Source: a virus. From it: a stretch of 64,000 nucleotides of DNA. The stretch lies in the IMG/VR virus record IMGVR_UViG_3300028283_000495, one strand, 5' to 3'. Position 1 is the stretch's first letter; each line of letters starts with the position of its first letter. This document shows, piece by piece, positions 1-64,000 of the stretch. Below the pieces are notes generated by a model, which made no database searches, was not told the origin of the DNA, and saw only the letters and a list, made by a program, of their open reading frames with translations. A program made the position numbers and the translations under genes.

Positions 1-2735
1 AAAAATATCTTAAAGAAAAATACGGCGCAGAAGATATTGAAATTAAACCAAATAGAATTTATACAGATATTAAAGACGGTAAAATGCTGTCTGAAATTAT
101 TGATATAAATGATAAAGACGTACAACAAGGTATTATAAAACAATTCCTTAAAGAAAATAAATTTAAAGATGATTTTGTCAATCAGGTAATAGAAATAGAT
201 AACGTTATAAATGATAGATTACAATTAAGTGATACTAGAAATATTATTTGGAACATTGATAAGTTTTGGTTTAGTAATTTCAAATCCTACGGTGACGATA
301 ATATAATTGAATGGGATAACATAAATGGTGTTATTCAAATTGGCGGTGAGAACCAACAAGGTAAAACTACCATCATTGATGCGATATGTTTTATACTTTA
401 CGGTACAACTATATCTACACAGAAAACAGAAAAGAACGGTAATAATAGATATATCAACAAAAATAGAAATAAGAATGCTTGTGACGGTGGTGCCGTCATA
501 GATGTTAACGGTGAAAAGTACATAATGTACAGAAAAGTAGAAAGAGAATTTAAGAAGGGAAGAGAGATTAAATCTGTACCTATGACTCTTGATTACTATA
601 AGGGAACTGAAATGTCTGACGAAAATAAATTAACAGGTGAAAGAAAAGCGTCTACACAAAAATTACTGGACGAGGTACTTGGTAATTTTGATGATTTTGT
701 AAGATTGGCATTAACAAATGCTGATAACTTAAACTCTCTTCTTTCAATGGATAGAAGTGTTTTCATTGATTCTATCATAAAGGACGCTGGTTACGATATA
801 TTTGAAAAGAAATTATCTGAATTTAAAGAATATAAAAAGGAATTAAATCTTGAGAAAATAAATGTTAACCAGATTGAATTACAAAACGAAATCAAAAAAA
901 TATCAGATGATTTAAAAGATAAAGAAGATTTTTTATCTGATACTAATATTGATATAGAAGATATAGATAAACAAATAGTAGATAATGTTAATGAAAAGGA
1001 AGACTGTTTAAGAAGATTACACAAGATGGACGAAACAGTAATGAATATTAATGTGAACGACGTTAAAACACAAATAAGAGTATCTAAAACAGAAAAGGAA
1101 GAGATAAGAAAAGAAATTGACGAATTGGAAAAGGACATAACTCTTTTACCAGAAGAATTCGATTATGATAACTTTGAAAAATTAACAGGCCAACACGAAA
1201 AATATGTTACAGAGAAGAATAAAAGAGATATCGAACTATTACAGTTGAAGAATGTTTTTAAACAGAACGAAGAGAAAATTCTCAACGTTGATAAGGATAT
1301 TAACATTGAAAAAACAAAGTATGTTGATTATTTAAGGAATAATATTGCTGGTTTGAGAATTGAATTAAGGGAAACTATTAACGAGATAAATAATAATTCC
1401 AACGTTAAAAGAAATGAGTTAGAAAATCAAAAGAATAAATATAGAAATGAATTAAATCTTCTTAAGCAAAATGGTATTGACGAAAAACAAAAAATCGTTG
1501 ATTATACAAACATGCTTAATGGTGATAATCAAATCTGTGTTACCTGTAATCAACCTATTGTTACAAAGGACGAAGAACATATGAACGGACTTATAACAGA
1601 TAGTAAAAAGAAAATAGAAGATATTACTAAAACTGGTAAACAGAAACTTGATTTCTTAAATGAATGCAATACAAAATTAGAAGCCTTATCTACTCTTTCA
1701 GATAAATTAATTGATGAAAAAACTATCGAATTTACAGATAAAATAAAGGAGATTCAAAACAAAGTAGATAACTTCAACATCGCCTATATACAAGATCGAA
1801 TTGAAGAAGTGATGAAAAATAAAGAGAAAGCAGAACTCGAAAACGTTTCTTACGATACAAAAATAGAAGAGAGAAAGAAATACGTTTCTAAACTAGACAC
1901 AGAAATTAAAAGACTATCTCTCACTATAACCAGTCTTAAAGTAGACAAGGCTCTCTTCGAAAAATGTAGAACTTTAACTCATAAGAGAGATCTATTAACT
2001 TCACAATATAAAGACGCTCAAAGATCTTTCGATGATAACACTAAATTATTAAATGAATATCTTAAAAACGAAGCTCTTATAACTGAGAACGAACGCATCA
2101 ACACCTCACTAAAATCTATTAAAGAACAGATTGATACGCTCACTTCTAAGAGGAGCGAACTTTTAGATGATAAACTATCTTATTCTAATGAGATCACTCT
2201 GTCTAAGAAGGTTATAGTAGATTTAAAGGATAAATTAGAGCGTTATATTGAGCAGGAAAAGAGAGAAGAACTTCATAACGTTTATTTAAAATTAATGCAC
2301 AGAACAGGTCTTCCTACTTATCTTTTAACAAAGAATATTGATATATTGAACGAAGAGTTGAACTCCTTGTTAACAAACATTAATTTCACTTTATTCTTTG
2401 ACGAGGATCTGAATTTGAAGTTACAACACGATGGGTTAGATGATATTATAAATGTTATTGAAACATCTGGTATGGAAAGAACATTTAGTGCTATTATTTT
2501 GAAGATGGTTTTAAGAATTATAAACTTTAAGAGTAAACCTAACTTTATGTTTTTAGACGAGGTTATCAATAGACTTGTGAATAAGTCAGTAGATAAGTTT
2601 ATGGAATTGCTTGAGGTATTGAAAAATAAAATTGATAAATTAATAGTCATCGAACACGATAATGAAATAGCTAGTGATATGATTATCAATGTAGTTAAGA
2701 GTGAAAATGGTATAAGTAGTTTTGAAATAATATAG
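1..2735 (+). CDS. SbcC/Rad50/T4 gp46-like recombination ATPase, 5'-partial; probably C-terminal part of a gp47-gp46 (nuclease-ATPase) fusion
   Basis: Walker A GENQQGKTT, long coiled coil with CVTC zinc hook, signature TSGMER, Walker B FMFLDE, H-loop IEHD. The frame is open from base 3 (NIFKEKYGAEDIE...) into the track's M at 84, and the ATPase fold only starts about 55 aa later (WNIDKFWFSNFKSYG). Confidence 0.9.
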   Translation, partial: KYLKEKYGAEDIEIKPNRIYTDIKDGKMLSEIIDINDKDVQQGIIKQFLKENKFKDDFVNQVIEIDNVINDRLQLSDTRNIIWNIDKFWFSNFKSYGDDNIIEWDNINGVIQIGGENQQGKTTIIDAICFILYGTTISTQKTEKNGNNRYINKNRNKNACDGGAVIDVNGEKYIMYRKVEREFKKGREIKSVPMTLDYYKGTEMSDENKLTGERKASTQKLLDEVLGNFDDFVRLALTNADNLNSLLSMDRSVFIDSIIKDAGYDIFEKKLSEFKEYKKELNLEKINVNQIELQNEIKKISDDLKDKEDFLSDTNIDIEDIDKQIVDNVNEKEDCLRRLHKMDETVMNINVNDVKTQIRVSKTEKEEIRKEIDELEKDITLLPEEFDYDNFEKLTGQHEKYVTEKNKRDIELLQLKNVFKQNEEKILNVDKDINIEKTKYVDYLRNNIAGLRIELRETINEINNNSNVKRNELENQKNKYRNELNLLKQNGIDEKQKIVDYTNMLNGDNQICVTCNQPIVTKDEEHMNGLITDSKKKIEDITKTGKQKLDFLNECNTKLEALSTLSDKLIDEKTIEFTDKIKEIQNKVDNFNIAYIQDRIEEVMKNKEKAELENVSYDTKIEERKKYVSKLDTEIKRLSLTITSLKVDKALFEKCRTLTHKRDLLTSQYKDAQRSFDDNTKLLNEYLKNEALITENERINTSLKSIKEQIDTLTSKRSELLDDKLSYSNEITLSKKVIVDLKDKLERYIEQEKREELHNVYLKLMHRTGLPTYLLTKNIDILNEELNSLLTNINFTLFFDEDLNLKLQHDGLDDIINVIETSGMERTFSAIILKMVLRIINFKSKPNFMFLDEVINRLVNKSVDKFMELLEVLKNKIDKLIVIEHDNEIASDMIINVVKSENGISSFEII

Positions 2736-2741
2736 AATATT

Positions 2742-2942
2742 ATGTTAAACATAGATAAATTAACTAGGGATGAACTACAAAAAGAATTTTTTGAATTTGA
2801 AGGGGATCACCCAGGAAATTGGGAGAAATGGATCAAATGTTTATTAAGTAAGGAGTATTTCAAGGATAGTAGTTTTTATAATTATCTTCTTAATAAGGAA
2901 AGAACAGAATTAATTGATAAAACATTAAATGATAATAACTGA
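2742..2942 (+). CDS. small hypothetical protein with shared C-terminal tag
   Basis: Ends KERTELIDKTLND; overlaps the next start at 2929. Confidence 0.7.
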   Translation: MLNIDKLTRDELQKEFFEFEGDHPGNWEKWIKCLLSKEYFKDSSFYNYLLNKERTELIDKTLNDNN

Positions 2943-3240
2943 TACATACGAAGATAAAGCTGGATATAGCGTGACAATTGGAGATATACAACAATGTTGT
3001 CCTAAATGTGGGAAACACGAAATGTTTCATCTCATTTGTAAAGGTAAGGATGATAGAGGATTTAGAAATGGTATGTCCTTTATAAAATGTCAAGAATGTA
3101 ACTGGAGAGGACTTAGTAAGTATTTAGTAGATCCTTATGAATTTAAAGTTAAAAAGAGAACAGAATTAATCGATAGGATGATTTATGAAGGGAAAATGGA
3201 AAAAAATATGGAACGACGACTTACCAGGATTTCACGATAG
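2929..3240 (+). CDS. zinc-ribbon protein with C-terminal tag
   Basis: CPKCG...CQECNWRG; KKRTELIDRMI. Confidence 0.75.
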   Translation: MIITDTYEDKAGYSVTIGDIQQCCPKCGKHEMFHLICKGKDDRGFRNGMSFIKCQECNWRGLSKYLVDPYEFKVKKRTELIDRMIYEGKMEKNMERRLTRISR

Positions 3241-3454
3241 ATTTCACTGTCCAGAATGTTTTGGTTTTGAATTATTTATAGGAAAAGATCACGTTCAATA
3301 TTATCATTATCAACAACCAACAGTAGTAAATAATACTCCATCTAGAATGAAATGTAAATGTGGATGGACAGGATTATCGACAGAGTTATTAGACAAAGAT
3401 GAAATGAAGAACACTAAAAGGGTAAAATTAATTGATGAAATGTGCAAAGAATAG
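3185..3454 (+). CDS. zinc-ribbon protein with C-terminal tag
   Basis: CPECFG...CKCGWTG; KNTKRVKLIDEMC. Confidence 0.75.
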   Translation: MKGKWKKIWNDDLPGFHDRFHCPECFGFELFIGKDHVQYYHYQQPTVVNNTPSRMKCKCGWTGLSTELLDKDEMKNTKRVKLIDEMCKE

Positions 3455-3684
3455 AAACTATATACAAAGGGGAAGAATTAATAATTGAAGTATCTGATGG
3501 TGCAAGATCTATTGGTAGCGGTTCAAATTTTGGAATAAACGGAGTTCAAATAAATTTTCATAAAGGCATCTTTGACGAAGATACAAATTCTTTTGTTGAA
3601 GATATTTTATGCGAAAGAATCAATATCAATAGAAACAAATTAATTGACGATATACTATATGGGAAGAAAGAAACTAAAATTTAA
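3442..3684 (+). CDS. hypothetical protein with C-terminal tag
   Basis: GTG start; NRNKLIDDIL. Confidence 0.65.
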   Translation: MQRIETIYKGEELIIEVSDGARSIGSGSNFGINGVQINFHKGIFDEDTNSFVEDILCERININRNKLIDDILYGKKETKI

Positions 3685-3985
3685 AACTAAACATAGATGT
3701 CCCAAAAGCACTTGGGGTGGTTATATAGAAGGAAGATTGTTCGATTACGATTATACTAAATGGCCTGGTTGGATGCCTGATTATTATAAACTATATCTCG
3801 ATATGGAAGAAATAGAAGAACTAGGCAAAAAAGAAGATATAGACGAATTCTCATTGGAAATGGCTAAATTAATCAGAAACAAAGAAGAGATAGATTTCCC
3901 AGTAGCCGTAAACTTTACAGAAGACGAATTCAAAAACTTTAGAAGAATGGTCCTAATGGATAATATGCTCAATTGTCAGAAATGA
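3644..3985 (+). CDS. hypothetical protein with C-terminal tag (likely start ATG 3659)
   Basis: Ends NFTEDEFKNFRRMVLMDNMLN. Confidence 0.7.
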   Translation: MTIYYMGRKKLKFKTKHRCPKSTWGGYIEGRLFDYDYTKWPGWMPDYYKLYLDMEEIEELGKKEDIDEFSLEMAKLIRNKEEIDFPVAVNFTEDEFKNFRRMVLMDNMLNCQK

Positions 3986-3990
3986 TAAAA

Positions 3991-4015
3991 ATGACAATAT
4001 TTATATTAATATATA
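3991..4015 (+). promoter_or_regulatory. ATGAC-N14-TATATA bipartite promoter-like motif
   Basis: Intergenic; five other copies in the window have N13. Confidence 0.55.
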
Positions 4016-4173
4016 CAAATAAAAAAGAGTTATGAATTTAATAATAGATAAAAACAGAGTATTTTACCATAGTTCTATTAGTAGAGCTAGATGTGGTAAA
4101 TGGGTACATGTAAGTAATAGTGATCCAAAACTAAAGAATCAAAAGGAATCAGGAATCTTATAGTAGTGGTATT

Positions 4174-4407
4174 CTACCAGATTACGCTGAAATGGAAAGA
4201 GAAGACATTATGCCAAGTTTGTTGACTGGTGTTATCGTACCAATCTGTTACTGTTATATTTATATGTCTATTAACTATTTCCATAATTACCTTATCAAGA
4301 GTATCTTTATCTTGTGTCGGGTATTTATATATCGACCCTTTCTCTTTTTTCCCAAAAGTATATCTGGGACTTTTTTCAAGTTTAGTAGAATATTTATCTG
4401 GTTTCAT
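4174..4407 (-). CDS. hypothetical protein
   Basis: Last gene of the coupled minus-strand run; its ATG lies inside the tag of the upstream gene. Confidence 0.6.
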   Translation of the reverse strand: MKPDKYSTKLEKSPRYTFGKKEKGSIYKYPTQDKDTLDKVIMEIVNRHINITVTDWYDNTSQQTWHNVFSFHFSVIW

Positions 4408-4666
4408 TTAAAGATCTATCAATTATTTTTATTCTCTTATAGTTCTTTGCTTCGTATTCATCTAACGTCTTATTCCAATCACCCATCCATCCACAAGATT
4501 TACATTTTGGAAGAATGGCTCTATTATCTTTTGTGACTTCATATCCTAATATATCGTAACAAACTGGACAATAATCATAATGAATTAGTCTAGCCTGTTG
4601 TTCAGCTCTGTCTAATTGATATTTAAGGGTTTCTATAAATTCTTGTTCCTTTTCTATGCTATTCAT
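4394..4666 (-). CDS. zinc-ribbon protein with C-terminal tag
   Basis: CPVC...CKSCGWMG; KNYKRIKIIDRSLNE. Confidence 0.75.
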   Translation of the reverse strand: MNSIEKEQEFIETLKYQLDRAEQQARLIHYDYCPVCYDILGYEVTKDNRAILPKCKSCGWMGDWNKTLDEYEAKNYKRIKIIDRSLNETR

Positions 4667-4895
4667 TTAACATTTCGTCAATTAATTTTGTTCTTTTTAA
4701 ATTTTTCCATTCTTCTTGGACATAAAATTTATCATGAAAATCTTCTAATTTCAATAATGTATTAAATGGGGCTTTTATCGGCGCTTCAACATGCACTAAT
4801 CCTTTTAGTATTACGAAACTATACCATTTATTTTTTTCATAACAATTGGAGTTCTTATTAAAACTTTCTTTAGCTTTTTCTATTTTATTTTTCAT
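4659..4895 (-). CDS. hypothetical protein with C-terminal tag
   Basis: EEWKNLKRTKLIDEMLNE. Confidence 0.7.
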   Translation of the reverse strand: MKNKIEKAKESFNKNSNCYEKNKWYSFVILKGLVHVEAPIKAPFNTLLKLEDFHDKFYVQEEWKNLKRTKLIDEMLNE

Positions 4896-5166
4896 TTAAC
4901 ATTTCGTCCATTAGTTTTGTTCTTTGCCAATTTTTATATTCTTCTTTTGTAAATTCCACGATATAAGTATCATCGCCCATCATTTCTTTTCCACCAAGTT
5001 TATATTTATCGTTATCTTCTTTACTCACACAACCAACATATTCTTTAAATTCAGACATACTATGATATATTATCCACCCGCCCTCTTTTCTGGTATGTAT
5101 CCATTTTCTTCCATCAATATCAATAATATCATACTTGCCCTTCCACTTATTATCTATCACATTCAT
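4885..5166 (-). CDS. hypothetical protein with C-terminal tag
   Basis: EFTKEEYKNWQRTKLMDEMLNEK. Confidence 0.7.
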   Translation of the reverse strand: MNVIDNKWKGKYDIIDIDGRKWIHTRKEGGWIIYHSMSEFKEYVGCVSKEDNDKYKLGGKEMMGDDTYIVEFTKEEYKNWQRTKLMDEMLNEK

Positions 5167-5485
5167 TTAACATTTTATCTATTAATTCTATTCTTTCGTT
5201 ACACTTAATTTCATTCTTATCAAAATAAAAACGCTTTTTATCATAACCAAAAGCACATTCTACTCCATAAATAGTAATTTCATCGCTCCCATTGGCTTTA
5301 TTTATAAGGTAAATGCCATCATAGTATTCACCCTCTTTAAAATTAGAACCTGGTCCTACATATTTCCCACTTACTGTATATCTATCAGGTGTTGAAAAAT
5401 CCTTTATACAAAGTACTTTTATTTTTTCATAATAACAAGTCGGATATACTTCAGCGTCGGGATAATCGTCAATTACTCTCTTCAT
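5150..5485 (-). CDS. hypothetical protein with C-terminal tag
   Basis: KVLCIK...FKEGEYY resembles the second half of 60373..61179; ends NERIELIDKMLNE. Confidence 0.7.
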   Translation of the reverse strand: MKRVIDDYPDAEVYPTCYYEKIKVLCIKDFSTPDRYTVSGKYVGPGSNFKEGEYYDGIYLINKANGSDEITIYGVECAFGYDKKRFYFDKNEIKCNERIELIDKMLNECDR

Positions 5486-6137
5486 TATACCACATTACTT
5501 CTTTTCTATTATGCTTCTGCCCTTTTAAATCTACCAGATCCTCAAATGGAAGCCAATCAGCCCCAGCATTTTCACAAACTATAACTTGTCCACTTCTATC
5601 TATACACCAAGCACCAAGTGAAGTATAATCAATCTTATTGTTGGTGTAATACTTACCACCATTACCAGAGTAAGGCGGATCTACAAACCAAGTGGCTTTC
5701 ATATTTAACGCGTTTTCATAACTCTCGTTCTTTATGGTCCAATGTTTTACCTTATATAACTCTTCTGATAAAAGTTTGCGATGTTTTTCATCCCAGTCAC
5801 AAAAATTACCTGGGGATTTCTTAGGAACAGAAGAACCAGGATTCAAATATAAACCAATTGTCCACTTCTCGGGATCACTCAGATAATTAAACTCTTCATT
5901 ATTAAGGCATTGTCCCTTTACTAAAAGAGGTAGTCCAAGTATATCTTTAGGTGACGCATCTTGTAAGTATGTCCAAACAGAGTATATTTTATTATTTATT
6001 TCGTATAGAATAACGTCTTTTTCGAAATATTCCATAGCGTAGGCTGCTGAGCCAGCGAAAGGTTCTATAATTGTATCGTATTGAGGAACAGGGTAATATT
6101 TAACTATTCTCTTTTTTCTTCCGTAGTAGTAAAACAT
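5469..6137 (-). CDS. Dam-like (D12 class) N6-adenine DNA methyltransferase
   Basis: YYGRKKR, EPFAGSAAY (motif I), FVDPPY (motif IV). Confidence 0.85.
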   Translation of the reverse strand: MFYYYGRKKRIVKYYPVPQYDTIIEPFAGSAAYAMEYFEKDVILYEINNKIYSVWTYLQDASPKDILGLPLLVKGQCLNNEEFNYLSDPEKWTIGLYLNPGSSVPKKSPGNFCDWDEKHRKLLSEELYKVKHWTIKNESYENALNMKATWFVDPPYSGNGGKYYTNNKIDYTSLGAWCIDRSGQVIVCENAGADWLPFEDLVDLKGQKHNRKEVMWYNEESN

Positions 6138-6269
6138 AAGTTTTTTTATTTTGATATATCAAAAATTTATGATATAGTTTTCATTAAAGCGTAAGTGTTA
6201 AAAAATTTTACACTCGTTTTTTCAAATTTTGAATTTAATATATAAGACAAACAAAAACTACATTTTACT

Positions 6270-7043
6270 ATGGACGAGATAATTAAAGAGTTTGTTCAAT
6301 GGATGTTAAAGAATTATCCTATTATGCTTATAATCATTGGTGTTGTGATAGTGTCTCTGTACATCTTAAAGGAAATAAAGGAGATATTTTTCAATAGAGA
6401 TCACGATGGTAAAAGCTTTGGTAGTTATTTATATCATACTGTATTTTTTTGGCTACCTAAGAGTAAGAGGGTAATAGAACTAAAACACGTTCAATACACA
6501 TCAGAAGAAAGAGAAAAAATAGTAGATAAATTACTTGTTCATAATTTCTTTATTTCTATTACTAATATTAAGACGCAAATACCAGCAATGCAATTCGGTA
6601 GCGAAAAGAAAAATGCTGTATTAAGAGATGTTATAAAAATATACGTTGAAGTAATTGAAAAGTACGCAATATCAATATTAAAGAATTATAAATTGGATGA
6701 ATTACTTTGTGCTAAATTAAATGAGATTCTTTTACAGGAGATAGATAAAGCTCATATTGAAATATATAGCAAAATGAAAGATAGGTTGGGTGAGGCTTTG
6801 TATATAAAATTAATTGAAGATCCAGTAAGAGGTTTTAAAGCACGTAATTCTATATTCAGAGAAATTTTTATAAACGGTATTACATTAATATCAACACAGT
6901 CTATGTCTGTATATAATTATGATAACTATGAAAGAGCAAGTGAAATATTAACATCTATGTATGTTTCATTGAATGTTATCGTGAAGAATTTTGAAAAGGT
7001 ATTCAAAGATTATAACGGTGAATTAGATAAATATTTATTATAA
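6270..7043 (+). CDS. membrane-anchored hypothetical protein
   Basis: One N-terminal hydrophobic helix (IMLIIIGVVIVSLYIL); AATATATA upstream. Confidence 0.6.
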   Translation: MDEIIKEFVQWMLKNYPIMLIIIGVVIVSLYILKEIKEIFFNRDHDGKSFGSYLYHTVFFWLPKSKRVIELKHVQYTSEEREKIVDKLLVHNFFISITNIKTQIPAMQFGSEKKNAVLRDVIKIYVEVIEKYAISILKNYKLDELLCAKLNEILLQEIDKAHIEIYSKMKDRLGEALYIKLIEDPVRGFKARNSIFREIFINGITLISTQSMSVYNYDNYERASEILTSMYVSLNVIVKNFEKVFKDYNGELDKYLL

Positions 7044-7071
7044 AATTATGAAAATAAAAAACAAAATTATA

Positions 7072-7110
7072 AAAATAGGATAGTTAATTAAACTTAATTA
7101 TCCTATTTTT
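7072..7110 (+). terminator. intrinsic terminator
   Basis: AAAATAGGATA...TATCCTATTTT inverted repeat followed by a T run. Confidence 0.7.
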
Positions 7111-7114
7111 TTGT

Positions 7115-7294
7115 ATGAACATGAAACTATATCAAAAATTAAAGGAACGTGAATTGGTAGAAGATTTTAAAGAATTCCGTGAACTCATTTGGTTAAGAGC
7201 CATAAAAGTTAACGGAAAACACGTTGATAATCCAAATCACGAACTCGGCGAATCGGATAAAGATATACAAGTTGGTATCTTATCTTTAGATTAA
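7115..7294 (+). CDS. S4-like RNA-binding mini-protein (59 aa, not in ORF track)
   Basis: Hand translation MNMKLYQKLKERELVEDFKEFRELIWLRAIKVNGKHVDNPNHELGESDKDIQVGILSLD fits the S4 pattern R-x-L-I-x3-A-I-x-V-N-G-x2-V-x2-P-x3-L-x5-I-x-V-G. Confidence 0.6.
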   Translation: MNMKLYQKLKERELVEDFKEFRELIWLRAIKVNGKHVDNPNHELGESDKDIQVGILSLD

Positions 7295-7354
7295 ATTCCC
7301 AATCAACTTAAATTCTACCTTACTATGAAGTAGCGGTATTACTAATCTTTTTTC

Positions 7355-7822
7355 TTAACCTATCTCACTAGCATCTTTCTTCACAGTTTTAACAGGTTTT
7401 GGCACCTCTGTTGTAGCAGTCATATTAACTGGTATATTATAATCATCGTTACTATGCCCTGAACTATGTGTATCATATCCACCAACAGTTCCACCATATC
7501 CTCCACCACCGTATTCACCACCGTAACCTCCTTGTTGATTGCCTATAATTGTTCCCAATCCACCAGCACCACCGTGTTGTTGCTGGTAATAAGAATCTGG
7601 AATTTGTGTTGGTTTTAAAGATTCACCTAATACATATACGTACAATGGTGTATTAGACATAGCTAGAAATACACCTAAAGCTGTTAAATCAGCACCAAGT
7701 ATCATTCCTATTATTCCCAATACGAAATTAACAATTATTACAGCAACTGAAAATTTCAATCTGGTTCTTGGTGTTATAGTTTTAAATAACGGCTCGCCTT
7801 TTTTATTAACTATTTTTACCAT
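7355..7822 (-). CDS. two-TM membrane protein with Gly/Tyr-rich tail (holin candidate)
   Basis: Two hydrophobic segments, then GGYGGEYGGGGYGG; lies near the lysozyme-like gene. Confidence 0.45.
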   Translation of the reverse strand: MVKIVNKKGEPLFKTITPRTRLKFSVAVIIVNFVLGIIGMILGADLTALGVFLAMSNTPLYVYVLGESLKPTQIPDSYYQQQHGGAGGLGTIIGNQQGGYGGEYGGGGYGGTVGGYDTHSSGHSNDDYNIPVNMTATTEVPKPVKTVKKDASEIG

Positions 7823-7837
7823 ACTATTCTTTTATTT

Positions 7838-8704
7838 TTAAATTTTATCGTAATTCGGATTATCCTGTTTAAAATTTCCACCAGTCGTGAAATCCTCAAT
7901 ATCAGTCGTTGTTCTTGGATCTGATTGCTGATAAGTCGGATCATTCACATTTTCTGGAACTATTTTCTCTCTGAATTTTTCCATATCATGTATGTAGTAT
8001 TGCCAGTAAACACGTTTAATGTTTTCAAATTCTTCATTGTAACATTCTACATTATCAGTATCAACAGTCCATACTGGATAATACCCCCTTACAGTCAATG
8101 GGAATTTTATTGTGTACTTCTTATCATTAGTGAAATCACCTTCTTGTGGAATTTCAACTGTCTTATCGTCAGGTAGTTGTAAGACTAAATCTATTTTAAT
8201 ACCAAAATAATCCATATTAAAGAAGAAGTAATTGAAGAGTAACATTATAATTTTTTCAGAACAAACCCAAACATCTCTAACATCATCCATAGTTATTTCA
8301 ACGTCGTAATTCATTTGCATTGGAATAGCTTTGACTTTGGTTATAATTCTTTTCCATTCATTTTTAATTTTACAATCTTTTGGTATATAAATATTTGGAT
8401 TAGCAAACTCGTCGCTAACAGAAGCAAAAGAAGTTAATGTGATACAACCTCTTGGTATTTGATCTGTATTTAATTCTACTCTGCTATCTACAATATCATC
8501 TAAATAAGAATCTAGTAAGAAACGTTCTTTACCGTACATTCTATAATTGAATGGAAGAGTTATACATCTTTTTTCGTCAGAAAAGTAATTTATCCAACGA
8601 ATTGATCTATTTAGAGTTTTACCTAAAGCAACTGTAACCATTCTTAAATAAACATTATCGAAATTATATTGATGTCCGATACTTCTAATTGTTTCACCTG
8701 GCAT
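7838..8704 (-). CDS. T4 gp15-like tail completion / sheath stabilizer
   Basis: YNFDNVYLR N-terminus, IPRGCITL and AIPMQMNYDVEI...SEKII follow the gp15 layout. Confidence 0.65.
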   Translation of the reverse strand: MPGETIRSIGHQYNFDNVYLRMVTVALGKTLNRSIRWINYFSDEKRCITLPFNYRMYGKERFLLDSYLDDIVDSRVELNTDQIPRGCITLTSFASVSDEFANPNIYIPKDCKIKNEWKRIITKVKAIPMQMNYDVEITMDDVRDVWVCSEKIIMLLFNYFFFNMDYFGIKIDLVLQLPDDKTVEIPQEGDFTNDKKYTIKFPLTVRGYYPVWTVDTDNVECYNEEFENIKRVYWQYYIHDMEKFREKIVPENVNDPTYQQSDPRTTTDIEDFTTGGNFKQDNPNYDKI

Positions 8705-8804
8705 AAATTAGCTTTTTATTTATATATTAATTTTGTTCTCTCCTAAATTCTTCTTATTTTTGTGTATTAAACTTTTCACGATTTTACTCATATAATATCG
8801 TATC

Positions 8805-9665
8805 ATGAAGCATTTCAGAATATTACACTATTTATTGAAAGATAAGAAGAATTATCATAAGGACGAAGAGCTGGCAAGATCTTGGGACACCTATCTTTAC
8901 TACCTAGGTGAAGTTAGAAAGATGAGTTCCTTTCTTATAAAACAGAAATTTTTATATTTTATAAAGTTCAAAAAATTATACATAACAAAAGTTTTTCTTT
9001 TCTTTGCTATACTTTTTGGTAGTGCTTTTTACGGTGGTAAATATATATTAGAACACAATAGTTTTTTTGAAGTAAAAAGAATAGTTACAAGCGCCCCAAT
9101 AGATACTCTATATTGTCCAGATTCAATCCCTATTGATAATTACGTAGAAAGAACAGCAAGAATAGCTGGTGTAACAAAAGATAAAATATTTAAAAAAGTT
9201 TATTTCGTTACGTTCTACTCAGAAGATACTCTTAAAACACCAGAGAAATGGCTAAAAGCTCTAGCAGAACTTGAATCAAGACAAAATTTCAAAGCTGAAA
9301 ACGGTCAGTATTGGGGGGCATGGCAAATGGGACAAGGAGCTAGATCATCAGTTGGGTTCGGCGGGGTTTCCAAAAAAGAATTTCTTGGTTCTCAAGACGT
9401 TCAAAAAGCTGCAGTTATAATTTACCTTAAAAACAATTACAGAGTTCTCAGACCATATCTGGAAAGGTACAATAATAAAATTATTAGAGGGTACCACTTA
9501 ACTCTAAGTGGAATGTTAGCGATGTCGCATAATTGTGGAACACAAGGACTCATAACATTTTTAAATAGTAATTGTACTGTGGTACCACATGACGGGAATA
9601 TACCATCATCTAATTATCTCACTTTGGGTAATTACAACATAAAAGAATTATTAACAGACAAATGA
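8805..9665 (+). CDS. membrane-anchored lysozyme-like/lytic transglycosylase protein (endolysin candidate)
   Basis: LAELESRQNF...YWGAWQMG catalytic Glu motif, GMLAMSHNCG motif, TM helix near aa 62-78. Confidence 0.7.
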   Translation: MKHFRILHYLLKDKKNYHKDEELARSWDTYLYYLGEVRKMSSFLIKQKFLYFIKFKKLYITKVFLFFAILFGSAFYGGKYILEHNSFFEVKRIVTSAPIDTLYCPDSIPIDNYVERTARIAGVTKDKIFKKVYFVTFYSEDTLKTPEKWLKALAELESRQNFKAENGQYWGAWQMGQGARSSVGFGGVSKKEFLGSQDVQKAAVIIYLKNNYRVLRPYLERYNNKIIRGYHLTLSGMLAMSHNCGTQGLITFLNSNCTVVPHDGNIPSSNYLTLGNYNIKELLTDK

Positions 9666-9928
9666 GCAACATAATATCACCTGGCAGCAAAGTAGAAAAA
9701 GTTTTGATTTGGAAAGACGAATCAGAACACGGTTATCAATATAATAATATGGTATTGGAGTGCCATTTATATTTTGATAACGGGAAAGAAGTTGTCTACG
9801 AACTTAAAAGTTTGTGGTCTTCTAAACAAAATAAGTACATAACTTGCCCTTTAGAAGATGTTAAGTACTCAAGGGGAATATATGAATACAAGAACGACGA
9901 ATATATTCAAATAGAAAATTGGGATTAA
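9662..9928 (+). CDS. hypothetical protein
   Basis: ATGA overlap with the upstream gene. Confidence 0.6.
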   Translation: MSNIISPGSKVEKVLIWKDESEHGYQYNNMVLECHLYFDNGKEVVYELKSLWSSKQNKYITCPLEDVKYSRGIYEYKNDEYIQIENWD

Positions 9929-10004
9929 AAAATGAACATTTTTTAAAACATGTAAATTTTTTTTTCATATAAGAATGTATTAACAAAAAAAATAAATAAA
10001 AACT

Positions 10005-10364
10005 ATGAGAAAATTTATTGCATTACTAACAGTAGTTTTTGTTGCTTTTACCTTAGTTTTCACAAGTTGTACTAAACCAAAAGGTGATTTCAACCTCGAC
10101 AACTCCGTAGAGTACTCTATGAGTGCAGATTGGTGTGGTTACAGTATGAGCGTTGGAGCTTACGGTTACAATTCTTACACAGTGGACGCTGGTGGTGGAA
10201 CTGTTGAAGTTTACGCTAACGGTTATGGTTACTGGGGAAGTATGTACTTCACAGTACCAGAAGGTGGATCTAATACACTTTACACGTATTGGGATAAGAA
10301 GAAATCCACATCTACAGCAGGTTTGACTACGGTTAAACCATACGATGTTAAACCTACAAAGTAA
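10005..10364 (+). CDS. putative lipoprotein
   Basis: Signal peptide with lipobox FTS|C. Confidence 0.7.
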   Translation: MRKFIALLTVVFVAFTLVFTSCTKPKGDFNLDNSVEYSMSADWCGYSMSVGAYGYNSYTVDAGGGTVEVYANGYGYWGSMYFTVPEGGSNTLYTYWDKKKSTSTAGLTTVKPYDVKPTK

Positions 10365-10382
10365 CAAAAAAGACAAGATTCA

Positions 10383-10412
10383 AAGGGTGGTCGAGAGACT
10401 GCCCTTTTTTCT
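10383..10412 (+). terminator. intrinsic terminator
   Basis: AAAGGGTGGTC-GAGA-GACTGCCCTTT followed by a T run. Confidence 0.75.
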
Positions 10413-10429
10413 TTTAAAAATTTAAAACT

Positions 10430-10723
10430 ATGAAATATATAATCACATTATTACTATCCATCTTTCTTTTAGTTTCGTGTAATCACGAAGAAAATAAAAA
10501 ATTTGTTCCTAATCCAAAATACGATGTTGGTGAGTTGATATATCTGAAACCAGATTCAACATTAGCTTACGTTAAATTCTATTCTGTTTTAGTTGATAAT
10601 AAAACTAATTCATCCACATATTTCTATGGTATAGAATATAAAGATAACATAGGAAAGTTTCACAGGAGGATAATCGGAGATAAAGAAATTTATGGATTAC
10701 AAACAAAAAAAGAGGACTTATAG
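10430..10723 (+). CDS. putative lipoprotein
   Basis: Lipobox LVS|C. Confidence 0.65.
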   Translation: MKYIITLLLSIFLLVSCNHEENKKFVPNPKYDVGELIYLKPDSTLAYVKFYSVLVDNKTNSSTYFYGIEYKDNIGKFHRRIIGDKEIYGLQTKKEDL

Positions 10724-10732
10724 TCCTCTTTT

Positions 10733-11416
10733 TTATTGAAAGTCTTTGACTATTAATGATATGGTGCTTTTTGAAGATTTAAAATATTTAGCTATATCTG
10801 ATTGATTTACACCATTATCATACATGTATCTAATTTTTTCTCTATCCAGTTTAGGCTGGGCGGTCATTAGGTTATTCATTTTAGAATATATTAATTCCTT
10901 ATTATCCTCAAAAAATCTTGTATCTGAATGTAAATATTTATGGCAGTTTTTACACAATACCACACACTTATTTAATTCATTTTCTATAATTTCTTTAACG
11001 TCTTCAATATTATTTAAGTGCATTATAGATGATAATCTGAAATCCTTATCTTTTGGATCAATATGATGAAAGTCAAGAGATGCCAAACACTCATCATATC
11101 CACAATCTTCACATAGTAATTCCCCTTTAAAATTTAAAAGAATTCTTTTTTCTTTTCTTTCTTTCACACCGTAATGTAATTTCATATGGCAATTAAAACA
11201 CAATAAATCACATTTATCTAATTCTATTCTAACTAAATTCCACCTTTTACCAAACATTAAACTTAATTTTTCATCTTTAAGTTTAGATTCTCTGTGGTGG
11301 AAACACAATTTAAATTGTTCATTTTCACCACAATCCATACACTTACCACCCAAATATTCTATAGCTTTTAATTTCTTGATGTAGTAATATATTCTATTTA
11401 GAAATGGTTTGTTCAT
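10733..11416 (-). CDS. double-HNH homing-type endonuclease with C-terminal HTH
   Basis: Two CxxC...FHH...C-x-L/V-LC-x-NCH modules; SQSDIAKYFKSSKSTIS-like helix-turn-helix. Confidence 0.85.
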   Translation of the reverse strand: MNKPFLNRIYYYIKKLKAIEYLGGKCMDCGENEQFKLCFHHRESKLKDEKLSLMFGKRWNLVRIELDKCDLLCFNCHMKLHYGVKERKEKRILLNFKGELLCEDCGYDECLASLDFHHIDPKDKDFRLSSIMHLNNIEDVKEIIENELNKCVVLCKNCHKYLHSDTRFFEDNKELIYSKMNNLMTAQPKLDREKIRYMYDNGVNQSDIAKYFKSSKSTISLIVKDFQ

Positions 11417-11461
11417 AAGTTCGATTTTTAATCATATATATTAATGTGTAAAAACCGAATT

Positions 11462-11499
11462 AAAAAAAAGAGAATCAGAAATCTGATTCTCTTTTTTTT
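11462..11499. terminator. bidirectional intrinsic terminator after the tRNA-like genes
   Basis: AAAAAAAAGAGAATCAG-AAAT-CTGATTCTCTTTTTTT. Confidence 0.85.
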
Positions 11500-11504
11500 C
11501 CTTG

Positions 11505-11586
11505 TAGCCCTAGCCGGATTCGAACCGACGTTGCAAGTACACTTGTGTCCTTACCCCCGAAGGGGTGTCCCCTAGACGATAGGGCC
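11505..11586 (-). tRNA. atypical tRNA-Glu/Asp-like RNA (82 nt): no canonical anticodon loop, hairpin inserted in D-loop
   Basis: GGCCCTA TC GTCT [AGGGGAC ACCCC-TTCG-GGGGT AA] GGAC A CAAG-TGTA-CTTG CAAC GTCGG TTCGAAT CCGGC TAGGGCT A; acceptor, D and T stems pair. Confidence 0.8.
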
Positions 11587-11691
11587 GGTAGGTTTCCCAA
11601 TCTATGTGGTATCCCTAGATTTTAAAGAATATCAGGACTTTCACCTGATATATCCAACCATTTTACTGGTGACTTTATTTGTATTCTTCTG

Positions 11692-11760
11692 TAGCCCGTA
11701 AGAGATTCGAACTCCTGTCACTGGAATAATCCAGTGTCCTTTCCGCTAGACTAACGGGCC
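11692..11760 (-). tRNA. atypical tRNA-Glu/Asp-like RNA (69 nt) with 4-nt anticodon-position loop
   Basis: GGCCCGT TA GTCT AGCGGAAA GGAC A CTGGA-TTAT-TCCAG TGAC AGGAG TTCGAAT CTCTT ACGGGCT A. Confidence 0.85.
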
Positions 11761-11897
11761 GTTATTTGTCCTTAATTTTCTTCTAATTGGTCTATTGTAT
11801 CTATATTAATATCACCCTAATTTATTATTATCTAAAATTCTAATTTATCTATATAATATATTAAGGACAAATAATTCTCATTTGTAATTTGATAACA

Positions 11898-11905
11898 CAA
11901 AAATA
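11898..11905 (-). promoter_or_regulatory. Bacteroidota-type -7 promoter element (TATTTTTG) upstream of the tRNA-like genes
   Basis: TAnnTTTG with an upstream TTTG; 23-nt context nearly identical to 31278-31300. Confidence 0.6.
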
Positions 11906-11946
11906 CGGAAATTCTGGGAAACAAAAAAATTTCTGGTGAAAATTTC

Positions 11947-12597
11947 TTATTTAATTTCGATCTTGAAATTCTGTTTACTCTTATCCTCGATAGGCTTTTT
12001 AGTCAAATATACTGATAAAATTCCATCCTTATATTCACTAGATATTTTATTTAAGTCTATATTATAATGAGTTATATCATATTTCTTATTAAATACATCA
12101 CCTATTTCTATATCTATTCTCTCGTACTTTCTTTCCCCTAATGAAGAAAGACTCATATTATACCAAGGCATCCCTTTTACACAAAGGAAAGTTTTATTTT
12201 CTACTGTCTCAATAGTAATATCTAATTGTTGTTTATTAATACCAGGACAAATAACATCAATCACAATAGTATTACCAACGACTTCGTAAACATTAGTTAA
12301 AGGATAATCAACTATTTTCTTAGGTACAAATGCAGATACTGGTTTCTTAACAACATTGATGATATCGTCGTATAGTTTATAAACATCTGATTCAAAATTG
12401 GCTTTGCCGTGTTGTTCGTATAGTTCGTCCATGAGTTTCTTTGTCTTCTCTTCGTTGAGAGGAAAGTTCTCTTTTAGAAAGTCTTTTAATTTACCGTCAA
12501 TTTTAATATTAAATGTTTTCTTTTCCATATCATTATTATTTTCTTTAAATGGGTACATCTCCTCAAAGAATGCGCCGCCAGGATAACCTACTCCCAT
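11947..12597 (-). CDS. Hsp20/alpha-crystallin family small heat-shock protein (true start may be downstream)
   Basis: VIDVICPGINKQQLDITIE and SSEYKDGILSVYLTK motifs. Confidence 0.8.
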   Translation of the reverse strand: MGVGYPGGAFFEEMYPFKENNNDMEKKTFNIKIDGKLKDFLKENFPLNEEKTKKLMDELYEQHGKANFESDVYKLYDDIINVVKKPVSAFVPKKIVDYPLTNVYEVVGNTIVIDVICPGINKQQLDITIETVENKTFLCVKGMPWYNMSLSSLGERKYERIDIEIGDVFNKKYDITHYNIDLNKISSEYKDGILSVYLTKKPIEDKSKQNFKIEIK

Positions 12598-12603
12598 AAT
12601 ATT

Positions 12604-12945
12604 TTATTCTTTTTCTATTATTCCACCAAGATATAAATCGAATGAATTATCTGTGTAATAATTTAATTCAAATTCACCATCGTATAACTTATTAATATTG
12701 AAATTCTCTATTTCTAATCCCGACACGTCATTAATACTTAACGGAAACTTATCTTCAATTAATTGTTCCAATATCTCAAGATTCTTCTTAGATAAACTTC
12801 TTTTATATATCTTATGTAAATGTAATTTATATCCGTTGCTATCAATAACTTTAAACTTACTAGTGAAGTTGAAAGTTATATCCACGTCCAATTCCTTAGG
12901 CTCAAACCCAAAAAATTCATCGTCATCTATATAATTATTAGCCAT
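12604..12945 (-). CDS. hypothetical protein
   Basis: ORF in operon orientation. Confidence 0.55.
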   Translation of the reverse strand: MANNYIDDDEFFGFEPKELDVDITFNFTSKFKVIDSNGYKLHLHKIYKRSLSKKNLEILEQLIEDKFPLSINDVSGLEIENFNINKLYDGEFELNYYTDNSFDLYLGGIIEKE

Positions 12946-12994
12946 ATCTCTTTCATTTTTTATTATATCAAAAAAATGAGCGGTTGTTTAAAAA

Positions 12995-13219
12995 TTATGA
13001 TAGTAACAAACCAGGTGATTGCCAACGCTTATCAGAAAAAATCTCTTTCAATTGATCCTCATTCAAATTATTAGGATCCCACCCCTTACTCCTAGCATAT
13101 TGAACCTTAAATTTTTCTCTTAAATCATGCATTTCACTCTCACTTAAAGCGGAATCTTTTACCATAGGCGTTCCAGGTGCTACTATCCTACCCATCCCAT
13201 TTTGATTCAATGTTATCAT
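12995..13219 (-). CDS. hypothetical protein
   Basis: Directly downstream of an ATGAC-N13-TATATA motif. Confidence 0.6.
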   Translation of the reverse strand: MITLNQNGMGRIVAPGTPMVKDSALSESEMHDLREKFKVQYARSKGWDPNNLNEDQLKEIFSDKRWQSPGLLLS

Positions 13220-13239
13220 ATCAGTAACTTATTTTTTCT

Positions 13240-13263
13240 TATATATTAATTAAAATTTGTCAT
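13240..13263 (-). promoter_or_regulatory. ATGAC-N13-TATATA motif
   Basis: Minus strand ATGAC AAATTTTAATTAA TATATA. Confidence 0.6.
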
Positions 13264-13523
13264 TTTTGTCATTTTTAAAACTAAAAACTATTTATAATAT
13301 ATAATGAAAAAACATTGAAGTTTATGAACAATAAGAAATTTGTTGAGTTTTTAGAATTTGTTGATAGTGGTAAAGTGAAATTATTCACGATGAAAGACTT
13401 TGAAGAAATGGAAAAGATCAGAAGAGATTACGGTGATGGTAAAGACATCACTGATGTAGTAGATGAGTTCATAGAAAATTTTTCAAAATAAAAACTTTCG
13501 TTTTTATAATTCATATATAATTT

Positions 13524-14663
13524 ATGAATAATAATGAAGGCAAATTAGATATAGACTATATAGAAAGTGTAGTTCAAAAGATACTGGATAAAGCTCATAC
13601 CGACCCCGAAAAAAGGGAAATCAAACGTTATCCAAGTAATCAAAATCCAACCAAATTAAATTTCGCTTGTCCCATTTGTGGTGATAGCCACTCTAAAATG
13701 AGCATGAAAAGAGGCCACTTACACCTCAAAAATCTCTATTACGTTTGTTATAACGAAAGAGAAACAGATTCTATGTTCTTTTCTAAATTTTGTAAAATGT
13801 TCAACGTCGAACTTGATATGGAAAAGAAAATGGAAATCTATAAATATCTCGATAGTAATTGGACATATACAAAGAAAGATGATTTTGCCATAACAAACAT
13901 GGACAAACTTCTTGATTTAGAAGATTTTAAAAATCATATAACCGAACACCCAACTTATCTTCTCAACTTCAAACCTATTACTAAAGGTGGAGTTCAATGG
14001 AGATATTTAGCAGATAGAAAAATATTCAATCACGATAATATTTGGGAAGGAATATATAAAATCACAGATACTTGGTTTGAACCAGTTATTGTTATTCTAA
14101 ATAGAAGCGGTGATAAACTTCTTGGAATGCAACTTAGAAACTTAAAGGCTGAAAAAGGTAAACGTATTTATAAATTCATTGATTTTCAAGAACTATACAA
14201 TATGCGTCACCCAGATGATACCTTAGATGAAATGGAAGCAGTACCTTATAACAAAATATCAGCCATATTCAATTTCTTAAATGTTGATTACGATAGACCA
14301 GTTTACGTCTTTGAAGGTTATTTAGATAGTGTATTCTTTCCCAACTCAATAGCACTCGTTGGATTAGATACTGATATATCAATGTTCAGTGACGAAAACG
14401 TAGATATAAAATTTGTACTTGATAACGACGACGCAGGTCAACGTAAAGCAAAACAAATGATTGATATAAACCATTCAGTTTTCCTTTGGAAAAAATTAAT
14501 AAACCATTTATCAAAAGGTAAAGGTGGTAAGTACAAACACCACATGGAAGATTGTAAAGATATAAATAAACTTGTTGAATTTTACGAAGATCCTAATATC
14601 TACTATAAACTCGAACTTGAGAAGTTCTTCGCTAAGGATCAATTCGATTTAATTGATATGTAA
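13524..14663 (+). CDS. T4 gp61-like DNA primase
   Basis: Zn finger FACPICGDSH...KRG; TOPRIM VFEGYLDS and LDNDDAG. Confidence 0.9.
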   Translation: MNNNEGKLDIDYIESVVQKILDKAHTDPEKREIKRYPSNQNPTKLNFACPICGDSHSKMSMKRGHLHLKNLYYVCYNERETDSMFFSKFCKMFNVELDMEKKMEIYKYLDSNWTYTKKDDFAITNMDKLLDLEDFKNHITEHPTYLLNFKPITKGGVQWRYLADRKIFNHDNIWEGIYKITDTWFEPVIVILNRSGDKLLGMQLRNLKAEKGKRIYKFIDFQELYNMRHPDDTLDEMEAVPYNKISAIFNFLNVDYDRPVYVFEGYLDSVFFPNSIALVGLDTDISMFSDENVDIKFVLDNDDAGQRKAKQMIDINHSVFLWKKLINHLSKGKGGKYKHHMEDCKDINKLVEFYEDPNIYYKLELEKFFAKDQFDLIDM

Positions 14664-14666
14664 TTT

Positions 14667-14846
14667 TTATTGAAGATTAACATTACCACCAAGGGTTTCG
14701 ATACCTTTTAATATCGCATCCAATTTAGCATCCATCGATTTCAATTTGGATTTAACCTCACATAACATACCATATTCACCACTACCTTCATTTAGAACTT
14801 CATCGTCATATAACATTTCAGTAAATGTTTTTACTTTTTCTTCCAT
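14667..14846 (-). CDS. 59-aa protein with capsid-targeting-like N-terminus (not in track)
   Basis: MEEKVKTFTEMLYDDEVLNEGSGEYG... Confidence 0.55.
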   Translation of the reverse strand: MEEKVKTFTEMLYDDEVLNEGSGEYGMLCEVKSKLKSMDAKLDAILKGIETLGGNVNLQ

Positions 14847-14968
14847 TTAATTTTAATAATTTTTTTGATAATGTTGCTTTTCACCGTAAGCTGGGCATTT
14901 AGTTGAAGCACAAGATGCTACTAAAAATGATACCGCTATAATTAATATTAAAATAATTTTCTTTTTCA

Positions 14969-15310
14969 TTATTCTCTCTCTTTAGTTATGTGAATCATAC
15001 CTGGATAACCAGCGTCTTTTGAAGATGACCAAGCGTCTTTAAATTTCTTGTACTCTTCGTATTTTTGAAAAAATTCTTCATCAGTTAACTTCTTATATAT
15101 TTGAGCGTTTTTTAAGATAGACGCCCAACCAAAATTGGTCATGTATTTTAAATCAACTCCACATTCTTCTAAAAAATCATCTACTGTGAGTTCAGATCCT
15201 TCGGGTAATGTTCTTAGTTTATATTCTAGTTCCATAGGAATATCAACTTCTACACCATTTTCTTTGGTTTCTTTAATGTAGTCTTTTAATTTTGTTTTTA
15301 AGTTTTTCAT
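14969..15310 (-). CDS. hypothetical protein, capsid-targeting-like N-terminus
   Basis: KLKDYIKE|T. Confidence 0.6.
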   Translation of the reverse strand: MKNLKTKLKDYIKETKENGVEVDIPMELEYKLRTLPEGSELTVDDFLEECGVDLKYMTNFGWASILKNAQIYKKLTDEEFFQKYEEYKKFKDAWSSSKDAGYPGMIHITKERE

Positions 15311-15996
15311 TTTCCAACGTAATTTTTTAGTTTATCATACATGTCTGTTAATTTATCACTGTGGAGTTTTTTACTTTCGTGCCATAGTTCGTCAAATGTA
15401 ATAAATAGATTATAAGTTTCCTTATCAAGAATCATACCTTTATCAAACTTCTTATTATTACTTTTCCATAACTCATCTGGTGATAAAGCGGCTTCACCTT
15501 TTGGTACTATGAATCCACCAAATTCTTTACCAACTGAATAAGTTTTCCAAATTATTAATTCTTTATCTTTACCGTAAACGTAGTATGTTTTATGATCGTC
15601 TCCAATATCCCAATATATTCTACCGTTAATATTTTGTACCTTTTTACTTCCTTTGCCTTTAGATGTTAAGAAAGGAACACCAGGTATAAGAGTGTCTTTA
15701 TCCAATCTGATAGGAATTCCAAAATTATCTAATTCGTGGTCACCAGTGACTTTATTCCTCTTGTAAACAGGTTTATCGAGACTTAGTTCACCTTTTTTAG
15801 CGTCATTAAAAATTTCTACTTCTTGTTTAGTAAGAGAGTTCTGTCCGTATTTTCTAATCTTATCTATGTAGTAGTTGATGATTTTATCAGAAGTAGCAGT
15901 TCTTTCATCAGTATCATATGCTTCGTAAAAATCATATACACCTTCATTTATAGGTTTAACTTCTTCCTTAACAACTTTATTTCTTTTCTTTCTCAT
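15307..15996 (-). CDS. hypothetical protein, paralog of 16001..16687
   Basis: Shared blocks (KGK, RIYW/RVYR, SPDELW/SPEQLW, FDKGMILD/FDYGMVLD). Confidence 0.7.
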   Translation of the reverse strand: MRKKRNKVVKEEVKPINEGVYDFYEAYDTDERTATSDKIINYYIDKIRKYGQNSLTKQEVEIFNDAKKGELSLDKPVYKRNKVTGDHELDNFGIPIRLDKDTLIPGVPFLTSKGKGSKKVQNINGRIYWDIGDDHKTYYVYGKDKELIIWKTYSVGKEFGGFIVPKGEAALSPDELWKSNNKKFDKGMILDKETYNLFITFDELWHESKKLHSDKLTDMYDKLKNYVGK

Positions 15997-16000
15997 ATTT

Positions 16001-16687
16001 TTACAATAATTTTAGGAATCTTAATCTTAACTTATTCAAGACGTCAATGTTCCTTCTTTGATTTTCTTTATATAATTCTACGAAATTTATAAAGTCTTCA
16101 TATAAATCTTCATCTAAAACCATACCGTAATCAAAAGTAAAATCTAATTCACCCCATAATTGTTCTGGGGACATTTTTTTATAAAAAGCGTATTTCTGAG
16201 CGTTAGTATCTAAAAATTGACCAAATGGATATTTATCCCCGCCACCTGTTCTGTAAATAATCCAATCGTTTGCTTTTGTACCACTATCAGTTTCTATTGT
16301 AGTATATACATATATTCTTCTTTCTTCGTTATCTTTATTCCTGTAAACTCTTGCGTCCATTATATCTTTAGTGGACAATTTATCTGCGCCTTTTTGTTTA
16401 CCTTTAACTGTTACAAATTCTTGTCCTGGTTTCTCGGGCTCTTCGTCAGTAAGTACGTTACCTTCATCATCAAATAAATATCCTCCGCCAGTCTTATGTG
16501 TTTGAAGAATAGGTCTATCATCAGGATCATCTGGGAGAGAACCTCCTTTACTTAGATTAACAAGAAGTTCGTGCTCTTCTGTTGTGAGTTTACGCTTCTT
16601 CATTATCTCTAAGAGTTCGTCTATCTTTTGTTGCTCACGTTTACCCTCGTTTATAAATGATCTATATGATTTTACTATTTTATCCAT
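16001..16687 (-). CDS. hypothetical protein, capsid-targeting-like N-terminus, paralog of 15307..15996
   Basis: VKSYRSFINE|G; AATATATA upstream. Confidence 0.7.
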   Translation of the reverse strand: MDKIVKSYRSFINEGKREQQKIDELLEIMKKRKLTTEEHELLVNLSKGGSLPDDPDDRPILQTHKTGGGYLFDDEGNVLTDEEPEKPGQEFVTVKGKQKGADKLSTKDIMDARVYRNKDNEERRIYVYTTIETDSGTKANDWIIYRTGGGDKYPFGQFLDTNAQKYAFYKKMSPEQLWGELDFTFDYGMVLDEDLYEDFINFVELYKENQRRNIDVLNKLRLRFLKLL

Positions 16688-16734
16688 GAAGATATTATTC
16701 CTTTTTGCTTATATATTAAATTTTAATTTCTATT

Positions 16735-17607
16735 TTATAACTCGTCAGATATAATTTTTGCCCCGTAAGGTGCCAAATGTAAATCTCTTAATTTTCTATT
16801 TCCATTACATTTAAAGATAGGTACAGAAGCAGGTCCGTTCTTTAAAGTCTTTATATCGTTATTAGAACAATCATAAGTTCCACCAATCATATCAGGACCG
16901 TCCTTTAAATCATCCAATAAATTAAAACTACAATCGAAATTACCAACCAATAAATCTGGTGATCCTTCCAATGAAACTAATAAACAATTATCCACGTAAT
17001 AAGATCCATTTACTATTTTTGGTCCACCAATTAAATCAGGCATACTATTATAACTAGCCATAAAATCCTTTTGAATCTTTTCTGGAGCACCAGCTAAATC
17101 ATTTAAACCACTCTGTCTCACATCATAATTACCACCAACAACAGAAGGACCACCTTTTAAACTACCTAATCTATTATTAGTACAAATAAAATTTCCCTCT
17201 ACAACATCAGGACACCCCTTCAAATTAACCAACCCACAAGAAGAAGCGTCAAAATCTCCCATCACGTAATCAAATTTAACTGGAATAGTAGCTAACGGCA
17301 TTCTAATCTTTACACTCTCTAAAGCATCTACCGTGTAATCGTCATTAATCTTATATTTTCTAAGACCAATTACATTTAAAAATTTTATAATCTTATCCTT
17401 CTGATTATCTTTAATGTAGTACATAATATTGTGGTAATCAGCGTCTTGAAAAGTCATACATCTTAATCTTGGGTGATAGATAAGCATTTCTGCTTCGTTT
17501 AGAATTTCGAATTGTTGCGTAGTGATCTCAAGGTACTCTCCACTTGGTATTCCAACGATACCAATTATTGCAGGACTTGATTCGTACAATTTAAATTTCT
17601 TTATCAT
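16735..17607 (-). CDS. leucine-rich repeat protein (array member)
   Basis: MIKKFKLYES; PSGE domain; about 6 repeats of L-x2-L-x-G-x-P-x2-V-x-G-x-F-x-C-x2-N. Confidence 0.85.
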   Translation of the reverse strand: MIKKFKLYESSPAIIGIVGIPSGEYLEITTQQFEILNEAEMLIYHPRLRCMTFQDADYHNIMYYIKDNQKDKIIKFLNVIGLRKYKINDDYTVDALESVKIRMPLATIPVKFDYVMGDFDASSCGLVNLKGCPDVVEGNFICTNNRLGSLKGGPSVVGGNYDVRQSGLNDLAGAPEKIQKDFMASYNSMPDLIGGPKIVNGSYYVDNCLLVSLEGSPDLLVGNFDCSFNLLDDLKDGPDMIGGTYDCSNNDIKTLKNGPASVPIFKCNGNRKLRDLHLAPYGAKIISDEL

Positions 17608-17978
17608 ATCGCGTAACTCTCAATTTGCCATCTATCTTCTTCATCGAAGAAATAGTAATTTTTTGCTTTATTGTATTTAATGATACTTGACATCGCTAAA
17701 TTCATGGCGTCTTCTTCTGGTACATTTAAAACCTCACCAGATGATACCTCAATTAGTTCTTCAACTTTGATTATATTGGTATAATAAAAAGACACTAATT
17801 CATTGTTATAATCTAACATTATTCTCACGTCACCGTTATCTGATCCGCTAGTATTTACATTTATAATTTTACCAGATTGCATGTAATGTTTAGAATCTCT
17901 ATATTTAATGATAACTTTATCACCAGTATTAAGATTGGTATCCCTCAAAGATTTATAACTTTCAAATTTCTTTATCAT
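17604..17978 (-). CDS. KOW/SH3-like plus PSGE-domain protein (array member without LRR)
   Basis: GDKVIIKY...GKII; VSSGEVLNV...IIKYN...FDEED. Confidence 0.65.
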   Translation of the reverse strand: MIKKFESYKSLRDTNLNTGDKVIIKYRDSKHYMQSGKIINVNTSGSDNGDVRIMLDYNNELVSFYYTNIIKVEELIEVSSGEVLNVPEEDAMNLAMSSIIKYNKAKNYYFFDEEDRWQIESYAI

Positions 17979-18693
17979 TGAATAAGTTATTATTTTTTAT
18001 GAAGTTACCCTTTACAACTGGAGCGTCATTAATATTTTTCAAAAGATTATTACTACAATTAAAGTCAGTTAATTTTATAGGTGATCCAGTTAAAGACGTA
18101 AGTTTATTATGACTACAATTATATAATCTAGACACTAATCTTGGACCATCATGTAAATCTTCTAAATGATTATAACTACAATCAAATCTACCGTGTACTG
18201 TTCTAGGTGTATTCTCTAATGTTTCAAGTAAATTATAAGAGCAATTGAAATCACTGGAACATCTATTGAATTTAACTGGAATTCTTGTGAGTTTTTTATA
18301 AGCCATATTGACTGGTCCCATAGCGTCAACACTAAAGTCTGGAAGAATTGAAAATTGATCCTTCAATAAACCACAATCTAAAAGAAATTCTATGATTAAA
18401 CTTTTTGTTAAAGCGTGTCTTTCGTCTCCAATTTTAGGAAGTATGCTTTTTATTTTTCTTTTATTGGCTAGATAATCTTTCACTTTAGGGGCAAGGAAAT
18501 CACTACATACCCATCTATATAAGTTCAGCATCTTACCCCTATCGTCGTCGTAGAATATATAATTTCTTTTAACTAAAGGTTCGATATCATCGTCTGAAAA
18601 GTATATAACTTCTCCACTTGGAACACAAACTAAATAGTTTTCTTTCCATTCAATAGATTCGTTATATTTTATAAAATTAGTTACCATGACCAA
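17962..18693 (-). CDS. leucine-rich repeat protein (array member)
   Basis: VPSGEVI domain; LETLENTPRTVHGRFDCSYN repeats. Confidence 0.85.
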   Translation of the reverse strand: MVMVTNFIKYNESIEWKENYLVCVPSGEVIYFSDDDIEPLVKRNYIFYDDDRGKMLNLYRWVCSDFLAPKVKDYLANKRKIKSILPKIGDERHALTKSLIIEFLLDCGLLKDQFSILPDFSVDAMGPVNMAYKKLTRIPVKFNRCSSDFNCSYNLLETLENTPRTVHGRFDCSYNHLEDLHDGPRLVSRLYNCSHNKLTSLTGSPIKLTDFNCSNNLLKNINDAPVVKGNFIKNNNLFNDKEI

Positions 18694-19532
18694 CTCCCGT
18701 CCCCCTCGTCTCTTAATTGATGATTACCAAAGGTTTTTATTTTATTTTTCTTTAAAGCGCTCTGCATAGCAACCACAGGATCAACTTTTCCACCCTTTCC
18801 ACCCATTATATGCAAACAATCTGGCGCACCTTCCATAGATTTCAATGAATTTAAACTACAATCAAAATAACCCTTAACTTTCTTGGGTCCACCCTTTAAA
18901 TTCATAAGTAAATTATCAGAGCAATTAAAATCACTTCTTATAATTTCTGGTGATCCATCCAATGATAATAATACATTTAAACTACAATCATATAAAGTAC
19001 CTACATATTTAGGACCACCCGTTAAATCAGATAAATTATTATTACTAACTATAAAAGAACCACCCACTTCATTTGGTGCGCCTTCTAATGTTTCTAATTT
19101 CGAATCCCTCCAAATGAAATCACCACTCACTTTATTGAATTTCATCGGTATCTTTTTAAGACTAGAATTACTTACATATATATCACCTGAAACCTCTACC
19201 CCTTTAGCAGTCAACATATAAGTTCTAACTCTCTTCTGTTCGTCAAAGAACATAGTTAATTTATTCATGTAATCATCACTATAAGATATACTCACGTCTT
19301 CTACTTCTGGTTCATTTTTTACTTTTCTTTTTAAGTACCTGAGAACTTTTTCGTAATCTTCGTCTTTGAAGATATAGGACATAAGATTATTATGATAAGA
19401 AATATATCCTTCTTGTTTAAGGTTATTGATTTCTTTGTAATAAATATCAATAATCTGTCCACTAGGAAGACCTATCAAATATTCAGTATTTATTTCAAAC
19501 TGTTTATATTCTTTAATCATAGTCAACCTCAT
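18681..19532 (-). CDS. leucine-rich repeat protein (array member)
   Basis: LPSGQII domain; LETLEGAPNEVGGSFIVSNN repeats. Confidence 0.85.
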   Translation of the reverse strand: MRLTMIKEYKQFEINTEYLIGLPSGQIIDIYYKEINNLKQEGYISYHNNLMSYIFKDEDYEKVLRYLKRKVKNEPEVEDVSISYSDDYMNKLTMFFDEQKRVRTYMLTAKGVEVSGDIYVSNSSLKKIPMKFNKVSGDFIWRDSKLETLEGAPNEVGGSFIVSNNNLSDLTGGPKYVGTLYDCSLNVLLSLDGSPEIIRSDFNCSDNLLMNLKGGPKKVKGYFDCSLNSLKSMEGAPDCLHIMGGKGGKVDPVVAMQSALKKNKIKTFGNHQLRDEGDGSWSW

Positions 19533-20382
19533 CTATTTCGTTTCCTTCGTTAAATATAATCTTATTACACGAAGGCATTCCCATTAAATTAAAAAGTCTA
19601 TTAAAAGTACAATTAAAATTGCCTGTAACCTCTTTTGGTCCGTTTGTTAAAGTTGTTATAGTGTTATGACTACAATCAAAATTCATTGTCTTTCTCGATG
19701 AGTGGAATAAATTAGTTAATCTATTATAAGACACATTGAAAAACCTAACGTCTATTATTTTTTCTGGCATCCCTTTCAATGTTTTTATATTATTCCTTTC
19801 ACAATCAAATACTACTTGACAGTAATTTGGAAACCCATGCAAATCTTCCAAATTATTATCCATACAATAATATCCACCAGCTACAAACTTAGGACCACCT
19901 ATCAATGTATAAATTTGATTTGAACAACAATCAAAAAATCCACCAATTTGATTTGGAGTATTTGTTAAGTTGTTCAGTTTATTCATACTACAATCGAAAT
20001 TGCCAGTTACTTGTCTGAACTTAATAGGTATCTTTTGTAAGGATTTACCACTTATATCAACGTCCCCTTTAACATCTACACTTAAATCAGCGTTAACTGT
20101 GTAATTACTTATTTTGAAACTCTCCATACAATAATGTATGTATTGGATTTTCATTGGATCCTGTGTGAGCTTCTTTACCATTAAATAATTCTCATCAAGA
20201 AAAGTAAAATACATACCGCCCTTGTTATATCTGATGAGTCTTTGTTTTTTCAAATTTATAAATTGGTCGTCTGTAATATCTATAACTTCACCACTTGGCA
20301 TACCGACAACGTAACTTGTTATAACACCAGGTAAAGGAGTGTCACCGTCAAGTGTCTCATATAGTTGGAAAGTCTTAATCAC
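19513..20382 (-). CDS. leucine-rich repeat protein (array member)
   Basis: MPSGEVI domain; TLTNGPKEVTGNFNCTFN repeats. Confidence 0.85.
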   Translation of the reverse strand: MIKTFQLYETLDGDTPLPGVITSYVVGMPSGEVIDITDDQFINLKKQRLIRYNKGGMYFTFLDENYLMVKKLTQDPMKIQYIHYCMESFKISNYTVNADLSVDVKGDVDISGKSLQKIPIKFRQVTGNFDCSMNKLNNLTNTPNQIGGFFDCCSNQIYTLIGGPKFVAGGYYCMDNNLEDLHGFPNYCQVVFDCERNNIKTLKGMPEKIIDVRFFNVSYNRLTNLFHSSRKTMNFDCSHNTITTLTNGPKEVTGNFNCTFNRLFNLMGMPSCNKIIFNEGNEIDEVDYD

Positions 20383-20471
20383 TAAAAGGCAGTTTTTTAT
20401 TTATATATAAAAATTAGGTTCTAAAATTTAATAGAAAAATTAAAGCAAATATATGAAAAAATTGTCTAATA

Positions 20472-21380
20472 TTAAATAATATCTTTAAATTTATCATAAT
20501 TTTTATCCATTATTATCAAATATTCATATCCCTGATTTCTAGTTTCTTCTTCTTTTGTTTTATTTAATTCTAAATATCTATTATAATAAAAAGTAGATTT
20601 TATTTCTATTACCATATTTTTTTCCTTTATATAAAAATCACTATGATATACTTTATTTTTGCCTTCAAATTTAAATTTTATAGTAGGTCCTTTCCCGACG
20701 TCAATTTTATTATTATAACAATAATCTAAAAAATCTTTTTCGTAGGTGCCCCTATATAATAAATCCATATTTTCATGTAATATCATCTTTTTACCTGATA
20801 TTTGTGATTTTTCAAATAAAAAATTAGATTGAGTAGGATTTTCTACTCCCCAATTTATCAAAGTTGTTTCAATTTTCTTCTTTTTAAATTCATTAAATTT
20901 AGATGGGTTATCAACATTGTATTTTTCCATACAGGTATCTTTAACCCTTTTCTTATATTCTAATGTTTTTGTATAACTAACAAATCCATAATTTTTTAAA
21001 CATGTTTCCTTTTTTTTATCCTTCACTTCTTTTACATCAGATATGTTATCAACACCATATTTTTCATTTAAAGTTTTAGTTGATTTTTTGAATATATCCG
21101 CGTTTTGTTGGGGGAAATCCACGCCATATCTTATTTGGTTAGTAATCTTATTTTTTTCGATGGAACATTTAGCACAACAATAATATCCACCTCTTTTTAA
21201 TTGATTTAGATAATTTTGATACTTAATTGAATTTTCCACTCCACAAGATTCACAGATTGCTACAACTCTAATGGTAGAACAATCACTGAGATCTTCAATT
21301 TTTATCATAATAATATCATTCTTATTATATGGTCCGTACTTATGTAAATATTTTTTATAGGTGGATGATGATATTTTCAT
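20472..21380 (-). CDS. putative free-standing homing endonuclease (K-x-x-L-x-K-Y-G repeats plus TnsA-like PD-(D/E)XK C-terminus)
   Basis: CESCG...CAKC zinc motif; repeats KTLNEKYGVDN, KTCLKNYG; YHSDFY...IEIKS. Confidence 0.75.
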   Translation of the reverse strand: MKISSSTYKKYLHKYGPYNKNDIIMIKIEDLSDCSTIRVVAICESCGVENSIKYQNYLNQLKRGGYYCCAKCSIEKNKITNQIRYGVDFPQQNADIFKKSTKTLNEKYGVDNISDVKEVKDKKKETCLKNYGFVSYTKTLEYKKRVKDTCMEKYNVDNPSKFNEFKKKKIETTLINWGVENPTQSNFLFEKSQISGKKMILHENMDLLYRGTYEKDFLDYCYNNKIDVGKGPTIKFKFEGKNKVYHSDFYIKEKNMVIEIKSTFYYNRYLELNKTKEEETRNQGYEYLIIMDKNYDKFKDII

Positions 21381-21518
21381 TTCTACTGTCGTTTTTTAAC
21401 ATCTTATAAATTATTATTTTTTTTGATACATCTAAATCAAATGTATAGTATTATATATAAATGTTTAAAAATGGAAAAATGAAAATAATATATAATATAA
21501 AATAAATGATTTTTATAT

Positions 21519-22376
21519 ATGATTAAACTATTTGAGGATTTTGAACGAAATATAGAAAAAAAATTAATTTATATGGCGTTCGATATAGACGATAATTTAT
21601 TATACATGCCAACAAGGATTCATATGGATCATTTAGTTAACGGCACTTGGATTACAGAACCAGTAGACACAGAAACCTTCGCTAAAATCAGACAAGATAA
21701 AGTAAATTGGAGATATAAATCCGAACACGAAGGCGACGCATCCTTTGTTGAGTTTCGTGATTGGGGACCAGACGGTAAAGATACATTTTTAAATGGATTT
21801 AAATACGCTGTTCTTCATAAAAGATTTGGTCCTTCTTGGACAAAATTCATAGAATGCTTAGTTAATGGTAATATTTTCTCAATAATAACATCAAGAGGTC
21901 ACTCACCCGAGAATGTTAGAAGAGCATTTGAATGGTTGATATATGAATACGGTTTAGACAATTTTAAAAACCTACATATTAAAAATGTAGATAAATACGA
22001 ATCGTTTGAAGATCAAATGATTCAAAACCTATTGAGATATCACGAGATATTCGGATCTGAACCTGATTACGTTATAGATGAGTACCTTGATGTTTGTCCT
22101 ATCTACACTATATCATCACCTTATTTCAAAGAGAAGTTTGGCAAAATGGGTCCAGATGACGCTAAGAAAGTATCTTTACAAGATTTCAATGAAATAGTTA
22201 AAACTTACGCCAAGAAACTTGGAGTTAAGGCTAAATATGGTTTCTCAGATGACGATCCAAAATTTGTTAAAGCCGCGGTTGATCAATTTAGAGAATTGAA
22301 AGATAAAGATCATAAATATGTTAAGTATTCTGTATTTGATACAGGGGATAAAAAAATGAAGAAATTAGATATATGA
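21519..22376 (+). CDS. HAD-superfamily-like hydrolase with capsid-targeting-like N-terminus
   Basis: FDIDDNL (DxD motif I), ITSRGH (motif II), GFSDDD (motif IV). Confidence 0.7.
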   Translation: MIKLFEDFERNIEKKLIYMAFDIDDNLLYMPTRIHMDHLVNGTWITEPVDTETFAKIRQDKVNWRYKSEHEGDASFVEFRDWGPDGKDTFLNGFKYAVLHKRFGPSWTKFIECLVNGNIFSIITSRGHSPENVRRAFEWLIYEYGLDNFKNLHIKNVDKYESFEDQMIQNLLRYHEIFGSEPDYVIDEYLDVCPIYTISSPYFKEKFGKMGPDDAKKVSLQDFNEIVKTYAKKLGVKAKYGFSDDDPKFVKAAVDQFRELKDKDHKYVKYSVFDTGDKKMKKLDI

Positions 22377-23365
22377 AAAACTTTACAAGATTTATCAATG
22401 AAAATCTAGGAGAGAAGGATGATTTCTCTGGTGTACTATCAGCAATGATGGAACTACCAACAGAAGAAATTTTAAGATTTCGTGACGAACTAAAAAGTTC
22501 TCTAAACGAAAGTGCTCTCAACGAAGCGTACTCCATAGATTTCTTTACTGGTTTAAAAGCTAAATTTAGAAGATGGTTTACTGATAAACTTTTCAACTTC
22601 TTGATCAACAGGAAGAAAGAATATTACGAAAAGTTAATTGATAAATTGGCTATATTTGATTTAACACAAATAGATGACGTTTACAAGGCTTTCCCAGCTT
22701 TTCAATTGAAATCCATGTACCTTGCTGGTGGTATGGACGCTGCTAAAAAAGGTGGCAAAGTTGGTTGGAGAAATTTAGTAGAATACGAACTCGAAGTTAA
22801 TCACCCAGGTAATAAAAAGAATTGTCCAGAAGTCACGATATACCTTGGTCCTGAAGGGGACGAAGAAGTTGTAGTTAAACCATCATATTGTATTGACGGT
22901 CCTATGTTGGATTTATTCATTACCAATCCAAAGAAATGTTTAAATTTATATAACTATCCAGCTTTATTAAACCCAGTTAGAAAAGAAGTTGATAGAAATA
23001 AAATGGATTTTGATACCTACATTGGCGCACTAAAAAGCGCTAAATCAAATCAACAAGAAATAGAAGACGCTATCAGATTCTTTAGAGAAACAGTATCTAA
23101 AAGAATAGCTTACGAAGACGAATTAATCATAAATAAATCAGACGCTATATTCTTGGGACTCAATCCTGTAGCTGGTGCTGGAACTTACGCTGAGCTTCAG
23201 TTGCTTAGTTTCATAGAAAAACCGCTCTTCTGTACACTTGTAGAAGGATATGAGAATATGGTTGGTGGGTTTAAATTATGGAACATGCCACAACTTTGTA
23301 AGATGACAAGAAATGAAAAAGAAATGTTAACACTGGTAGATACTCTATATGAGGCTGCTCATTAA
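22373..23365 (+). CDS. nucleoside 2-deoxyribosyltransferase-like (NDT) protein with capsid-targeting-like N-terminus
   Basis: YLAGGMD...WR, LLNP, DELIINKSDAIF, AGTYAEL pattern. Confidence 0.7.
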   Translation: MKNFTRFINENLGEKDDFSGVLSAMMELPTEEILRFRDELKSSLNESALNEAYSIDFFTGLKAKFRRWFTDKLFNFLINRKKEYYEKLIDKLAIFDLTQIDDVYKAFPAFQLKSMYLAGGMDAAKKGGKVGWRNLVEYELEVNHPGNKKNCPEVTIYLGPEGDEEVVVKPSYCIDGPMLDLFITNPKKCLNLYNYPALLNPVRKEVDRNKMDFDTYIGALKSAKSNQQEIEDAIRFFRETVSKRIAYEDELIINKSDAIFLGLNPVAGAGTYAELQLLSFIEKPLFCTLVEGYENMVGGFKLWNMPQLCKMTRNEKEMLTLVDTLYEAAH

Positions 23366-23565
23366 AGAATATCAAACCAAACGCTGTGTTCAGTGCTAAA
23401 ATGAGATTTAAACTCATTAATAGTCTTTTCTAACAATTCGTTATCGCCAGACATTTCAATCTCTGTGATGTTAATAATACTCTCAATGGTATCTTTACCA
23501 TAATGTTTGATTCTGACTTCGTTCTCAAGCCAGTTAATCAATTCGAGTGTTTTTACTGCTTTCAT
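23362..23565 (-). CDS. hypothetical protein
   Basis: ORF in minus-strand operon. Confidence 0.55.
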   Translation of the reverse strand: MKAVKTLELINWLENEVRIKHYGKDTIESIINITEIEMSGDNELLEKTINEFKSHFSTEHSVWFDIL

Positions 23566-23567
23566 AA

Positions 23568-24083
23568 TTATTCGGGTTCGTAATAAAAATTTTTTGTGTT
23601 CTCAATAACTTTAATGAGTTCCAAAACCTTTGGCCCACTAACCTCAAAAACGCTAACATAACGCATACCGTTACGTCTACTCATATATATATTAAGAGTG
23701 TGATGGTCATGGGTCTTTTGGTGATGTATTCTAAAACAAATACTCACCGCCTCAGCTAATTTGTGTGTGAAAAGATACTGTGTATAAGTGGTATAGTTCC
23801 TTCTTTCCCACATATAGGTACTAGTCTCATTTGTGGCCCTAATCAACTGATCAACAGCAACATCCTTAGTGATGTCTAGATTATTTGGAACTTCAAACAT
23901 TACTTGGTCTTTAAGAAACTTTTCAACAATCAATAAATCGGTGTTATCCCATCCACCTAACTGGTTAAGTAACTTGGTGGCATCTGTATCACCACTCTTT
24001 AAGAATTCATTAACGATGTTCAAATGCCTTTGTGTGCAATGAGTTACACCTAATTGCGTGAGCAAACTTTCTGATGTCTTCAT
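23568..24083 (-). CDS. hypothetical protein
   Basis: ORF in minus-strand operon. Confidence 0.6.
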   Translation of the reverse strand: MKTSESLLTQLGVTHCTQRHLNIVNEFLKSGDTDATKLLNQLGGWDNTDLLIVEKFLKDQVMFEVPNNLDITKDVAVDQLIRATNETSTYMWERRNYTTYTQYLFTHKLAEAVSICFRIHHQKTHDHHTLNIYMSRRNGMRYVSVFEVSGPKVLELIKVIENTKNFYYEPE

Positions 24084-24101
24084 ATATTTATAAATTTAAT
24101 A

Positions 24102-24746
24102 TTACCAATCAATTCTAATTGAATATTCACCAGCGTCAATCAATCCCTTCATATATAGGTCGTTAGCTACTGTGTGAATACTTGGATAAAAATTTCTGTC
24201 CCACCACAAATCGGATTATTCAAGCACGGAAATAATATTACGAAGTAATGGTAAAAATCCTTTACTGTATGTAAAACTTGCGAACAACTCGATTTTTAAT
24301 TTTTTCCCAACTCCTGCTTTTGACCCGTTCACTTTTTTCGGTTTTTGCAAGACTCTCCCATTTGGAAGAAATTTCACGAACTTCTTCCATGGTTACGGAT
24401 AGTTTTCCGCGTCCGAGCGTGGTCTTTGGAGCGAATATTTTTAAATCGGTCATATTACCATGATTTTTGGGGATGTCCATTCTTTAGTGTCACGTTCTAA
24501 CCATTTTTGAAATTTAACACCCATAACTTCACCGTTAATGATTTCTGGGATTTCATCGTGCATTTCATCTTCCTGTTCGTCAGCCCAATCACAAGGTACT
24601 TCTAAATTAACAATTCCTCTAGATTGGCAACCATCTTGTTGCTGAAAACAATAAGGTTTATCGTAAGTACTTGATACTAAATTGTCCCAATCCTGACAGT
24701 CAATCATTTTTACGTTCTTTATCCTTAGTTTTTTAACATGTGCCAT
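24102..24746 (-). pseudogene. hypothetical gene interrupted by an approximately 250-bp insert
   Basis: N-part ...FQQQDGC...WLERDTKEW (24450..24746) and C-part SDLWWDRNFYP...GEYSIRIDW* (24102..24215) are in the same frame, separated by GC-richer sequence with stops. Confidence 0.6.
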
Positions 24747-24780
24747 ATATCGATCTATTTTTTCTTTTATATATTAAATA

Positions 24781-24788
24781 CAAAGATA
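24781..24788 (-). promoter_or_regulatory. TAnnTTTG promoter element
   Basis: TATCTTTG about 35 nt upstream of ATG 24746. Confidence 0.5.
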
Positions 24789-24855
24789 ATAAAATTATTC
24801 AACATAAAAAATTACGGTTTTAAAAATTTAATATATAAAGAAAAAATCTTTAACC

Positions 24856-25065
24856 ATGAAGAATGTTTTCATTGTAGAAAAAGACGATTCTATCGTTATT
24901 ACAGGTAAAGAAGGAACTAAAACCTATAAATTAAATGGTATCTTTACACAATTTAGTGATAAGAGTAAAAATAGACCATATTATACAGAAGAAGAATATA
25001 AAGTACATCTTGAAGAATTGAAAAATAGAAAACCAGGAATAGAAACCAACGAACATAATGGATAA
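24856..25065 (+). CDS. mini-protein resembling the N-terminus of T4-like prohead protease gp21
   Basis: YKLNGIFTQF...KNRPYYTEEEY..HLEEL. Confidence 0.45.
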   Translation: MKNVFIVEKDDSIVITGKEGTKTYKLNGIFTQFSDKSKNRPYYTEEEYKVHLEELKNRKPGIETNEHNG

Positions 25066-26458
25066 ATTTACTAACAAATATATAGGACACTTCGATATTC
25101 TGAAAAAATCAATACTCGGTTTCGAATTTGAATTTTACACAGATAGAAGTTACTACAAACTATTAGAACTACTTAACAGAGAACTTGCCCCTATCAAAGT
25201 CTGGGGTAAGAGAAAATATCACTCCGACCAAGAAGTTGATGAATATAATTTCAAAATCGAACCTGATCTCTCTGGTGGTCCTAATATGGTAGAACTTATC
25301 ACTGGTCCTATGCCCTATAACAACGCTAAACTTATATTACTCAAAATTTTAAGTATATTACAAACCTACGCTAAAACTGACGATAAAACATCCATTCACA
25401 TTAATATATCTTTTGATAAAGATCTTAGTGATAAGACACTAGATCACCTTAATAAACTTAAACTCATCTTAAATACAGATGAAGAACTCATTTTTAAATT
25501 CTTCCCAACAAGAAAAGATAACTTCTACTCAAAAAGTGTGAAAAGACTTATTCCATTCAAAGGATACGACTACGTTAATGATGCTATTAATATTCTTGTA
25601 AACAATATACAATTACCTGATACTAAATATTATGGTATAAATATCAAGGAAGCGTATAACGGACGTCTTGAATTTAGATATATTGGTGATAAAGATTACC
25701 AGTTCAAAACCAGAGAGATAATGGAATTAATGGATTATTTTATTTCATTGACTTGGAATAGTATAGATGAAGAACTTGACGACGAAGATATCGAGAAGTT
25801 AAGAAAATTCTTGGAAGAAAATATAAATAATTTCAAGAACTTTACTAAACTCGAAAATTTTATAGCTGAATTTCCTACAATCCAACTGGAGGTGGATAAA
25901 GATGAAAGTTTTGTAGTCGTAAAATCTTATTATTCGAATATATACACAAAGATATATGATTTAGTAAAGAACATTTACAATTTGAATAACTGTTTAATAA
26001 ATTGGGACACTGATAGTAAGATGTTGGAGTTGGTAGATGCTGATTTTCAGACTATATTTGATTTAAGTAATATAGGTATTATAGACAGTAATGCTGGTGG
26101 AGGAACTTATAATAATTGTACTTTTATAAACTGCGAGGTTAAAAATGCTCATTTACATAATTGTACTTTATTGAGTTGTGATGTTTATAATTGTAAGATG
26201 GAGAACACTGATGTGGATCAATCTTGTGTGTTAAAAAATTGTTATTTCTACGGTGGTAAGATGGATGGCGAATTTGTTTCTGGCGTCTTCCGTTCAGGAA
26301 AAGTTGGTGAATTCGGGGTGGTTTCCGATGACGTGAGAATAGTAACAGATATGGATAGTTACTTTAATACTTCCATTGAACAGGAAAATCCAGAACAGAA
26401 GAAAGGTGTATCTAAACCGAAGAAACTTAACCCTTATAACAATCCAAGAAAATTTTAA
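25058..26458 (+). CDS. putative amidoligase (COOH-NH2 ligase type 2) with C-terminal beta-helix-like repeats
   Basis: GFEFEF, IEPDLS, ELITGP, TSIHINIS, KYYGIN, LEFR; C-terminal NCTFINCEVKNAHLHNCTLLSC repeats. Confidence 0.7.
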   Translation: MDKFTNKYIGHFDILKKSILGFEFEFYTDRSYYKLLELLNRELAPIKVWGKRKYHSDQEVDEYNFKIEPDLSGGPNMVELITGPMPYNNAKLILLKILSILQTYAKTDDKTSIHINISFDKDLSDKTLDHLNKLKLILNTDEELIFKFFPTRKDNFYSKSVKRLIPFKGYDYVNDAINILVNNIQLPDTKYYGINIKEAYNGRLEFRYIGDKDYQFKTREIMELMDYFISLTWNSIDEELDDEDIEKLRKFLEENINNFKNFTKLENFIAEFPTIQLEVDKDESFVVVKSYYSNIYTKIYDLVKNIYNLNNCLINWDTDSKMLELVDADFQTIFDLSNIGIIDSNAGGGTYNNCTFINCEVKNAHLHNCTLLSCDVYNCKMENTDVDQSCVLKNCYFYGGKMDGEFVSGVFRSGKVGEFGVVSDDVRIVTDMDSYFNTSIEQENPEQKKGVSKPKKLNPYNNPRKF

Positions 26459-27323
26459 ATTCGGAATAATTTTTATCTATTATAAATAAAAATTTATGTC
26501 CTCTGTTTAAACAAGATTTCTGTTTTTCTAAATTTTTATTTATATCTAATTCGTACCATATTTTACTTTTTATCTCTATGATCAAATTATACTGAGGTAA
26601 ATAGAAATCTGGGTAATATTTTCTGATTTTATCATTTAATTTGTAGTCAATTGAAAATCCTCTTTCTATTTGAAAATAATTATAAAAATTATCTAGAAAG
26701 TCCTTTTCATATGATGATTGATAATATAAATCTGTATTTTTATATTTGTTTTCTTTACGAAGCGATCTAAATCTAGATTGCATCATTTTTTCTTTTACAA
26801 ATTCATTATTTAATGGATTTTCACATCCATATCTTTGTAAATTTGTTATTTTAATTTTATTTTTAACCCCTTCACATTGAAAAACATTTTCACAATCATA
26901 TTTCACAATATTTGTGTTATTTCTTTTTTCTATAACTATGGGACTTGATAATCCCCAGTCGGTGCCCCAATGTTTTCTATTAGTTTCAATTTTTTTATTT
27001 TTTATTTCTCTGGATTTAGACACGTTATCAACATTATATCTATCCATAATAGTGTTCTTAGATTTCAATTTAATATCATCATTTTCAAATACGTTTTTAC
27101 AACCATATCTTTCTAAATTAGTTTTATCTATTTTCACTGTTTTACATTTCACACAAGTACATATCTCCCCTTTTTGTATATACGACATGTACCTCCTATA
27201 TTCCATTTTATAATGTTTTCTACAAATATCACATATTACTTCAACTTCAATATGACTACCAACTGATAAGTCTGAGACATTTATTTCTTTTCCCCTAAAT
27301 TTAACTTTTTCTGTTATTATCAT
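26427..27323 (-). CDS. putative homing endonuclease, paralog of 20472..21380
   Basis: CDIC...CVKC; TNLERYGCKN repeats; YYPDFYLP...IEIKS. Confidence 0.75.
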   Translation of the reverse strand: MIITEKVKFRGKEINVSDLSVGSHIEVEVICDICRKHYKMEYRRYMSYIQKGEICTCVKCKTVKIDKTNLERYGCKNVFENDDIKLKSKNTIMDRYNVDNVSKSREIKNKKIETNRKHWGTDWGLSSPIVIEKRNNTNIVKYDCENVFQCEGVKNKIKITNLQRYGCENPLNNEFVKEKMMQSRFRSLRKENKYKNTDLYYQSSYEKDFLDNFYNYFQIERGFSIDYKLNDKIRKYYPDFYLPQYNLIIEIKSKIWYELDINKNLEKQKSCLNRGHKFLFIIDKNYSEFKIFLDCYKG

Positions 27324-27349
27324 AACTTTATATATTTCTTTTACATAGG

Positions 27350-27373
27350 TATATATAAAAATATTTTAGTCAT
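27350..27373 (-). promoter_or_regulatory. ATGAC-N13-TATATA motif
   Basis: Upstream of endonuclease ATG 27323. Confidence 0.6.
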
Positions 27374-27405
27374 ATTTTTCTACTTTTTCTACAAAATGGA
27401 AAAAT

Positions 27406-27429
27406 ATGACTTTTTTAACTTAATATATA
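27406..27429 (+). promoter_or_regulatory. ATGAC-N13-TATATA motif (divergent partner)
   Basis: ATGAC TTTTTTAACTTAA TATATA. Confidence 0.6.
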
Positions 27430-27552
27430 CGATTAAAAACAACATGGAAGAAATTACTTATAAGATAGAGATTATTGAACCTTTAACATTTGATGTTAAA
27501 TTTGGTAAACCTTTTTATAATTTTAGTATAGATATAATAAAAATTAAAGACA

Positions 27553-27732
27553 ATGGCAGCGAAGAAGAAGAATGTAAAAGTCTTTTTTACAATGGATGAA
27601 GAAATTTACAAAGATTTCGAAAAATATATAGAAGAGAATATTATTGATAAATCAAAGCTTTTAGAGAAGTTGATTATTAAGTATTTAGAAGAAAACAAAA
27701 AAATAATAAAACAATATGGATCCAATATTTAA
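27553..27732 (+). CDS. ribbon-helix-helix (CopG/Arc-like) DNA-binding protein (59 aa, not in track)
   Basis: MAAKKKNVKVFFTMDEEIYKDFEKYIEENIIDKSKLLEKLIIKYLEE: beta strand, helix, x-S helix pattern. Confidence 0.65.
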   Translation: MAAKKKNVKVFFTMDEEIYKDFEKYIEENIIDKSKLLEKLIIKYLEENKKIIKQYGSNI

Positions 27733-28337
27733 ATGGACTGGTGGAAAAAGAAAAGAAATAAAAACGTTTGGAAAATATTATCCAGATTTTGTTAAGAATA
27801 AAGAAAAGTATCTATATGTAGAACCGTTCTTTGGAGGAGGAGCAGTTTATTGGGATTTGGAAAATGATATGAACATTATAAATGACGTGGATTTTGATCT
27901 TATAAGTTTTCTAATGACATTAAAAAAACAACCTGATGAGATATCATCTATTATAGATGATATTGTTCCTAAAATTGAAGATATAACAAATAAGGAGAAA
28001 CAAGGTATTATAGATTGAAATATTTTCTGGTAATTATAAAGATATTATGATTAATAATGATAACGATAATGTCTTTATGTATTTAGATCCACCATATACT
28101 AGGGATTTTAAAGAATATAGTCACGGTAATGTTTTCGATGATGATTCACAAAAAGAATTATCAAAAGTCTTTAAAAGTATCAAAAAAGGAAAAGTAATGT
28201 TGATAATCAATAAAGACGAATTCACAACATCACTTTATAAAGATTACATTAAAGATGAATATGATTTAAAATATGCTACTAATATAAAGAATAGATATGA
28301 TAATAATGTTAAACATTTAATAATAACTAATTATTAA
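27716..28337 (+). pseudogene. Dam-family methyltransferase with internal deletion and frameshift
   Basis: N-fragment FKWTGGKR, VEPFFGGGAVY, INDVD; C-fragment (frame open from 28014) IEIFSGNYKD...YLDPPY; central region absent. Confidence 0.75.
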
Positions 28338-28677
28338 ATGGTATTCAATTTTTTGGATATTACTGAGAGAACTCTTTTAATATTTTCTTCTTGATCAACT
28401 TTCTTAATATTTGCTATATGATCGAAATCTAAATCAAGAATTTTCGAAATTTCTCTACCTGTTCTTAACGAGAAATCTTTTCTATTTGTTTTAATAGATG
28501 AATATTTTAAATCTGAACATCTCCATAAAACTAATCCGAAATCAACGTCTTTGAATCTTTATTGCCATTCCAACTATCACAGAGTCCGGTGACATGTAAC
28601 ATGTTTGTTACTGAGTTGTAATCTCCCCTCATTCCTGTGTTTAGAACTATTTTAATTCCACCTAATATTGTAGCCAT
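28334..28677 (-). pseudogene. hypothetical gene with apparent single-base frameshift
   Basis: MATILGG...GNKDSKTLISD*; the shifted frame RFKDVDFG...KLNTI* runs about 75 codons to abut the convergent stop. Confidence 0.45.
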
Positions 28678-28761
28678 TTTTTTTTATTTTTTAAATTTTT
28701 ACAAATATACTAAAATTATTTAAATTAAAAAACTTAATTCATCATTTTAATATATAGGATT

Positions 28762-29430
28762 ATGATAAAAGTATTTGAACAGTTTAATGAAAATGATCCT
28801 TATGGCGAAGAAAATTGGGATATTCCAATAACTTTGGATAATTATTTAGAAATTATTAGAAATAATATAGATGGAGATGCTACAATAAAAGAAACGAGAA
28901 TAGGATTGCATTTTGTAGAATTTGATATAATGAATAATCTTCCTAATAATATTAAAAAGAAACTAACTTTTCATTTACATCATATTGGTGGAGGTATATT
29001 TGGATTATTATTAATAAACGACAATAGTGAAATAAATTTAGATCCAATTGGACCAGATGATATTTTTAGTGATTTAGATGAAAAGATTGATAAATTGATC
29101 CACTGTTTTTTTTATGAACCAAGTGACCCTTTCAAAGTAAAAAAAATATTTGAACAATTTAATGAGAATGATCCTTATAATGAAGAAGAATGGGGAGATA
29201 ATGAAGAATTTGAGAAAGATGATTTATTAATAGCTAAAAAAAGTCAATTCAAAAGAAGAAAGTCTGGTATAGTTGAACGTATTGTTCAAGGTGAAATATA
29301 TAGAGTAAGAAATGTTATTTATGCTGGCGGTTCAGGAACAAAATATCATACTATAATCGTCCCAGGTATCCTTACTCCAGTTGCCGTTTTTGGTATTGAA
29401 CAAATGAAAGAATTTTTTGAAAAAAAGTAA
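28762..29430 (+). CDS. two-module protein with duplicated targeting-like header
   Basis: MIKVFEQFNENDPYGEENW and internal VKKIFEQFNENDPYNEEEW. Confidence 0.75.
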   Translation: MIKVFEQFNENDPYGEENWDIPITLDNYLEIIRNNIDGDATIKETRIGLHFVEFDIMNNLPNNIKKKLTFHLHHIGGGIFGLLLINDNSEINLDPIGPDDIFSDLDEKIDKLIHCFFYEPSDPFKVKKIFEQFNENDPYNEEEWGDNEEFEKDDLLIAKKSQFKRRKSGIVERIVQGEIYRVRNVIYAGGSGTKYHTIIVPGILTPVAVFGIEQMKEFFEKK

Positions 29431-29438
29431 AATAAAAT

Positions 29439-29720
29439 ATGGCATCAGTAAAAGAATGTTTAAGAAGATTAACAGAGCAGAATATAGATATGAGCGTTAA
29501 TAAGCACGTTAAATACCTTATAGAAAACGTAGAAGAACCACAACTTCTATTTAAATTATCTTCTCACTCTGGTATAAAGATAGATAATAATATAATTAAT
29601 CTATGGTACAATCCAGGTGTGGGTTTCCAATGTGATAATATGTTCAGAGAACGTTACGGAAGATTACCTCTTTGTAATTATATTGAAAGGTTCCTTAACG
29701 AAGAAATAAGAAAACTTTAA
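29439..29720 (+). CDS. hypothetical protein
   Basis: ORF in operon. Confidence 0.55.
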   Translation: MASVKECLRRLTEQNIDMSVNKHVKYLIENVEEPQLLFKLSSHSGIKIDNNIINLWYNPGVGFQCDNMFRERYGRLPLCNYIERFLNEEIRKL

Positions 29721-29787
29721 CCTCCTCTTTATTAATATATAGGAAGAAAACAGGTTAAATTTGTCCCCAATATTCAAGTGTGTTTTA

Positions 29788-30056
29788 ATGAGTGGTTCAA
29801 CTGTTCTTCATTTAACTGAAATGGAGGAAGTTACTACTGGTAAAACTGCTGTAGAGCATAATGTTTATTTAACAGATCCAAGTATAGTATATACTGAATG
29901 TGCAGACACAGGTCCTTATTTTGCGTCAACTGGAGTAAAGCAGTTATAACAAACACTGCAGATCCGTTGAATAATTGGCAATTATTCAACGGACTAGACT
30001 CAAATGGTTATCCCACAGCAACTTGGCCAGTTACTCCTATTTATAGTATTCCTTAA
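29788..30056 (+). pseudogene. hypothetical gene with apparent single-base frameshift near 29928
   Basis: MSGSTVLH...PYFAS then -1 frame NWSKAVITNTADP...PIYSIP*, ending against the convergent stop. Confidence 0.45.
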
Positions 30057-30784
30057 CCTCTTGTTGAGGTTGTATTTATTGCTTCACGTGTGTCCCACCA
30101 GTTAGGTTCATCTGGTGGCATTTCCCTGGAAACTTCAACTGGTTCTTCTATCACTTGATCCCCCATGTCTTCAATCTCTCGTGTATCGTAACCAACAGTA
30201 TCATATCTTTGGGATACTTTCAATTTGGCTTCAGCGTATGGGTTTTTTGAAGACTTCTTTGGTTTATCCTGTTCAAATCCCTTAAAATCCTTGAATTTTT
30301 CCCTGAATTCTGAAAATTCGTTTTCAAATACGTCAATAGGAATCTGGTGAGTTAAGTCAGGATAAAGTTTAATTTGTGCGTCTTCATATTTAAAATCTTT
30401 CAACATTTTGATACACCTCTTAACATCTACTTCTTCGTCTTTCACGGAAAAAATAAACTGTTTCTGGTAATCATCATTGTTAGTGGAATTACTATTGGGT
30501 TTAAGTTCTCCACCACTTTTCGAGAAAAAAGCTGGATTAATCAATAAGGCTGGACAACGAACAATATTGGAGATATGAAATCCCAAATATCCACCAAGAG
30601 AAGTACCTACTATTAAAGTAGGATTGTTACTACCAAATAATTCGTTGGCATAGGAACTAATCAAGTTTCTGTGATTAGTATAATCGATATCGGGGAAATA
30701 TACTTCGTCACCAAACTTTGAAAGTATTTTATACTTGGCGTCGTTAAAATGTCCACCCCAACCGTGAAAATAAGCTATTCTCAT
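30053..30784 (-). CDS. YqiA/UPF0227-like alpha/beta hydrolase (esterase)
   Basis: YFHGWG, nucleophile elbow GTSLGG, LLINPA, H near LTHQ. Confidence 0.85.
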   Translation of the reverse strand: MRIAYFHGWGGHFNDAKYKILSKFGDEVYFPDIDYTNHRNLISSYANELFGSNNPTLIVGTSLGGYLGFHISNIVRCPALLINPAFFSKSGGELKPNSNSTNNDDYQKQFIFSVKDEEVDVKRCIKMLKDFKYEDAQIKLYPDLTHQIPIDVFENEFSEFREKFKDFKGFEQDKPKKSSKNPYAEAKLKVSQRYDTVGYDTREIEDMGDQVIEEPVEVSREMPPDEPNWWDTREAINTTSTRG

Positions 30785-30793
30785 ATTGTGTTT

Positions 30794-31048
30794 TTAAATT
30801 TTATTAAGGATTGAATCTACTGTACCTAAATCGTAATCTGAAAGAGAGTTAAACCAATCATCTTCACAATCATCAAGAGACACTCCGCATTTCTTATCTG
30901 ACCTTCCGTTCTTTAACAGAGGGTAAACCATTTTAGTTTTCGAATCGATTGAACAACCAACAGAATTTAATTTGTAAACCATATCTTTTTGTTTTAAACT
31001 GTTAATATCGGACGAGTTACCGAGTGCTTCTCTGGGGAGGGCTCTCAC
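30794..31048 (-). CDS. hypothetical protein (start uncertain, possibly MVYKL)
   Basis: ORF; the GTG-start 5' portion overlaps a GC-rich structured segment. Confidence 0.5.
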   Translation of the reverse strand: MRALPREALGNSSDINSLKQKDMVYKLNSVGCSIDSKTKMVYPLLKNGRSDKKCGVSLDDCEDDWFNSLSDYDLGTVDSILNKI

Positions 31049-31072
31049 CCCTATCGTTACAACGTCATATTT

Positions 31073-31246
31073 TTAGAAAACAACTTTTTTGTTATCTTTT
31101 CTGTTATAAGCTTTCTTGTTTTTGAAAACTTTGTGGGTTGCAACAAAACCATTACCTAACCCCATTTCTCTATCGGCAATTTTCACGGCTTTGATGTAAT
31201 CCATTACACCGAAGGTGACTTTGTTGGTATTTTTAGTGTTTTTCAT
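31073..31246 (-). CDS. 57-aa basic protein (not in track)
   Basis: MKNTKNTNKVTFGVMDYIKAVKIADREMGLGNGFVATHKVFKNKKAYNRKDNKKVVF. Confidence 0.6.
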   Translation of the reverse strand: MKNTKNTNKVTFGVMDYIKAVKIADREMGLGNGFVATHKVFKNKKAYNRKDNKKVVF

Positions 31247-31290
31247 TGTCGTAAGTTTTTTAATAGGGTTATTGTCTTAATTTGATAACA

Positions 31291-31298
31291 CAAAGATA
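31291..31298 (-). promoter_or_regulatory. TAnnTTTG promoter element
   Basis: TATCTTTG followed by TGTTATCAAATTA, as at 11885-11905. Confidence 0.6.
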
Positions 31299-31401
31299 CG
31301 ACAATCCCGTTAGATAAAAAAATAATTTGAAAAATTTTCAAACTTTTTATTTCACCGTAATCCCTTATATATATGAAAAATTTATTTGTTTTTTTCTATT
31401 T

Positions 31402-32469
31402 TTATCTCGCCCACCTTGGCGTTCCAATAGGTCCCTCCTTTGGTTTAGATTTAGGCTTCTTACCCTTTTCTGATATAGTATGAACTTTATACATCAGATC
31501 ATTTAACTCTTCTATCGACGTTGCTTTCTTACAATCTTCGTAAGCGTCATAAACCTCAGCAAACCTGTCTTCCCAGTCTATTGAATTAGGCATTTCCCTT
31601 ATCATGCCTTTAATTGCATCCAATGTGTATCTCCTGTAATCCTCTAAATCATTAGCCACAAGAAGTTCATGACTCTTTGGTTTCTCTTCAATAATTTTAT
31701 TAAAATCTATTAAATCATTAATACTTGGTCGAGTGAGGAACGGTGATTCAAATTTTCTGCCTAGATATTTCTTATTTAATTTTTGAATAAGAGCAATAAG
31801 TGCTGGATATTCTTTTAGAGATATACTTCTGATTACTGTTGTATTATGTGATATATTGCCAGTTTTATTTTCAGTTTTGAGTAGCACTCTAAGTATATTA
31901 TCTTCTTTAATCTCTGATTCGTCGCAAGATCTAACAGAAAAAACCATCCCTTTAAGTTTTGTTAAAGCGTGTTTACAAATGAAAGTAGCAACGTGCTTAT
32001 CATGATAAGTATCTTCCCAGTTTAACTTACCTTCTTCTGTATGTTTAGTGAGCAGGGACAAGAGTTTCAGATTTTTTAATTTCTCTGAACGTTCTTTGCC
32101 TTCTGCGTCGTTTGTAAAAAATTCGTTCAAAACGCTTTCATTTAAATACTTAACATCTCCATCTCTGTGTTTTTTATTAAGAGCGTCAATGAGATCGTAA
32201 AGTAAAGGTTGAGTTCTAATTGTTAAAAGTGATACTAATGTTTCTAATTTGTTTTCACCAGTGGGGCCAAATGTTATAGATAAATCAGATTGATACTTCT
32301 CTCTTTTTGATGTTACTGTGAATATAAGATTCTTTTTATCTGTGACTTTTTTAATGTATTTGAAAACTAATTTATCACTAGTCTCAATAGTATTCCACCA
32401 CCTAATCTCTCTCGATTCAGTCTTTAATAGTAACTCTCTTACAACCTGTCTAGTATTTTCAATTGGCAT
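31402..32469 (-). CDS. hypothetical protein with two copies of an L-x3-T-x3-K-L/I-x-W domain
   Basis: LLKTESREIRW and LTKHTEEGKLNW; related to 49585 and 50430 proteins. Confidence 0.7.
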   Translation of the reverse strand: MPIENTRQVVRELLLKTESREIRWWNTIETSDKLVFKYIKKVTDKKNLIFTVTSKREKYQSDLSITFGPTGENKLETLVSLLTIRTQPLLYDLIDALNKKHRDGDVKYLNESVLNEFFTNDAEGKERSEKLKNLKLLSLLTKHTEEGKLNWEDTYHDKHVATFICKHALTKLKGMVFSVRSCDESEIKEDNILRVLLKTENKTGNISHNTTVIRSISLKEYPALIALIQKLNKKYLGRKFESPFLTRPSINDLIDFNKIIEEKPKSHELLVANDLEDYRRYTLDAIKGMIREMPNSIDWEDRFAEVYDAYEDCKKATSIEELNDLMYKVHTISEKGKKPKSKPKEGPIGTPRWAR

Positions 32470-32519
32470 AGCAAAGATATATGTGAACTATTTTTCAATT
32501 ATATATTAAAATATAATAT

Positions 32520-33734
32520 TCAAATATCAACTTTCATAGACTCATCTATTGATGACGCCTCCAGTTGTTTTTGTTTATAGACCGATTGCATTCCACAACC
32601 AGTCTCAAGTTCTTTTAAGAAATATTGATAACCTATATTTCTTATATTTATTGATGCGTTATAATCTCTATCATGTTTCGTTCCACACCTAGGACATAAC
32701 CATTCTCTAATATCAAGAGTTAAATTTTGATTTATCCATCCACATTTCGAACACATTTTACTACTTGGGAACCATCTATTTATATAAACTATATTTCTCC
32801 CATACCATTTAGCTTTATATTCCAAGAAATTAGTAAATTTACTCCAAGAAACATCTGAAATCGATTGCGCCAATTTATGATTTTTCATAATCCCTTCCAC
32901 ATTAAGATCTTCAAGACATATAACTTGGTTTTCGTTAATAAGTCTTATAGACAATTGATGTAGAAAATTTAATCTCTTGTTCTTTATTTTTTCATGTAAA
33001 GATACAAAATTTAATCTTTTATTATAATATTTTTTAGATTTTTTATTTTTTATTTTTGATAATTTTTTTTGTCTATATTTTATTTTTTTTAAACTTTTTT
33101 TGAGAAATTTAGGGTTTTCAATTATTTGTTTATCAGATATCACTGCAAAATTTTTAACTCCTAAATCTATCCCTATCACATTATTATTTTTTATTAATTC
33201 ATTTATAAATACTTTCATATTTAGTGATATAAACCATTTTCCATTTGAATTTTTAGATATGTTTAAAGATATTATATCGCCTTCAATTTTTCTATGGGGG
33301 TTGAATCTAATACCATCCTTAAACTTAGGAAAAGATATCTTATTTTCTTGAACTTTTATAGATATGTATCCATTCACGCTTTGTTGAGGAGATTTAAAAG
33401 ACCCCCCATTTTTTTTAGATTTAAATTTAGGAAAACGATTTTGCTTTCTGAAAAATCGGAGATATGCTGCGTCTAAATTTTTTAAAGACCATTGTATTGA
33501 TTGACTATTTACTTCATTTAGCCAATCGTATCTCTCATCTTTTTTCAATTCTGTTAACATTTTCGATGTTTGAATATATGAAATGTTATCTTTTGAACTT
33601 AAATATCTGTCTTTTTTAAGATTTAAAAAATAATTATATATGAATCTAACACACCCTATATGTTTATTCAGAACAATTTCTTGTTCTTTAGTTGGATATA
33701 ATCTAAATTTATAAGATTTTATAATCTCTTTCAT
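32520..33734 (-). mobile_element. tnpB: solo IS200/IS605-family TnpB RNA-guided nuclease (no tnpA in window)
   Basis: KSYKFRLYPTKEQ HTH, RuvC I GIDLG, RuvC II LEDL, SSKMCSKCG...CPRCG zinc finger, RuvC III HDRDYNASINI; likely start MKEII at 33734. Confidence 0.95.
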
Positions 33735-33758
33735 TGAAAATATCTTAATCTTTATTAT

Positions 33759-33782
33759 TATATATAATAATAAAAAAGTCAT
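33759..33782 (-). promoter_or_regulatory. ATGAC-N13-TATATA motif upstream of tnpB
   Basis: ATGAC TTTTTTATTATTA TATATA. Confidence 0.6.
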
Positions 33783-33818
33783 TTTTATCCATTTAGAATA
33801 AAAAAGTAAAAATAATTG

Positions 33819-36800
33819 TTAGTATTTTATTATATAAAATCTTCCATCCGCTATTATATAATAACCATAATTATCAGTCACGTATCTATAATTTACACCA
33901 GAGAAATTATTATTAATCAATATGAAATTCCTACCTTCATTGTAATTAAACAACTTGTTATTAGTATAACCTAAACCAAACTCGTTAAACGATTGAGTTT
34001 CAATATACATATAAGGATCAATATTCATATCTACGTTAAAACTATAAGATAACATATCAGTCTTATATAAATCAATATATTGCACTGGTTCCAACTCTTG
34101 TGTAGATTCATTTAAATGGAAAGTCTTAATCTTTGCTGTCCAAGATTCTGGCATTGTTGACCCACTTGTTAGATAGAAATTAATAGTAAATAAATAATTA
34201 CTGTCTATATTCAATGTCTGTATGTAATCAAAATTAATAACTGTATTTTCTTGATTAACAACAATCTTCTTAGCGTAATTGGCTGCGTTATAATTAACGT
34301 ACATTGAAGTACCAGCGTAAGCTAAACCTGTTATATCTAAAATATTGGCAGATAACGGTATAATGTGTTTTCTTAACCAATATACCATTTTAGTCAATTT
34401 TATTTGAACTTCCGCCAAAGAATACATATCAATATAATTTCCATCAAAATCAGTAATCTTGTAAGTTAAGTTAAATAAATTAGTCTTTAGATAATTAACG
34501 TTATCAAACTCTGGCTCACTCCATCCTGGTATTTCGTTTACAAAAATATCCTGTATGAGAACTCTTTGTAATTTACCGTAAAGAGGTGAAGCTGGTTTAA
34601 TACATCTATAATATTCGTACAGATCTAAATCGTTATAACCAAAGAAATTAATAGAGTTGATAAGAGCCTTGTAAGATCCTATGAAATTATAAATCTCTGG
34701 ATACATTGATAATAACTCTTTTCTTTTTCTGTTTAAAATAGTATAATCAATGCCTACTTCGTTAATATCAGATTCTTTGAATATAGGTTGAACGTCAGTA
34801 TCAATGTTAGCACCAAGAAGTTTTAAATGTTGCACAAATCTATCGTCTTCTATTTCAGTTTGTCCGTATAAGTTTATTGTTGCAATTCTATCTGGTTCTG
34901 TTTTAATTGTGAAATCATATGTTTTACCACTGGCTGAACTATCAAAAGGTAATAATATATCAGATACAGTTATTCTATTATTTGTAACATCAGTAACTAC
35001 GTAAGTACCGTAATTACCAAATATAGTATGACCAGTAACGGTGTTCTCTGAGAAATTAAGTGATATATGTTGATGTGTTGCAAATCCTAAATTTGAAAAA
35101 TTAAAATAAGTATCAGATGTAATATAATCAATATAAGATACCATATCTGATGTATCACCTGTGGTTATAGTAAAATTATTTATAAGAGTTGTAGTGCCAG
35201 TGACGTTGCTTGTAGTTCCTGAAAATACTATATTTTCAATTTTTTCAAGTATTAAATTATTTTGGGTCACTCCTTCTAGTTTTGAGTTGAAACCAATAAA
35301 TACCTGTAAAGGAACTGGAACGTAATTATAATTAACTGATGAATTAAGACGTTCTAGTGTATATGTTAAACTATCAAATACAGTTTGTTGAAACTCTGGA
35401 TCACTAACTCTATCTATATTAGTATTTGGATCAGTATTTAAGAAAACAAGATTATTAGTTGTACTGTTCCATAAAGGTTTTTGTCCTTGATAAGTTAATT
35501 CTCCATTTGGTTGTAATTGTGTGCCAGAATAGTCGTAATAGAATATATCTGGTGATACCTGTGGTGTGTTACCTTCGATCGGATCCCAAGAGAATTTATA
35601 ATAAACATCCCTGTCGTAATATCCACGAGGGGATCTTAAGAAACTACTTATTGAAACTGTTAAATTACTAGCGTACTCGTAAAAGAAAGGTCCTTGATAA
35701 GATAATTGAATTATATCAGGAGTTATCCTTAATATGTTAAACTGTTTATTATTCAAAGTGTGTGTACATCCACATATATCAATAATCATACCCGTCGCCA
35801 ACTCGTAATTGTAAAGACTGTTATTAGTATTAACAAGATATAATTCACTACTGTCTATTACAATAGAATGGTTATTAATTCTTTGTATAAAGGCGTAATG
35901 TGAATATGAATTAATTTTCACCTCAACGTCGTAAAGGGTTATATTTGGTTGTTGTCCCTCTATAAACATAGTATAACCAGTATGACCCCCACTATATGTA
36001 TAACCACTATAAACACTAATTCCTTTATTATCAAGTATTTGATAATATTTATTAATAAAACTATTAATCGTGTTTAAAGTAAAATTAGATTTATTGTTAA
36101 TTGACCATGTGCAATAATTTCCAATGCCTGTACTGACTAAAGATGATATAACGAAAGCTCCGCTATTAAAATCATAAGATATAACAGTTGCTGTGAACTT
36201 ATTATAAGTATCATGTACCACGTCAATTTCTTGCCCTGATACATAAGATAAAGATGTTCCACCTGTTAGATATATCGTTGTACCACTTGTTGTTGGTATA
36301 TTTATACAGGTATTAGATGTTGTTGTGTTGTAGCTCAGAGGTATATAATAATCTATACCGTTAAGATTGATATTAAAACCGTAACCACTTGAATCTCTTT
36401 GTATATCAAAATATATTTCAGTTAAGAAATTTTTGGCTAGTTTTGCGTCTTCGTAGTGGAAGACTTTTTCATAGGCTTTAAATTTCTCGTACATACTGAA
36501 ATAGAATACATCAGAGTCTTGTACAGTTGAAGCTGTTGTTAAATAAGTGAATCCTGTGGCAACTGGTAAATATGTTGAGCCGATATTTGCTGTAGCTCCA
36601 CTATAATAAGGTTGATAATTATAATCAAGTCCGTCAAAAACTAAATAGTTATCGTTACCGTAATGATAATGATAAAGATTTAAACCATATCTATCTAAAA
36701 GAGTTCTGTATTTATTTCTCATTGAAGATATAGTGTTCTCGTAGAAATAAGTAGATGTGCCAGAAGGCACAATGTCTTGTGTTAATGTTATGAGGTTACT

Positions 36801-38108
36801 TGTTGAGTAACAGACTGTATAACCACTAAATGTAGTTGGAGGAAGTACTGCAGATTGTTGGCAGTATAGTTTCCTTATTTTCTTTTTATTAATAACTTTA
36901 TTTATAGTGTAGGTATAACCAGTTTCAGGAATAATATATTCCCTAACTTGTATTTTATTATCAGTTACGTTTAAAACCTGAAATTGACGTTTATCATGCA
37001 AAGTTCCTCCTGTAACATAAGGTGTAGCTAGTACTTCAATATAATCGTTATAAGTTAATCCAGTATATGTTATCGCAGAACATGTTTGTATGGTATTTAT
37101 ATCTTGATTTAAATAAAAATTAACAGTATCTACTGCAACTAGTTCTCTATCAATGAATCCTGTAATAGTAAAGGTTGGATCGTTAGCGTCGATTGGGCTA
37201 CCGTCTGCTTTTTCGAATATAATAGTTTGACCAGTTGAAACAAAATCAATATTTGTATTGATATAATTATAAAATTCAATTATGGTACCAGTTGGAGTAT
37301 AATCTGTATATGTTATTTTAATGTCGCCTTCGTAAAGCTCTGGTCTTTGGGTCATTAAAAGAAAATCTAATTCTATTGTTGATCCAGTGACGTAAGTTGG
37401 GTTTTGTGGCAACGTAAAGTCGTAGACTTTTGTTTTCAATATATTATAATCGTCGTAAGTATAGACCCCGTCGTTATATGAACTACCAGCCACGCTAACT
37501 TTTTTACCTCTATAATAGTTTAGGTTATTCATATCCACCAGTCCTTGGTGTCCGTAGTCTGGTGATTTAAAAACATTCACAGAAGAAACTGTACCTCCAG
37601 AAAAAACAAAATTAAAATCTCTGTTATTAGTATAAGTAGTTATAAGAAAAGCACCTTTTTTAGTACCAAGCACGTTGTAGTAGGTAGTGCCGCTACCGTG
37701 AAAATTATTAAGATTTATATTTGTTGAACCTGTAATATCGTTAAAACAAACTGATGTACCAACTGGAAATTTTCTATCAAAATTATCACCGTAAATCCAT
37801 TTAGAATAAAAAAGTGGACTACTATTAACCTTTTGTATATTTGTAATTGTCTGACCTGTATATGTTTGAGGAACGAAAGTTATACCGCTATAATTAAAGA
37901 GTTGGGACGCTCTAAGGTCGAATATATCTGTAAAGCTGTAGGCTGGTACGTTTTCGAATACGTATAAGCAAACTGTTCTAAATGTGTCGCTAGAGTTTTC
38001 GTCGAAATAAAGTTTTCCTCCCCATTCGTCGTTTGTTGCGTTATATGTTAAATTATATGGATAACCTTCTTTATCGAAGAATAAAAGTTTATTAGTTGGT
38101 GTGCTCAA
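33819..38108 (-). CDS. large virion structural protein, probably baseplate wedge-like
   Basis: 1429 aa, Thr/Ser/Gly/Tyr-rich beta character, GSYKALINSINFFGY block, adjacent to fibre genes, AATATATA upstream. Confidence 0.55.
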   Translation of the reverse strand: MSTPTNKLLFFDKEGYPYNLTYNATNDEWGGKLYFDENSSDTFRTVCLYVFENVPAYSFTDIFDLRASQLFNYSGITFVPQTYTGQTITNIQKVNSSPLFYSKWIYGDNFDRKFPVGTSVCFNDITGSTNINLNNFHGSGTTYYNVLGTKKGAFLITTYTNNRDFNFVFSGGTVSSVNVFKSPDYGHQGLVDMNNLNYYRGKKVSVAGSSYNDGVYTYDDYNILKTKVYDFTLPQNPTYVTGSTIELDFLLMTQRPELYEGDIKITYTDYTPTGTIIEFYNYINTNIDFVSTGQTIIFEKADGSPIDANDPTFTITGFIDRELVAVDTVNFYLNQDINTIQTCSAITYTGLTYNDYIEVLATPYVTGGTLHDKRQFQVLNVTDNKIQVREYIIPETGYTYTINKVINKKKIRKLYCQQSAVLPPTTFSGYTVCYSTSNLITLTQDIVPSGTSTYFYENTISSMRNKYRTLLDRYGLNLYHYHYGNDNYLVFDGLDYNYQPYYSGATANIGSTYLPVATGFTYLTTASTVQDSDVFYFSMYEKFKAYEKVFHYEDAKLAKNFLTEIYFDIQRDSSGYGFNINLNGIDYYIPLSYNTTTSNTCINIPTTSGTTIYLTGGTSLSYVSGQEIDVVHDTYNKFTATVISYDFNSGAFVISSLVSTGIGNYCTWSINNKSNFTLNTINSFINKYYQILDNKGISVYSGYTYSGGHTGYTMFIEGQQPNITLYDVEVKINSYSHYAFIQRINNHSIVIDSSELYLVNTNNSLYNYELATGMIIDICGCTHTLNNKQFNILRITPDIIQLSYQGPFFYEYASNLTVSISSFLRSPRGYYDRDVYYKFSWDPIEGNTPQVSPDIFYYDYSGTQLQPNGELTYQGQKPLWNSTTNNLVFLNTDPNTNIDRVSDPEFQQTVFDSLTYTLERLNSSVNYNYVPVPLQVFIGFNSKLEGVTQNNLILEKIENIVFSGTTSNVTGTTTLINNFTITTGDTSDMVSYIDYITSDTYFNFSNLGFATHQHISLNFSENTVTGHTIFGNYGTYVVTDVTNNRITVSDILLPFDSSASGKTYDFTIKTEPDRIATINLYGQTEIEDDRFVQHLKLLGANIDTDVQPIFKESDINEVGIDYTILNRKRKELLSMYPEIYNFIGSYKALINSINFFGYNDLDLYEYYRCIKPASPLYGKLQRVLIQDIFVNEIPGWSEPEFDNVNYLKTNLFNLTYKITDFDGNYIDMYSLAEVQIKLTKMVYWLRKHIIPLSANILDITGLAYAGTSMYVNYNAANYAKKIVVNQENTVINFDYIQTLNIDSNYLFTINFYLTSGSTMPESWTAKIKTFHLNESTQELEPVQYIDLYKTDMLSYSFNVDMNIDPYMYIETQSFNEFGLGYTNNKLFNYNEGRNFILINNNFSGVNYRYVTDNYGYYIIADGRFYIIKY

Positions 38109-38154
38109 TTCTTATTTCTTTTTATTTTTATATATTAAATAAGCGGTGTTCAAG

Positions 38155-38871
38155 TTATAATATTTGATTACACTCCACTAATAAACCGTAAACGTAAACA
38201 AACTCCCATGTTCCATCTGCTACCTGAGCAATACTTGGAGATAATAAAGCGTCCATTATAAATGTACCTGTCCAACCATATGTCCCTTCACCGCTACTAC
38301 CACTTGTTCCAGTTCCTCCCCCACTTGTGCCACTGACTGTACTCACACCACTTGTTCCATATGGTCCTGTGTAACCACAATCCCCAGATGTACCACTTGT
38401 ACCGGGCATACCTCTTACACCACTTGATCCTGTTGTACCACTAGTTCCAGTAGTTCCAGCAGTTCCACTAAAAACACCACTAGTTCCAGATTCACCTGTT
38501 GTTCCTGATGTACCGTTTGTTCCTGACACACCAGCTGTCCCATCCTTTCCACTTGTGCCGCTACTACCTGATCTATTACTTGTACCGTCTTTTCCACTAC
38601 TACCACTATTATTAGATGGTGATATTCCACTTGATCCACTTAGTCCTGCTGTTCCTGATGAACCAGATACTCCACTATACCCGCTTGTTCCTGAATCCCC
38701 TGTTGCTCCTTTACTACCTATTCCTGAAGTGCCAGTAAATGTAATATCAGTAGTTCCAGACGCGGTTAAAAATGGGGTTCCGCCAGAATTACTATAACCT
38801 AATAATATCCAACCTTCTCTTGGCGGATCTTGTTCGTTAAAATCAACTATTTCTAAATTTAAGATACTCAT
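38155..38871 (-). CDS. (G-T/S-S/T)n collagen-like fibre protein
   Basis: Long Gly-X-Y run; N- and C-termini paralogous to 38886..39635. Confidence 0.75.
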   Translation of the reverse strand: MSILNLEIVDFNEQDPPREGWILLGYSNSGGTPFLTASGTTDITFTGTSGIGSKGATGDSGTSGYSGVSGSSGTAGLSGSSGISPSNNSGSSGKDGTSNRSGSSGTSGKDGTAGVSGTNGTSGTTGESGTSGVFSGTAGTTGTSGTTGSSGVRGMPGTSGTSGDCGYTGPYGTSGVSTVSGTSGGGTGTSGSSGEGTYGWTGTFIMDALLSPSIAQVADGTWEFVYVYGLLVECNQIL

Positions 38872-38885
38872 TAAATATTATTATT

Positions 38886-39635
38886 TTAAGTTACTTGCAC
38901 TAATAAACCGTTATTAAATTTGAAATTCCAAATTTTTGATCCTGGACTAGGTACACCAGACGTTACATTTGCTGTCCACTCACCAACCCCACTAAATAAG
39001 AAAGGATTTGGTACATATCCACTACTACCACTTGTTCCTGATATACCACTAGTACCACTTGTTCCAGTTCCACTCGTGCCTGAAGTTCCATCTGCGCCTG
39101 ATGTTCCACTTGTACCAGTTGTTCCGCTTGTTCCTGTTATACCACTTGTTCCACTTGTTCCACTTGTTCCACTTGTTCCACTAGTACCCATTCCCGTCGC
39201 ACTAACACCAGATGTACCAGAAGTTCCAGAAGTTCCAGATGTACCAGAAGTTCCAGAAGATCCACCTAACCCACTTGTACCACTACTACCACTAACACCA
39301 CCTGTACCGTCAATACCACTCGAACCACTTGTAGATGAAGGTGATATACCACTTGTTCCGCTAATACCAGATGTTCCAGATATTCCGCTGCTACCCCCTT
39401 TTCCACTAGTTCCTGCTGATCCAGCGTTTCCTGTTGGTCCTGTTACTCCTGAAATTGGATAAGATATATTTCCAAATTCATCTTTTTGGGTTAGATATGA
39501 TGTACCGCTCACATCACTATAACCAAGTAATACCCATCCTTCTCTTGGGTTTTCAACGTTGTTGAAATCTTGTACTTGTAATTTTAAGATACTCATGGTA
39601 AGTGTTTTCTTTTTCTCTATATATAAATAATTCAA
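38886..39635 (-). CDS. (G-T-S)n collagen-like fibre protein
   Basis: PREGWVLLGYS N-domain, GTSGTSGTS run, FNNGLLVQV end. Confidence 0.75.
   Translation of the reverse strand: MNYLYIEKKKTLTMSILKLQVQDFNNVENPREGWVLLGYSDVSGTSYLTQKDEFGNISYPISGVTGPTGNAGSAGTSGKGGSSGISGTSGISGTSGISPSSTSGSSGIDGTGGVSGSSGTSGLGGSSGTSGTSGTSGTSGTSGVSATGMGTSGTSGTSGTSGTSGITGTSGTTGTSGTSGADGTSGTSGTGTSGTSGISGTSGSSGYVPNPFLFSGVGEWTANVTSGVPSPGSKIWNFKFNNGLLVQVT
39142..39177. repeat. 9-bp tandem repeat (CCACTTGTT)x4 encoding GTS
   Basis: Seen directly. Confidence 0.9.
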
Positions 39636-39716
39636 ATTAGAAAACTAAATGAAAATAATAAATGGGAATAACAATTCAGGCCTCGCATTATTTTATATAT
39701 ACGAATAAAAAATATT

Positions 39717-40502
39717 ATGGAAACAACCAATATTTATGTTCTAAAAGACCCAAGAACTAATGAAGTTAGATATATTGGAAAAGCCAATAATCCTGTTGAG
39801 AGATATAGAAATCATAACAATAAAGGAAGGGATAAAAATACACATAAAAGGAATTGGATCAATGAGTTGTGGAAGAATAAATTGAAACCGATATTAGAAA
39901 TAATAGATACTGTTCCAATAGATAAGTGGAAAGAATATGAAAAATTCTATATTAAAAAATATATAAACGATGGATGTGATCTCGTTAATTATACTGACGG
40001 TGGTGATGGTGCTACTTTTGCAAATGCTACTTCATTTAAACCAGGTAACGGTGCTAGAAAAGTGGTGATGTTGGATAAAAATGGTACATATTTAAGAACA
40101 TTTGATATGATAAAAGATGCTGAAGAATTTGTAGATATAAAGACAAATGGAGTAATGCAAGTTTTAATAAAAAGAAATAAAACTTGTAAAGGATTTCTTT
40201 TTATATATGAAGATGAATATAAAAATATGACTAGTGATGATGTTAATAAAATAGTAAAAGATGCAGTTTATATTCCAAAAGCAAATAATGGTAGTTTTAA
40301 AAAAGGAGACAAACCAAAAAATATTAAAAAGACATATCAATTTGATAAAAAAGGTAATTTTATAAAAGAATGGGATTCAGCAGCAGAAGCTCAAAGAGAA
40401 TTAAAATTAAAAGGTGGTGTAATTAATTGTGCTATAGGAACAGCGAAATCAGCAGGTGGATATTTCTGGTCTTATGATATAACAAAAAATAAATATAACT
40501 AA
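39717..40502 (+). CDS. GIY-YIG homing endonuclease with NUMOD1-like repeats
   Basis: IYVLKDP...RYIGKA...R; QFDKKGNFIKEWDSAAEAQREL. Confidence 0.9.
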   Translation: METTNIYVLKDPRTNEVRYIGKANNPVERYRNHNNKGRDKNTHKRNWINELWKNKLKPILEIIDTVPIDKWKEYEKFYIKKYINDGCDLVNYTDGGDGATFANATSFKPGNGARKVVMLDKNGTYLRTFDMIKDAEEFVDIKTNGVMQVLIKRNKTCKGFLFIYEDEYKNMTSDDVNKIVKDAVYIPKANNGSFKKGDKPKNIKKTYQFDKKGNFIKEWDSAAEAQRELKLKGGVINCAIGTAKSAGGYFWSYDITKNKYN

Positions 40503-40504
40503 TT

Positions 40505-41152
40505 GTGTTACTGATACTTATAAACGGAGCGAATAATAGTGGTAAAGATCAATTTGTAGAGTTCTTCGCTAAACATTATAAATTTAAGACTGTGAACTTA
40601 TCTACGATAGATAGAGTTAAAGAATTATCCGAACAATATTTCGGTTGGAATGGTAAAAAAACGGAAGAAGCTAGGAAATTTCTAGCTGAAATGAAAAGGA
40701 TATGGGCTGAGTTTAATAACGGTCCTTTTTTATATACTGTTAAGAAAATTAAATCCCATTTATCTAAATTGAACAAAAAGAATAAAGATAATATCGTTTA
40801 TTTTGTTCATTGTAGAGAGCCCGAGGAAATACAAAAATTTAAAGATAAATACAAGGATAAATGTTTGGCTATACTTCTTGAAAGAAAAGAAAGACCAGAA
40901 TCAAAAAAAATAGCAAATAATCACGCTGATATGGGTGTGGATAATTATAATTACGACGTGATTATATCAAACAACGGTAGTAAAATTGATCTAGAATTAG
41001 AGTCTATAAAATTCATCGAAGAAATTAAAAACAAATCATATCCTAAAGAATATATTAGTAGAAGAAGTATAGGTAAAATTGTTGATGGTTTGGTCACAGA
41101 AGAAACATGGATAGAAGATAGTCCTATAACAATAACAAAAAATAAAACTTAA
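40505..41152 (+). CDS. P-loop nucleotide kinase (dNMP kinase-like)
   Basis: ILINGANNSGKD, HCREPEE. Confidence 0.7.
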   Translation: MLLILINGANNSGKDQFVEFFAKHYKFKTVNLSTIDRVKELSEQYFGWNGKKTEEARKFLAEMKRIWAEFNNGPFLYTVKKIKSHLSKLNKKNKDNIVYFVHCREPEEIQKFKDKYKDKCLAILLERKERPESKKIANNHADMGVDNYNYDVIISNNGSKIDLELESIKFIEEIKNKSYPKEYISRRSIGKIVDGLVTEETWIEDSPITITKNKT

Positions 41153-41156
41153 AATT

Positions 41157-41459
41157 ATGCCAAAGTCGAAATTAAGAAAAGACCATAAGAAGAAAGCAAA
41201 CGCTTTCAAGAAGAGAGTAGAAGACAGAAAGAAATCATTTGAAAAACAAATGCGTTCACTATACGAAAGACAACAACAAGAAAATCTTGAAAAACAAATG
41301 GCTGCTGGCGATGTTTCCACACAAGAAATTGAAGGACTCAACGTTGAAGACTTTAAGATGGACACAGAAGAAATACCAACAATGGGTAATTTTGGTTTAC
41401 CAACGGAAGAAGCCATGCCAGTTATAGTAGAAGGTGTAACAAGTCCAGATCAATTATGA
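41157..41459 (+). CDS. hypothetical protein
   Basis: Basic N-terminus, acidic C-terminus. Confidence 0.6.
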   Translation: MPKSKLRKDHKKKANAFKKRVEDRKKSFEKQMRSLYERQQQENLEKQMAAGDVSTQEIEGLNVEDFKMDTEEIPTMGNFGLPTEEAMPVIVEGVTSPDQL

Positions 41460-41635
41460 GCCAGTTTTCAGAATATTTCGGTTTAAGTAAAAACAAACTA
41501 TCACCAGACCAACAAAGTAATATTGGTAAATATATATTTTTAGGAGTGGTGATATTTTGTATTTTATTCTTCCTATTTACTGTAATAGGTGCAATATTCT
41601 TCCAAGAAGAGATATCTAAATTTATATTCGTATGA
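41456..41635 (+). CDS. small membrane protein (59 aa, not in track)
   Basis: MSQFSEYFG...IFLGVVIFCILFFLFTVIGAIFF; ATGA overlaps. Confidence 0.55.
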   Translation: MSQFSEYFGLSKNKLSPDQQSNIGKYIFLGVVIFCILFFLFTVIGAIFFQEEISKFIFV

Positions 41636-41781
41636 TAGATAGCCCCTGTAAACATATATGCGTTCTGGAAGAAGGTGTATGTATTGGTTGTTATAGAACC
41701 AAAGAAGAAATTTCTAAATGGAGTAAAATGACTGACGAAGAAAAACAAAAAGTGTTAAATAGAATTAAAAAGGAGGAATAA
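41632..41781 (+). CDS. DUF1289-like Cys-rich protein (49 aa, not in track)
   Basis: SPCKHICVLEEGVCIGCYRTKEEISKWSKMTDEEKQKVL. Confidence 0.75.
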   Translation: MIDSPCKHICVLEEGVCIGCYRTKEEISKWSKMTDEEKQKVLNRIKKEE

Positions 41782-41783
41782 AT

Positions 41784-41981
41784 ATGTTTCAGACACAATC
41801 AGATTATAATAATATTAAAATAAACGAAGAGTTGATCAAGACATTAGATAAAGATAAACAATATCTACTTAAACAAATGTATAGTATCACAGAAGCTGAA
41901 TCGCCCGGTGATATGTACGATATTGCAGTAGAATCACTTAAACATTTTAAATTAAAAGAAGCACCACAAAATGAGTACTAA
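41784..41981 (+). CDS. hypothetical protein
   Basis: ORF in operon. Confidence 0.55.
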   Translation: MFQTQSDYNNIKINEELIKTLDKDKQYLLKQMYSITEAESPGDMYDIAVESLKHFKLKEAPQNEY

Positions 41982-42138
41982 ATTACCAGAAGGTTGGTTA
42001 GATTGGAACACTTTAACTCTTGATCAAATGGTAGAATATTTGGAAGAGAAATACAGGTTTTCTAGTAGTGGTGAGGCTTTATGTATTTTTCGGTTGATAG
42101 AATTTTACGAAAAGAATAAAAAAACCCAGTCTAAATGA
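41971..42138 (+). CDS. hypothetical protein (55 aa, not in track)
   Basis: MSTKLPEGWLDW...; ends in the terminator. Confidence 0.5.
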   Translation: MSTKLPEGWLDWNTLTLDQMVEYLEEKYRFSSSGEALCIFRLIEFYEKNKKTQSK

Positions 42139-42147
42139 CTGGGTTTT
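42121..42147. terminator. bidirectional terminator
   Basis: AAAACCCAGTC-TAAAT-GACTGGGTTTT. Confidence 0.8.
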
Positions 42148-42150
42148 CTT

Positions 42151-42666
42151 TTATACACAACTTAATGCGTTCACTTTTTTACTTCTGATTTGTTTTCTCA
42201 AATCTATACCTTTCATATTATTAATATTTAAGGTACTAGATCCGTTTTTTACACTCATCAAAGACACTGGGTTAGTAGTGCCTAAACCTATTGAGGTACT
42301 ATAAGAACCTGACGATATCGTCATTGTGCTACCAGACCATCCGTTCCAAAGAGGTGATGAATAATCAAAATTTGTGGTGGTTGGTGGCGAGTGGGAACTA
42401 TCCCAACTTTTCACATTTCCCCAGGCTATTCCACCTGTTCCGCTTGTACCACTTCTACCACTTATTCCTGACGATCCACTTGTTCCTGAAATGCCTGATG
42501 TTCCGCTATATCCAGATACTCCTGATTTTCCTGTATGGCCTTGTGGGCCTTTCGGTCCAACATATCCTGCCATTCCGTCAGTACCAGATGTTACTGAACT
42601 ACCATATGAACCAGACGTTCCTGATGTTCCGGACGTCCCAGATCTTCCTTGATTCCTACCAGCCAC
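42151..42666 (-). CDS. GTS-repeat low-complexity protein
   Basis: SGTSGTSGTSG and GPKGPQG Gly-X-Y run; ends LRKQIRSKKVNAL. Confidence 0.55.
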   Translation of the reverse strand: MAGRNQGRSGTSGTSGTSGSYGSSVTSGTDGMAGYVGPKGPQGHTGKSGVSGYSGTSGISGTSGSSGISGRSGTSGTGGIAWGNVKSWDSSHSPPTTTNFDYSSPLWNGWSGSTMTISSGSYSTSIGLGTTNPVSLMSVKNGSSTLNINNMKGIDLRKQIRSKKVNALSCV

Positions 42667-42731
42667 GTGACCTGCTGTTCGGTATCTCTTGTATTTAAAA
42701 AGATCTTGGAGTTCCTTATGTCCCCATTTAC

Positions 42732-42947
42732 TTAAAAAGGGCGCACTATAACGTCGATCTGGTCAAGTTGATCTTTGTACTCACCTTGTAGAAGTGAAAC
42801 TGCCGTCATAAAGACTGCTTTTTCTTCTTTTGCCAACATACACTTTGGTCCGTCGACGATGGTTGATTTCTTACCTTCTTTTTCTTGTAATTCATTTGGA
42901 TGCCACACTACTGCATACTCAAATAATGTTGATTTTGTTGTTGCCAT
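42732..42947 (-). CDS. hypothetical protein
   Basis: ORF in operon. Confidence 0.6.
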   Translation of the reverse strand: MATTKSTLFEYAVVWHPNELQEKEGKKSTIVDGPKCMLAKEEKAVFMTAVSLLQGEYKDQLDQIDVIVRPF

Positions 42948-42982
42948 AATTTTAGTTATATTTTTTTGGTTAATTTATTGCA

Positions 42983-43489
42983 TTATTTTTGATATCGTGG
43001 GTCGTTTTCATATGTCTTGATATCTGATAATATCTCATCCATATTTCTTAAGCGACATTCAATATTTTCTTCTTTATATTCTGGGTGCTCAATTAATTGT
43101 TTACTCCAGAAATCGAAATATTTTCTAATGTTTTCTCTTCCTTTTTTAAAATATTTCTGTTTATTTGGATCTATAAAATCATGTGGAAAATTATTATATT
43201 TATGACTATCAAAATAAACTCCGAACTCATTAGCTAGTTCTTCACCATCTTTAAAATCTCCAATTTTCTGATAAACTCTTTTAGGTTTCAGAAAATCAAC
43301 AAGATATGATGTGTTTTCTTTTTTAAGACATATGATGAAATTTTCACTACGATCAAGATCATATAAATCTGTGTAGAATCTATAAGTAAATCTAGCTTTG
43401 GGACCTTCTGGAAAATTACAATAACATCCACTAAAGGTATCTATATTGTTTTCAAGAAAATATTTCTTTAGTTTATCTATTTTTTTCAT
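42983..43489 (-). CDS. hypothetical protein
   Basis: ORF in operon. Confidence 0.6.
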   Translation of the reverse strand: MKKIDKLKKYFLENNIDTFSGCYCNFPEGPKARFTYRFYTDLYDLDRSENFIICLKKENTSYLVDFLKPKRVYQKIGDFKDGEELANEFGVYFDSHKYNNFPHDFIDPNKQKYFKKGRENIRKYFDFWSKQLIEHPEYKEENIECRLRNMDEILSDIKTYENDPRYQK

Positions 43490-44721
43490 CTTTTCCTTCT
43501 ATTCTTTACTTTTTTCGATTTAAGTCCCACATTTATAGCTTTCATAACAATATCATCACGATACCATTTGTGGCTATTTTTCTCTTGCCACATCGCTTCT
43601 GATTGTGAACCTAAGTTTTTTATTGTATCATCTAAGATTAAATTGGGATTTGGTTTGACTGGACCGTCATTATAATTCATTGAATTCTGTCTGTCGTAAT
43701 TAGACATAGAAAATAATTCCTCGTATTTAGCGTGATATTCATCAGACATTCTATATGGTCCTGTGTTTCTCATATATCCAAACTCAATTGGTTTATCGTC
43801 ATCTGTTCCCTTTTCAGCAATAATTCTTTCGAAATTAGGAATCATATACCCATCCTCCACTATTGAGGAGAGCAAACCTGTTACAGTAACATAAGTTTTT
43901 TGGGTTGTTAATTCTTTTGCTTCAACTTGGGACAGATGAGCGTTCCAATAAGCTCCTTTATTAAAAAACTTTTTAATCCATCCGTCTATTCTATCACTAC
44001 CATAACCAGCACTTGTCCATAAAATACTTCTCCAAAAAGCGTCATTCTTCCAATTATCAATTATACCCTGAACAGCTTCTTTAGCCCTTCCAATATAATC
44101 TTGTAAAGGAACCACTCTGTTAAACCTATCCAAAGCGTCTAACATTAACTCGTAATCAGCCTTCTTTCCAAGTATCTTGATTTTATTATAATCACAGCCA
44201 ATCCATTCATAAGTGTAGAAATTCGATACCATTTCTAAAAATGTTGTGGAAAAAGCAAATCTACTATCATCATCAGATGTTGTAAAGGCTGGAAGTATAT
44301 CCCCTCTTTGTATATCCATAGGTACATTTTCCAGCACCAACTCAACAAACTGATCTATTGGCATGTGTATCAGTGAATTATTATGTCCTTCTATCGTTAT
44401 TTTACCCTTCTTTTTGTAAGTAAAGTATTTTCTACACTCTTCGGGATTAGCATTCACTATTGATGATAATTCACATAATATAGTGTACCATATAAAATCG
44501 GGTTTTATAATAATACCGTAATCCATATTGTAAGCAATCTTTAAATAACTTACAAAATTATTATGAGGCACAATACCTTTAATATTATTATACACTATAT
44601 TCTTGTGGTACAAATCTTTAGGACAACCTCTATGTTTTGTAAATATATCTATTGGGTTCAGTCCTTCCAGTACTACCCTGAAATCTTTCAGAGGAGTATT
44701 CTTTACTAATATCTCTCTCAT
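43486..44721 (-). CDS. DUF4419-like protein
   Basis: NFV...AY...IKPDFIWYTIL...VNANPEECRKYF...GK pattern. Confidence 0.65.
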   Translation of the reverse strand: MREILVKNTPLKDFRVVLEGLNPIDIFTKHRGCPKDLYHKNIVYNNIKGIVPHNNFVSYLKIAYNMDYGIIIKPDFIWYTILCELSSIVNANPEECRKYFTYKKKGKITIEGHNNSLIHMPIDQFVELVLENVPMDIQRGDILPAFTTSDDDSRFAFSTTFLEMVSNFYTYEWIGCDYNKIKILGKKADYELMLDALDRFNRVVPLQDYIGRAKEAVQGIIDNWKNDAFWRSILWTSAGYGSDRIDGWIKKFFNKGAYWNAHLSQVEAKELTTQKTYVTVTGLLSSIVEDGYMIPNFERIIAEKGTDDDKPIEFGYMRNTGPYRMSDEYHAKYEELFSMSNYDRQNSMNYNDGPVKPNPNLILDDTIKNLGSQSEAMWQEKNSHKWYRDDIVMKAINVGLKSKKVKNRRKR

Positions 44722-44730
44722 TTTATTACC

Positions 44731-45972
44731 TTATTTTTTCACTTTTCTGCCACATATTGGACAGAAACTCCAACCGCCTTTGCCTCTGCTTACTCTATAA
44801 CCACATTTACAATATTCTCTGATGGCAGATTCGTTCTTAACGTAAGTATTTGTCTGTGTTCCATCAATGATATTCTTTATGGTATCAGAATCGTAGAGTT
44901 TTTTTTTGACTGGTTTAAGTGAAAAAGGTAATAATTTGAATTTAACTCTGTAAAATGGTTCACCCACTTCAAAGGTTATTGGTGAGAAGTATTGATTAGA
45001 AACACCGCCTTTTTCAATACGTCCTGTTTCTATTCTCTTTCTTGCAAGTTTTGTTTGGACTGGTGTTCCATTTGGTCCTATTGGTCCATTTGGTCCGTTC
45101 ATAGTTATGCCTCTACTCATTTCTTGTGGGGCGTAATCTATTGAAGTATAACTCGCATTAGCCATACCAAGGAAATTAGGTACACCTCCACCGAAACCTC
45201 TTGTTCCAGCTCTTCCATCGTAACCTGATGTACCAGAAGTGCCCGACACACCAGACTTACCAGAAGTTCCAGATGACCCTGATGTGCCGGATGTGCCGCT
45301 GAAACCGCTAACTCTGCCATTATTTATAGTAGCATTACTCACTATCAATTGACCGTTGTTAATGTCGAGGGTGCCATTGATTTTTAAATTACCATTAATA
45401 ACAACGTCAGTTCCACTAACAGATAAGTTAGTAGTTGAATTTGATGTTCCTATACCACCTGCTGTTCCTGATGTTGAAATAGTACTTCCACTATACGAAA
45501 TATTAGTATAGAGTGGGGTTGTGTACCAATTTGGATTAATGGTAATGTAATTTGGATCGTAAGTGGTTATACTTGTTGTATATACTGGTGGAGCTTTTTT
45601 CTCGTTCCAGAATACTACTTCTAGTACACCGTTTTTTTCGATAGCTTTGATTGCTTGTTGTACTCTTTCTTCCGACATACCTTTGGTATCGATATCGTAA
45701 GCGTTAAAAGTTAATTTACGATTAGTACCAATGTATCTTTCGATAGTAATTTCCTGTCCAGGATTGAGTACGAGTAGATCGTTATCTACTTTAATACCGT
45801 TCATGCATAGTTGAACACCGATGCGTTCTTGAAGTGGGTTAAAAAATTTTAGTTGAAAATTGTCTCCGTTGCGGAGGTAAACTTTATTTTTCTTCTTTCC
45901 GTAAAGTTTACGTTGTTGACCGTTGACGCAGATTTCACACGTCGGCAAGGTCATGCCGTGCAGATCATTCAT
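44731..45972 (-). CDS. hypothetical protein with inserted GTS repeats and C-terminal zinc ribbon
   Basis: NGDNFQLKFFNP N-domain; SGTSGTSG insert; CKCG...CPICG. Confidence 0.7.
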   Translation of the reverse strand: MNDLHGMTLPTCEICVNGQQRKLYGKKKNKVYLRNGDNFQLKFFNPLQERIGVQLCMNGIKVDNDLLVLNPGQEITIERYIGTNRKLTFNAYDIDTKGMSEERVQQAIKAIEKNGVLEVVFWNEKKAPPVYTTSITTYDPNYITINPNWYTTPLYTNISYSGSTISTSGTAGGIGTSNSTTNLSVSGTDVVINGNLKINGTLDINNGQLIVSNATINNGRVSGFSGTSGTSGSSGTSGKSGVSGTSGTSGYDGRAGTRGFGGGVPNFLGMANASYTSIDYAPQEMSRGITMNGPNGPIGPNGTPVQTKLARKRIETGRIEKGGVSNQYFSPITFEVGEPFYRVKFKLLPFSLKPVKKKLYDSDTIKNIIDGTQTNTYVKNESAIREYCKCGYRVSRGKGGWSFCPICGRKVKK

Positions 45973-46159
45973 TATGTCCTCCTTTTTTCATTTTTTATTT
46001 CTGAAATACTAATTTTTTCATTGCTCTTCACAATTCAAAAGTGGAATACACTCAAAATCAGTATGACCAAAAAGATCACTCGTTTGTGACGATATTATAT
46101 ATTTAAACACTACGGTCCGAAACCCAATTTTTAGAAAATATTTTTTAATATATAGCGTT

Positions 46160-46315
46160 ATGAATACGGAATTTGAAAACTTTATTAACGAAAGCTATGC
46201 TTTCCCTAAGTCCGCTGAGCCGTTAAAAAATTATTTAATTAATTTATCGTTGGATAAATTTAAATGGTGGTTAAATAGAAAGGGACTAGCAAATTTCATT
46301 CTTGTTCCAAATTGA
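46160..46315 (+). pseudogene. probably truncated gene with targeting-like N-terminus
   Basis: MNTEFENFINES..., AATATATA upstream, overlaps the convergent ORF. Confidence 0.45.
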
Positions 46316-46629
46316 CCGATAGCGTCTCTTATGAAATTTCTATTTATATCAACGCCAATATAGTTAATATTCAATCTAATATCCTTTGTATAACTATATA
46401 AATCACCAAGACCACAACTGAAATCTAAAACTGAATCGTTATTTTTAACTCCAATTTCTAAAAGGTTTTTGAATCTTTCAGTTTGTTCTTTAGGACCGTG
46501 CTCCCAATAAACTTTATAGGCATTTAACCCCTTGTCCAACTTTTTAGTGGTTGTCTTATAACGATTTCTGTTATTGTTATAAACATCTAAAGTGGCACTC
46601 TTATCAAATTCATATAGTTTATTAAACAT
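46231..46629 (-). pseudogene. C-terminally truncated class I SAM-dependent methyltransferase
   Basis: SVLDFSCGLGDL, YIGVDIN; stops shortly after motif II. Confidence 0.6.
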
Positions 46630-46649
46630 AAAACTATATATTAAAAAAA

Positions 46650-48011
46650 TTATTGAGGTTTCTTACCTTCCATACCTTTTGTTGGTATAGGTCTTCCCCT
46701 AGACTTACTCTTCTTACTCTTCCCCTTCTTCTCTCCACCACCTTCTACTTCTCTGAATTTGTTGTAGACGTCTGGGTAAAGTCTTTTATCAGCGTCAATA
46801 TTGAAACTTAATTTGAAGTAATCATTGAAGTTAAGTAAATCAGATTTTTGTAAGTTGTACTCTCTGTTGATATTCAATAATTTATCAACGTGTGCATTTA
46901 ATTTATCTACAAAATTGTTAAAGATTTCTACTGTTTGATCGTTAAAAACACCAACTGGTTTCTTTCTTCTTCTATTAAATGTACCAAGAATGACCTTGAA
47001 AATATATTCAATCTTCTTATCTGATTTAATATGTTCAATAGTTTTCTTATTATTCAATAAATCAACATTAATCTTAAATTTCTCGTCTTTGAAAAACTGT
47101 GGTATATTTATCTCCCAATCATCAATATGCTTTTTTACATTTTCCATATATTCGTTGAATAACTGGCAAATTAAATCTATATAGATTTCGTCTTTAATAT
47201 TAGCCTTAACTTTATAAGATTTTATATCTATTAACTGGCAATATTCCAAGAAGTTAAGTATGATTAAACTATACATTTCAACGTATTCTGCTGTATTTTG
47301 GTAGGACATTCTTTTATAAAGTGGGTTTAGTACTTCAAAAGACACGTCGTCGTTACCATCCACTTTGATAACAATTTTTTCCAGATTGTCGTTGAATTCG
47401 TCGTTGTGCATTAAAAATGAATTCTTTAACTGTGGATTTAATATATCGTAAAAGAATTTGGCGAAATTAGCCTCACCAAAAACGAATTCCAAGTCTTCTT
47501 CTGATGTGTGTAGATATAGATTAATAACTTCTAATTGCTTGTGATTTAATTTACCCATAAAAATAACAGGAAGACAATCACAATCGAAAAGATTGGCGTA
47601 CTCTTGTAATTCAGCGTAATCATATTTATATTTATTCCCCTTAACAATACAAGTAAGAATAAGATTGTTCTTTGGATTTTTAGCGTACTCTATGTTAGCA
47701 GGACAAGCATCGTAAGGTGGGAAATATTCAAAACAGAACCACCAGTTCTTTGATAATAAATCAGTTACGTATGAAGGTAACGAGTTAAAGTAGTTGAATG
47801 CTTGGTTATAAAATTTTTGCACGGTAAGGTCTATAAAGTTAAGAGGATCGTTTTTAGTTGATTTTGGTTTAACTATAAATTTATCACCGTCATATTTAAC
47901 GAAGATTTTGCTTCCTTGTATATCTTCGAAAATAACTAAATTGTTGTTTGTAACTAAATTTAGGAAGTCTTGGGTGTTTTCAACACCAGTTAATTTAATA
48001 ATTTGCGTCAT
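46650..48011 (-). CDS. RNA-ligase/nucleotidyltransferase-fold-like protein lacking the motif I lysine
   Basis: FEDIQGSKIFV (cf. EKLDGS), CFEYF, EKIVIK, FEV. Confidence 0.45.
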   Translation of the reverse strand: MTQIIKLTGVENTQDFLNLVTNNNLVIFEDIQGSKIFVKYDGDKFIVKPKSTKNDPLNFIDLTVQKFYNQAFNYFNSLPSYVTDLLSKNWWFCFEYFPPYDACPANIEYAKNPKNNLILTCIVKGNKYKYDYAELQEYANLFDCDCLPVIFMGKLNHKQLEVINLYLHTSEEDLEFVFGEANFAKFFYDILNPQLKNSFLMHNDEFNDNLEKIVIKVDGNDDVSFEVLNPLYKRMSYQNTAEYVEMYSLIILNFLEYCQLIDIKSYKVKANIKDEIYIDLICQLFNEYMENVKKHIDDWEINIPQFFKDEKFKINVDLLNNKKTIEHIKSDKKIEYIFKVILGTFNRRRKKPVGVFNDQTVEIFNNFVDKLNAHVDKLLNINREYNLQKSDLLNFNDYFKLSFNIDADKRLYPDVYNKFREVEGGGEKKGKSKKSKSRGRPIPTKGMEGKKPQ

Positions 48012-48089
48012 AAGAAATTCTTTTGTTTTTTGAATTTGTAAACTTATATATTAAAAATCGAGGACCAGAATTTTATATATAGTTGCAAT

Positions 48090-48716
48090 ATGGAAAATTT
48101 AGTACCTTTTGATTCTTTTTTAAATGAGAAGCTTGGTGTTTCTGATGTTGTTTACAGAACAGCAGAAAAAATATATGCACAGAAGAATTTAAAAAAATGG
48201 GAGACTAAATTTAGTAGATCCAACTTAAAAGGTAAAATGACCCTTGATACAAAAGAATATGAAGCACCTTTCAATGAAATGAATCTTGTTATACATTTTA
48301 CTAATAACGAACGTCCAAAGAATAGACACGGTGGTATGGATAGAATTGATCAGAATACTTACGATATTTACATATATCACCATTGTAATAACGTATTTAG
48401 AACACTTGCTCACGAATTAGACCACGTATATCAAGTTTATTTAAAGAAAGAAAGATATAAAACTAATTTCGCCAAACCATCTGTGCTAAGGAAATCTGAA
48501 CAAAGCCCAATAATGATGTCTGTTTACACTCAACTAAAACAGAGAGGGGTGAAGTCAAAAGAAGAATTTATAGAGAAGTTAATGAAGTTACCGAAGTACA
48601 AGAAGTACGTAGAAATACTTGATGATCCAAAACAAAGTAATAAGAATAAGGCTGTAGCTGATAAGATGATAAAGAAGATGCATAAGTTGTACGCTGTGTT
48701 CGCAGACGAAAAATAA
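48090..48716 (+). CDS. zincin-like metalloprotease with targeting-like N-terminus
   Basis: PFDSFLNE|K; LAHELDHVYQ (HExxH). Confidence 0.7.
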   Translation: MENLVPFDSFLNEKLGVSDVVYRTAEKIYAQKNLKKWETKFSRSNLKGKMTLDTKEYEAPFNEMNLVIHFTNNERPKNRHGGMDRIDQNTYDIYIYHHCNNVFRTLAHELDHVYQVYLKKERYKTNFAKPSVLRKSEQSPIMMSVYTQLKQRGVKSKEEFIEKLMKLPKYKKYVEILDDPKQSNKNKAVADKMIKKMHKLYAVFADEK

Positions 48717-48724
48717 GTTAAAAA

Positions 48725-49513
48725 ATGATGCTTAATTATATGCAATACATAAAAGAAATGGAAGATCCTTTATCTGGTACAACGTCAGATATAAAGATCA
48801 AAGTAGAAGGTAAAAACTCTCTAGTTCAAACCCTTATAGATAATCTTTCTATTGTTGTTAAGAAAAGAAAATTAAAAAGTGTTCGTATAAAAGGCATTAC
48901 GGGTTATATCAATAGACAAACATTTACACATCACGGTAATTTTTACGATACTTATCTCGAAGTCACTCTTACTAATAAAGACGTTATAGTGGGTGAATAT
49001 AAATCGTCAAGTAATAGTGTTCTTGTTAGAATTAATGATGATATAGTTTACGATATGGATAATAAAGCGTTTGATAACGAAGTTTTAATTGATAAGATGG
49101 TAGGTGAATATATTAAGTATTTAAAAGAGAAGAGATTCAGTATCAATGAAGCTGTTACAGAAAAAGAAAACGGAGATAAGGTTTACGATTTTGATAATAT
49201 TATAGAACATGCGGTAAAATATCTAAAAGCTGATGATTATGTAATAAATGACGCTATAAGAAGAATGTTATTAAATAAAAATGCTACCTTTTGGATGCTT
49301 TTAGATGACGATCAAGTGGGATCTTTTGAAAAGACTTCTATCATCAAAGACGTCTCTTATCAATACAATATGATTCTTGTAACTACTAAGAATAACATGG
49401 AAGGGTTTATCGATTTAAGTAAACCTGTTACAGTTCACCCTAATTTTTTTAAAGAAGAAAAAAAGGCAAAAGAAGAAAGAGTAAGATGGTACCATAAAGG
49501 AAAATTAAATTAA
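48725..49513 (+). CDS. hypothetical protein, targeting-like N-terminus
   Basis: LNYMQYIKE; internal FSINE|A; C-terminal RWYHKGKL. Confidence 0.65.
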   Translation: MMLNYMQYIKEMEDPLSGTTSDIKIKVEGKNSLVQTLIDNLSIVVKKRKLKSVRIKGITGYINRQTFTHHGNFYDTYLEVTLTNKDVIVGEYKSSSNSVLVRINDDIVYDMDNKAFDNEVLIDKMVGEYIKYLKEKRFSINEAVTEKENGDKVYDFDNIIEHAVKYLKADDYVINDAIRRMLLNKNATFWMLLDDDQVGSFEKTSIIKDVSYQYNMILVTTKNNMEGFIDLSKPVTVHPNFFKEEKKAKEERVRWYHKGKLN

Positions 49514-49584
49514 GTTTTGTATTGTAATATTTTTTTATTAAATTTGCCGATCAATATATAGAATTAAGAATTATAAAGATAAAC

Positions 49585-50430
49585 ATGAGTCTAAAAGGTT
49601 ATAAAAAATTCAACGAAGCACGTAGGCACAAGCCAAAAGGAAGGCATAGAGGGGGAAATATGAACACTATCCCTCAACAGCGTTTCCCCAATTCTTCGTG
49701 GAAAGAAGACGTACCAAGGTTCACCAATAGGGTTGAACCACGTGGTATGAATATGACCTTTTCAGAAAGATTTAAATATATTCTCACTAAAATAAGTAAA
49801 AAAGGAAATAAAATAGCAAAAGAACTACTTGAACTCCCTAATAAACCAGAAGCCAAATTTGAATACTCTTATCTTGACCTAACAGGAAGACAAGATACTA
49901 TGTCTTATCTACCTAATGGTGCAAAAGATATTCCAGAGGAAGAAAGATATAAATCTAATAAAAGACAACATTCCAAAATTTATAAAACCGTAAAAACTAT
50001 ATTTGGTAGTAAGTACACAAAAAACGAGGTTACTAAATTTGTTTCTATTTACAACGAAGTTTATAAACAAGGACCAGATAAAGCAGATACCTCAAAACCA
50101 AAACAGTCTGACGAGCAATTACTTAAAAAGATAATTGAGGACACAAAGAGTGATAAATTAAAATGGAAAAAGGAGACAGGTGCTGGTAATATGGCTAGAT
50201 ATGAAGCCAAGGTTACTATTACAGAAAAGAAGTATCTTGTGTTTTGCTTCTTTCATTTTGATCAATCTATAAAAGAAGAGGCTATGTCTTTCATAACTAT
50301 TAATCTTTATAACGATTTAGGTAAGACTAAAGATGATAAAACAATGTGGATAAACACGTTACAATTTAAAGATATAACAGATTTCTTACCAGTTTTCAAA
50401 GAAAAATATAAAATTGAAGTTGAAGCCTAA
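49585..50430 (+). CDS. hypothetical protein, targeting-like N-terminus
   Basis: LKGYKKFNE|A; IIEDTKSDKLKW domain. Confidence 0.65.
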   Translation: MSLKGYKKFNEARRHKPKGRHRGGNMNTIPQQRFPNSSWKEDVPRFTNRVEPRGMNMTFSERFKYILTKISKKGNKIAKELLELPNKPEAKFEYSYLDLTGRQDTMSYLPNGAKDIPEEERYKSNKRQHSKIYKTVKTIFGSKYTKNEVTKFVSIYNEVYKQGPDKADTSKPKQSDEQLLKKIIEDTKSDKLKWKKETGAGNMARYEAKVTITEKKYLVFCFFHFDQSIKEEAMSFITINLYNDLGKTKDDKTMWINTLQFKDITDFLPVFKEKYKIEVEA

Positions 50431-51032
50431 TGGATCTAAATAAACCAAAGGACGTATTAAAAGATTTACTTAGAGATACTGAGAACGATAAAATAAAATG
50501 GGACGTTTCCATTGAAGAACAGTTCATTAAGGCTACTCATTTTATAGACGTGACCAAAAATAAAAAGGTCACTTTCAAATTAGTATATTTTCTTAATCAT
50601 CCCAAGGGGTCAAAATTAACTATAATTTACGACGTTAGAACAGACTTTTCCAGAAGGTCAGCCACATTAATGGATTCAGGTGGTAAGAATAAGAAGTCAG
50701 AAGTTAAAGATATATCTTACCTTCTTCATAAAATATTATTAAAAGAAGAAAGATATAAAGACGTTGAAATCTTCATAGAAGATAAATTTGATATTGGTGA
50801 TAGAGTTGTTGTTACAAAGGTTCAGGAATTTAATGGAGACGAACTTGGACAAAAGGGAACAATTCTAGCTGAGTTATCTGGAAGAGATAAAGAAGTTCTT
50901 TTCTTGATTAAATTTGATAATAAGTTTAGTGACGTTATGGTTGACGGTGAGTTTGCTTTAAACACGGGACAAACAAGAGATGGTAATGCTTGGTCTTTTA
51001 AACCTGAAAATATAAAAAGAATTAAAGATTAG
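50430..51032 (+). CDS. hypothetical protein with LLRDTENDKIKW domain and C-terminal KOW/SH3-like domain
   Basis: FDIGDRVVV...GQKGTI. Confidence 0.6.
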   Translation: MDLNKPKDVLKDLLRDTENDKIKWDVSIEEQFIKATHFIDVTKNKKVTFKLVYFLNHPKGSKLTIIYDVRTDFSRRSATLMDSGGKNKKSEVKDISYLLHKILLKEERYKDVEIFIEDKFDIGDRVVVTKVQEFNGDELGQKGTILAELSGRDKEVLFLIKFDNKFSDVMVDGEFALNTGQTRDGNAWSFKPENIKRIKD

Positions 51033-51856
51033 CCTATTCTAACAAAATCGTAATCTTTTACTTTATTAAAAGGAACTATAAATCTAGATCCACCATTGGT
51101 AACAAAAGTGACTTTAATTCTATCATAATCTATATCTGTAACAACGTAGGAGTTACTTCTAACACCAATATCAGATCTAAGAGTATAGAATTGATTTAAT
51201 CTAACATCTTCAATATTGGATGGAAAATCGTCACCTATTTCAACAGGATCATCGTCTTCAATGATATCGTCTTCAATATCTTTAATTAATTTACCTTTTG
51301 AATACCATTTAACACCTTCTTTTGTAGGTTCTACATTTTCTTTAATAGATTTCATTACACGCTCTAAAATTAGAAATATACCATCTCTACCTTCTATTAT
51401 ATCAACATTACCTTGTTGATAACGATGTGGTCCAGTTTTTGCTCTTTTCGGATCTCCTTTAACGTTATATCTGGCATAAAGATTGCCAGCTAGTCCGTCT
51501 ACAAATAAAGCAAAATAATTACGTTTATCTTCTACTAATTCTTCACCGTCTTCTTTTAATAACTCAAAACCTAGTGGATCATCAGCGTAAACTAATTGAT
51601 AACCAAAGTTCCAGTCTATTCTCTCTACTATAAAGTCGTATAATTCTTTTACTTTATTACGCTCGTCCCATATTTCTTCCCCATAAGGATCTAAATCTTC
51701 GTGGCCTTCTCTCATCAAACAATACTGCTCGTATGTGGCAATCTTTCTTGCTGACGGATCTGTTCCGCCTGCAGCCTTATTAGTTTTGGCTTTACCAGAT
51801 TTCTTCATCAGTTTCTTAAACTGTTTCACAGTAGATTTTCTTGGTAATCCAGGCAT
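51029..51856 (-). CDS. modular hypothetical protein
   Basis: ATYEQY..MREG, DPYGEEIW, KWYSKGKL motifs. Confidence 0.65.
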   Translation of the reverse strand: MPGLPRKSTVKQFKKLMKKSGKAKTNKAAGGTDPSARKIATYEQYCLMREGHEDLDPYGEEIWDERNKVKELYDFIVERIDWNFGYQLVYADDPLGFELLKEDGEELVEDKRNYFALFVDGLAGNLYARYNVKGDPKRAKTGPHRYQQGNVDIIEGRDGIFLILERVMKSIKENVEPTKEGVKWYSKGKLIKDIEDDIIEDDDPVEIGDDFPSNIEDVRLNQFYTLRSDIGVRSNSYVVTDIDYDRIKVTFVTNGGSRFIVPFNKVKDYDFVRIG

Positions 51857-52926
51857 TAGAAATCATTAATTTTTGGACGTTGGCCAGTGCCACTCATAGA
51901 TTCCCACTCTTTCAAATAACCAGCTAATCCTATATTCCTATAAAACATTATAACATCTCTTCTTTCAACTTGGTAAAATTTAACAAGTATAAGATTTAAT
52001 TGATCTATTTTAGCTAAAAACTCGTTGAATTCTACATCTTTATCTACCGACGTTTTTGCTTGTAAACTATCCACTATTCCCACTAAACTTCTTAGTGAAG
52101 TATCTTTTATGAAAGAGCTCCAACTTTTATATTTATTAAGATAACCGTCTACTATATTAAGGTTTTCTTTTGTTTCTGGTGGAACGTCATCTATCTCTCT
52201 TCTGGGGTTTACTTTTTTAACTGCTGTTTTAGGTGGTCTTGTTAAGTCGTAATTTATTCTGCGGTGTCCTTCTTCGCCAGCGTAGAATTCAGTTTTAACT
52301 GATTCGGGAGCTAGTTTGAACCAACCTTTGGGTCTATCTAATTTATTTTGTTTACCTATTAACATCATGAGTTTCCAACAATTATCGTAGGTGTTGTCGT
52401 ATTTCTTTTGGAATATAACGTCACTATAAATAAGTTTCATGATGTCTGCTGAATCCTCTGGTTTCTGTAATATTAAAGATTGTTTAATAACTTCTTCTGA
52501 GAAGGATAAATCTTTCATACCAGCTTTATAGGCGTCATCAAGTCTTTTCTTTTCTTCGTTGATGAAAAGTTGTCTTTTATGTTTAGTTAAGTTTGGTTTT
52601 AAATAGTGAAGATTATTACGCATCTCTTTTGTGCCTTTAATATCTCTAACACCCAACCATCGAGTATCTTCTTTTTTAAAGAATGTTCTAGCTTTTTGGT
52701 CTCCTCTTTTCCATCTCTTCATAAAATCGTCAAGAAATTTATCAAGGAAAGAAGGGCTGATTGTGATTTTATGATCAGTCATGAGGACGTTGGACATTTC
52801 TTCAACGTCTATGGTTTCTTTGGGTTCGAGTGAAACTATGACGTCGTGCATTGCGTCTCTTAATTTTCTACTGGAAATCATAGCCATGTCCTCGTTTAAA
52901 AAATCATTGTAATTTAATTCTATCAT
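51856..52926 (-). CDS. hypothetical protein, targeting-like N-terminus
   Basis: LNYNDFLNE|D. Confidence 0.65.
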   Translation of the reverse strand: MIELNYNDFLNEDMAMISSRKLRDAMHDVIVSLEPKETIDVEEMSNVLMTDHKITISPSFLDKFLDDFMKRWKRGDQKARTFFKKEDTRWLGVRDIKGTKEMRNNLHYLKPNLTKHKRQLFINEEKKRLDDAYKAGMKDLSFSEEVIKQSLILQKPEDSADIMKLIYSDVIFQKKYDNTYDNCWKLMMLIGKQNKLDRPKGWFKLAPESVKTEFYAGEEGHRRINYDLTRPPKTAVKKVNPRREIDDVPPETKENLNIVDGYLNKYKSWSSFIKDTSLRSLVGIVDSLQAKTSVDKDVEFNEFLAKIDQLNLILVKFYQVERRDVIMFYRNIGLAGYLKEWESMSGTGQRPKINDF

Positions 52927-53041
52927 AATATAATTATATTTTGGAGGAACTAACCCCTTTTTTAATATATAACTATATATAAAAATAATTTGTTAAAAAA
53001 TCAAACTTTACCTGTAAATAAAAATAAAACAATAAAATAAT

Positions 53042-53317
53042 ATGCCCACTGTGAAATTAAACCTTAAAGAGAAAATAGCCTATCGATCTTTCGATAGCCA
53101 AGATAAATTGAACGAGTTTATGGTAGAATATATATTCAACGCCAAAACTGATAAAATCATTTTTAAAGGAGATCCTTGGGAAATAAACCTTAAACTCTTA
53201 AAGAAACTTATTGATAAGGAAAATCCACTTGTTGAGAACAACGACATAAGGGGAGCTTTTAGAAAGATTATACAATTAACTATGAATGAACCTTATTGTG
53301 TTATTTACAAGGAGTAA
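53042..53317 (+). CDS. hypothetical protein
   Basis: ORF. Confidence 0.55.
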   Translation: MPTVKLNLKEKIAYRSFDSQDKLNEFMVEYIFNAKTDKIIFKGDPWEINLKLLKKLIDKENPLVENNDIRGAFRKIIQLTMNEPYCVIYKE

Positions 53318-53551
53318 TCACATATCTGGTTTATCGTGTTGTGATCTAACACATCTTTCGTATTCTACAATTTTCTTTTTATATTCAATAAAAGCCTTTT
53401 GTATTACTCTTATCGATTCTTCTACGTCACAAGGCTTTTTCAAATCAACCTTCATTAGTAGATTAACTATTCTTGTTGCGTAAACGAATTCTTCTGGGAG
53501 ATTCATTTCTTTCGCTGTTGGCTTATTTTCGTCTAATATTTCTTTCATCAC
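53318..53551 (-). CDS. hypothetical protein
   Basis: Coupled to upstream tagged gene. Confidence 0.55.
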   Translation of the reverse strand: MMKEILDENKPTAKEMNLPEEFVYATRIVNLLMKVDLKKPCDVEESIRVIQKAFIEYKKKIVEYERCVRSQHDKPDM

Positions 53552-53826
53552 TTATTAGTCATTTCATCTATTAATTTCGTCCTTCTGAAATTTTGATATT
53601 CTTCTGTATCATGTCTTCTACCATTTACGTAAAACTGGTGTCCTATACCATCAAAAAATTCAATGGCCGGACCGTCTTCTCTATGTAGTTGATTATTAAA
53701 TTTATATTCAAATCTATCTCCGAATCTAATTTTTTGAGGTTCGTTGCATTTAAGCCAATTTAGTACACCTACTTCTTCTGTATAAAATTCGGCATCAAGT
53801 TTTGCTTCTTTAGTTTTTACGGGCAT
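53548..53826 (-). CDS. HRxDGPA-motif protein with C-terminal tag
   Basis: LHREDGPAIEF; QNFRRTKLIDEM. Confidence 0.7.
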   Translation of the reverse strand: MPVKTKEAKLDAEFYTEEVGVLNWLKCNEPQKIRFGDRFEYKFNNQLHREDGPAIEFFDGIGHQFYVNGRRHDTEEYQNFRRTKLIDEMTNK

Positions 53827-54080
53827 AATTCATCTATTAGTTTTGTTCTGTGGTGATTTTTAAATTCCCCTAATGATAAAAACATATCGAAAATTTTACC
53901 TTCCCATTCACATTTATCACAAATATAGTTTCGATCTTTCATATCGGCCATGAAATCATCTATTTCACCAGTATTATTACCACATTTGGGGCAATGTATG
54001 GTAGATGGCCAACTACTTCTACCAACCCATCCATATGAATTAGGAACAGCTCTACTTACATATCCACTTTCGTTATACAT
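53817..54080 (-). CDS. zinc-ribbon protein with C-terminal tag
   Basis: CPKCG...CDKCEWEG; KNHHRTKLIDEL. Confidence 0.75.
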   Translation of the reverse strand: MYNESGYVSRAVPNSYGWVGRSSWPSTIHCPKCGNNTGEIDDFMADMKDRNYICDKCEWEGKIFDMFLSLGEFKNHHRTKLIDELCP

Positions 54081-54361
54081 TAAATGGTCTTTACGATATT
54101 GATTATTGTTCCTAGGAAATCTTTAATCCAGTTACCAATGAGGGAACCACTCCAAAGCGGAAAAAACAAAATTACAATAATTAAAATGAAAAGCAAAAAC
54201 TTTTTTATATTTTTTCTATTATTGTGCCAAAACAAGATTAGATTAAATGGTCTCTTAGCTGGATCTTTTATTTTTCTACCATCGTGAATATTCATAAGAT
54301 TCTGGTTTTGTTGATTATATATTAAAAGACGAAATAAGTTTTCAAAATGTTTCCCAAACAT
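54080..54361 (-). CDS. small membrane protein
   Basis: KKFLLFILIIVILFFPLW. Confidence 0.55.
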   Translation of the reverse strand: MFGKHFENLFRLLIYNQQNQNLMNIHDGRKIKDPAKRPFNLILFWHNNRKNIKKFLLFILIIVILFFPLWSGSLIGNWIKDFLGTIINIVKTI

Positions 54362-54830
54362 TTTCCAAACATTTTCTGTTAATCACTTGGCACATAGTGA
54401 ATATACATTTCTTACCGTTAAGTTCTATAACTGAACCACTAAATAAACCTCTGAGTTTCTTCCCCTTTATAGATCTAAATGGTATCGTAATATTTTTGAA
54501 AAATTCCCCCTCTTTTATAACACCGTACATTTTGTCTTTAACCTCTTTATCTATTATACCGTGATTGAGCACGGAAGTATCATGTCCAATTACTTGATAT
54601 TTATTATCTAACTCTATAATCTTAACAAAAGCCTCATTAACATCTATTATTATATTAGTTTCGGCGTCAGCTATAGCCATAGGACAAGGATTAAGATCAA
54701 AAATTTTAAAGAATTTTTCTTCCACAATCCTTAATTCATCAGCAGTACATTTTAGTTCTCTTTCTACGTATTCTTGTTCTATAACAATACCCGATGTAAT
54801 TAGCTCTTCATTATGATTAATTAATTTCAT
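54342..54830 (-). CDS. stand-alone PAS-domain protein
   Basis: FFKIFDLNPCPMAIAD...IIDVNEAF...VIGH...RSIKGK..RGLFSG.VIELNG. Confidence 0.75.
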   Translation of the reverse strand: MKLINHNEELITSGIVIEQEYVERELKCTADELRIVEEKFFKIFDLNPCPMAIADAETNIIIDVNEAFVKIIELDNKYQVIGHDTSVLNHGIIDKEVKDKMYGVIKEGEFFKNITIPFRSIKGKKLRGLFSGSVIELNGKKCIFTMCQVINRKCLENVWETF

Positions 54831-54892
54831 AAATTAGCGGTTTTTTACTCATGTATATATTTAAAATCAAAAATGGAAATCGTCAAAATTTT

Positions 54893-55108
54893 TTACAATC
54901 CTCTTTCTATGAGATGTTCCCGTATAGATTGAAATTTTCCTTCTTTGTCTGGCTCTACTATATCCCACACTTCTTTTGGATCAACTTTTGTAATTGACTT
55001 AGATTTGAAATCTATAACCAGGTACCAAGAATTTCCATTAGATACAATAGTATCTAGAATTCTACAATAAGTTCTTCCGTCTTTTAATAAGACAATTTTA
55101 TTTTTCAT
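54893..55108 (-). CDS. hypothetical protein
   Basis: ORF. Confidence 0.55.
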   Translation of the reverse strand: MKNKIVLLKDGRTYCRILDTIVSNGNSWYLVIDFKSKSITKVDPKEVWDIVEPDKEGKFQSIREHLIERGL

Positions 55109-55112
55109 TTAT

Positions 55113-55709
55113 TTAAATTATTTTATATCTACTATTCATCAACATTTTTGGTGTAAATTCCTCCATTGCCATCAATGAAATAGATTTAACAAGTATATCG
55201 ATATATATGGTATTTTTTGTTTCAAGTTGTCTATTTATATCAGTTACTAAAGCTTCAACTAATTTATTCTCCATCTTTTGAACAATATCCATACCAGTAG
55301 CGGCCTCAATATCCTTCTTATTTTCATGAGATAAAGTTATACCATATTCCTTCTGCTCTAATCTAGGCATTATATCAAATGTTTTCCCACTTAAATTAAG
55401 TTTAGATAATACTTTCATACTCATAGGTAAAAGATTTTGTCCTATATCCCTACCGTCGGCTGGTGGATCAGCGTAAGGAAAAAATCCTCCCATACCATGT
55501 CTATGTGAATCGTAATCATAACTTTCTAATTGATGATATTCAGCGTAAATAGCCATAAACTGCCTTATTTCTGGATCTACTGCTTTTAAAGCGTCTAAAA
55601 CTGGAGCCCACTTCCTTGAAGCTTTTTCAGTATCTATCTTGTAGTTTCTACCTTTTATTTCATATTCCTTTTCCATATTACTCTTCCTTATTTTTTTCAG
55701 CGTACTCAT
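55113..55709 (-). CDS. short protein resembling the N-terminus of T4-like major capsid protein
   Basis: KWAPVLD...MAIYAEYHQLES...LLPMSMKV. Confidence 0.4.
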   Translation of the reverse strand: MSTLKKIRKSNMEKEYEIKGRNYKIDTEKASRKWAPVLDALKAVDPEIRQFMAIYAEYHQLESYDYDSHRHGMGGFFPYADPPADGRDIGQNLLPMSMKVLSKLNLSGKTFDIMPRLEQKEYGITLSHENKKDIEAATGMDIVQKMENKLVEALVTDINRQLETKNTIYIDILVKSISLMAMEEFTPKMLMNSRYKII

Positions 55710-55719
55710 TTACCCACTT

Positions 55720-55971
55720 TTGACGCTCAATTTTTTCCAATCCGAACTAGAAGCCACTTTGGGTTATTATTATTTCTTTTTCGGTTGGGCATCTATGTTA
55801 GAAGGATCATCTAAAAAAGAAGATTTTAAAGAAGGTGTAGGAATAAATGATTGTAATTCAAGTAGATCAAAAACAATATGGTTTTATGAAATTGAATCAA
55901 GTAATGAGAAGAACTTGAGGAGACTAAAAATAATTGATAGATCTTTAAATGAAACAGTACAAAGAAGTTGA
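55720..55971 (+). CDS. hypothetical protein with C-terminal tag
   Basis: NLRRLKIIDRSLNE. Confidence 0.55.
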   Translation: MTLNFFQSELEATLGYYYFFFGWASMLEGSSKKEDFKEGVGINDCNSSRSKTIWFYEIESSNEKNLRRLKIIDRSLNETVQRS

Positions 55972-56290
55972 AAACAAAATTGAATACGAAGTGTTTGAGT
56001 TTGATGAAACCGAACAAGACTACGAAGTTCGTATCATAGAAAGATTTGATTACGCTAAAATTAAAAGAGTCTATGATACTTACACTAACACTTACTATTT
56101 TAAAAGAGGTGAAGCACATAACGATTACGGACCAGCAATGGTAGCTGAAGCAACAGGTCCAGTCTATTACAGATTTGGAGATAAAGTAAAAGACGAAGAG
56201 TGGAAAGCTTATTATCGCACAATGATAATGGATAGAATGTTAAATAGTGACGAATTTCCACCAAAACCAAAAAAATTAGAAGACGTATGA
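55949..56290 (+). CDS. HNDYGPA-motif protein with C-terminal tag
   Basis: AHNDYGPAMV; EWKAYYRTMIMDRMLN. Confidence 0.7.
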   Translation: MKQYKEVENKIEYEVFEFDETEQDYEVRIIERFDYAKIKRVYDTYTNTYYFKRGEAHNDYGPAMVAEATGPVYYRFGDKVKDEEWKAYYRTMIMDRMLNSDEFPPKPKKLEDV

Positions 56291-57753
56291 AAAAATTAGA
56301 ATCCAGATCGAAAAAGAAAATAATTGAATTTTTATCAATAGACCCTATATTTAATGTCTATACTAGAAAATATATGGACTATCTCATCATTAAAAATGAT
56401 CTGAGAATGATATATATTGTTGACTTTGAAAGAATTGGAAAATTAAATTCAGAAATTGGATACGAAGAAGTTAACAAGAAATTTAGAAATATTTTCAAAA
56501 AGAAAATAGATGGTTGTTATATTGGTAGATTCTTCTCTGGTGACGAATTAATAATAGCTTTTGATAATGATTGGGAACAAAAAGATTGTAAAAACGCCAT
56601 TAAAAAAATTAGGAAAAAAGCTAGAAAAGAAGGATTGAATTTTAAATGTCTTCACGTAGGATTGAGTAATAAATCTGGTGGAACTAGTGGTATGGATGGC
56701 GGACATAAGGATCATACTATTGATTGGGCAAATAAATTAAATAGATTAAAACATAAAGTCTTACCTATGAAATCAGAAGATTTGCGTAATATAGGTTTTT
56801 ATACTCTTTCTGATTATAGGGCTATGAAAACTAATATTGATTCTGATATGCAAAGAGGTGAAATTATAATTACTGAGTATTGTAATTTTAAATGTCCTTA
56901 TTGTAGAGGTCTTAATGATGAAATTTATAAAGACAGGAAGTTCAAACAACTCACTCTTGATGAAGTTAAAGAGATAATAGATTTATGGAGCCCACTATCT
57001 AATATAAGATTTTCGGGCGGTGAGCCAACTCTTCATAAAGATTTACTTGAAATGGTTAAATACGCAGCTGATAGCGGAGTAATGAGAATAGCTATATCTA
57101 CAAATGGAACAGCCGATTTGGATTATTATAAAAAATTAATAGAAGCTGGCGTTAATGATTTCTCGATCAGTTTAGACGCTTGTTGTATTTCAGACGGTAA
57201 TAAAATGTCTGGGGTTGAAGATTCATGGTATAAAGTAGTTTACAATATACGTGAAATTAGTAAACTATCATATGTAACAGTTGGTGTAGTTTTAACGCCA
57301 GATAATGTAGAATCTTGTATTCTAACTGTAAGATTCGCTCACGAATTAGGAGTATCTGATATTCGTATAATTTCAGCTGCCCAGTGGAACGAAAAAATTG
57401 CAGGATTAGATTTAATAGAGAACGAAATACTCAGTGAACATCCAATTTTAAAATATAGGGTAGAACATTTTAATAATGGCGTGAATGTTAGGGGATTATC
57501 TGAAACGGATAGTAAGAATTGTGGTATTGTTATAGATGATAGTATAGTAGCTGGTCAAATGCACTTTCCTTGTGTAATTTATATGCGTGAAGGCGGACAA
57601 CCTATCGGTAAAGTTGGACCCAATATGAGACAAGAAAGATTTGATTGGTTTAAGAATCATAACTGCATTGAAGACAAAATATGTAAATCTCAATGTTTGG
57701 ATGTGTGTAGGGATTATAACAATAGGGTAAAAAAATTACAACCAGATTTATGA
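56287..57753 (+). CDS. GGDEF-like domain fused to radical SAM enzyme
   Basis: IVDFERIGKLNSEIGY...RFFSGDELII; CNFKCPYC, RFSGGEPTLH, STNGT, C-terminal Cys cluster C..C...IC...CLDVC. Confidence 0.8.
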   Translation: MKKLESRSKKKIIEFLSIDPIFNVYTRKYMDYLIIKNDLRMIYIVDFERIGKLNSEIGYEEVNKKFRNIFKKKIDGCYIGRFFSGDELIIAFDNDWEQKDCKNAIKKIRKKARKEGLNFKCLHVGLSNKSGGTSGMDGGHKDHTIDWANKLNRLKHKVLPMKSEDLRNIGFYTLSDYRAMKTNIDSDMQRGEIIITEYCNFKCPYCRGLNDEIYKDRKFKQLTLDEVKEIIDLWSPLSNIRFSGGEPTLHKDLLEMVKYAADSGVMRIAISTNGTADLDYYKKLIEAGVNDFSISLDACCISDGNKMSGVEDSWYKVVYNIREISKLSYVTVGVVLTPDNVESCILTVRFAHELGVSDIRIISAAQWNEKIAGLDLIENEILSEHPILKYRVEHFNNGVNVRGLSETDSKNCGIVIDDSIVAGQMHFPCVIYMREGGQPIGKVGPNMRQERFDWFKNHNCIEDKICKSQCLDVCRDYNNRVKKLQPDL

Positions 57754-57968
57754 TAGAACTCAAAACAGGACATGGTGGAGAATGGGTATTTTTGTTGAGT
57801 TCGGAAGAATTTGAAAAATACAATCTTCAAGGATTTAAAATGGATATAAATTCTTATTTCGACGCTGACGGTGAACCACTTATCTGTGTTAGATTTAATA
57901 AAGATAACGAACTTAAAAGTTTTAAAAGATCAAAACTAATAGATAAGATGTTAGATAAAAAAACATAA
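57750..57968 (+). CDS. hypothetical protein with C-terminal tag
   Basis: ELKSFKRSKLIDKML. Confidence 0.7.
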   Translation: MIELKTGHGGEWVFLLSSEEFEKYNLQGFKMDINSYFDADGEPLICVRFNKDNELKSFKRSKLIDKMLDKKT

Positions 57969-57973
57969 CATAT

Positions 57974-58110
57974 ATGGAAGACGAACCTTTATTTTACGAA
58001 GATTTTATATCAACAGAAGACTTTATCAGAGAATTCACGTCAACGAGTGGAAAAATATAAGAAGAACCCAGTTGATAAAAGATATGATAAATGGAAAGTT
58101 AACTAAATGA
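57974..58110 (+). pseudogene. tagged mini-gene with single-base frameshift near 58043
   Basis: MEDEPLFYEDFISTEDFIREFTS, then -1 frame NEWKNIRRTQLIKDMINGK. Confidence 0.55.
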
Positions 58111-58800
58111 TAACACTCTATTTAAAATTTCCATAGCAATTTCACTCTTTCCAGTAAGTTTTTTAAGATTTTTACTACCGTCAAAAGCGTAAGCAATATG
58201 TTCTTTAGCATTAACCATTTCTGATTTTTCGTTAGCTATAACCAAATCACAATGATTTTTAATGAAAGAATCAGCTGCGATTTTAATTAGTTCATCGTGT
58301 TCAACACCGTCTTCAAACTTAAATGATACAAGATAACATTTTGGGTTCCATTCTTTAATATGAGCAAGAATCTTTGGTGTCTGGTAAATCCTTTCCCTTA
58401 AACTTTCAATAAAAGCTTCAGGGTCATTACTCTTTAGTTTAGTATGAATTGGACGGAAACCAAAATCAGAAACAGCCATAGGATGAATAACAACATCCAT
58501 TTCAGGAACAAGTTTTTCCATTACATTGTAAACAGATTCAACATCAGTTACTTCGTGTAATTTAAGACAATTAAAATTATATGGAAATTTATTTTCCGAT
58601 TTTCCAATTCTAATAAAACCATCTGATTTAGGTAATTCAGATCCTTTCACGTAAACAAAATTAATTTCTATTTCAGTATTACTATGTGATATAATAGTAT
58701 CAGCAATCATTGCACCTAATTTACCAGATGAAATGTTTGTTAAAACTCTTACTCCGTCAATATATTCGCGGGTTCCGCCACTTGTGATTAAAATTTCCAT
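58099..58800 (-). CDS. coaB: phosphopantothenate-cysteine ligase-like (CoaB)
   Basis: ILITSGGTREYIDGVRVLTNISSGKLG, AVSDF, SFKFE, CDLVIAN. Confidence 0.85.
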   Translation of the reverse strand: MEILITSGGTREYIDGVRVLTNISSGKLGAMIADTIISHSNTEIEINFVYVKGSELPKSDGFIRIGKSENKFPYNFNCLKLHEVTDVESVYNVMEKLVPEMDVVIHPMAVSDFGFRPIHTKLKSNDPEAFIESLRERIYQTPKILAHIKEWNPKCYLVSFKFEDGVEHDELIKIAADSFIKNHCDLVIANEKSEMVNAKEHIAYAFDGSKNLKKLTGKSEIAMEILNRVLSFS

Positions 58801-59861
58801 TTGATTGATTTTATTAAATGTTTAGTACAGTCTAATTTTCCAAAAGGTTTTTCTCCTCCTCTGTGCCAATGTCCACAATGAGGATGGTCTTTATGATGAA
58901 GTTCAATGTGTAACATACTCATTGGACGACCTTTATCTTTTATAATTACTCTTTTAACTTTACCTAGGTACTGTTGTTTAGAAATTTTATCTCCAACTTT
59001 AAGTTCAGGGTTGGCTTCAATTTCACCGTAAACTACAACTCCTGATTCACCTTTAATATAAATACCGTCAGTATCTAACCAAAAGTCATATCCAGCTTTA
59101 GGACCAGTGAAAGGACAAATATCAATTATTTCACCATCTTCAACTGAAAATACTTCAGTTCCTTCTGGTGCGTAGAGGTCAACTCCACAGTGATGATCAA
59201 AACGTCTACGGATTCCAAATGATCCAACGTGAGGATAAACAGGAATCTGAACTTCTTTATTCAAATCTAAATCGAGAAATGAATAAGAATCATTACTTGT
59301 TCCAACACACTTTAGATTAAGTGGAAATTTCCATTTAGGAGTAGGATTAAGAATATCCATTACCTTTTCAACAATTTCTCTTGTGTTAGGAAGTTTACCC
59401 ATTCCTAAGTCACCACAGGCTAACATACCTTCAACTGGGAAGATTACATGCCAACCATATCTTTTAAGCTTATCAATATTTTCCTGAGTAATAGGATTTT
59501 CCCACATATTAGTATTCATAGCGGGACATACAATACGAACCTTATCAGGAAGGGCCAGAACAGTGGCTAACAGAAAACTATCTGATATTCCACCAGCGAT
59601 TTTTGCTATTGTATTTGCAGTACCAGGCACTAAAAGGAAAGCATCACACCATTTAGATTCTTCGATGTGGATAGTCTGGTCTGGGGTTTCAGTTTTAAGA
59701 TTACCTTTACTTATAACATTAACTGCTGCAGATGGACAAAAATTATGAGCACTATCACTCATAATAACATGAACTTCATTACCCATATTCTGCAAGCCTG
59801 ATATAACATCAATGGCTTTATAAGCAGCGATACCACCCGTTATTCCTACTAAGATTTTCAT
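58788..59861 (-). CDS. coaC: CoaC-like flavoprotein (HFCD family) fused to M23 peptidase
   Basis: KILVGITGGIAAYKA, PGTANTIAK, PAMNTNMWENP, LACGDLGMGKLP; then HCGVDLYAPEGTEV (HxxxD) and LHIELH (HxH); likely start 59861. Confidence 0.85.
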   Translation of the reverse strand: MKILVGITGGIAAYKAIDVISGLQNMGNEVHVIMSDSAHNFCPSAAVNVISKGNLKTETPDQTIHIEESKWCDAFLLVPGTANTIAKIAGGISDSFLLATVLALPDKVRIVCPAMNTNMWENPITQENIDKLKRYGWHVIFPVEGMLACGDLGMGKLPNTREIVEKVMDILNPTPKWKFPLNLKCVGTSNDSYSFLDLDLNKEVQIPVYPHVGSFGIRRRFDHHCGVDLYAPEGTEVFSVEDGEIIDICPFTGPKAGYDFWLDTDGIYIKGESGVVVYGEIEANPELKVGDKISKQQYLGKVKRVIIKDKGRPMSMLHIELHHKDHPHCGHWHRGGEKPFGKLDCTKHLIKSIKWKF

Positions 59862-59936
59862 ACATTTTATTTTACTATACAAAATTACTAAATATTCCTT
59901 AAACAAAAAATAAAAATAATGTTAAAAATAACAATT

Positions 59937-59960
59937 ATGACAATATTTATATAATATATA
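59937..59960 (+). promoter_or_regulatory. ATGAC-N13-TATATA motif
   Basis: ATGAC AATATTTATATAA TATATA, 6 nt before ATG 59967. Confidence 0.6.
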
Positions 59961-59966
59961 CGTTTT

Positions 59967-60383
59967 ATGGAGAACAAATTTGAGATATTAGAGATTATAG
60001 ATAAGCATATTGATTTGGAAAATTACGTTGCTCCGTCTATTAATTCACCCAGACAGGATTGGTTTGATGCTCATAATAAAATAAATGACGAACTCAGAGA
60101 AAAGGGATTAATAGGTGAGCACCAGAATATTTATTTTTCTTTTGACGTGCGTGGTAAGATTGATAACATCCATCTTCAATTAGAAACAAGGTGTTTACCA
60201 GATAGAATACCAGAGGAAAGATTTGAAATAGATGGTGCTGACGTGGTGGTAAGAAGAAGAGATTTAGAAGACATAGAGGCTGCGGCTGAAGCTGAAAGAA
60301 AGGCTAGATTCGATTTTAGATCAGATGAATGGAAGAACTATAAGAGAACAAAAATGATGGATAGAATGTTAAATGGAATTTGA
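59967..60383 (+). CDS. hypothetical protein with C-terminal tag, paralog of the first half of 60373..61179
   Basis: DWFDAHNKINDELREKG vs DWHEIHALINEELREKG; ends DEWKNYKRTKMMDRMLNG. Confidence 0.75.
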   Translation: MENKFEILEIIDKHIDLENYVAPSINSPRQDWFDAHNKINDELREKGLIGEHQNIYFSFDVRGKIDNIHLQLETRCLPDRIPEERFEIDGADVVVRRRDLEDIEAAAEAERKARFDFRSDEWKNYKRTKMMDRMLNGI

Positions 60384-61179
60384 ATACGAAGATAGAATGG
60401 AGATGATTAAGGTCATCGATAGTTATTTAGATATAGCTAATTACGAACACAGTAGAAGAAATTACGTACTTAATAAGTCTGGTTTAGTTATACCTAATGT
60501 AACAGTTAATAAAGACTGGCACGAAATACACGCACTTATTAATGAAGAACTCAGAGAAAAAGGGTTTTTTTCTGATAGACATACGCTCTTTATTCATTTT
60601 GATGCATATACTGGAAAAATAGAATCTATTTATATTGAATTAGAAATTCCGCACGAAACAGAAGAAACTCACGACGAATACGAAGTTGGTGATTGTGAAA
60701 TAAAAATAACAAAAAAAGATTCTTTTGTTATAAGTAAAAAAACTGAATTGAGATTTGATTTCAGTCCTTCTGAATGGAAAAATTTCAAAAGAACAGAATT
60801 AATGGATAGAATGTTAAATGAAAAAGTTTTATGTAAAAAATCAATATATTACGAAAATCAATTTCACCCAGGTTTAAACGGTTACTCATTTCTAGAAGGT
60901 AATTTATATCTCATTGTTAATCACTATCAACAAGGAGAAAAAGGCGAAGGTTACTGGGTAGAAACAGAATTATTTAATAGAAACCAAGAGAGATTTCCTG
61001 GTCGTATGACTACTGGTTTCTTTGCTACCGATGATGAATTTTCAAGAAAACATAAAGCTTACGGTTACATTCATTATATAGGAGATTATTTCTTTTTACC
61101 AAATGAAACTAGTAATATAATAAGAACTAATTTAATAGATAAAATTTTAAATAAAGAAAAATTTAGCTTATCTTTGTAA
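60373..61179 (+). CDS. fusion of two tagged modules
   Basis: Internal SEWKNFKRTELMDRMLNEK and terminal NIIRTNLIDKILN. Confidence 0.75.
   Translation: MEFEYEDRMEMIKVIDSYLDIANYEHSRRNYVLNKSGLVIPNVTVNKDWHEIHALINEELREKGFFSDRHTLFIHFDAYTGKIESIYIELEIPHETEETHDEYEVGDCEIKITKKDSFVISKKTELRFDFSPSEWKNFKRTELMDRMLNEKVLCKKSIYYENQFHPGLNGYSFLEGNLYLIVNHYQQGEKGEGYWVETELFNRNQERFPGRMTTGFFATDDEFSRKHKAYGYIHYIGDYFFLPNETSNIIRTNLIDKILNKEKFSLSL
61169..61176 (+). promoter_or_regulatory. TAnnTTTG promoter element
   Basis: TATCTTTG 17 nt before the ligase ATG. Confidence 0.55.
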
Positions 61180-61193
61180 AAATAAACAAAACT

Positions 61194-62330
61194 ATGCAGC
61201 GACATCTCTTTAAACTAAGCAAACAGAACAAGATATTACACTACGTTGTTCAAGTTATAGATAATAAAACTAGTTCTCAACTAGTTACAGATAAAGGGCA
61301 ATTTCTAGGAGCCTACCAGTCTGATACAAAAGAATTTGTGATTGGTAAAAATGTTGGTAGAGCCAACGAAACTACACACTTTCAGCAAGCTATATCAGAG
61401 GCTGATTCCAAAGTAAATAAACAAAAAGACGAAGGTTATAAATTATGGGATGGTGATCTTGTTCCAGGACCAAATGTAGCAAAAGAAATTTTAGAATGGC
61501 TTACAGATCAAGGCAAAGGCACTGACGCATCTGGTGATTTAAAACCAATGTTGGCACACAAAGATTTAAAAAGTATCAAATTTCCATGTCTCATTCAAAG
61601 AAAATATGACGGAATTCGTTGTTTCAGTAAAGTGAATGGTGGAACCACAATGAAATCTAGAAACGGAAAAGATTTCAACTATCTTCAACACATTATGAAT
61701 GATTTAGGATTAAATTTCACTAACTGTATTGTTGACGGTGAACTTTATTCTAATACACTCACTTTTCAGGAAATACTTTCAAGTGTGAAGAGGGAACAGG
61801 CTTCTAATAAACTTATTTCTTTACGTATTTATGACGTAATTCCACTTGATAATCTTAAATTAAAACAATCAGAAAGAGTAAATTTACTTAATCTTAAACA
61901 AGATTCTACTTGTCTTCACCCAGTTGAAACTTACACGGTTAACAACATCGAAGAGGTTAAAGTGTATTTTGCTCAATTTATTGAAGAAGGGTACGAAGGT
62001 GCTATTCTTAGGAACCTTAACGGTGAATACGAATTCGGTGGAAGGTCTAGGGATCTTATTAAATATAAGGAATTCGATGATGATGAATTCGAAATCGTTG
62101 ATGTTATTGAAGCAAGTGGTAGGGACGAAGGAACTGCTATTTTTGTAATGTGTAATAAAAACGATCAAATCTTCAACGCTAGACCAAAAGGCACTAGGGA
62201 AATTAGAAGGGAATATCTTTTGAATAAAAAAGAACTGATTGGAAAAATGGGAACTGTACAATATCAAGGTCTAACTGACGACGGTGTGCCTCGCTTCCCT
62301 GTTTTCAAGTGTGTGAGGGATTATGAATAA
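61194..62330 (+). CDS. ATP-dependent DNA ligase with WGR-like N-terminal domain
   Basis: QRKYDGIRC (I), VDGELY (III), YEGAILR (IV), RSRDLIKYK (V), OB fold PRFPVF. Confidence 0.95.
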   Translation: MQRHLFKLSKQNKILHYVVQVIDNKTSSQLVTDKGQFLGAYQSDTKEFVIGKNVGRANETTHFQQAISEADSKVNKQKDEGYKLWDGDLVPGPNVAKEILEWLTDQGKGTDASGDLKPMLAHKDLKSIKFPCLIQRKYDGIRCFSKVNGGTTMKSRNGKDFNYLQHIMNDLGLNFTNCIVDGELYSNTLTFQEILSSVKREQASNKLISLRIYDVIPLDNLKLKQSERVNLLNLKQDSTCLHPVETYTVNNIEEVKVYFAQFIEEGYEGAILRNLNGEYEFGGRSRDLIKYKEFDDDEFEIVDVIEASGRDEGTAIFVMCNKNDQIFNARPKGTREIRREYLLNKKELIGKMGTVQYQGLTDDGVPRFPVFKCVRDYE

Positions 62331-63129
62331 ATACTACATACCAACGTACAGAGAATGCTTAAGAATTACAAAATCATTTCCACCAAAGACTTTCTACGAA
62401 ACTAGAAGACTCTACGATGATTATAAATTCTCTTTCTTTAATTATAGATTAGCCGAATATAAACAATTCAGAGAAGCTAACGCCTTTGAAATGAAAGGTA
62501 TAACTTTTCTACATCACGAAGGCGTTACTACACATTCTTTAATGTTTAATAAATTCTGGGAACTTAATCAGTACCCAGAATTTAACTACGATCTCTTTAA
62601 AGATAAAAAAATTAAAAAGGTCATGGTGAAAGAAGACGGTAATCTTATATCCTTTATAAAATTACCAGACGGTAGAATAATATCTAAAGTTAAAGAAGGT
62701 TTTAAATCTATCTTTAATAAGACTGCCAACCAATTCATACAAGATAATCCTATCTATTATAAATTCATAGAGTATTGTATTGATAATGATATTGTTCCAT
62801 TATTTGAATTAGTTGGGGAGAACAGGATTGTTTTGAAGTACGATAAGAATGATTTGATACTTTTAAATTTAAGGAACAACTTAACTGGTGAGTATATTGA
62901 TTATTTGGATTACGATTTAGAAGGTATTAATATAGTTAGAAATGAGAACCATAGTCTTGATGAATTAGTGGAGTTAGCTAAAGAGAAAGAATATTTTGAA
63001 GGTTGGGTAGTGCAGTTCGAAGACGACACTCTTTTAAAGGTAAAGACACAATGGTACTATGATTATACTGAGTTTTTACTTGATAAATTTAATATGAAAA
63101 GGAAGAAAGAGAATCAATCAAATATGTAA
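62323..63129 (+). CDS. T4 Rnl1-like RNA ligase (catalytic domain only)
   Basis: KFWELNQ, VKEDGNLI (I), FELVG (III), EGWVV (IV), KVKTQWY (V). Confidence 0.85.
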   Translation: MNKYYIPTYRECLRITKSFPPKTFYETRRLYDDYKFSFFNYRLAEYKQFREANAFEMKGITFLHHEGVTTHSLMFNKFWELNQYPEFNYDLFKDKKIKKVMVKEDGNLISFIKLPDGRIISKVKEGFKSIFNKTANQFIQDNPIYYKFIEYCIDNDIVPLFELVGENRIVLKYDKNDLILLNLRNNLTGEYIDYLDYDLEGINIVRNENHSLDELVELAKEKEYFEGWVVQFEDDTLLKVKTQWYYDYTEFLLDKFNMKRKKENQSNM

Positions 63130-63545
63130 TTATCAATCTCTTGATAAATGAATCTTGTTAGGTTATCTAAATTCTCTTCTGAAATATAATCCTTGTAATC
63201 TAAACCAACTAAACCTATAACGTAATCTCTAATATCGTCAAGAGGTGGGAGTATTGTACCATAACTTTTTGCAGCTATCTGTTTTTCAAACCATTCCATA
63301 GATTTTTCAACTATATCTTGATATTCGAGAAGTCCCATGAGTGTAAGTTTTTGGTAATTTATATGGAGTATCATTGAATCAGATTGTTTATCGTAATCCC
63401 AAGCGTTATCTATTCTACCTTCTTCTCTACATCTATATTCGTCCATTGGTTGGTCGTCGTCCCAATAGGATTCGAAAACTTTTTGATTGAATTTACCGTC
63501 AACGTAGAAAGCCTTTTCGAATTTTTCGTAATTTTTAATTGGCAT
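63114..63545 (-). CDS. hypothetical protein
   Basis: IKNYEKFEK N-terminus; AATATATA upstream. Confidence 0.6.
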   Translation of the reverse strand: MPIKNYEKFEKAFYVDGKFNQKVFESYWDDDQPMDEYRCREEGRIDNAWDYDKQSDSMILHINYQKLTLMGLLEYQDIVEKSMEWFEKQIAAKSYGTILPPLDDIRDYVIGLVGLDYKDYISEENLDNLTRFIYQEIDNYIFD

Positions 63546-63619
63546 TAAGAGATTATAATTTTCTACTATATATTAAAAACTTAAATCGGATTTTATTCTA
63601 TATAAATAAAAAATCGTTT

Positions 63620-64000
63620 ATGATAAGAATATACGACTGTTCTAATTCACCCGAGAGTGAACACGGAAGAGATTACGGTCCAAAAGAAAATGATATAATT
63701 AAAAGTTTAAAAGAGTTTGCTAGGACTTTTGATAGTAAGTTTGTAAATAGTATGGCAGACGTTCTAATAACAAACGATATATTTCCCAGTGAATTAAGAG
63801 ATATAGATATGCCTAAGATTAAAAGAATGGATGGTATATACTGGCACAACGAACAAAAACATAAAAACGATCAACTTAACGCTTCAGCAGAAATATCTGA
63901 TCACGTTATATTTATATCAGAATTTAGTAGAAAAGCTTTAACCACACTTTACCCAGACATTAGAATTAAATCTTCATCTGTTATTCTTAACACAGCAGAT
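63620..64000 (+). CDS. GT-B (family 4-like) glycosyltransferase, 3'-partial (not in track)
   Basis: Hand translation ...KIKRMDGIY...SDHVIFISEFS...VILNTAD; TATAAATA (T4 late-type) at 63601. Confidence 0.6.
   Translation, partial: MIRIYDCSNSPESEHGRDYGPKENDIIKSLKEFARTFDSKFVNSMADVLITNDIFPSELRDIDMPKIKRMDGIYWHNEQKHKNDQLNASAEISDHVIFISEFSRKALTTLYPDIRIKSSSVILNTAD

Follow-up and report, generated by a model that had tools for sequence, protein, structure and literature searches.

A C-terminal helix of 16–18 residues, strongly conserved and common to otherwise unrelated small proteins, recurs throughout the gene arrays of a huge phage. The evidence below supports a real, non-chance C-terminal module on mostly unrelated protein bodies, and shows that strong selection acts on it at the amino-acid level. 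We call this module the tag. It lies in a 64,000-nucleotide stretch of viral DNA (the window) that is ~88% identical to part of LR756501, a 735-kb phage, and the window phage is a relative of the largest known phage. Our favoured explanation, which stands at about an even chance, is that Mahaphage-type huge phages carry, in the tagged genes, a lineage-specific multigene family with rapid turnover, which encodes small modular proteins and has the helix as a shared interaction module.

The tag and its copies

An HMM built from 17 tag sites and run on the six-frame translation of the window returned 18 sites on 17 ORFs at 19.0–34.7 bits, with the next best hit at 6.3 bits; the 18th, non-seed site was recovered at 58045–58098. 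Twenty first-order shuffles (by dinucleotide frequency) gave maxima of 5.8–11.5 bits, so the motif is commoner in the window than in shuffled controls. Every site at which the initial annotation had placed a shared C-terminal tag was confirmed, although two of the ORFs listed there are gene remnants (55720, 57974) and one is a fusion (60373). In 16 of the 18 window sites the tag lies 0–17 residues from the stop codon. The exceptions are the first tag of the fusion ORF 60373–61179, 119 residues before the stop, and one copy slightly beyond 17 residues (its L codon is 21–24 residues away from the stop).

The same module was found outside the window. LR756501 holds at least 33 copies in three arrays, bringing the number of copies to 47 when these arrays are added, and a scan of 1.84 billion proteins yielded 118 further cluster representatives, all small and all C-terminally tagged. 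The consensus of 193 distinct copies, pooled from the window, LR756501, metagenome loci and database matches, reads E (91%), aromatic (58%), K (76%), N (83%), any residue, K/N/R, R (100%), T (88%), K/E, L (85%), I (90%), D (96%), K/E/R, M/I, L (76%), N/K/D and E/D/G. Position 17 is E in 45% of the 126 copies reaching that far, and many tags end in MLK or MTK. Over the tag residues no curated family matched in Pfam, PHROGs or NCBIfam, and PDB sequences searched with the tag profile gave no match (best E-value 0.67). We found no description of it in the literature; the protein module is undescribed.

The tagged genes and gene remnants of the window, and the inverted segment that separates some of them, are as follows.

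2742..2942, plus strand: tagged gene, 66 aa, helical-looking body of a type seen only here; tag 2883–2930
2929..3240, plus strand: tagged zinc-ribbon gene, 103 aa, ATG in the previous tag; tag 3139–3186, then a 17-residue tail
3185..3454, plus strand: tagged zinc-ribbon gene, 89 aa; tag 3401–3448
3442..3684, plus strand: tagged gene, 80 aa, GTG start in the previous tag; tag 3613–3660, a weaker copy (19.3 bits)
3659..3985, plus strand: tagged gene, 108 aa, last gene of this plus-strand array; tag 3926–3973
4198..55737: 51.5-kb segment inverted relative to LR756501, which brought part of one array beside another
4198..4407, minus strand: 5' half of a tagged gene split by the inversion, ATG in the tag of gene 4394–4666
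4394..4666, minus strand: tagged zinc-ribbon gene, 90 aa, modelled with AlphaFold2; tag 4406–4453
4659..4895, minus strand: tagged gene, 78 aa, body type unassigned; tag 4665–4712, the top-scoring copy (34.7 bits)
4885..5166, minus strand: tagged gene, 93 aa, beta-rich body; tag 4894–4941
5150..5485, minus strand: tagged gene, 111 aa; tag 5165–5212
53548..53826, minus strand: tagged gene, 92 aa, HREDGPA-motif body; tag 53554–53601
53817..54080, minus strand: tagged zinc-ribbon gene, 87 aa; tag 53820–53867, running up to the stop codon
55729..55971, plus strand: 3' half of the inversion-split gene, initially listed as ORF 55720–55971; tag 55903–55950
55949..56290, plus strand: tagged gene, 113 aa, HNDYGPA-motif body; tag 56198–56245, then a 14-residue tail
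57750..57968, plus strand: tagged gene, 72 aa, body family as in 4885–5166; tag 57909–57956
57974..58098, plus strand: decayed tagged gene with conserved start and an out-of-frame internal body deletion; tag 58045–58092
59967..60383, plus strand: tagged gene, 138 aa, alpha/beta-looking body; tag 60327–60374
60373..61179, plus strand: fusion ORF, 268 aa, with two tags, 60772–60819 and 61105–61152

Protein bodies

The bodies (161 in all, ~25 to 130 residues long) fell into 34 BLAST clusters. The zinc-ribbon pattern CxxC...CxxC occurs in 74 of the 161 (~45%), which form a single cluster with a fixed spacing: CxxCxWxG, ~10 residues, tag. When family profiles trimmed of the tag were compared with hhalign, the probability was below 5% for every pair except one, and 4% or less between the zinc-ribbon family and any other. 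The bodies had first been described as unrelated; this holds between families, but only in part overall, since ~45% of bodies are one homologous family. In that family the fixed spacing means that the helix could be integral to one domain. All Pfam scores of the zinc-ribbon bodies were below gathering thresholds. Foldseek with a modelled zinc ribbon returned generic ribbons alone (PDB E 0.085 or weaker; AFDB clusters 0.014 or weaker), and there was weak similarity to the TFS, Elf1 and Rpb9 ribbons. The bodies of 53548–53826 and 55949–56290 show only a short HREDGPA/HNDYGPA motif; neither has any Pfam hit at E up to 1, and so none to the MORN-variant (HxxDGPA) repeat.

These figures bear on the alternative that the genes are an ordinary paralog family, spread by tandem duplication from one zinc-ribbon-plus-helix ancestor. 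The helix would then be where a single domain is under the tightest constraint, with no separate docking role, and the non-zinc bodies would be degenerate or overprinted derivatives. Such descent is favoured by the size and fixed spacing of the zinc-ribbon cluster, by the tandem arrangement, in which the unit boundary (an embedded ATG) is inherited with each copy, and by the N-terminal half of the tag, which is family-specific (for example, an ET-x-NILRT form in one body family). It also has a precedent in Bacillus phage G, where a lineage-specific expansion has produced ~35 zinc-ribbon proteins of unknown role (Iyer et al. 2021, PMC7824862). Both jumbo phages carry small zinc-ribbon genes by the dozen; however, the two are likened by description, and the conserved element here is the helix after the ribbon, which at least 30 non-ribbon body types carry at their end as well. 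Against a single origin stand the unrelated tag-trimmed profiles, the wide range of body lengths, predicted secondary structures that are wholly unlike (a helix plus zinc ribbon versus seven strands) and the fusion ORF 60373–61179, a new body–tag combination made by deletion. We therefore consider common descent of whole proteins unlikely, although it survives better than the other alternatives.

The tag helix

Two members whose secondary structures differ were modelled with AlphaFold2; in both, the tag is predicted as a single terminal helix, in agreement with the helix first proposed for it. The 4394–4666 protein was modelled as an N-terminal helix, a zinc ribbon and a tag helix at residues 70–88 (mean pLDDT 90; helix block 83–93). 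The 4885–5166 protein was modelled as seven strands followed by a tag helix at residues 74–91 (mean pLDDT 75; helix block mostly 84–85, last residues 59). Conservation in the tag forms a stripe at positions 1, 4, 7/8, 11/12 and 14/15. On one helix face lie the near-invariant E1, N4, R7/T8 and D12, then L10/I11 and M14/L15.

The docking helix first proposed is plausible, but K3, N4, K6, R7, T8 and K9, which are polar or basic and conserved, would fit a nucleic-acid-binding helix too. The proteins might then be small DNA- or RNA-binding or transcription factors, with a helix that binds nucleic acid or drives oligomerisation. A hydrophobic LI-x-x-ML stretch follows the basic residues. The many ribbons, weakly similar to those of TFS, Elf1 and Rpb9, point the same way, and the zinc ribbons of phage G have been proposed as transcription factors or structural DNA-binding proteins (PMC7824862). 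However, the near-invariant E1 and D12 are acidic, a stable zipper would need a longer helix, and no DNA-binding family was matched. This reading is doubtful and ranks behind common descent.

The favoured explanation, a shared interaction module, would work as follows. Each protein consists of a variable N-terminal body and the constant C-terminal α-helix; ~45% of the bodies are zinc ribbons, and the rest are spread over at least 30 further sequence types. The helix would couple many different small binding heads to one common partner, which may be a protein of the phage or its host, or an adaptor for a protease. The heads would supply target specificity. Judging by the neighbouring genes, the proteins would be expressed early or in the middle of infection and may serve as a host-takeover or anti-defence library.

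Array context and known targeting peptides

The arrays are same-strand and lie downstream of conserved anchor genes encoding an SbcC/gp46-like ATPase, a Dam-like methylase or a PAS protein. In the window, 2742..2942 is the first gene after the ATPase gene (84–2735), and 5150..5485 is the first after a D12-class Dam-like methyltransferase gene (5469–6137, minus strand). An SbcC-like gene also adjoins arrays in loci L023, L042, L030 and L003; arrays follow the methylase gene in the window and L016, and the PAS gene in the window and L022. Genes for a DNA ligase and an RNA ligase adjoin arrays as well.

A constant terminal peptide on variable proteins has several parallels. The capsid-targeting sequence of the T4 internal proteins IPI, IPII and IPIII is N-terminal, ~10 residues long and cleaved by the prohead protease, and its carriers are late-expressed virion proteins. 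It is a common address and not part of a fold, carried by unrelated small proteins from a hypervariable locus of a large myovirus. Encapsulin cargo-loading peptides and the PRANC/F-box tails of poxvirus ankyrin proteins are constant C-terminal peptides through which varying cargo or binding heads attach to a single receptor; these resemble the tag by analogy only, without sequence or structural relation. By the same analogy, the tag might be a sorting or cargo-loading peptide that sends its carriers to one place, for example a compartment built by the phage, or the inside of the capsid for co-injection.

Like the T4 sequence, the tag is a short terminal peptide on otherwise unrelated small proteins, and the L-N-E ending of some copies resembles the L/I-x-E sites of T4-type prohead proteases. 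Unlike it, the tag is helical and C-terminal, both in the window (16 of 18 copies within 17 residues of the stop) and in the 118 database copies. Nor is a terminal cleavage site conserved: E17 is found in just 45% of copies, and K is a frequent last residue. Furthermore, the operons look early or middle, since in T4-like phages the recombination, methylation and ligation genes that share them are early or middle, an argument from context. The C-terminal position would suit an encapsulin-type peptide, but no HK97-fold shell gene lies beside any array, nor is a shell, scaffold or portal gene adjacent; the neighbours are instead the SbcC-like ATPase, Dam-like methylase, PAS protein and ligases. 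An address label is improbable, and more so than a nucleic-acid-binding helix.

Turnover of the arrays

Gene content between tags varies among relatives. Compared with LR756501, the window arrays differ by eight indels, six of which add or remove whole genes, plus one inversion. Three of the indels are tag-to-tag crossovers that leave hybrid tags and three run from start to start; half of the cassette indels end at start codons or microhomologies, outside the tags. Indels that break the frame do not persist, so part of the apparent precision of the cassettes may be survivorship. Gene-sized indels are equally common outside the arrays.

In LR756501 a single gene with a hybrid tag replaces 2929..3240 and 3185..3454, which identifies a tag-to-tag crossover. 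One additional cassette follows the equivalent of 4885..5166, with the crossover point within the tag, and two more tagged genes follow that of 53548..53826. Conversely, tag 58045–58092 is a hybrid of two LR756501 tags, and the gene between them has been lost in the window. The fusion ORF 60373..61179 joins two separate LR756501 genes, a microhomology deletion having removed the tagged gene between them; new body–tag combinations therefore arise by deletion. The inversion breakpoints lie outside tags and break within a gene body, and the gene so split (4198..4407 and 55729..55971) is intact in LR756501 as a 146-aa frame. Position 4198 is bridged by contigs from three independent runs. A 31-nt block is identical between tag 55903–55950 and tag DNA at 4401–4431, and both paralogous copies carry the same synonymous difference between the window and LR756501, a concerted change.

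Short conserved boundary sequences in hyperplastic regions are also found in the PeSL cassettes of T4-type phages, intergenic promoter and stem-loop DNA motifs (Arbiol et al. 2010, PMC2839356; Comeau et al. 2014, PMC4122927). In both cases, the insertions, deletions and replacements that distinguish close relatives end at these sequences. The tag is no PeSL cassette, however: it is coding, its RNA is unstructured (MFE −1 to −5.4 kcal/mol) and it is conserved as protein, not DNA. For integron-type attC sites, the tag regions form no hairpin, and no integrase was present in the subset of ORFs scanned.

Selection on the tag and the start of the next gene

As first noted, tag DNA often holds the start of the next gene. 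In 55 of 96 junctions (57%) the ATG occupies one fixed tag column, 19 or 20 nt past the first base of the L codon, usually tag codons 16–17. Nine window starts lie in the N/Y-E codon pair (AAT-G or TAT-G; 2929, 3185, 3659, 4407, 4666, 4895, 5166, 55949 and 60373) and two elsewhere in the tag (3442, a GTG, and 53826).

The initial annotation had offered recombination homology and translational coupling as a possible role of this junction. We found that the tag is conserved as protein, not as a DNA junction. Among 13 ortholog pairs, dN/dS was 0.076 in tags (dS 0.41) and 0.20 in bodies (dS 0.45); dS is thus equal while dN is about three times lower in tags. Paralogous tags vary most at codon position 3; their DNA averages only 63% pairwise identity, and exact runs are mostly 6–10 nt. 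Across the 193 variants R (100%) and D (96%) are retained through synonymous changes. That the tag is conserved as a recombination site or as the next gene's initiation region, with the peptide a by-product, is therefore largely refuted and very improbable, despite the fixed ATG column, the three hybrid-tag crossovers among eight indels, the concerted 31-nt block and the A-rich, unstructured RNA (z-scores −1.35 to +0.85), the frequency of gene-sized indels outside the arrays also counting against it. The junction itself exists, but it follows from the tag and does not explain why the tag is conserved.

Under the interaction-module explanation, the embedded ATG would allow termination–reinitiation coupling on an A-rich, unstructured leader. 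Such a leader would suit a Bacteroidetes host, which is predicted for the Mahaphage lineage of the window and would not use Shine–Dalgarno sequences. The short homology of tag plus start junction may promote unequal recombination as a by-product, and so faster cassette turnover.

Two metatranscriptome libraries yielded contigs covering the arrays at 99–100% identity, which indicates presence only, because DNA carry-over is possible. The ORF first listed from TTG 3644 most likely starts at ATG 3659; the database homologue P0004 is called from the residues equivalent to the 3659 start (MGRKKLKF).

A shared C-terminal helix marks small phage proteins

The initial annotation had placed one motif, the tag, at the C-termini of about 17 small window genes. 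We found that this placement is non-random: a profile built from 17 copies recovered 18, scoring 19-35 bits, with the next match at 6.3 bits, and 20 shuffled controls reached a maximum of 11.5 bits. A stop codon lay no more than 17 residues past the tag in 16 of the 18 copies. The logo of 193 distinct copies read E-[YWF]-K-N-x-[KNR]-R-T-[KE]-L-I-D-[KER]-[MI]-L-[NKD]-[EDG], with R (100%), D (96%), E (91%), I (90%) and T (88%) as the most conserved residues.

The window is AT-rich (GC 26-38%) and about 86-92% identical over most of its length (locally 71-83%) to 212-283 kb of LR756501.1, an uncultured phage record of 735,411 bp. Its length agrees with that of the 735-kb genome which Al-Shayeb et al. 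2020 report as the largest of any phage; they assign their largest genomes, this one among them, to the Mahaphage clade, with a predicted Bacteroidetes host (PMC7162821). Scanning with the profile showed that the tag recurs in LR756501, where three arrays and some singletons together account for at least 33 copies. Among 1.84 billion cluster representatives there were 119 matches at E ≤0.001, 118 of them genuine; these proteins had 29-152 residues in 114 cases and 158-207 in four, and between the tag and the C-terminus lay 0-24 residues, no more than 4 in 91 of the 118. Metagenome arrays can be dense: contig L010, for example, packs seven tagged genes into 1,475 bp, and the 119-kb contig L043 carries eight tags. 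By profile, 42 of the 67 loci scanned (64 metagenome pattern matches and three others) were without the tag, as was the one locus from the IMG/VR pattern scan.

Neither the tag nor the larger tagged or tag-like LR756501 proteins matched anything in Pfam, PHROGs, NCBIfam or PDB sequences. The motif string and a tagged small-protein family in megaphages were both not found in the searchable literature, and the word stems 'paralog' and 'tandem' are absent from the main text of Al-Shayeb 2020. The closest analogues include the T4 capsid-targeting sequence, the phage G zinc-ribbon expansion (PMC7824862) and PeSL cassettes (PMC2839356, PMC4122927); where tested, the tag fits the defining features of none of the compared families and is an undescribed module. 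Public data contain more than 100 protein clusters with this one helix of 16-18 residues, and a genome has at least 33 genes that carry it. In huge phages, small genes without a known role number in the hundreds, and the tag makes a whole class of this dark matter easy to approach: its profile can be used to annotate such genes, a single tag peptide can serve as bait for a common partner, and the variable heads are a natural library of small binders.

A 189-aa protein at 1831-2400 of locus L072 (LR756501 about 565.3-565.9 kb) has a tag-like stretch, YWMNKNRTDLIDKMLDE, in mid-protein and not at the terminus; by eye its N-terminus resembles window ORF 55113-55709, whose protein is without this stretch. 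The tagged database protein P0088 (207 aa; short ENA contigs L005 and L006) equals its database sequence only with TAG read as Q, and therefore some tag-bearing relatives may use a recoded stop codon. Such a codon has been reported for Lak phages.

Diverse bodies and possible functions

The bodies, the N-terminal remainders of the tagged proteins, had been described as unrelated, and this held only in part. The 161 tag-trimmed bodies fell into 34 BLASTP clusters, but one zinc-ribbon cluster took 73 of them (45%); the clusters that followed had sizes of 13, 13, 8, 7 and 6, and 19 were singletons. Profile-profile comparison of the ten largest body families gave one possible link at 59% probability, with all other pairs below 5%. 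AlphaFold2 predicted a helix, a zinc ribbon and the tag helix (residues 70-88) for a zinc-ribbon member (mean pLDDT 90), and seven beta strands, a short helix and the tag helix (residues 74-91) for a second member (mean pLDDT 75). Foldseek with the zinc-ribbon model returned generic ribbons only, such as those of Rpb9, TFIIS and transposases. Queries of the ESM Atlas with the whole protein and with the tag alone gave nothing usable.

It is well supported that these small proteins are modular, with a C-terminal helix that is constant and under selection, and that their genes form coupled arrays in which whole cassettes turn over. As to function, we infer, with about equal weight for and against, that the tag is a shared interaction helix linking diverse small heads to one partner. 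Should the helix act in docking or sorting, no C-terminal signal of that kind would have been described before in a tailed phage, and it could find use as a portable tag. A joint reading, which we regard as doubtful, takes the tag as a true C-terminal address label for one receptor and the array as a plug-and-play slot. Candidates for the receptor include the inside of the capsid or the portal, for co-injection, a compartment built by the phage, and a protease or adaptor hub. The slot would be formed by the tag together with the start codon embedded in it at a fixed place, and any small ORF landing upstream of a tag would be immediately expressed, translationally coupled and delivered. On this view the arrays would supply the largest known phages with an evolvable library of effectors.

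Next in rank, and unlikely, is an ordinary paralog family derived from a zinc ribbon. The size of the zinc-ribbon cluster is consistent with it, and within that family the distance from ribbon to tag is constant, so that the tag helix may there be part of a single conserved unit; the lack of profile similarity between other body families and the ribbon family, and the differing predicted secondary structures, argue against it. We consider it a rather poor prospect that the tag helix serves nucleic-acid binding or oligomerisation. Ranked behind it, and improbable, is a sorting or cargo-loading label, for which the T4 sequence offers a parallel.

Two narrower candidates were dropped. T4 gp43, gp33 and gp55 have sliding-clamp-binding tails; here, a scan of 20 large window ORFs showed no clamp gene, and in LR756501 the profile matched only open frames of ≤200 aa, and so no polymerase-sized protein. 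A prohead-protease cleavage site was set aside because tags do not conserve the E at position 17.

The tag is conserved as protein and overlaps the next start codon

In 13 window/LR756501 ortholog pairs, tag codons had a dS of 0.41 and a dN of 0.031, compared with 0.45 and 0.090 for body codons. Synonymous change is therefore no more restricted in tags than elsewhere, whereas amino-acid replacements occur at a third of the rate, a result that largely refutes a DNA- or RNA-level junction, which is now very improbable. Among paralogous tags, codon position 3 was conserved least, mean DNA identity was 63% and exact common runs were mostly 6-10 nt; the structure of tag RNA was no greater than chance. 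The tag is a protein feature.

The claim that tag DNA holds the start of the next gene was borne out, as an ATG lay 19 or 20 nt past the first L-codon base at 55 of 96 junctions. In the first type of junction the ATG lies within AAT/GAT-G at tag codons 16-17, and in the second there is an AAATGA stop-start overlap. Window starts at the fixed tag position are 2929, 3185, 3659, 4407, 4666, 4895, 5166, 55949 and 60373. The preference for N or D and then E, G, D or V at tag positions 16-17 is thereby tied to the start codon that overlaps there. This arrangement suggests translational coupling, which would proceed by termination-reinitiation at the embedded ATG.

Arrays gain and lose whole genes

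Gene content between tags differs between relatives, a comparison that the initial annotation had called for: the window and LR756501 differ by eight array indels, six of which add or remove whole genes. Three span start codon to start codon exactly, and another three arose by crossover from tag to tag and left hybrid tags behind.

Rearrangements in the window relative to LR756501
2929 and 3185: tag-to-tag crossover; the two window genes equal one LR756501 gene
After the 4885 gene: tag-to-tag crossover; additional gene in LR756501
58045-58098: tag-to-tag crossover; one LR756501 gene missing from the window
60373-61179: microhomology deletion that created a fusion ORF with two tags
Within the 57974 gene: out-of-frame deletion
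4198-55737: inversion of 51.5 kb that splits one tagged gene

The crossovers support the proposed role of the tag as a recombination junction, but gene-sized indels are frequent outside the arrays too, and tags are therefore not required for turnover. Such insertions, deletions and replacements were seen at 20476-21576, 27708-29411, 39636-40486 and 46162-46294. The whole region is hyperplastic, and the two genomes are a clean natural example of gene arrays in such a region growing and shrinking by whole genes.

The inversion explains the odd ORF at 55720. Its breakpoints overlap by only 3-9 nt and lie in a gene body and non-tag DNA, and a tag-mediated inversion was rejected. The 4198 breakpoint is spanned by contigs of three runs, which shows that faulty assembly of the window did not create the inversion. 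The inversion also explains a 31-nt match between tags 51 kb apart, which lie on adjacent LR756501 genes. Within each genome the two paralogous tags agree at every base of this block, and both carry the same single synonymous difference between window and LR756501, which hints at gene conversion.

Exact window DNA was present in lake-water runs, two metatranscriptome libraries among them; contig depth in the RNA libraries was unusable for ranking expression. Contigs in three runs (lake DNA and RNA libraries) leave the window sequence at or near tags, at 2917, 4652, 4928, 5162 and 5194; these single contigs may represent co-occurring strain variants with different cassettes.

Genomic context of the arrays

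Recognisable genes adjoin the arrays.
84-2735: SbcC/gp46-like ATPase
5469-6137, minus strand: D12-class Dam-like methyltransferase
L003 1003-2703 (LR756501 about 671.0-672.7 kb): second, shorter SbcC/Rad50-like ATPase, 566 aa

A PAS protein, an ATP-dependent DNA ligase and an RNA ligase were also found near arrays. An SbcC/gp46-like gene lies directly upstream of arrays in three independent metagenome contigs as well as in the window, and a Dam-like methylase or PAS protein precedes other arrays in the window and other contigs. In LR756501 one array leads into the second SbcC-like gene, the ATG of which is embedded in the tag of the third array's last gene; thus there are two SbcC-like paralogs, each adjoining a tag array. 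Array placement is a case of conserved synteny: the arrays form the 3' tails of operons that resemble early or middle ones.

A stretch at 32482-33802 has no counterpart at the syntenic LR756501 site. It contains a TnpB/IS605 OrfB-like gene (32520-33782, minus strand) with HTH_OrfB_IS605, OrfB_IS605 and Cas12f1-like TNB domains, and has the appearance of a TnpB-only element that recently inserted into a huge-phage genome.

What the first reader, a model, noticed from the sequence alone, without database searches (positions are those of the whole stretch)
11505..11760. Two tandem tRNA-Glu-like genes that both lack a usable anticodon loop
Seen: both RNAs have full acceptor stems (G1:U72, A73), a Glu/Asp-type D-stem (GTCT/GGAC) and a perfect TTCGAAT T-arm. 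The anticodon arms are CTGGA-TTAT-TCCAG (5 bp, 4-nt loop) and CAAG-TGTA-CTTG (4 bp, 4-nt loop), not the 7-nt loop needed for decoding. The two arms differ in sequence yet both close as tetraloops with intact pairing, which fits selection better than random decay. The downstream copy also has an ACCCC-TTCG-GGGGT hairpin (stable C(UUCG)G loop) inside its D-loop. The pair sits between a host-type promoter (11898-11905) and a strong terminator (11462-11499). Known: host anticodon nucleases (PrrC, RloC, VapC, PARIS AriB) cut anticodon loops, and charged tRNAs also serve non-ribosomal chemistry. Inference: these are non-decoding tRNA mimics, e.g. cleavage-proof decoys for tRNA-targeting defences, synthetase/EF-Tu/RelA sponges, or aminoacyl donors.
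Basis: partly seen in the sequence, partly recalled or inferred. Interest (0 to 1): 0.88.

Follow-up and report, generated by a model that had tools for sequence, protein, structure and literature searches.

The report
Anticodon-less tRNA-Glu look-alikes in huge phage
A huge freshwater phage that probably infects Bacteroidetes keeps a small cassette of two RNA genes with the full body of a glutamate tRNA but a closed 3-6-base cap where the codon-reading loop should be. They cannot decode, selection clearly preserves them, and their job is unknown.

Summary

**What is there.** On the minus strand lie a 69-nt RNA (type I, 11760..11692) and an 82-nt RNA (type II, 11586..11505).
- Both have tRNA acceptor, D and T arms and glutamate-tRNA core features.
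- Their anticodon arms are 5 bp + UUAU and 4 bp + UGUA.
- Type II also has a UUCG-capped hairpin in its D loop.

**Conservation.** The same cassette occurs in the 735-kb phage LR756501 and in four more diverged phage contigs. Its order is a Bacteroidetes-type promoter, type I, a spacer, type II, then (seen in five of the six) a terminator hairpin.
- In 11 aligned sequences, all 256 stem cells pair.
- 18 of 26 pairs show compensatory changes, including 4 of 5 in the short anticodon stem and 4 of 5 in the D-loop hairpin.
- The loop is 3-6 nt, never 7, and its sequence is not conserved.

**Context.** The 735-kb relative also has normal tRNA-Glu genes, a GluRS and a protein with a CCA-adding-type (PolyA_pol) domain.

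**Verdict.** These are selected, non-decoding tRNA-Glu mimics. Function is unproven. My leading guess, at about 35-40%, is a decoy or competitor for a protein that binds the tRNA-Glu body.

I found no published description. Earlier notes of this scan report the same design in other huge phages.

The parts
11895..11932 (-). Promoter block: TTTG (11925..11922), a 16-nt spacer, then TATTTTTG (11905..11898). This fits the Bacteroidetes -33/-7 promoter type.
   Evidence: Sequence. The block AAATTTTTTTGTTTC-N11-CGTATTTTTGTGT is conserved upstream of the cassette in six phage lineages. Similar boxes precede ORFs at window about 31300 (-) and about 8753 (+). That this is the Bacteroidetes promoter consensus is my own knowledge.
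11761..11890 (-). AT-rich leader of about 130 nt between the promoter and type I.
   Evidence: It is 97.7% identical to LR756501. Leader length varies from about 20 to about 130 nt among lineages.
11692..11760 (-). Type I anticodon-less tRNA-Glu mimic, 69 nt including A73.
   Evidence: Rfam tRNA 54 bits. Family model R1 86 bits. Identical in LR756501. Cloverleaf with covariation.
11721..11734 (-). Type I 'anticodon' hairpin: CUGGA-UUAU-UCCAG (5 bp, 4-nt loop).
   Evidence: MFE fold. Four of the five pairs show compensatory changes in the family.
11587..11691 (-). Spacer of 105 nt with two small hairpins. One is T-arm-like, with a 7-nt loop and a closing stem (about 11689..11624). The other has a GAUA/GAAA internal loop and lies just 5' of type II (about 11617..11589).
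   Evidence: fold z = -1.39, not significant on its own. Analogous hairpins appear in LR756501, L032, L048 and L077. This is the most diverged part of the cassette, at 89.5% identity to LR756501.
11505..11586 (-). Type II anticodon-less tRNA-Glu mimic, 82 nt, with an extra hairpin in the D loop.
   Evidence: R1 78 bits. One substitution against LR756501. Orthologues in L032, L047, L048 and L077.
11553..11566 (-). D-loop insertion hairpin: ACCCC-UUCG-GGGGU.
   Evidence: Orthologues have different stems capped by GAAA, GAAA or GCAA, and L077 has a 9-nt loop. Four of five pairs are compensatory.
11534..11545 (-). Type II 'anticodon' hairpin: CAAG-UGUA-CUUG (4 bp, 4-nt loop).
   Evidence: Orthologues have 5 bp plus AACC, AACU or AACC, and L077 has a 6-nt loop.
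11462..11499 (-). Intrinsic terminator: a 17-pair hairpin flanked by an A run and a U run.
   Evidence: A different hairpin followed by a T run sits in the same place in LR756501, L032, L047 and L048.

Best explanation
**What it is (shown).** The two genes are functional RNAs derived from tRNA-Glu. Their anticodon loop has been replaced by a closed 3-6-nt cap, so they cannot pair with a codon.

**How it is made.** They sit together between a Bacteroidetes-type promoter and an intrinsic terminator, which suggests one transcript (shown: the motifs and their conservation; inferred: transcription). They are probably cut out by RNase P and RNase Z and given CCA. That step is inferred from the intact 7-bp acceptor stems, A73, and the mostly unencoded CCA. 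The relative phage also encodes a protein with a CCA-adding-type (PolyA_pol) domain.

**What is kept.** The full L-shape core is retained: U8, A14, the G18-G19 pair of the D loop, and the TTCGAAT T loop. The features I recall as typical of tRNA-Glu are retained too: U11-A24, U13-G22, A46 and a 4-nt variable loop.

**How it acts (not shown).** My leading reading, at about 35-40%, is that they are ribosome-inert mimics with no anticodon loop to cleave. They would occupy a protein that recognises the tRNA-Glu body and acceptor end, acting as a decoy or competitor. Candidates are a host tRNA-directed defence enzyme or a glutamyl-tRNA synthetase.

The 0.8 confidence applies to 'selected, non-decoding tRNA-Glu mimics', not to the decoy mechanism.
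For: **Family and structure.**
- Six lineages carry the cassette.
- Alignment A2: 11 sequences, 256 of 256 stem cells paired, and 18 of 26 pairs with changes on both sides. No shuffle in 500 reached the observed values, and slid controls paired only 29-56%.
- RNAalifold independently predicts the same cloverleaf.
- Loops are UUAU, UUAC, UCA, GUCC, GGUUC, UGUA, AACC, AACU, AACC, UAAC and GGUUCU. None is 7 nt and they share no sequence.
- G1-U72, G2-C71, A73, the D-stem pairs G10-C25, U11-A24 and U13-G22, A46 and C48 are invariant in A2.

**Purifying selection.**
- Against LR756501 the two genes are 100% and 98.8% identical. The spacer is 89.5% and the HSP20 3' end 87%.
- A third strain has 0 changes in the parts of both genes its contigs cover, but 7 substitutions and one 2-nt deletion in the spacer.

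**Glu ancestry.** Normal tRNA-Glu(UUC) genes are the top non-family hits of model R1 in every array tested. One of them shares its first 19 nt with type II.

**Extra to decoding.** LR756501 has 66 tRNA hits, including Glu CTC and two Glu TTC genes. Only this cassette scores 76-86 bits with R1.

**Phage enzymes.** LR756501 and one other carrier encode a full-length GluRS and a PolyA_pol (CCA-adding-type) domain protein.
Against: - No direct evidence of transcription, processing, CCA addition or a binding partner. The only RNA-library signal is one contig that could be DNA carry-over or read-through.
- The known anticodon nucleases that I recall recognise the anticodon loop itself, which these RNAs lack. 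A body-only decoy would suit only enzymes that read the tRNA body.
- No conserved protein gene next to the cassette suggests a partner.
- Conservation of the Glu-type core could partly reflect recent common descent: neighbouring proteins are about 75% identical between lineages.
- The family is small and seen so far in only one phage subgroup.
Confidence: 0.8

Rival explanations
1. Dedicated non-ribosomal glutamate carriers. The phage (or host) GluRS charges the mimics. Having no anticodon, they stay off the ribosome and hand Glu to another enzyme, as I recall the non-proteinogenic tRNA-Gly species of Staphylococcus feeding FemXAB.
For: - The acceptor end is invariant (G1-U72, G2-C71, A73), and so are the D-helix features that I recall as GluRS identity elements (U11-A24, U13-G22, A46, 4-nt variable loop).
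- The two larger carrier genomes each encode a full-length GluRS and a PolyA_pol (CCA-adding-type) domain protein.
Against: - GluRS depends strongly on the anticodon (own knowledge), and the phage GluRS keeps its anticodon-binding domain.
- No GluTR domain was found in LR756501 or two other carrier contigs. The LanB-type dehydratase search was also blank, but its controls were blank too, so it proves nothing.
- GluRS lies 80-100 kb from the cassette.
Confidence: 0.2
2. Processing or stability modules. The tRNA shapes serve only as RNase P / RNase Z cut-here signals or protective scaffolds for the cassette transcript, and the functional product is the spacer RNA.
For: - The cassette has structured spacer hairpins between the tRNA-like units.
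- tRNA punctuation is a known processing principle (own knowledge).
Against: - The spacers are the least conserved part: 89.5% identity against 99-100% for the genes, and most strain differences fall in them.
- Spacer length and content differ greatly between lineages.
- A pure cleavage signal would not need a conserved 5-bp anticodon stem, a D-loop hairpin or Glu-type core nucleotides.
Confidence: 0.12
3. Cofactors of an RNA-repair or RNA-surveillance machine, like the tRNA-like domain of YrlA Y RNAs or the predicted b7a-tRNA that accompanies RtcB.
For: - LR756501 and one other carrier encode RtcB, and LR756501 also encodes Band-7 proteins.
- tRNA mimics have been proposed as repair cofactors (bioRxiv 10.1101/312249, citing Burroughs and Aravind 2016).
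Against: - None of those genes lies near the cassette; the closest is 20 kb away and the others more than 100 kb.
- No TROVE/Ro gene was found.
- Unlike most YrlA RNAs, these RNAs have free acceptor ends and no Ro-binding stem.
Confidence: 0.06
4. Decaying tRNA-Glu pseudogenes, or an assembly artefact that deleted 3 nt of each loop.
For: ARAGORN gives an undetermined or forced call for each.
Against: - Stem pairing is 100%, with compensatory changes in every helix across lineages.
- The same short loops occur in independent assemblies and runs.
- The genes are more conserved than their flanks.
Confidence: 0.01

Closest known systems
Canonical phage tRNA-Glu(UUC), for example LR756501 170051-170124 and the gene at L039 9155-9230
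   Same: Same acceptor, D and T architecture: D stem GUCU/GGAC with U13-G22, a 4-nt variable loop and a TTCGAAT T loop. G1-U72/A73 occurs in some of them. These are the best non-family hits of model R1.
   Different: The 7-nt anticodon loop with a UUC anticodon is replaced by a 3-6-nt cap with no conserved sequence. Type II has an extra D-loop hairpin. The cassette lies outside the phage's tRNA arrays and has its own promoter and terminator.
YrlA bacterial/phage Y RNAs and the predicted b7a-tRNA (bioRxiv 10.1101/312249; Burroughs and Aravind 2016 as cited there)
   Same: Non-decoding RNAs that keep the tRNA L-shape and tertiary contacts and lack an anticodon loop.
   Different: In most YrlA RNAs the acceptor end is closed, and the anticodon-stem side continues into a Ro60-binding stem next to an rsr gene. 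Here the acceptor end is free, there is no Ro stem, no TROVE gene, and no adjacent RtcB or Band-7 gene.
Phage tRNAs that counter tRNA-targeting defences (T5 tRNA-Lys against PARIS, PMC11464382; tRNA-Tyr against retron effectors, PMC11555353; anticodon-loop variants, PMC10264068)
   Same: Phage-encoded tRNA-shaped RNAs whose anticodon region differs from the host's, in the setting of a tRNA-centred arms race.
   Different: By the abstracts read here and as I recall them, those are working tRNAs that replace cleaved host tRNAs. These RNAs cannot decode at all.
Non-proteinogenic tRNA-Gly of Staphylococcus; mascRNA and murine gammaherpesvirus vtRNAs; phage T4 stable RNAs 1 and 2 (all from own knowledge)
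   Same: tRNA-derived RNAs diverted from translation. Some are processed by RNase P and RNase Z and receive CCA without being used on the ribosome.
   Different: As I recall them, none combines a specific tRNA-Glu core with a sealed anticodon hairpin, a paired type I / type II arrangement and a D-loop hairpin.
Anticodon-less tRNA look-alikes noted earlier by this scan in other huge phages (AI notes)
   Same: Same design principle: an intact tRNA body with a sealed 3-5-nt cap, selection shown by covariation, and in one 428-kb phage a nearby GluRS.
   Different: Different genomes and copy numbers (4-8 copies with a fixed UUCG cap there). Here there is a 2-3-gene cassette, variable caps and a type II form with a D-loop hairpin. 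No sequence similarity to this window was found in the index.

Membership tests
Decoding elongator tRNA (tRNA-Glu) | Four-arm cloverleaf with conserved tertiary nucleotides (U8, A14, G18-G19, T54-Psi55-C56, A58) | tested here: met
   Rfam RF00005 scores type I at 54 bits. Type II falls below threshold because of its D-loop insertion.
Decoding elongator tRNA (tRNA-Glu) | 7-nt anticodon loop with U33 and a Glu anticodon (YUC) | tested here: not met
   Loops are 3-6 nt in all 13 family members seen and share no sequence. In type I, no register gives a 7-nt loop.
Decoding elongator tRNA (tRNA-Glu) | Glu-type core: U11-A24, U13-G22, A46, 4-nt variable loop lacking residue 47 | tested here: met
   Invariant in alignment A2. 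Normal tRNA-Glu genes are the nearest decoders. That these are GluRS identity elements is my own knowledge.
tRNA pseudogene | Relaxed constraint: mismatches in stems, and no conservation beyond the flanks | tested here: not met
   100% pairing and 18 of 26 compensatory pairs. The genes are 99-100% identical where the spacer is 89.5%. No changes in a third strain over the parts its contigs cover.
YrlA / Y RNA | Ro60-binding stem, closed acceptor end (in most members), and a neighbouring or co-occurring rsr (TROVE) gene | tested here: not met
   Free acceptor ends with A73. No TROVE domain in LR756501 or two other carrier contigs. No Rfam Y RNA hit.
b7a-tRNA (predicted) | Encoded next to a Band-7 protein and RtcB | tested here: not met
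   RtcB and Band-7 genes exist in LR756501 but lie more than 100 kb from the cassette. In the L077 contig RtcB is about 20 kb away.
tmRNA tRNA-like domain | Alanine-type acceptor (G3-U70), no D stem, and an mRNA-like tag domain | tested here: not met
   ARAGORN finds no tmRNA in the window. The 3-70 pair is C-G, and a D stem is present.
Anti-defence phage tRNA (replacement decoder) | Can be charged and decode in place of the cleaved host tRNA | tested here: not met
   There is no anticodon loop. Charging cannot be tested with these tools.
Processed tRNA-like ncRNA (mascRNA / vtRNA type) | RNase P and RNase Z processing and CCA addition without aminoacylation | not testable with these tools
   Indirect evidence only. 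CCA is encoded in just two type II orthologues. A PolyA_pol (CCA-adding-type) domain gene is present in two of the three carrier records searched. The RNA-library contig is not decisive.

The most novel reading that the evidence does not exclude
The mimics are one half of a phage system centred on glutamate tRNA. Either the phage's own GluRS loads them as ribosome-insulated Glu carriers for a non-ribosomal glutamylation. Or, lacking an anticodon loop to cleave, they neutralise a host defence enzyme or kinase/toxin that works through the tRNA-Glu body or the GluRS-tRNA-Glu complex. Type I and type II (with its D-loop 'handle') would address two different partners.
Probability: 0.2. Interest if true: 0.9.

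Novelty: new variant of a known kind. Interest (0 to 1): 0.7.

Why it matters
Phage tRNA genes are usually explained by codon supply or by replacing host tRNAs that defences destroy. RNAs that keep a specific tRNA body but are built so that they cannot decode point to a third use of tRNA shape by viruses: occupying or feeding proteins that read tRNA identity away from the ribosome.

The family is compact and strongly covarying, and the 735-kb relative also encodes its own GluRS and a CCA-adding-type domain protein, so the idea is directly testable through charging, binding and defence assays.

Two practical points follow:
- Standard annotators mislabel these genes as 'tRNA-Pro' or 'tRNA-???'.
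- tRNA counts for huge phages therefore include non-decoders.

Tried and rejected
**Readings rejected.**
- ARAGORN's tRNA-Pro(GGG) call for type II. ARAGORN makes no tRNA call for the type II orthologues in L032 and L047, and their D-loop hairpins are capped by GAAA or GCAA tetraloops.
- Assembly error and pseudogene decay.

**Searches with no useful result.**
- No other Rfam family fits the cassette.
- Exact anticodon-arm patterns found nothing in IMG/VR.
- The type II pattern found nothing in 185,579 species genomes, so no bacterial or prophage copy is known.
- LR756501 and two other carrier contigs have no GluTR, TROVE or peptidyl-tRNA hydrolase domain. The LanB search was also blank, but its controls were blank too, so it is uninformative.
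- RtcB, Band-7, GluRS and the PolyA_pol-domain gene are present but not adjacent.
- The L077 fragment has no GluRS, but it is only 23% complete.
- Literature searches on tRNA-like or anticodon-less phage RNAs found no description of this family.
- No earlier scan note shares sequence with this window.

**Expression.** One metatranscriptome contig covers 11698-12050 and runs on upstream through the three ORFs. It ends 6 nt short of the type I 3' end. This could be RNA, DNA carry-over or an assembly break at a repeat, so I do not count it as evidence.

**Spacer.** Its fold alone is not significant (z = -1.39).

**Relaxed type I pattern.** Hits in Streptomyces and in other phage tRNA arrays have a Glu body with a 5-bp stem and 5-nt loop. 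ARAGORN can force them into 7-nt-loop tRNAs, so I do not count them as family members. A BLAST lead to 'tRNA-Cys' of Streptomyces phage BillNye turned out to be a normal tRNA.

Full report
**1. What is in the window**

The window is 26-38% G+C. No whole genome is held for it.

The region 11400-12000 is 94.5% identical to LR756501/LR756503, a 735,411-bp uncultured phage. The paper that reports a 735-kb genome says its genomes above 634 kb belong to the Mahaphage clade and are predicted to replicate in Bacteroidetes (PMC7162821). I infer that LR756501 is that genome.

- **Type I (11760..11692, 69 nt):** a 7-bp acceptor stem with G1-U72 and A73, D stem GUCU/GGAC, anticodon arm CUGGA-UUAU-UCCAG, a 4-nt variable loop, and a T arm with loop UUCGAAU.
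- **Type II (11586..11505, 82 nt):** the same plan, plus the hairpin ACCCC-UUCG-GGGGU inside the D loop and the anticodon arm CAAG-UGUA-CUUG.

Detector results:
- ARAGORN reports 'tRNA-???' for type I and a forced 'tRNA-Pro(ggg)' for type II.
- Rfam's tRNA model finds type I (54 bits) with a deletion in the anticodon loop, and misses type II.

A 17-pair intrinsic terminator follows at 11499..11462.

**2. It is a conserved cassette, not an accident**

LR756501 carries the same locus with a second type I gene. That copy has D stem GUAU/GUAC, a compensatory change, and loop UUAC.

Degenerate DNA patterns and a search with the conserved upstream ORF found four more diverged carriers:

| Carrier | Size |
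|---|---|
| IMGVR_UViG_3300025858_000656 (= Ga0209099_1001669) | 21.5 kb |
| Ga0209777_10004551 | 16 kb |
| IMGVR_UViG_3300042261_000762 | 104 kb |
| IMGVR_UViG_3300010352_001405 | 163 kb |

In all of them the order is the same:
1. A conserved promoter block, AAATTTTTTTGTTTC-N11-CGTATTTTTGTGT. It fits the Bacteroidetes TTTG / TAnnTTTG promoter type (own knowledge). The same type precedes protein genes elsewhere in the window.
2. One or two type I genes.
3. A variable spacer with small hairpins.
4. One type II gene.
5. A hairpin followed by a T run in five of the six; I did not identify one in the stretch of L077 that I read.

The neighbouring 113-aa ORF is 74-77% identical among four of the lineages, which gives the scale of divergence.

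**3. Selection on the structure**

In an 11-sequence alignment (A2) I imposed the cloverleaf with the short anticodon hairpin and the D-loop hairpin.
- All 256 cells form standard pairs.
- 18 of 26 pairs change on both sides.
- No shuffle in 500 reaches any observed measure.
- Sliding the partners drops pairing to 29-56%.
- The anticodon stem has compensatory changes in 4 of 5 pairs, including the loop-closing pair. The D-loop hairpin also has 4 of 5, and its caps are UUCG, GAAA, GAAA and GCAA.
- RNAalifold predicts the same fold without being told. Most single-sequence folds recover the short hairpin.

The sixth lineage fits the model with no non-canonical pair and has a 6-nt loop.

Across all members the loop is 3-6 nt, never 7, with no shared sequence. 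What is selected is a closed stem, not a loop motif.

These positions are invariant in A2: G1-U72, G2-C71, A73, U8, the D-stem pairs G10-C25, U11-A24 and U13-G22, A14, C27-G43, A46, C48 and the T loop.

**4. Not an artefact, not decay**

- Against LR756501 the genes are 100% and 98.8% identical. The spacer is 89.5%, the HSP20 3' end 87%, and sequence beyond the terminator is unrelated.
- Contigs from other runs agree. One DNA run matches 11492-11714 exactly.
- A run from a different study differs at 7 spacer positions plus one 2-nt deletion. It has no change in the parts of either gene that its contigs cover, and it carries the tandem type I duplication seen in LR756501.

**5. Where the genes come from, and what else the phage has**

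- LR756501 has 66 Rfam tRNA hits, mostly in large arrays. They include Glu(CUC), two Glu(UUC) genes and two CUA suppressors.
- A covariance model of the family (R1) scores the cassette genes at 76-86 bits.
- The best normal tRNA in LR756501 scores 48 bits and is a tRNA-Glu(UUC).
- In other phage tRNA arrays the top normal hits are also tRNA-Glu(UUC), at 49-65 bits. One of them shares its first 19 nt, and G1-U72/A73, with type II.
- So the ancestry is tRNA-Glu, not Asp or Arg, and the mimics are extra to a complete decoding set.
- LR756501 and the 104-kb contig each encode a full-length bacterial-type GluRS with its anticodon-binding domain and a large protein with a PolyA_pol (CCA-adding-type) domain.
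- LR756501 and the 163-kb contig encode RtcB, and LR756501 also encodes Band-7 proteins. None of these is near the cassette.
- GluTR, TROVE and peptidyl-tRNA hydrolase domains were not found. The LanB search was blank, but so were its controls.

**6. How it probably works**

Shown: the RNAs cannot decode, selection maintains them, they keep the tRNA-Glu core and acceptor end, and they have their own host-type promoter motifs and terminator.

Inferred: transcription as one precursor, maturation by RNase P and RNase Z, and CCA addition. CCA is encoded only in two type II orthologues.

Mode of action is open. My odds:

| Reading | Odds | Main argument |
|---|---|---|
| Decoy or competitor for a protein that reads the tRNA-Glu body and acceptor end | 35-40% | Explains keeping the core while removing the one part that ribosomes and anticodon-directed enzymes use |
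| Non-ribosomal Glu carrier | about 20% | Fits the invariant acceptor end and the phage GluRS, but GluRS normally needs the anticodon (own knowledge) |
| Mere processing signals | about 12% | The spacers are the least conserved part |
| RNA-repair cofactor of the YrlA / b7a-tRNA type | about 6% | No gene linkage |

**7. Comparison and novelty**

Rfam has no family for type II or for the cassette as a whole. Eight literature searches returned no description of this family.

The nearest published concepts are YrlA / b7a-tRNA mimics (bioRxiv 10.1101/312249) and phage tRNAs that evade tRNA-targeting defences (PMC10264068, PMC11464382, PMC11555353). The defining features of each are not met.

Earlier AI notes of this scan report the same design in other huge phages, including tRNA-Glu-like RNAs with a UUCG cap near a phage GluRS in a 428-kb phage. 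I did not check those notes. I used them only as leads:
- Glu versus Arg ancestry: tested, and Glu here.
- Pth, Band-7 and RtcB linkage: tested, and not met here.

I class this as a new variant of a known kind (non-decoding tRNA mimics). Its distinctive features are the paired type I / type II arrangement and the D-loop hairpin.

Noticed in passing
L001:3309-3358 (LR756501), L032 about 8705-8795, L077 about 3084-3122, window about 11689-11624: The spacers hold a further degenerate tRNA-like piece: a T-arm-like hairpin with a 7-nt loop (UUCGAUU, UUCAAUU, UGCAAGU or UGAAAGU). In LR756501, L032 and the window its 3' side runs into one strand of a closing stem, as in an acceptor/T minihelix.
   Followed up: partly
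window about 11617-11589; LR756501 (L001, just 5' of type II); L048 about 195-245: Just 5' of type II there is a small hairpin with a symmetric GAUA/GAAA (or GAAA/GAAA) internal loop. Its outer and inner stems covary between the window and L048. It might be a protein-binding or processing element.
   Followed up: no
L060:1303-1373, L065:5321-5391, L066:1780-1850, L072:899-969, L073:1611-1681, L062:355-425, L067:3814-3881, L069:5725-5793: Several tRNA arrays hold genes with a tRNA-Glu body and an anticodon arm of 4-5 bp plus a 5-nt loop. They occur in Streptomyces chromosomes, an Actinomycetota MAG and unrelated IMG/VR phages. ARAGORN labels those it calls Cys, Ser, Ala, Gly, His or Gln by forcing a 7-nt loop (it makes no call at the L067 and L069 sites). 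'Shrunken-loop' tRNA-Glu bodies may be much more widespread.
   Followed up: partly
L078:2057-2129 (IMGVR_UViG_3300011919_000057): A tRNA-Glu-type body whose anticodon arm is expanded to about 37 nt, which is the opposite modification. It sits among other oddly extended tRNA-like sequences.
   Followed up: no
L017:1423-1576 and L021:2808-2898 (LR756501): The 735-kb relative has two CUA (amber-suppressor-type) tRNAs, which ARAGORN labels 'Pyl'. It also has a 91-nt tRNA that ARAGORN reads with a 4-base anticodon (uuac). These hint at stop-codon recoding or quadruplet decoding in this phage group.
   Followed up: no
window 10733-11416 (-) and 11947-12597 (-): An HNH/HTH endonuclease-like ORF lies directly downstream of the cassette terminator, where similarity to LR756501 ends. 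It is probably a mobile insertion. An Hsp20-like ORF sits between the cassette and the conserved 113-aa ORF in the window and LR756501, but L032, L047, L048 and L077 do not have it there.
   Followed up: partly
LR756501 155778-156200 and IMGVR_UViG_3300042261_000762 61367-61792: The PolyA_pol (CCA-adding-type) domain sits inside very large ORFs of 1105-1237 aa, far longer than I recall for bacterial CCA-adding enzymes.
   Followed up: no

Follow-up and report, generated by a model that had tools for sequence, protein, structure and literature searches.

The window analysed here, 64,000 nucleotides of the virus record IMGVR_UViG_3300028283_000495, which derives from a giant, uncultured phage, contains a reading frame that appears to join a GGDEF-like domain to a radical SAM enzyme. 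This raises the question of whether the fusion is real and, if so, what two such activities might do together in a phage.

A GGDEF-like domain fused in frame to a radical SAM enzyme

The frame comprises 488 codons and overlaps the neighbouring genes by 4 bases at both ends (Table 1). It was proposed to be an in-frame fusion in an earlier, sequence-only reading of this DNA, and all of the motifs quoted there are indeed present in a single frame. That reading also called for a search for the same fusion in other phages, and we found three further fused, full-length homologues with the same two-part layout: P0002 (94% identical), P0003 (83%) and P0004 (72%). The concern that homologues might always occur as two genes is thus answered by these three proteins. 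P0002 was found in LR756503, a 735-kb Mahaphage genome in which the gene order downstream of P0002 is the same as that in the window, and also in an independent Logan contig; together with P0003 and P0004, these two occurrences rule out an assembly artefact. The fusion is real and is maintained under purifying selection. The dN/dS values against two relatives were 0.10-0.12 for residues 1-125, 0.02-0.03 for residues 126-160 and 0.04-0.10 for the radical SAM half. Fusion is rare, however, as most relatives are separate genes, and it is limited to one small clade.

Table 1. Features of the fusion gene and of two downstream genes in the window (all coordinates refer to the window)
Feature	Coordinates	Strand	Evidence
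Fusion gene, minimal GGDEF-like domain plus radical SAM enzyme, 488 aa	56287..57753	+	One open reading frame; fused homologues; dN/dS
Minimal GGDEF-like domain, VN subfamily, residues 1 to about 156, no sensor domain	56287..56754	+	AF2 model, fold search, Atlas, profile match to solved cyclases
Asp46 (first metal), Asn54 (base-binding), Gly58-Tyr59, Val62-Asn63 (Gly-Asp in cyclases)	56422..56475	+	Alignment to DgcR and DosC
Arg81 and signature SGDEL, residues 84-88; one extra residue before the signature	56527..56550	+	Alignment, conservation
Glycine-rich loop and terminal helix, both part of the GGDEF unit	56674..56751	+	Equivalent in stand-alone P0122; helix 142-155 in the model
True fusion junction and Met161	56755..56769	+	Alignment to stand-alone relatives and to the other fusions
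Radical SAM enzyme, 328 aa, phage-specific family, SPASM/Twitch-like C-terminus	56767..57753	+	PF04055, 79 bits; homologues
Radical SAM cluster motif C199/C203/C206	56881..56904	+	99-100% conserved in 109 relatives
Candidate auxiliary Fe-S ligands C412, C429, C466, C470, C474; invariant D417/D418 and R434	57520..57708	+	97-100% conserved in 109 relatives
T4 Rnl1-type RNA ligase, recurrent neighbour of the radical SAM family	62323..63129	+	Clusters with PF09511 ligases
Start of GT4-like glycosyltransferase, partner family; cut by the window end	63539..64000	+	Same family fused to VN-GGDEF in P0155

The glycine-rich stretch SGGTSGMDGG (residues 130-139) had been taken for the inter-domain linker, an assignment that we reject. 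The stand-alone relative P0122 has an equivalent stretch plus the subsequent helix, which places both within the GGDEF unit and the true junction at about residues 157-160. The suggestion that an internal methionine is an ancestral start was upheld only in part. Met161 does align with the start of the stand-alone relatives, but it is missing at this position from P0003 and P0004, and thus a conserved internal start is unsupported. Because most of the neighbouring genes have no Shine-Dalgarno motif, its absence before Met161 is uninformative.

In the nearest unfused relatives, L210 and L268, the VN gene (the subfamily of the window's GGDEF-like half) immediately precedes the radical SAM gene, and the stop codon of the first overlaps the start codon of the second. 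The two halves are split in L004, where an HNH gene lies between them. The L004 GGDEF sequence groups with that of the fused P0004 (96/96; AU p 0.044 against a fused-only clade), and the radical SAM tree does not resolve the placement of L004. From these trees, one fusion followed by a split and two separate fusions would both fit. The radical SAM gene of L210 is interrupted by one in-frame TAA codon (L210:2516-2518), which could be a sequencing error or a recent inactivation. An insertion of about 0.8-0.9 kb, possibly an intron or a homing endonuclease, splits this gene in L020, in L268 and probably also in L195; HNH and GIY-YIG-like genes often flank the radical SAM gene in other loci.

The DNA of the window is AT-rich. 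A stand-alone PAS-domain gene (54342-54830, minus strand) lies 1.5 kb upstream of the fusion on the opposite strand; no such gene was seen beside the fusion in the related loci. Between 58099 and 59906 on the minus strand, a gene that joins a CoaC-type flavoprotein to an M23 peptidase precedes one for a CoaB-like ligase, an arrangement kept in LR756503. Several small open reading frames between 53548 and 61179 share a similar terminal motif (R-T/S-K-L/M-I/M-D), which suggests a family of C-terminal tags.

The radical SAM half belongs to a phage-specific family

The C-terminal half had been read as a complete radical SAM domain, and the profile search agreed: it scored 79 bits against PF04055 (cut-off 29.5) and has the CxxxCxxC and GGE motifs and a partial TIM barrel. 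The family consists mostly of stand-alone proteins of about 328 residues. It gave 3,220 matches at E ≤ 0.001, the best 120 of which are at least 61% identical, and it is almost confined to large phages. Its members in the Atlas are 97% viral, and among 185,579 genomes searched, close members in MAGs were found on three short contigs only. Among 109 relatives, Glu192 and several arginines are 96-100% conserved, with seven arginines at 96% or above.

With five conserved C-terminal cysteines (Table 1) and whole-length alignment to SkfB, BlsE, PqqE and BtrN, the radical SAM half resembles the SPASM/Twitch subgroup, but there was no match to PF13186. As judged from their conservation, these cysteines may hold an auxiliary cluster. 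In the fold ranking, SkfB (Z 18.0), BlsE (17.8) and PqqE (17.5) came first, and DesII, MoaA and BtrN were also present. Nucleoside enzymes and peptide maturases are tied in this ranking, and the fold does not single out a substrate. BlsE was the top Foldseek match (E 2e-9), at 17-19% identity; the score against the curated BlsE HMM was 39.9 bits (cut-off 400).

Assignment to MoaA, viperin or QueE was rejected. Against MoaA the score was 86.8 bits (cut-off 284), there is no Mob_synth_C domain, and Glu192 occupies the site of MoaA Arg17, although the arginine that precedes GGEP in MoaA is kept. Viperin and pVip were excluded by a score of 47.5 against NF038283 (cut-off 180) and by PADLOC matches that span the N-terminal core only, and QueE by a score of 42 against TIGR03963 (cut-off 260).

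The GGDEF-like half keeps its metal ligands and departs at the guanine-reading position

The AF2 model of the N-terminal half (pLDDT 96) confirmed that it is GGDEF-like. Its best structure match had a Z score of 13.0 and an rmsd of 1.9 over 112 aligned residues. In a wide structure search the top 32 rows were all GGDEF domains, a Foldseek search gave E 5e-6, LapD and FimX were among the close matches, and other palm domains reached Z scores of about 8 or less. The doubt whether the N-terminus adopts the GGDEF fold is therefore removed by the model and the structure search. By sequence, the domain alone had no match in Pfam, PHROGs or PADLOC, and the fusion protein fell below the PF00990 gathering score (23.8 bits); a weak match to PleD was seen (E 0.0013). 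Among its relatives, 59 of 88 aligned members match PF00990 at E ≤ 0.1, and P0157 scores 30.2 bits. A profile search placed 214 clusters in this VN family.

Conservation in the VN family is high at Asp46, Asn54 and Ser84-Glu87 (94-100%); D46 and N54 are each at 99%, D86 and E87 at 100%, and all metal ligands at 99-100%. The last position of the signature, Leu in the window protein, is Ile in 76% of the family. The departures from canonical cyclases are Val62-Asn63 for Gly-Asp, Tyr59 for His, Gly51 for Lys and the one-residue insertion before the signature. Position 63 is Asn in 81% of the family and Asp in 18%. The canonical lysine position is Gly51 in the window protein and mostly His in both of the GGDEF subfamilies described below, and hence catalysis may be weak or different. 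Of the residues that mark an active diguanylate cyclase, the guanine-reading Asp is replaced by Asn63 and the catalytic Lys by Gly51; nor is Asn63 the Ser or Thr that Hypr domains carry at the Watson-Crick position. The residue at this position of GacA reads the Watson-Crick face, and an Asp there confers GTP specificity (PMC6456294). We infer that, with Asn63 in place of the guanine-reading Asp, the base choice is probably altered. The family also retains an Asp-x-x-Phe-Gly...Arg turn that matches the cyclase dimer region; the domain may dimerise.

GGDEF and radical SAM genes are linked in large phages

In a forward survey, 75 distinct viral loci were chosen by their radical SAM gene and the neighbours within 6 kb were recorded. 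The recurrent neighbours were a 90-aa protein (26 loci), a minimal GGDEF protein (20), Rnl1/RtcB ligases (17) and a GT4-like glycosyltransferase (9). A second subfamily of about 140 residues, the GD type, accounts for 17 of the 20 GGDEF neighbours; it has a canonical GH..GD guanine site and an AGDEF signature (Pfam 39 bits, cut-off 23.8).

Loci were also fetched by the VN domain alone (38 clusters at 70% identity). In this reverse search, which was seeded with a narrower VN alignment and is biased towards members bearing that signature, a radical SAM gene of the same family lay within 2 kb in 25 of the 27 clusters of the window's VN clade (25 of 26 informative ones); the exceptions were one truncated contig and L006, which has no radical SAM gene. 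None of the 11 clusters of the sister VN clade has one. Among the sister-clade loci (L026, L226, L229 and L252), L226 and L252 resemble temperate-phage or mobile-element regions. For the GD type, a radical SAM gene was present within 8 kb in 24 of 24 close loci, most of which had seeded the query; L186, L187, L188 and L195 had not.

The two subfamilies did not occur together: of 109 distinct radical SAM enzymes, 33 are paired with the VN type and 18 with the GD type, none is paired with both, and each type is found in at least two parts of the radical SAM tree. Adjacency of the VN and radical SAM genes holds both upstream and downstream, and across enzymes that are about 50% identical, while other neighbours turn over. 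The trees of the two halves are correlated (Mantel rho 0.46) and the GC content of GGDEF-bearing loci is lower (0.30 versus 0.40), but both observations are confounded by kinship and are not independent support. A search that included a positive control found three phage records, each at least 90% complete, that carry the radical SAM gene but neither GGDEF type anywhere, and two further records with the enzyme but no VN type. Because the radical SAM gene often occurs without any GGDEF gene, the cyclase-like gene is accessory.

These results give strong genomic support to the functional link that had been suggested between the halves: the adjacency is conserved, two GGDEF subfamilies are interchangeable, and further fusions exist. 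The two mechanisms suggested for the link, control of the radical enzyme by a nucleotide signal and synthesis of a modified signal, would both be candidates. As dozens of other large phages carry both genes next to each other, the two probably serve a joint pathway, one that, as far as gene content can tell, would make, modify or respond to a nucleotide signal.

Other partners and further fusions

A 449-aa fusion of a VN-GGDEF domain to the GT4-like glycosyltransferase (P0155) lies directly behind the radical SAM gene of L175, with which it forms a compact cassette (L175:1705-4034). In two other loci the radical SAM enzyme is fused to the 90-aa partner (L047:1845-3089 and L051:5995-7239). GT4 loci have a radical SAM gene within 8 kb in 15 of 19 cases. 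The 90-aa partner had no convincing match in Pfam, PHROGs or PDB, and the GT4 partner has no close solved relative.

Three further observations concern the neighbourhood. P0157 and its relatives (L230, L235-L238, L245 and L247-L249) carry a conserved domain of about 150 residues, with invariant His and Arg residues, in front of VN-GGDEF; the gene for this fusion comes immediately after the radical SAM gene. In L009, L014, L029 and L033 another recurrent protein, of about 195 residues and with no PHROGs match, is encoded between the radical SAM gene and its partners. An apparent fusion of RtcB to the radical SAM enzyme in L067 was rejected, as the RtcB gene is of intein-bearing size and merely adjacent: lying immediately before the radical SAM gene, it encodes an RtcB of 828 residues that contains an intein-like insertion (L067:3509-5995).

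Discussion

Comparison with known systems places the two halves at some distance from each of their nearest relatives. The N-terminal domain shares with GGDEF diguanylate cyclases (PF00990; DgcR, DosC, WspR, PleD) the fold, the metal Asp, the base Asn, the Arg and the S/G-G-D-E signature. It differs from them in the substitutions and the insertion described above, and in being shorter, devoid of a sensor domain, phage-encoded and tied to a radical SAM gene. Like the Hypr GGDEF protein GacA, which makes 3',3'-cGAMP (PMC6456294), it has lost the guanine-reading Asp and kept the Asp at the motif centre, but it has Asn rather than Ser/Thr and no receiver domain.

In having a minimal, regulator-less cyclase in a small operon and in its likely place in phage-host conflict, the module is reminiscent of OptS of Panoptes (an mCpol; PMC12657218) and PanS of PanDA (PMC13640721), which belong to bacterial defence systems with a membrane effector. 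However, OptS is nearly without a GGDEF motif and PanS is a DAC, whereas the window's cyclase-like domain is phage-borne and paired with an enzyme. We found no Pfam or PADLOC (2023) match to mCpol or Panoptes and no membrane effector gene among the recurrent neighbours, and the fold matches GGDEF.

The radical SAM half likewise has partial counterparts. MoaA, the GTP 3',8-cyclase, is its best HMM family and shares the radical SAM core, the arginine before GGEP and an auxiliary-cysteine C-terminus, but differs as set out above, and no molybdopterin genes were seen among the recurrent neighbours of the family. In the blasticidin S pathway, BlsE, a Twitch radical SAM enzyme, works with the glycosyltransferase BlsD, a pairing like that seen here; that pathway is not known to include a cyclase, and the gene context is different. 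Some prokaryotic viperins (pVip) occur with nucleotide kinases, and thus also couple or fuse a radical SAM enzyme to a nucleotide-handling partner in phage conflict, but viperins are not known to have the auxiliary cysteines, and the present fusion is phage-encoded with a cyclase-fold partner. By analogy, the system would work most like a minimal cyclase plus a tailoring enzyme.

One possible hypothesis, which we put forward tentatively, is that large phages carry a route in which the minimal GGDEF protein makes a purine dinucleotide and the radical SAM enzyme, sometimes with the glycosyltransferase, converts it into a modified cyclic dinucleotide that serves as a phage signal or as a decoy or antagonist of host nucleotide signalling. 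The window's gene is best read as the fused version of a conserved phage module centred on one radical SAM enzyme. The GGDEF-like half would be a regulator-less cyclase that makes a (cyclic) dinucleotide from a pair of purine NTPs, with a base choice that is probably relaxed or adenine-tolerant owing to the Asn at the guanine-reading position. Because two GGDEF subfamilies interchange in one slot and one of them has a canonical site, the job of the slot would be to make a purine dinucleotide. This product would most simply pass to the radical SAM half, to which the slot is always tied, and the chances are about even that it is either the substrate or the activator of that enzyme. That it undergoes hydrogen abstraction on the ribose or the base is a possibility we hold with reserve, and a role as activating ligand seems less probable still. 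Phages without the cyclase would draw on the dinucleotide pool of the host, and the optional GT4 glycosyltransferase and 90-aa protein would take part in this route, whose likely purpose is to interfere with signalling or defence in the host.

In favour of this route we count the linkage and mutual exclusivity of the VN and GD types, the further fusions, the metal and base residues at 96-100% conservation, the part played by the Asn63 position in GacA, the MoaA-like arginine, the seven conserved arginines, the ranking of BlsE and the predicted Bacteroidetes host discussed below. Against it stand the low proportion of radical SAM loci with a GGDEF gene within 6 kb (20 of 75), the three near-complete records with neither GGDEF type, the sister VN clade without radical SAM genes, the missing canonical Lys, the tied structure ranks and the RNA ligases, which are nearly as frequent (17 of 75). 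Our paper search turned up no case of a radical SAM enzyme working on a cyclic dinucleotide, and to our knowledge none is known.

The host may bear on why such a phage would carry a cyclase. The largest genomes of such phages belong to the Mahaphage clade, for which Bacteroidetes hosts are predicted (PMC7162821); this is also the predicted host of LR756503, the genome closest to the window's fusion. An early census listed no diguanylate cyclase in its four Bacteroidetes genomes (PMC1183210). A Bacteroidetes host without a diguanylate cyclase would explain why the phage brings its own.

Alternatively, the order of the two steps might be reversed, so that the radical SAM enzyme, like MoaA and viperin, would start by modifying an NTP of the host, and the GGDEF-like domain, glycosyltransferase and 90-aa protein would use the product, for example to make a dinucleotide from modified nucleotides. 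The partners are almost never found without the radical SAM gene, which is often alone, and this is the pattern of downstream tailoring; an altered base-reading residue could suit a modified purine, and the best sequence matches are MoaA models. We think that this order is rather unlikely, as the alignment of MoaA Arg17 with the invariant Glu192 indicates that the MoaA-type triphosphate site is not kept, and the GD subfamily, with its unmodified guanine site, fills the same slot.

One could also envision an RNA-repair kit in which the radical enzyme works on broken ends of tRNA or RNA, remodelling or protecting them, and the GGDEF-like palm serves as a Thg1-like end-nucleotidyltransferase or as a signal of the kit. 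Rnl1 or RtcB genes occur within 6 kb at the 17 loci mentioned above, at a distance of about 200 bp or nearer in seven of them; Rnl2-type ligases and RlaP also recur, and the palm domain is common to GGDEF and Thg1 proteins (PMC12657218). This explanation is unlikely, however, given a fold match to true GGDEF cyclases that far exceeds those to other palms (Z 13 versus about 8 or less), the retention of the turn of the cyclase dimer region and the lack of any ligase fusion among the loci surveyed, the ligase of L067 being adjacent only. The ligases may merely share a counter-defence island with the module.

A third scenario is that the genes are co-expressed neighbours with separate jobs, such as a cyclase that manipulates host c-di-GMP, and that the fusion represents read-through that is tolerated where stop and start codons overlap. 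The overlapping codons in L210 and L268, the confinement of the fusion to one small clade, the HNH gene between the halves in L004 and the frequent solitary occurrence of the radical SAM gene would all fit. Nevertheless, mere co-expression would hardly lead two GGDEF subfamilies to occupy the same slot in a mutually exclusive manner, or keep the adjacency on both sides across enzymes of about 50% identity as other neighbours turn over; moreover, the GGDEF domain is also fused to the glycosyltransferase of the module, and the joining stretch is under purifying selection, and we therefore regard this scenario as improbable. Finally, it is very improbable that the VN domain is catalytically dead and, by sensing ATP or GTP, exerts allosteric control over the radical enzyme. 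The lysine, glycine and aspartate of canonical cyclases are absent, the signature is preceded by an insertion, and the close fold matches LapD and FimX are cases in which degenerate GGDEF domains serve as sensors. However, the metal ligands are all 99-100% conserved, most members exist as proteins of their own, and the canonical GD type can take the place of VN.

Our paper searches, mostly outside subscription journals, found no description of the module or of a GGDEF-radical SAM pairing in phages. What appears to be new, judging from gene content, is thus the GGDEF-radical SAM gene module; its parts would be new variants of known families, and the chemistry of the two-step route is a proposal. 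Cyclic-dinucleotide synthases are enzymes of bacterial signalling and defence, and phages degrade or sponge the signals that they make. Should one half act on what the other half makes, the module would represent a new kind of radical chemistry, carried out on a second messenger, and a strategy new to phages. If the halves are not coupled in this way, the fusion still provides a one-protein test case and a substrate shortlist for an uncharacterised family of radical SAM enzymes.
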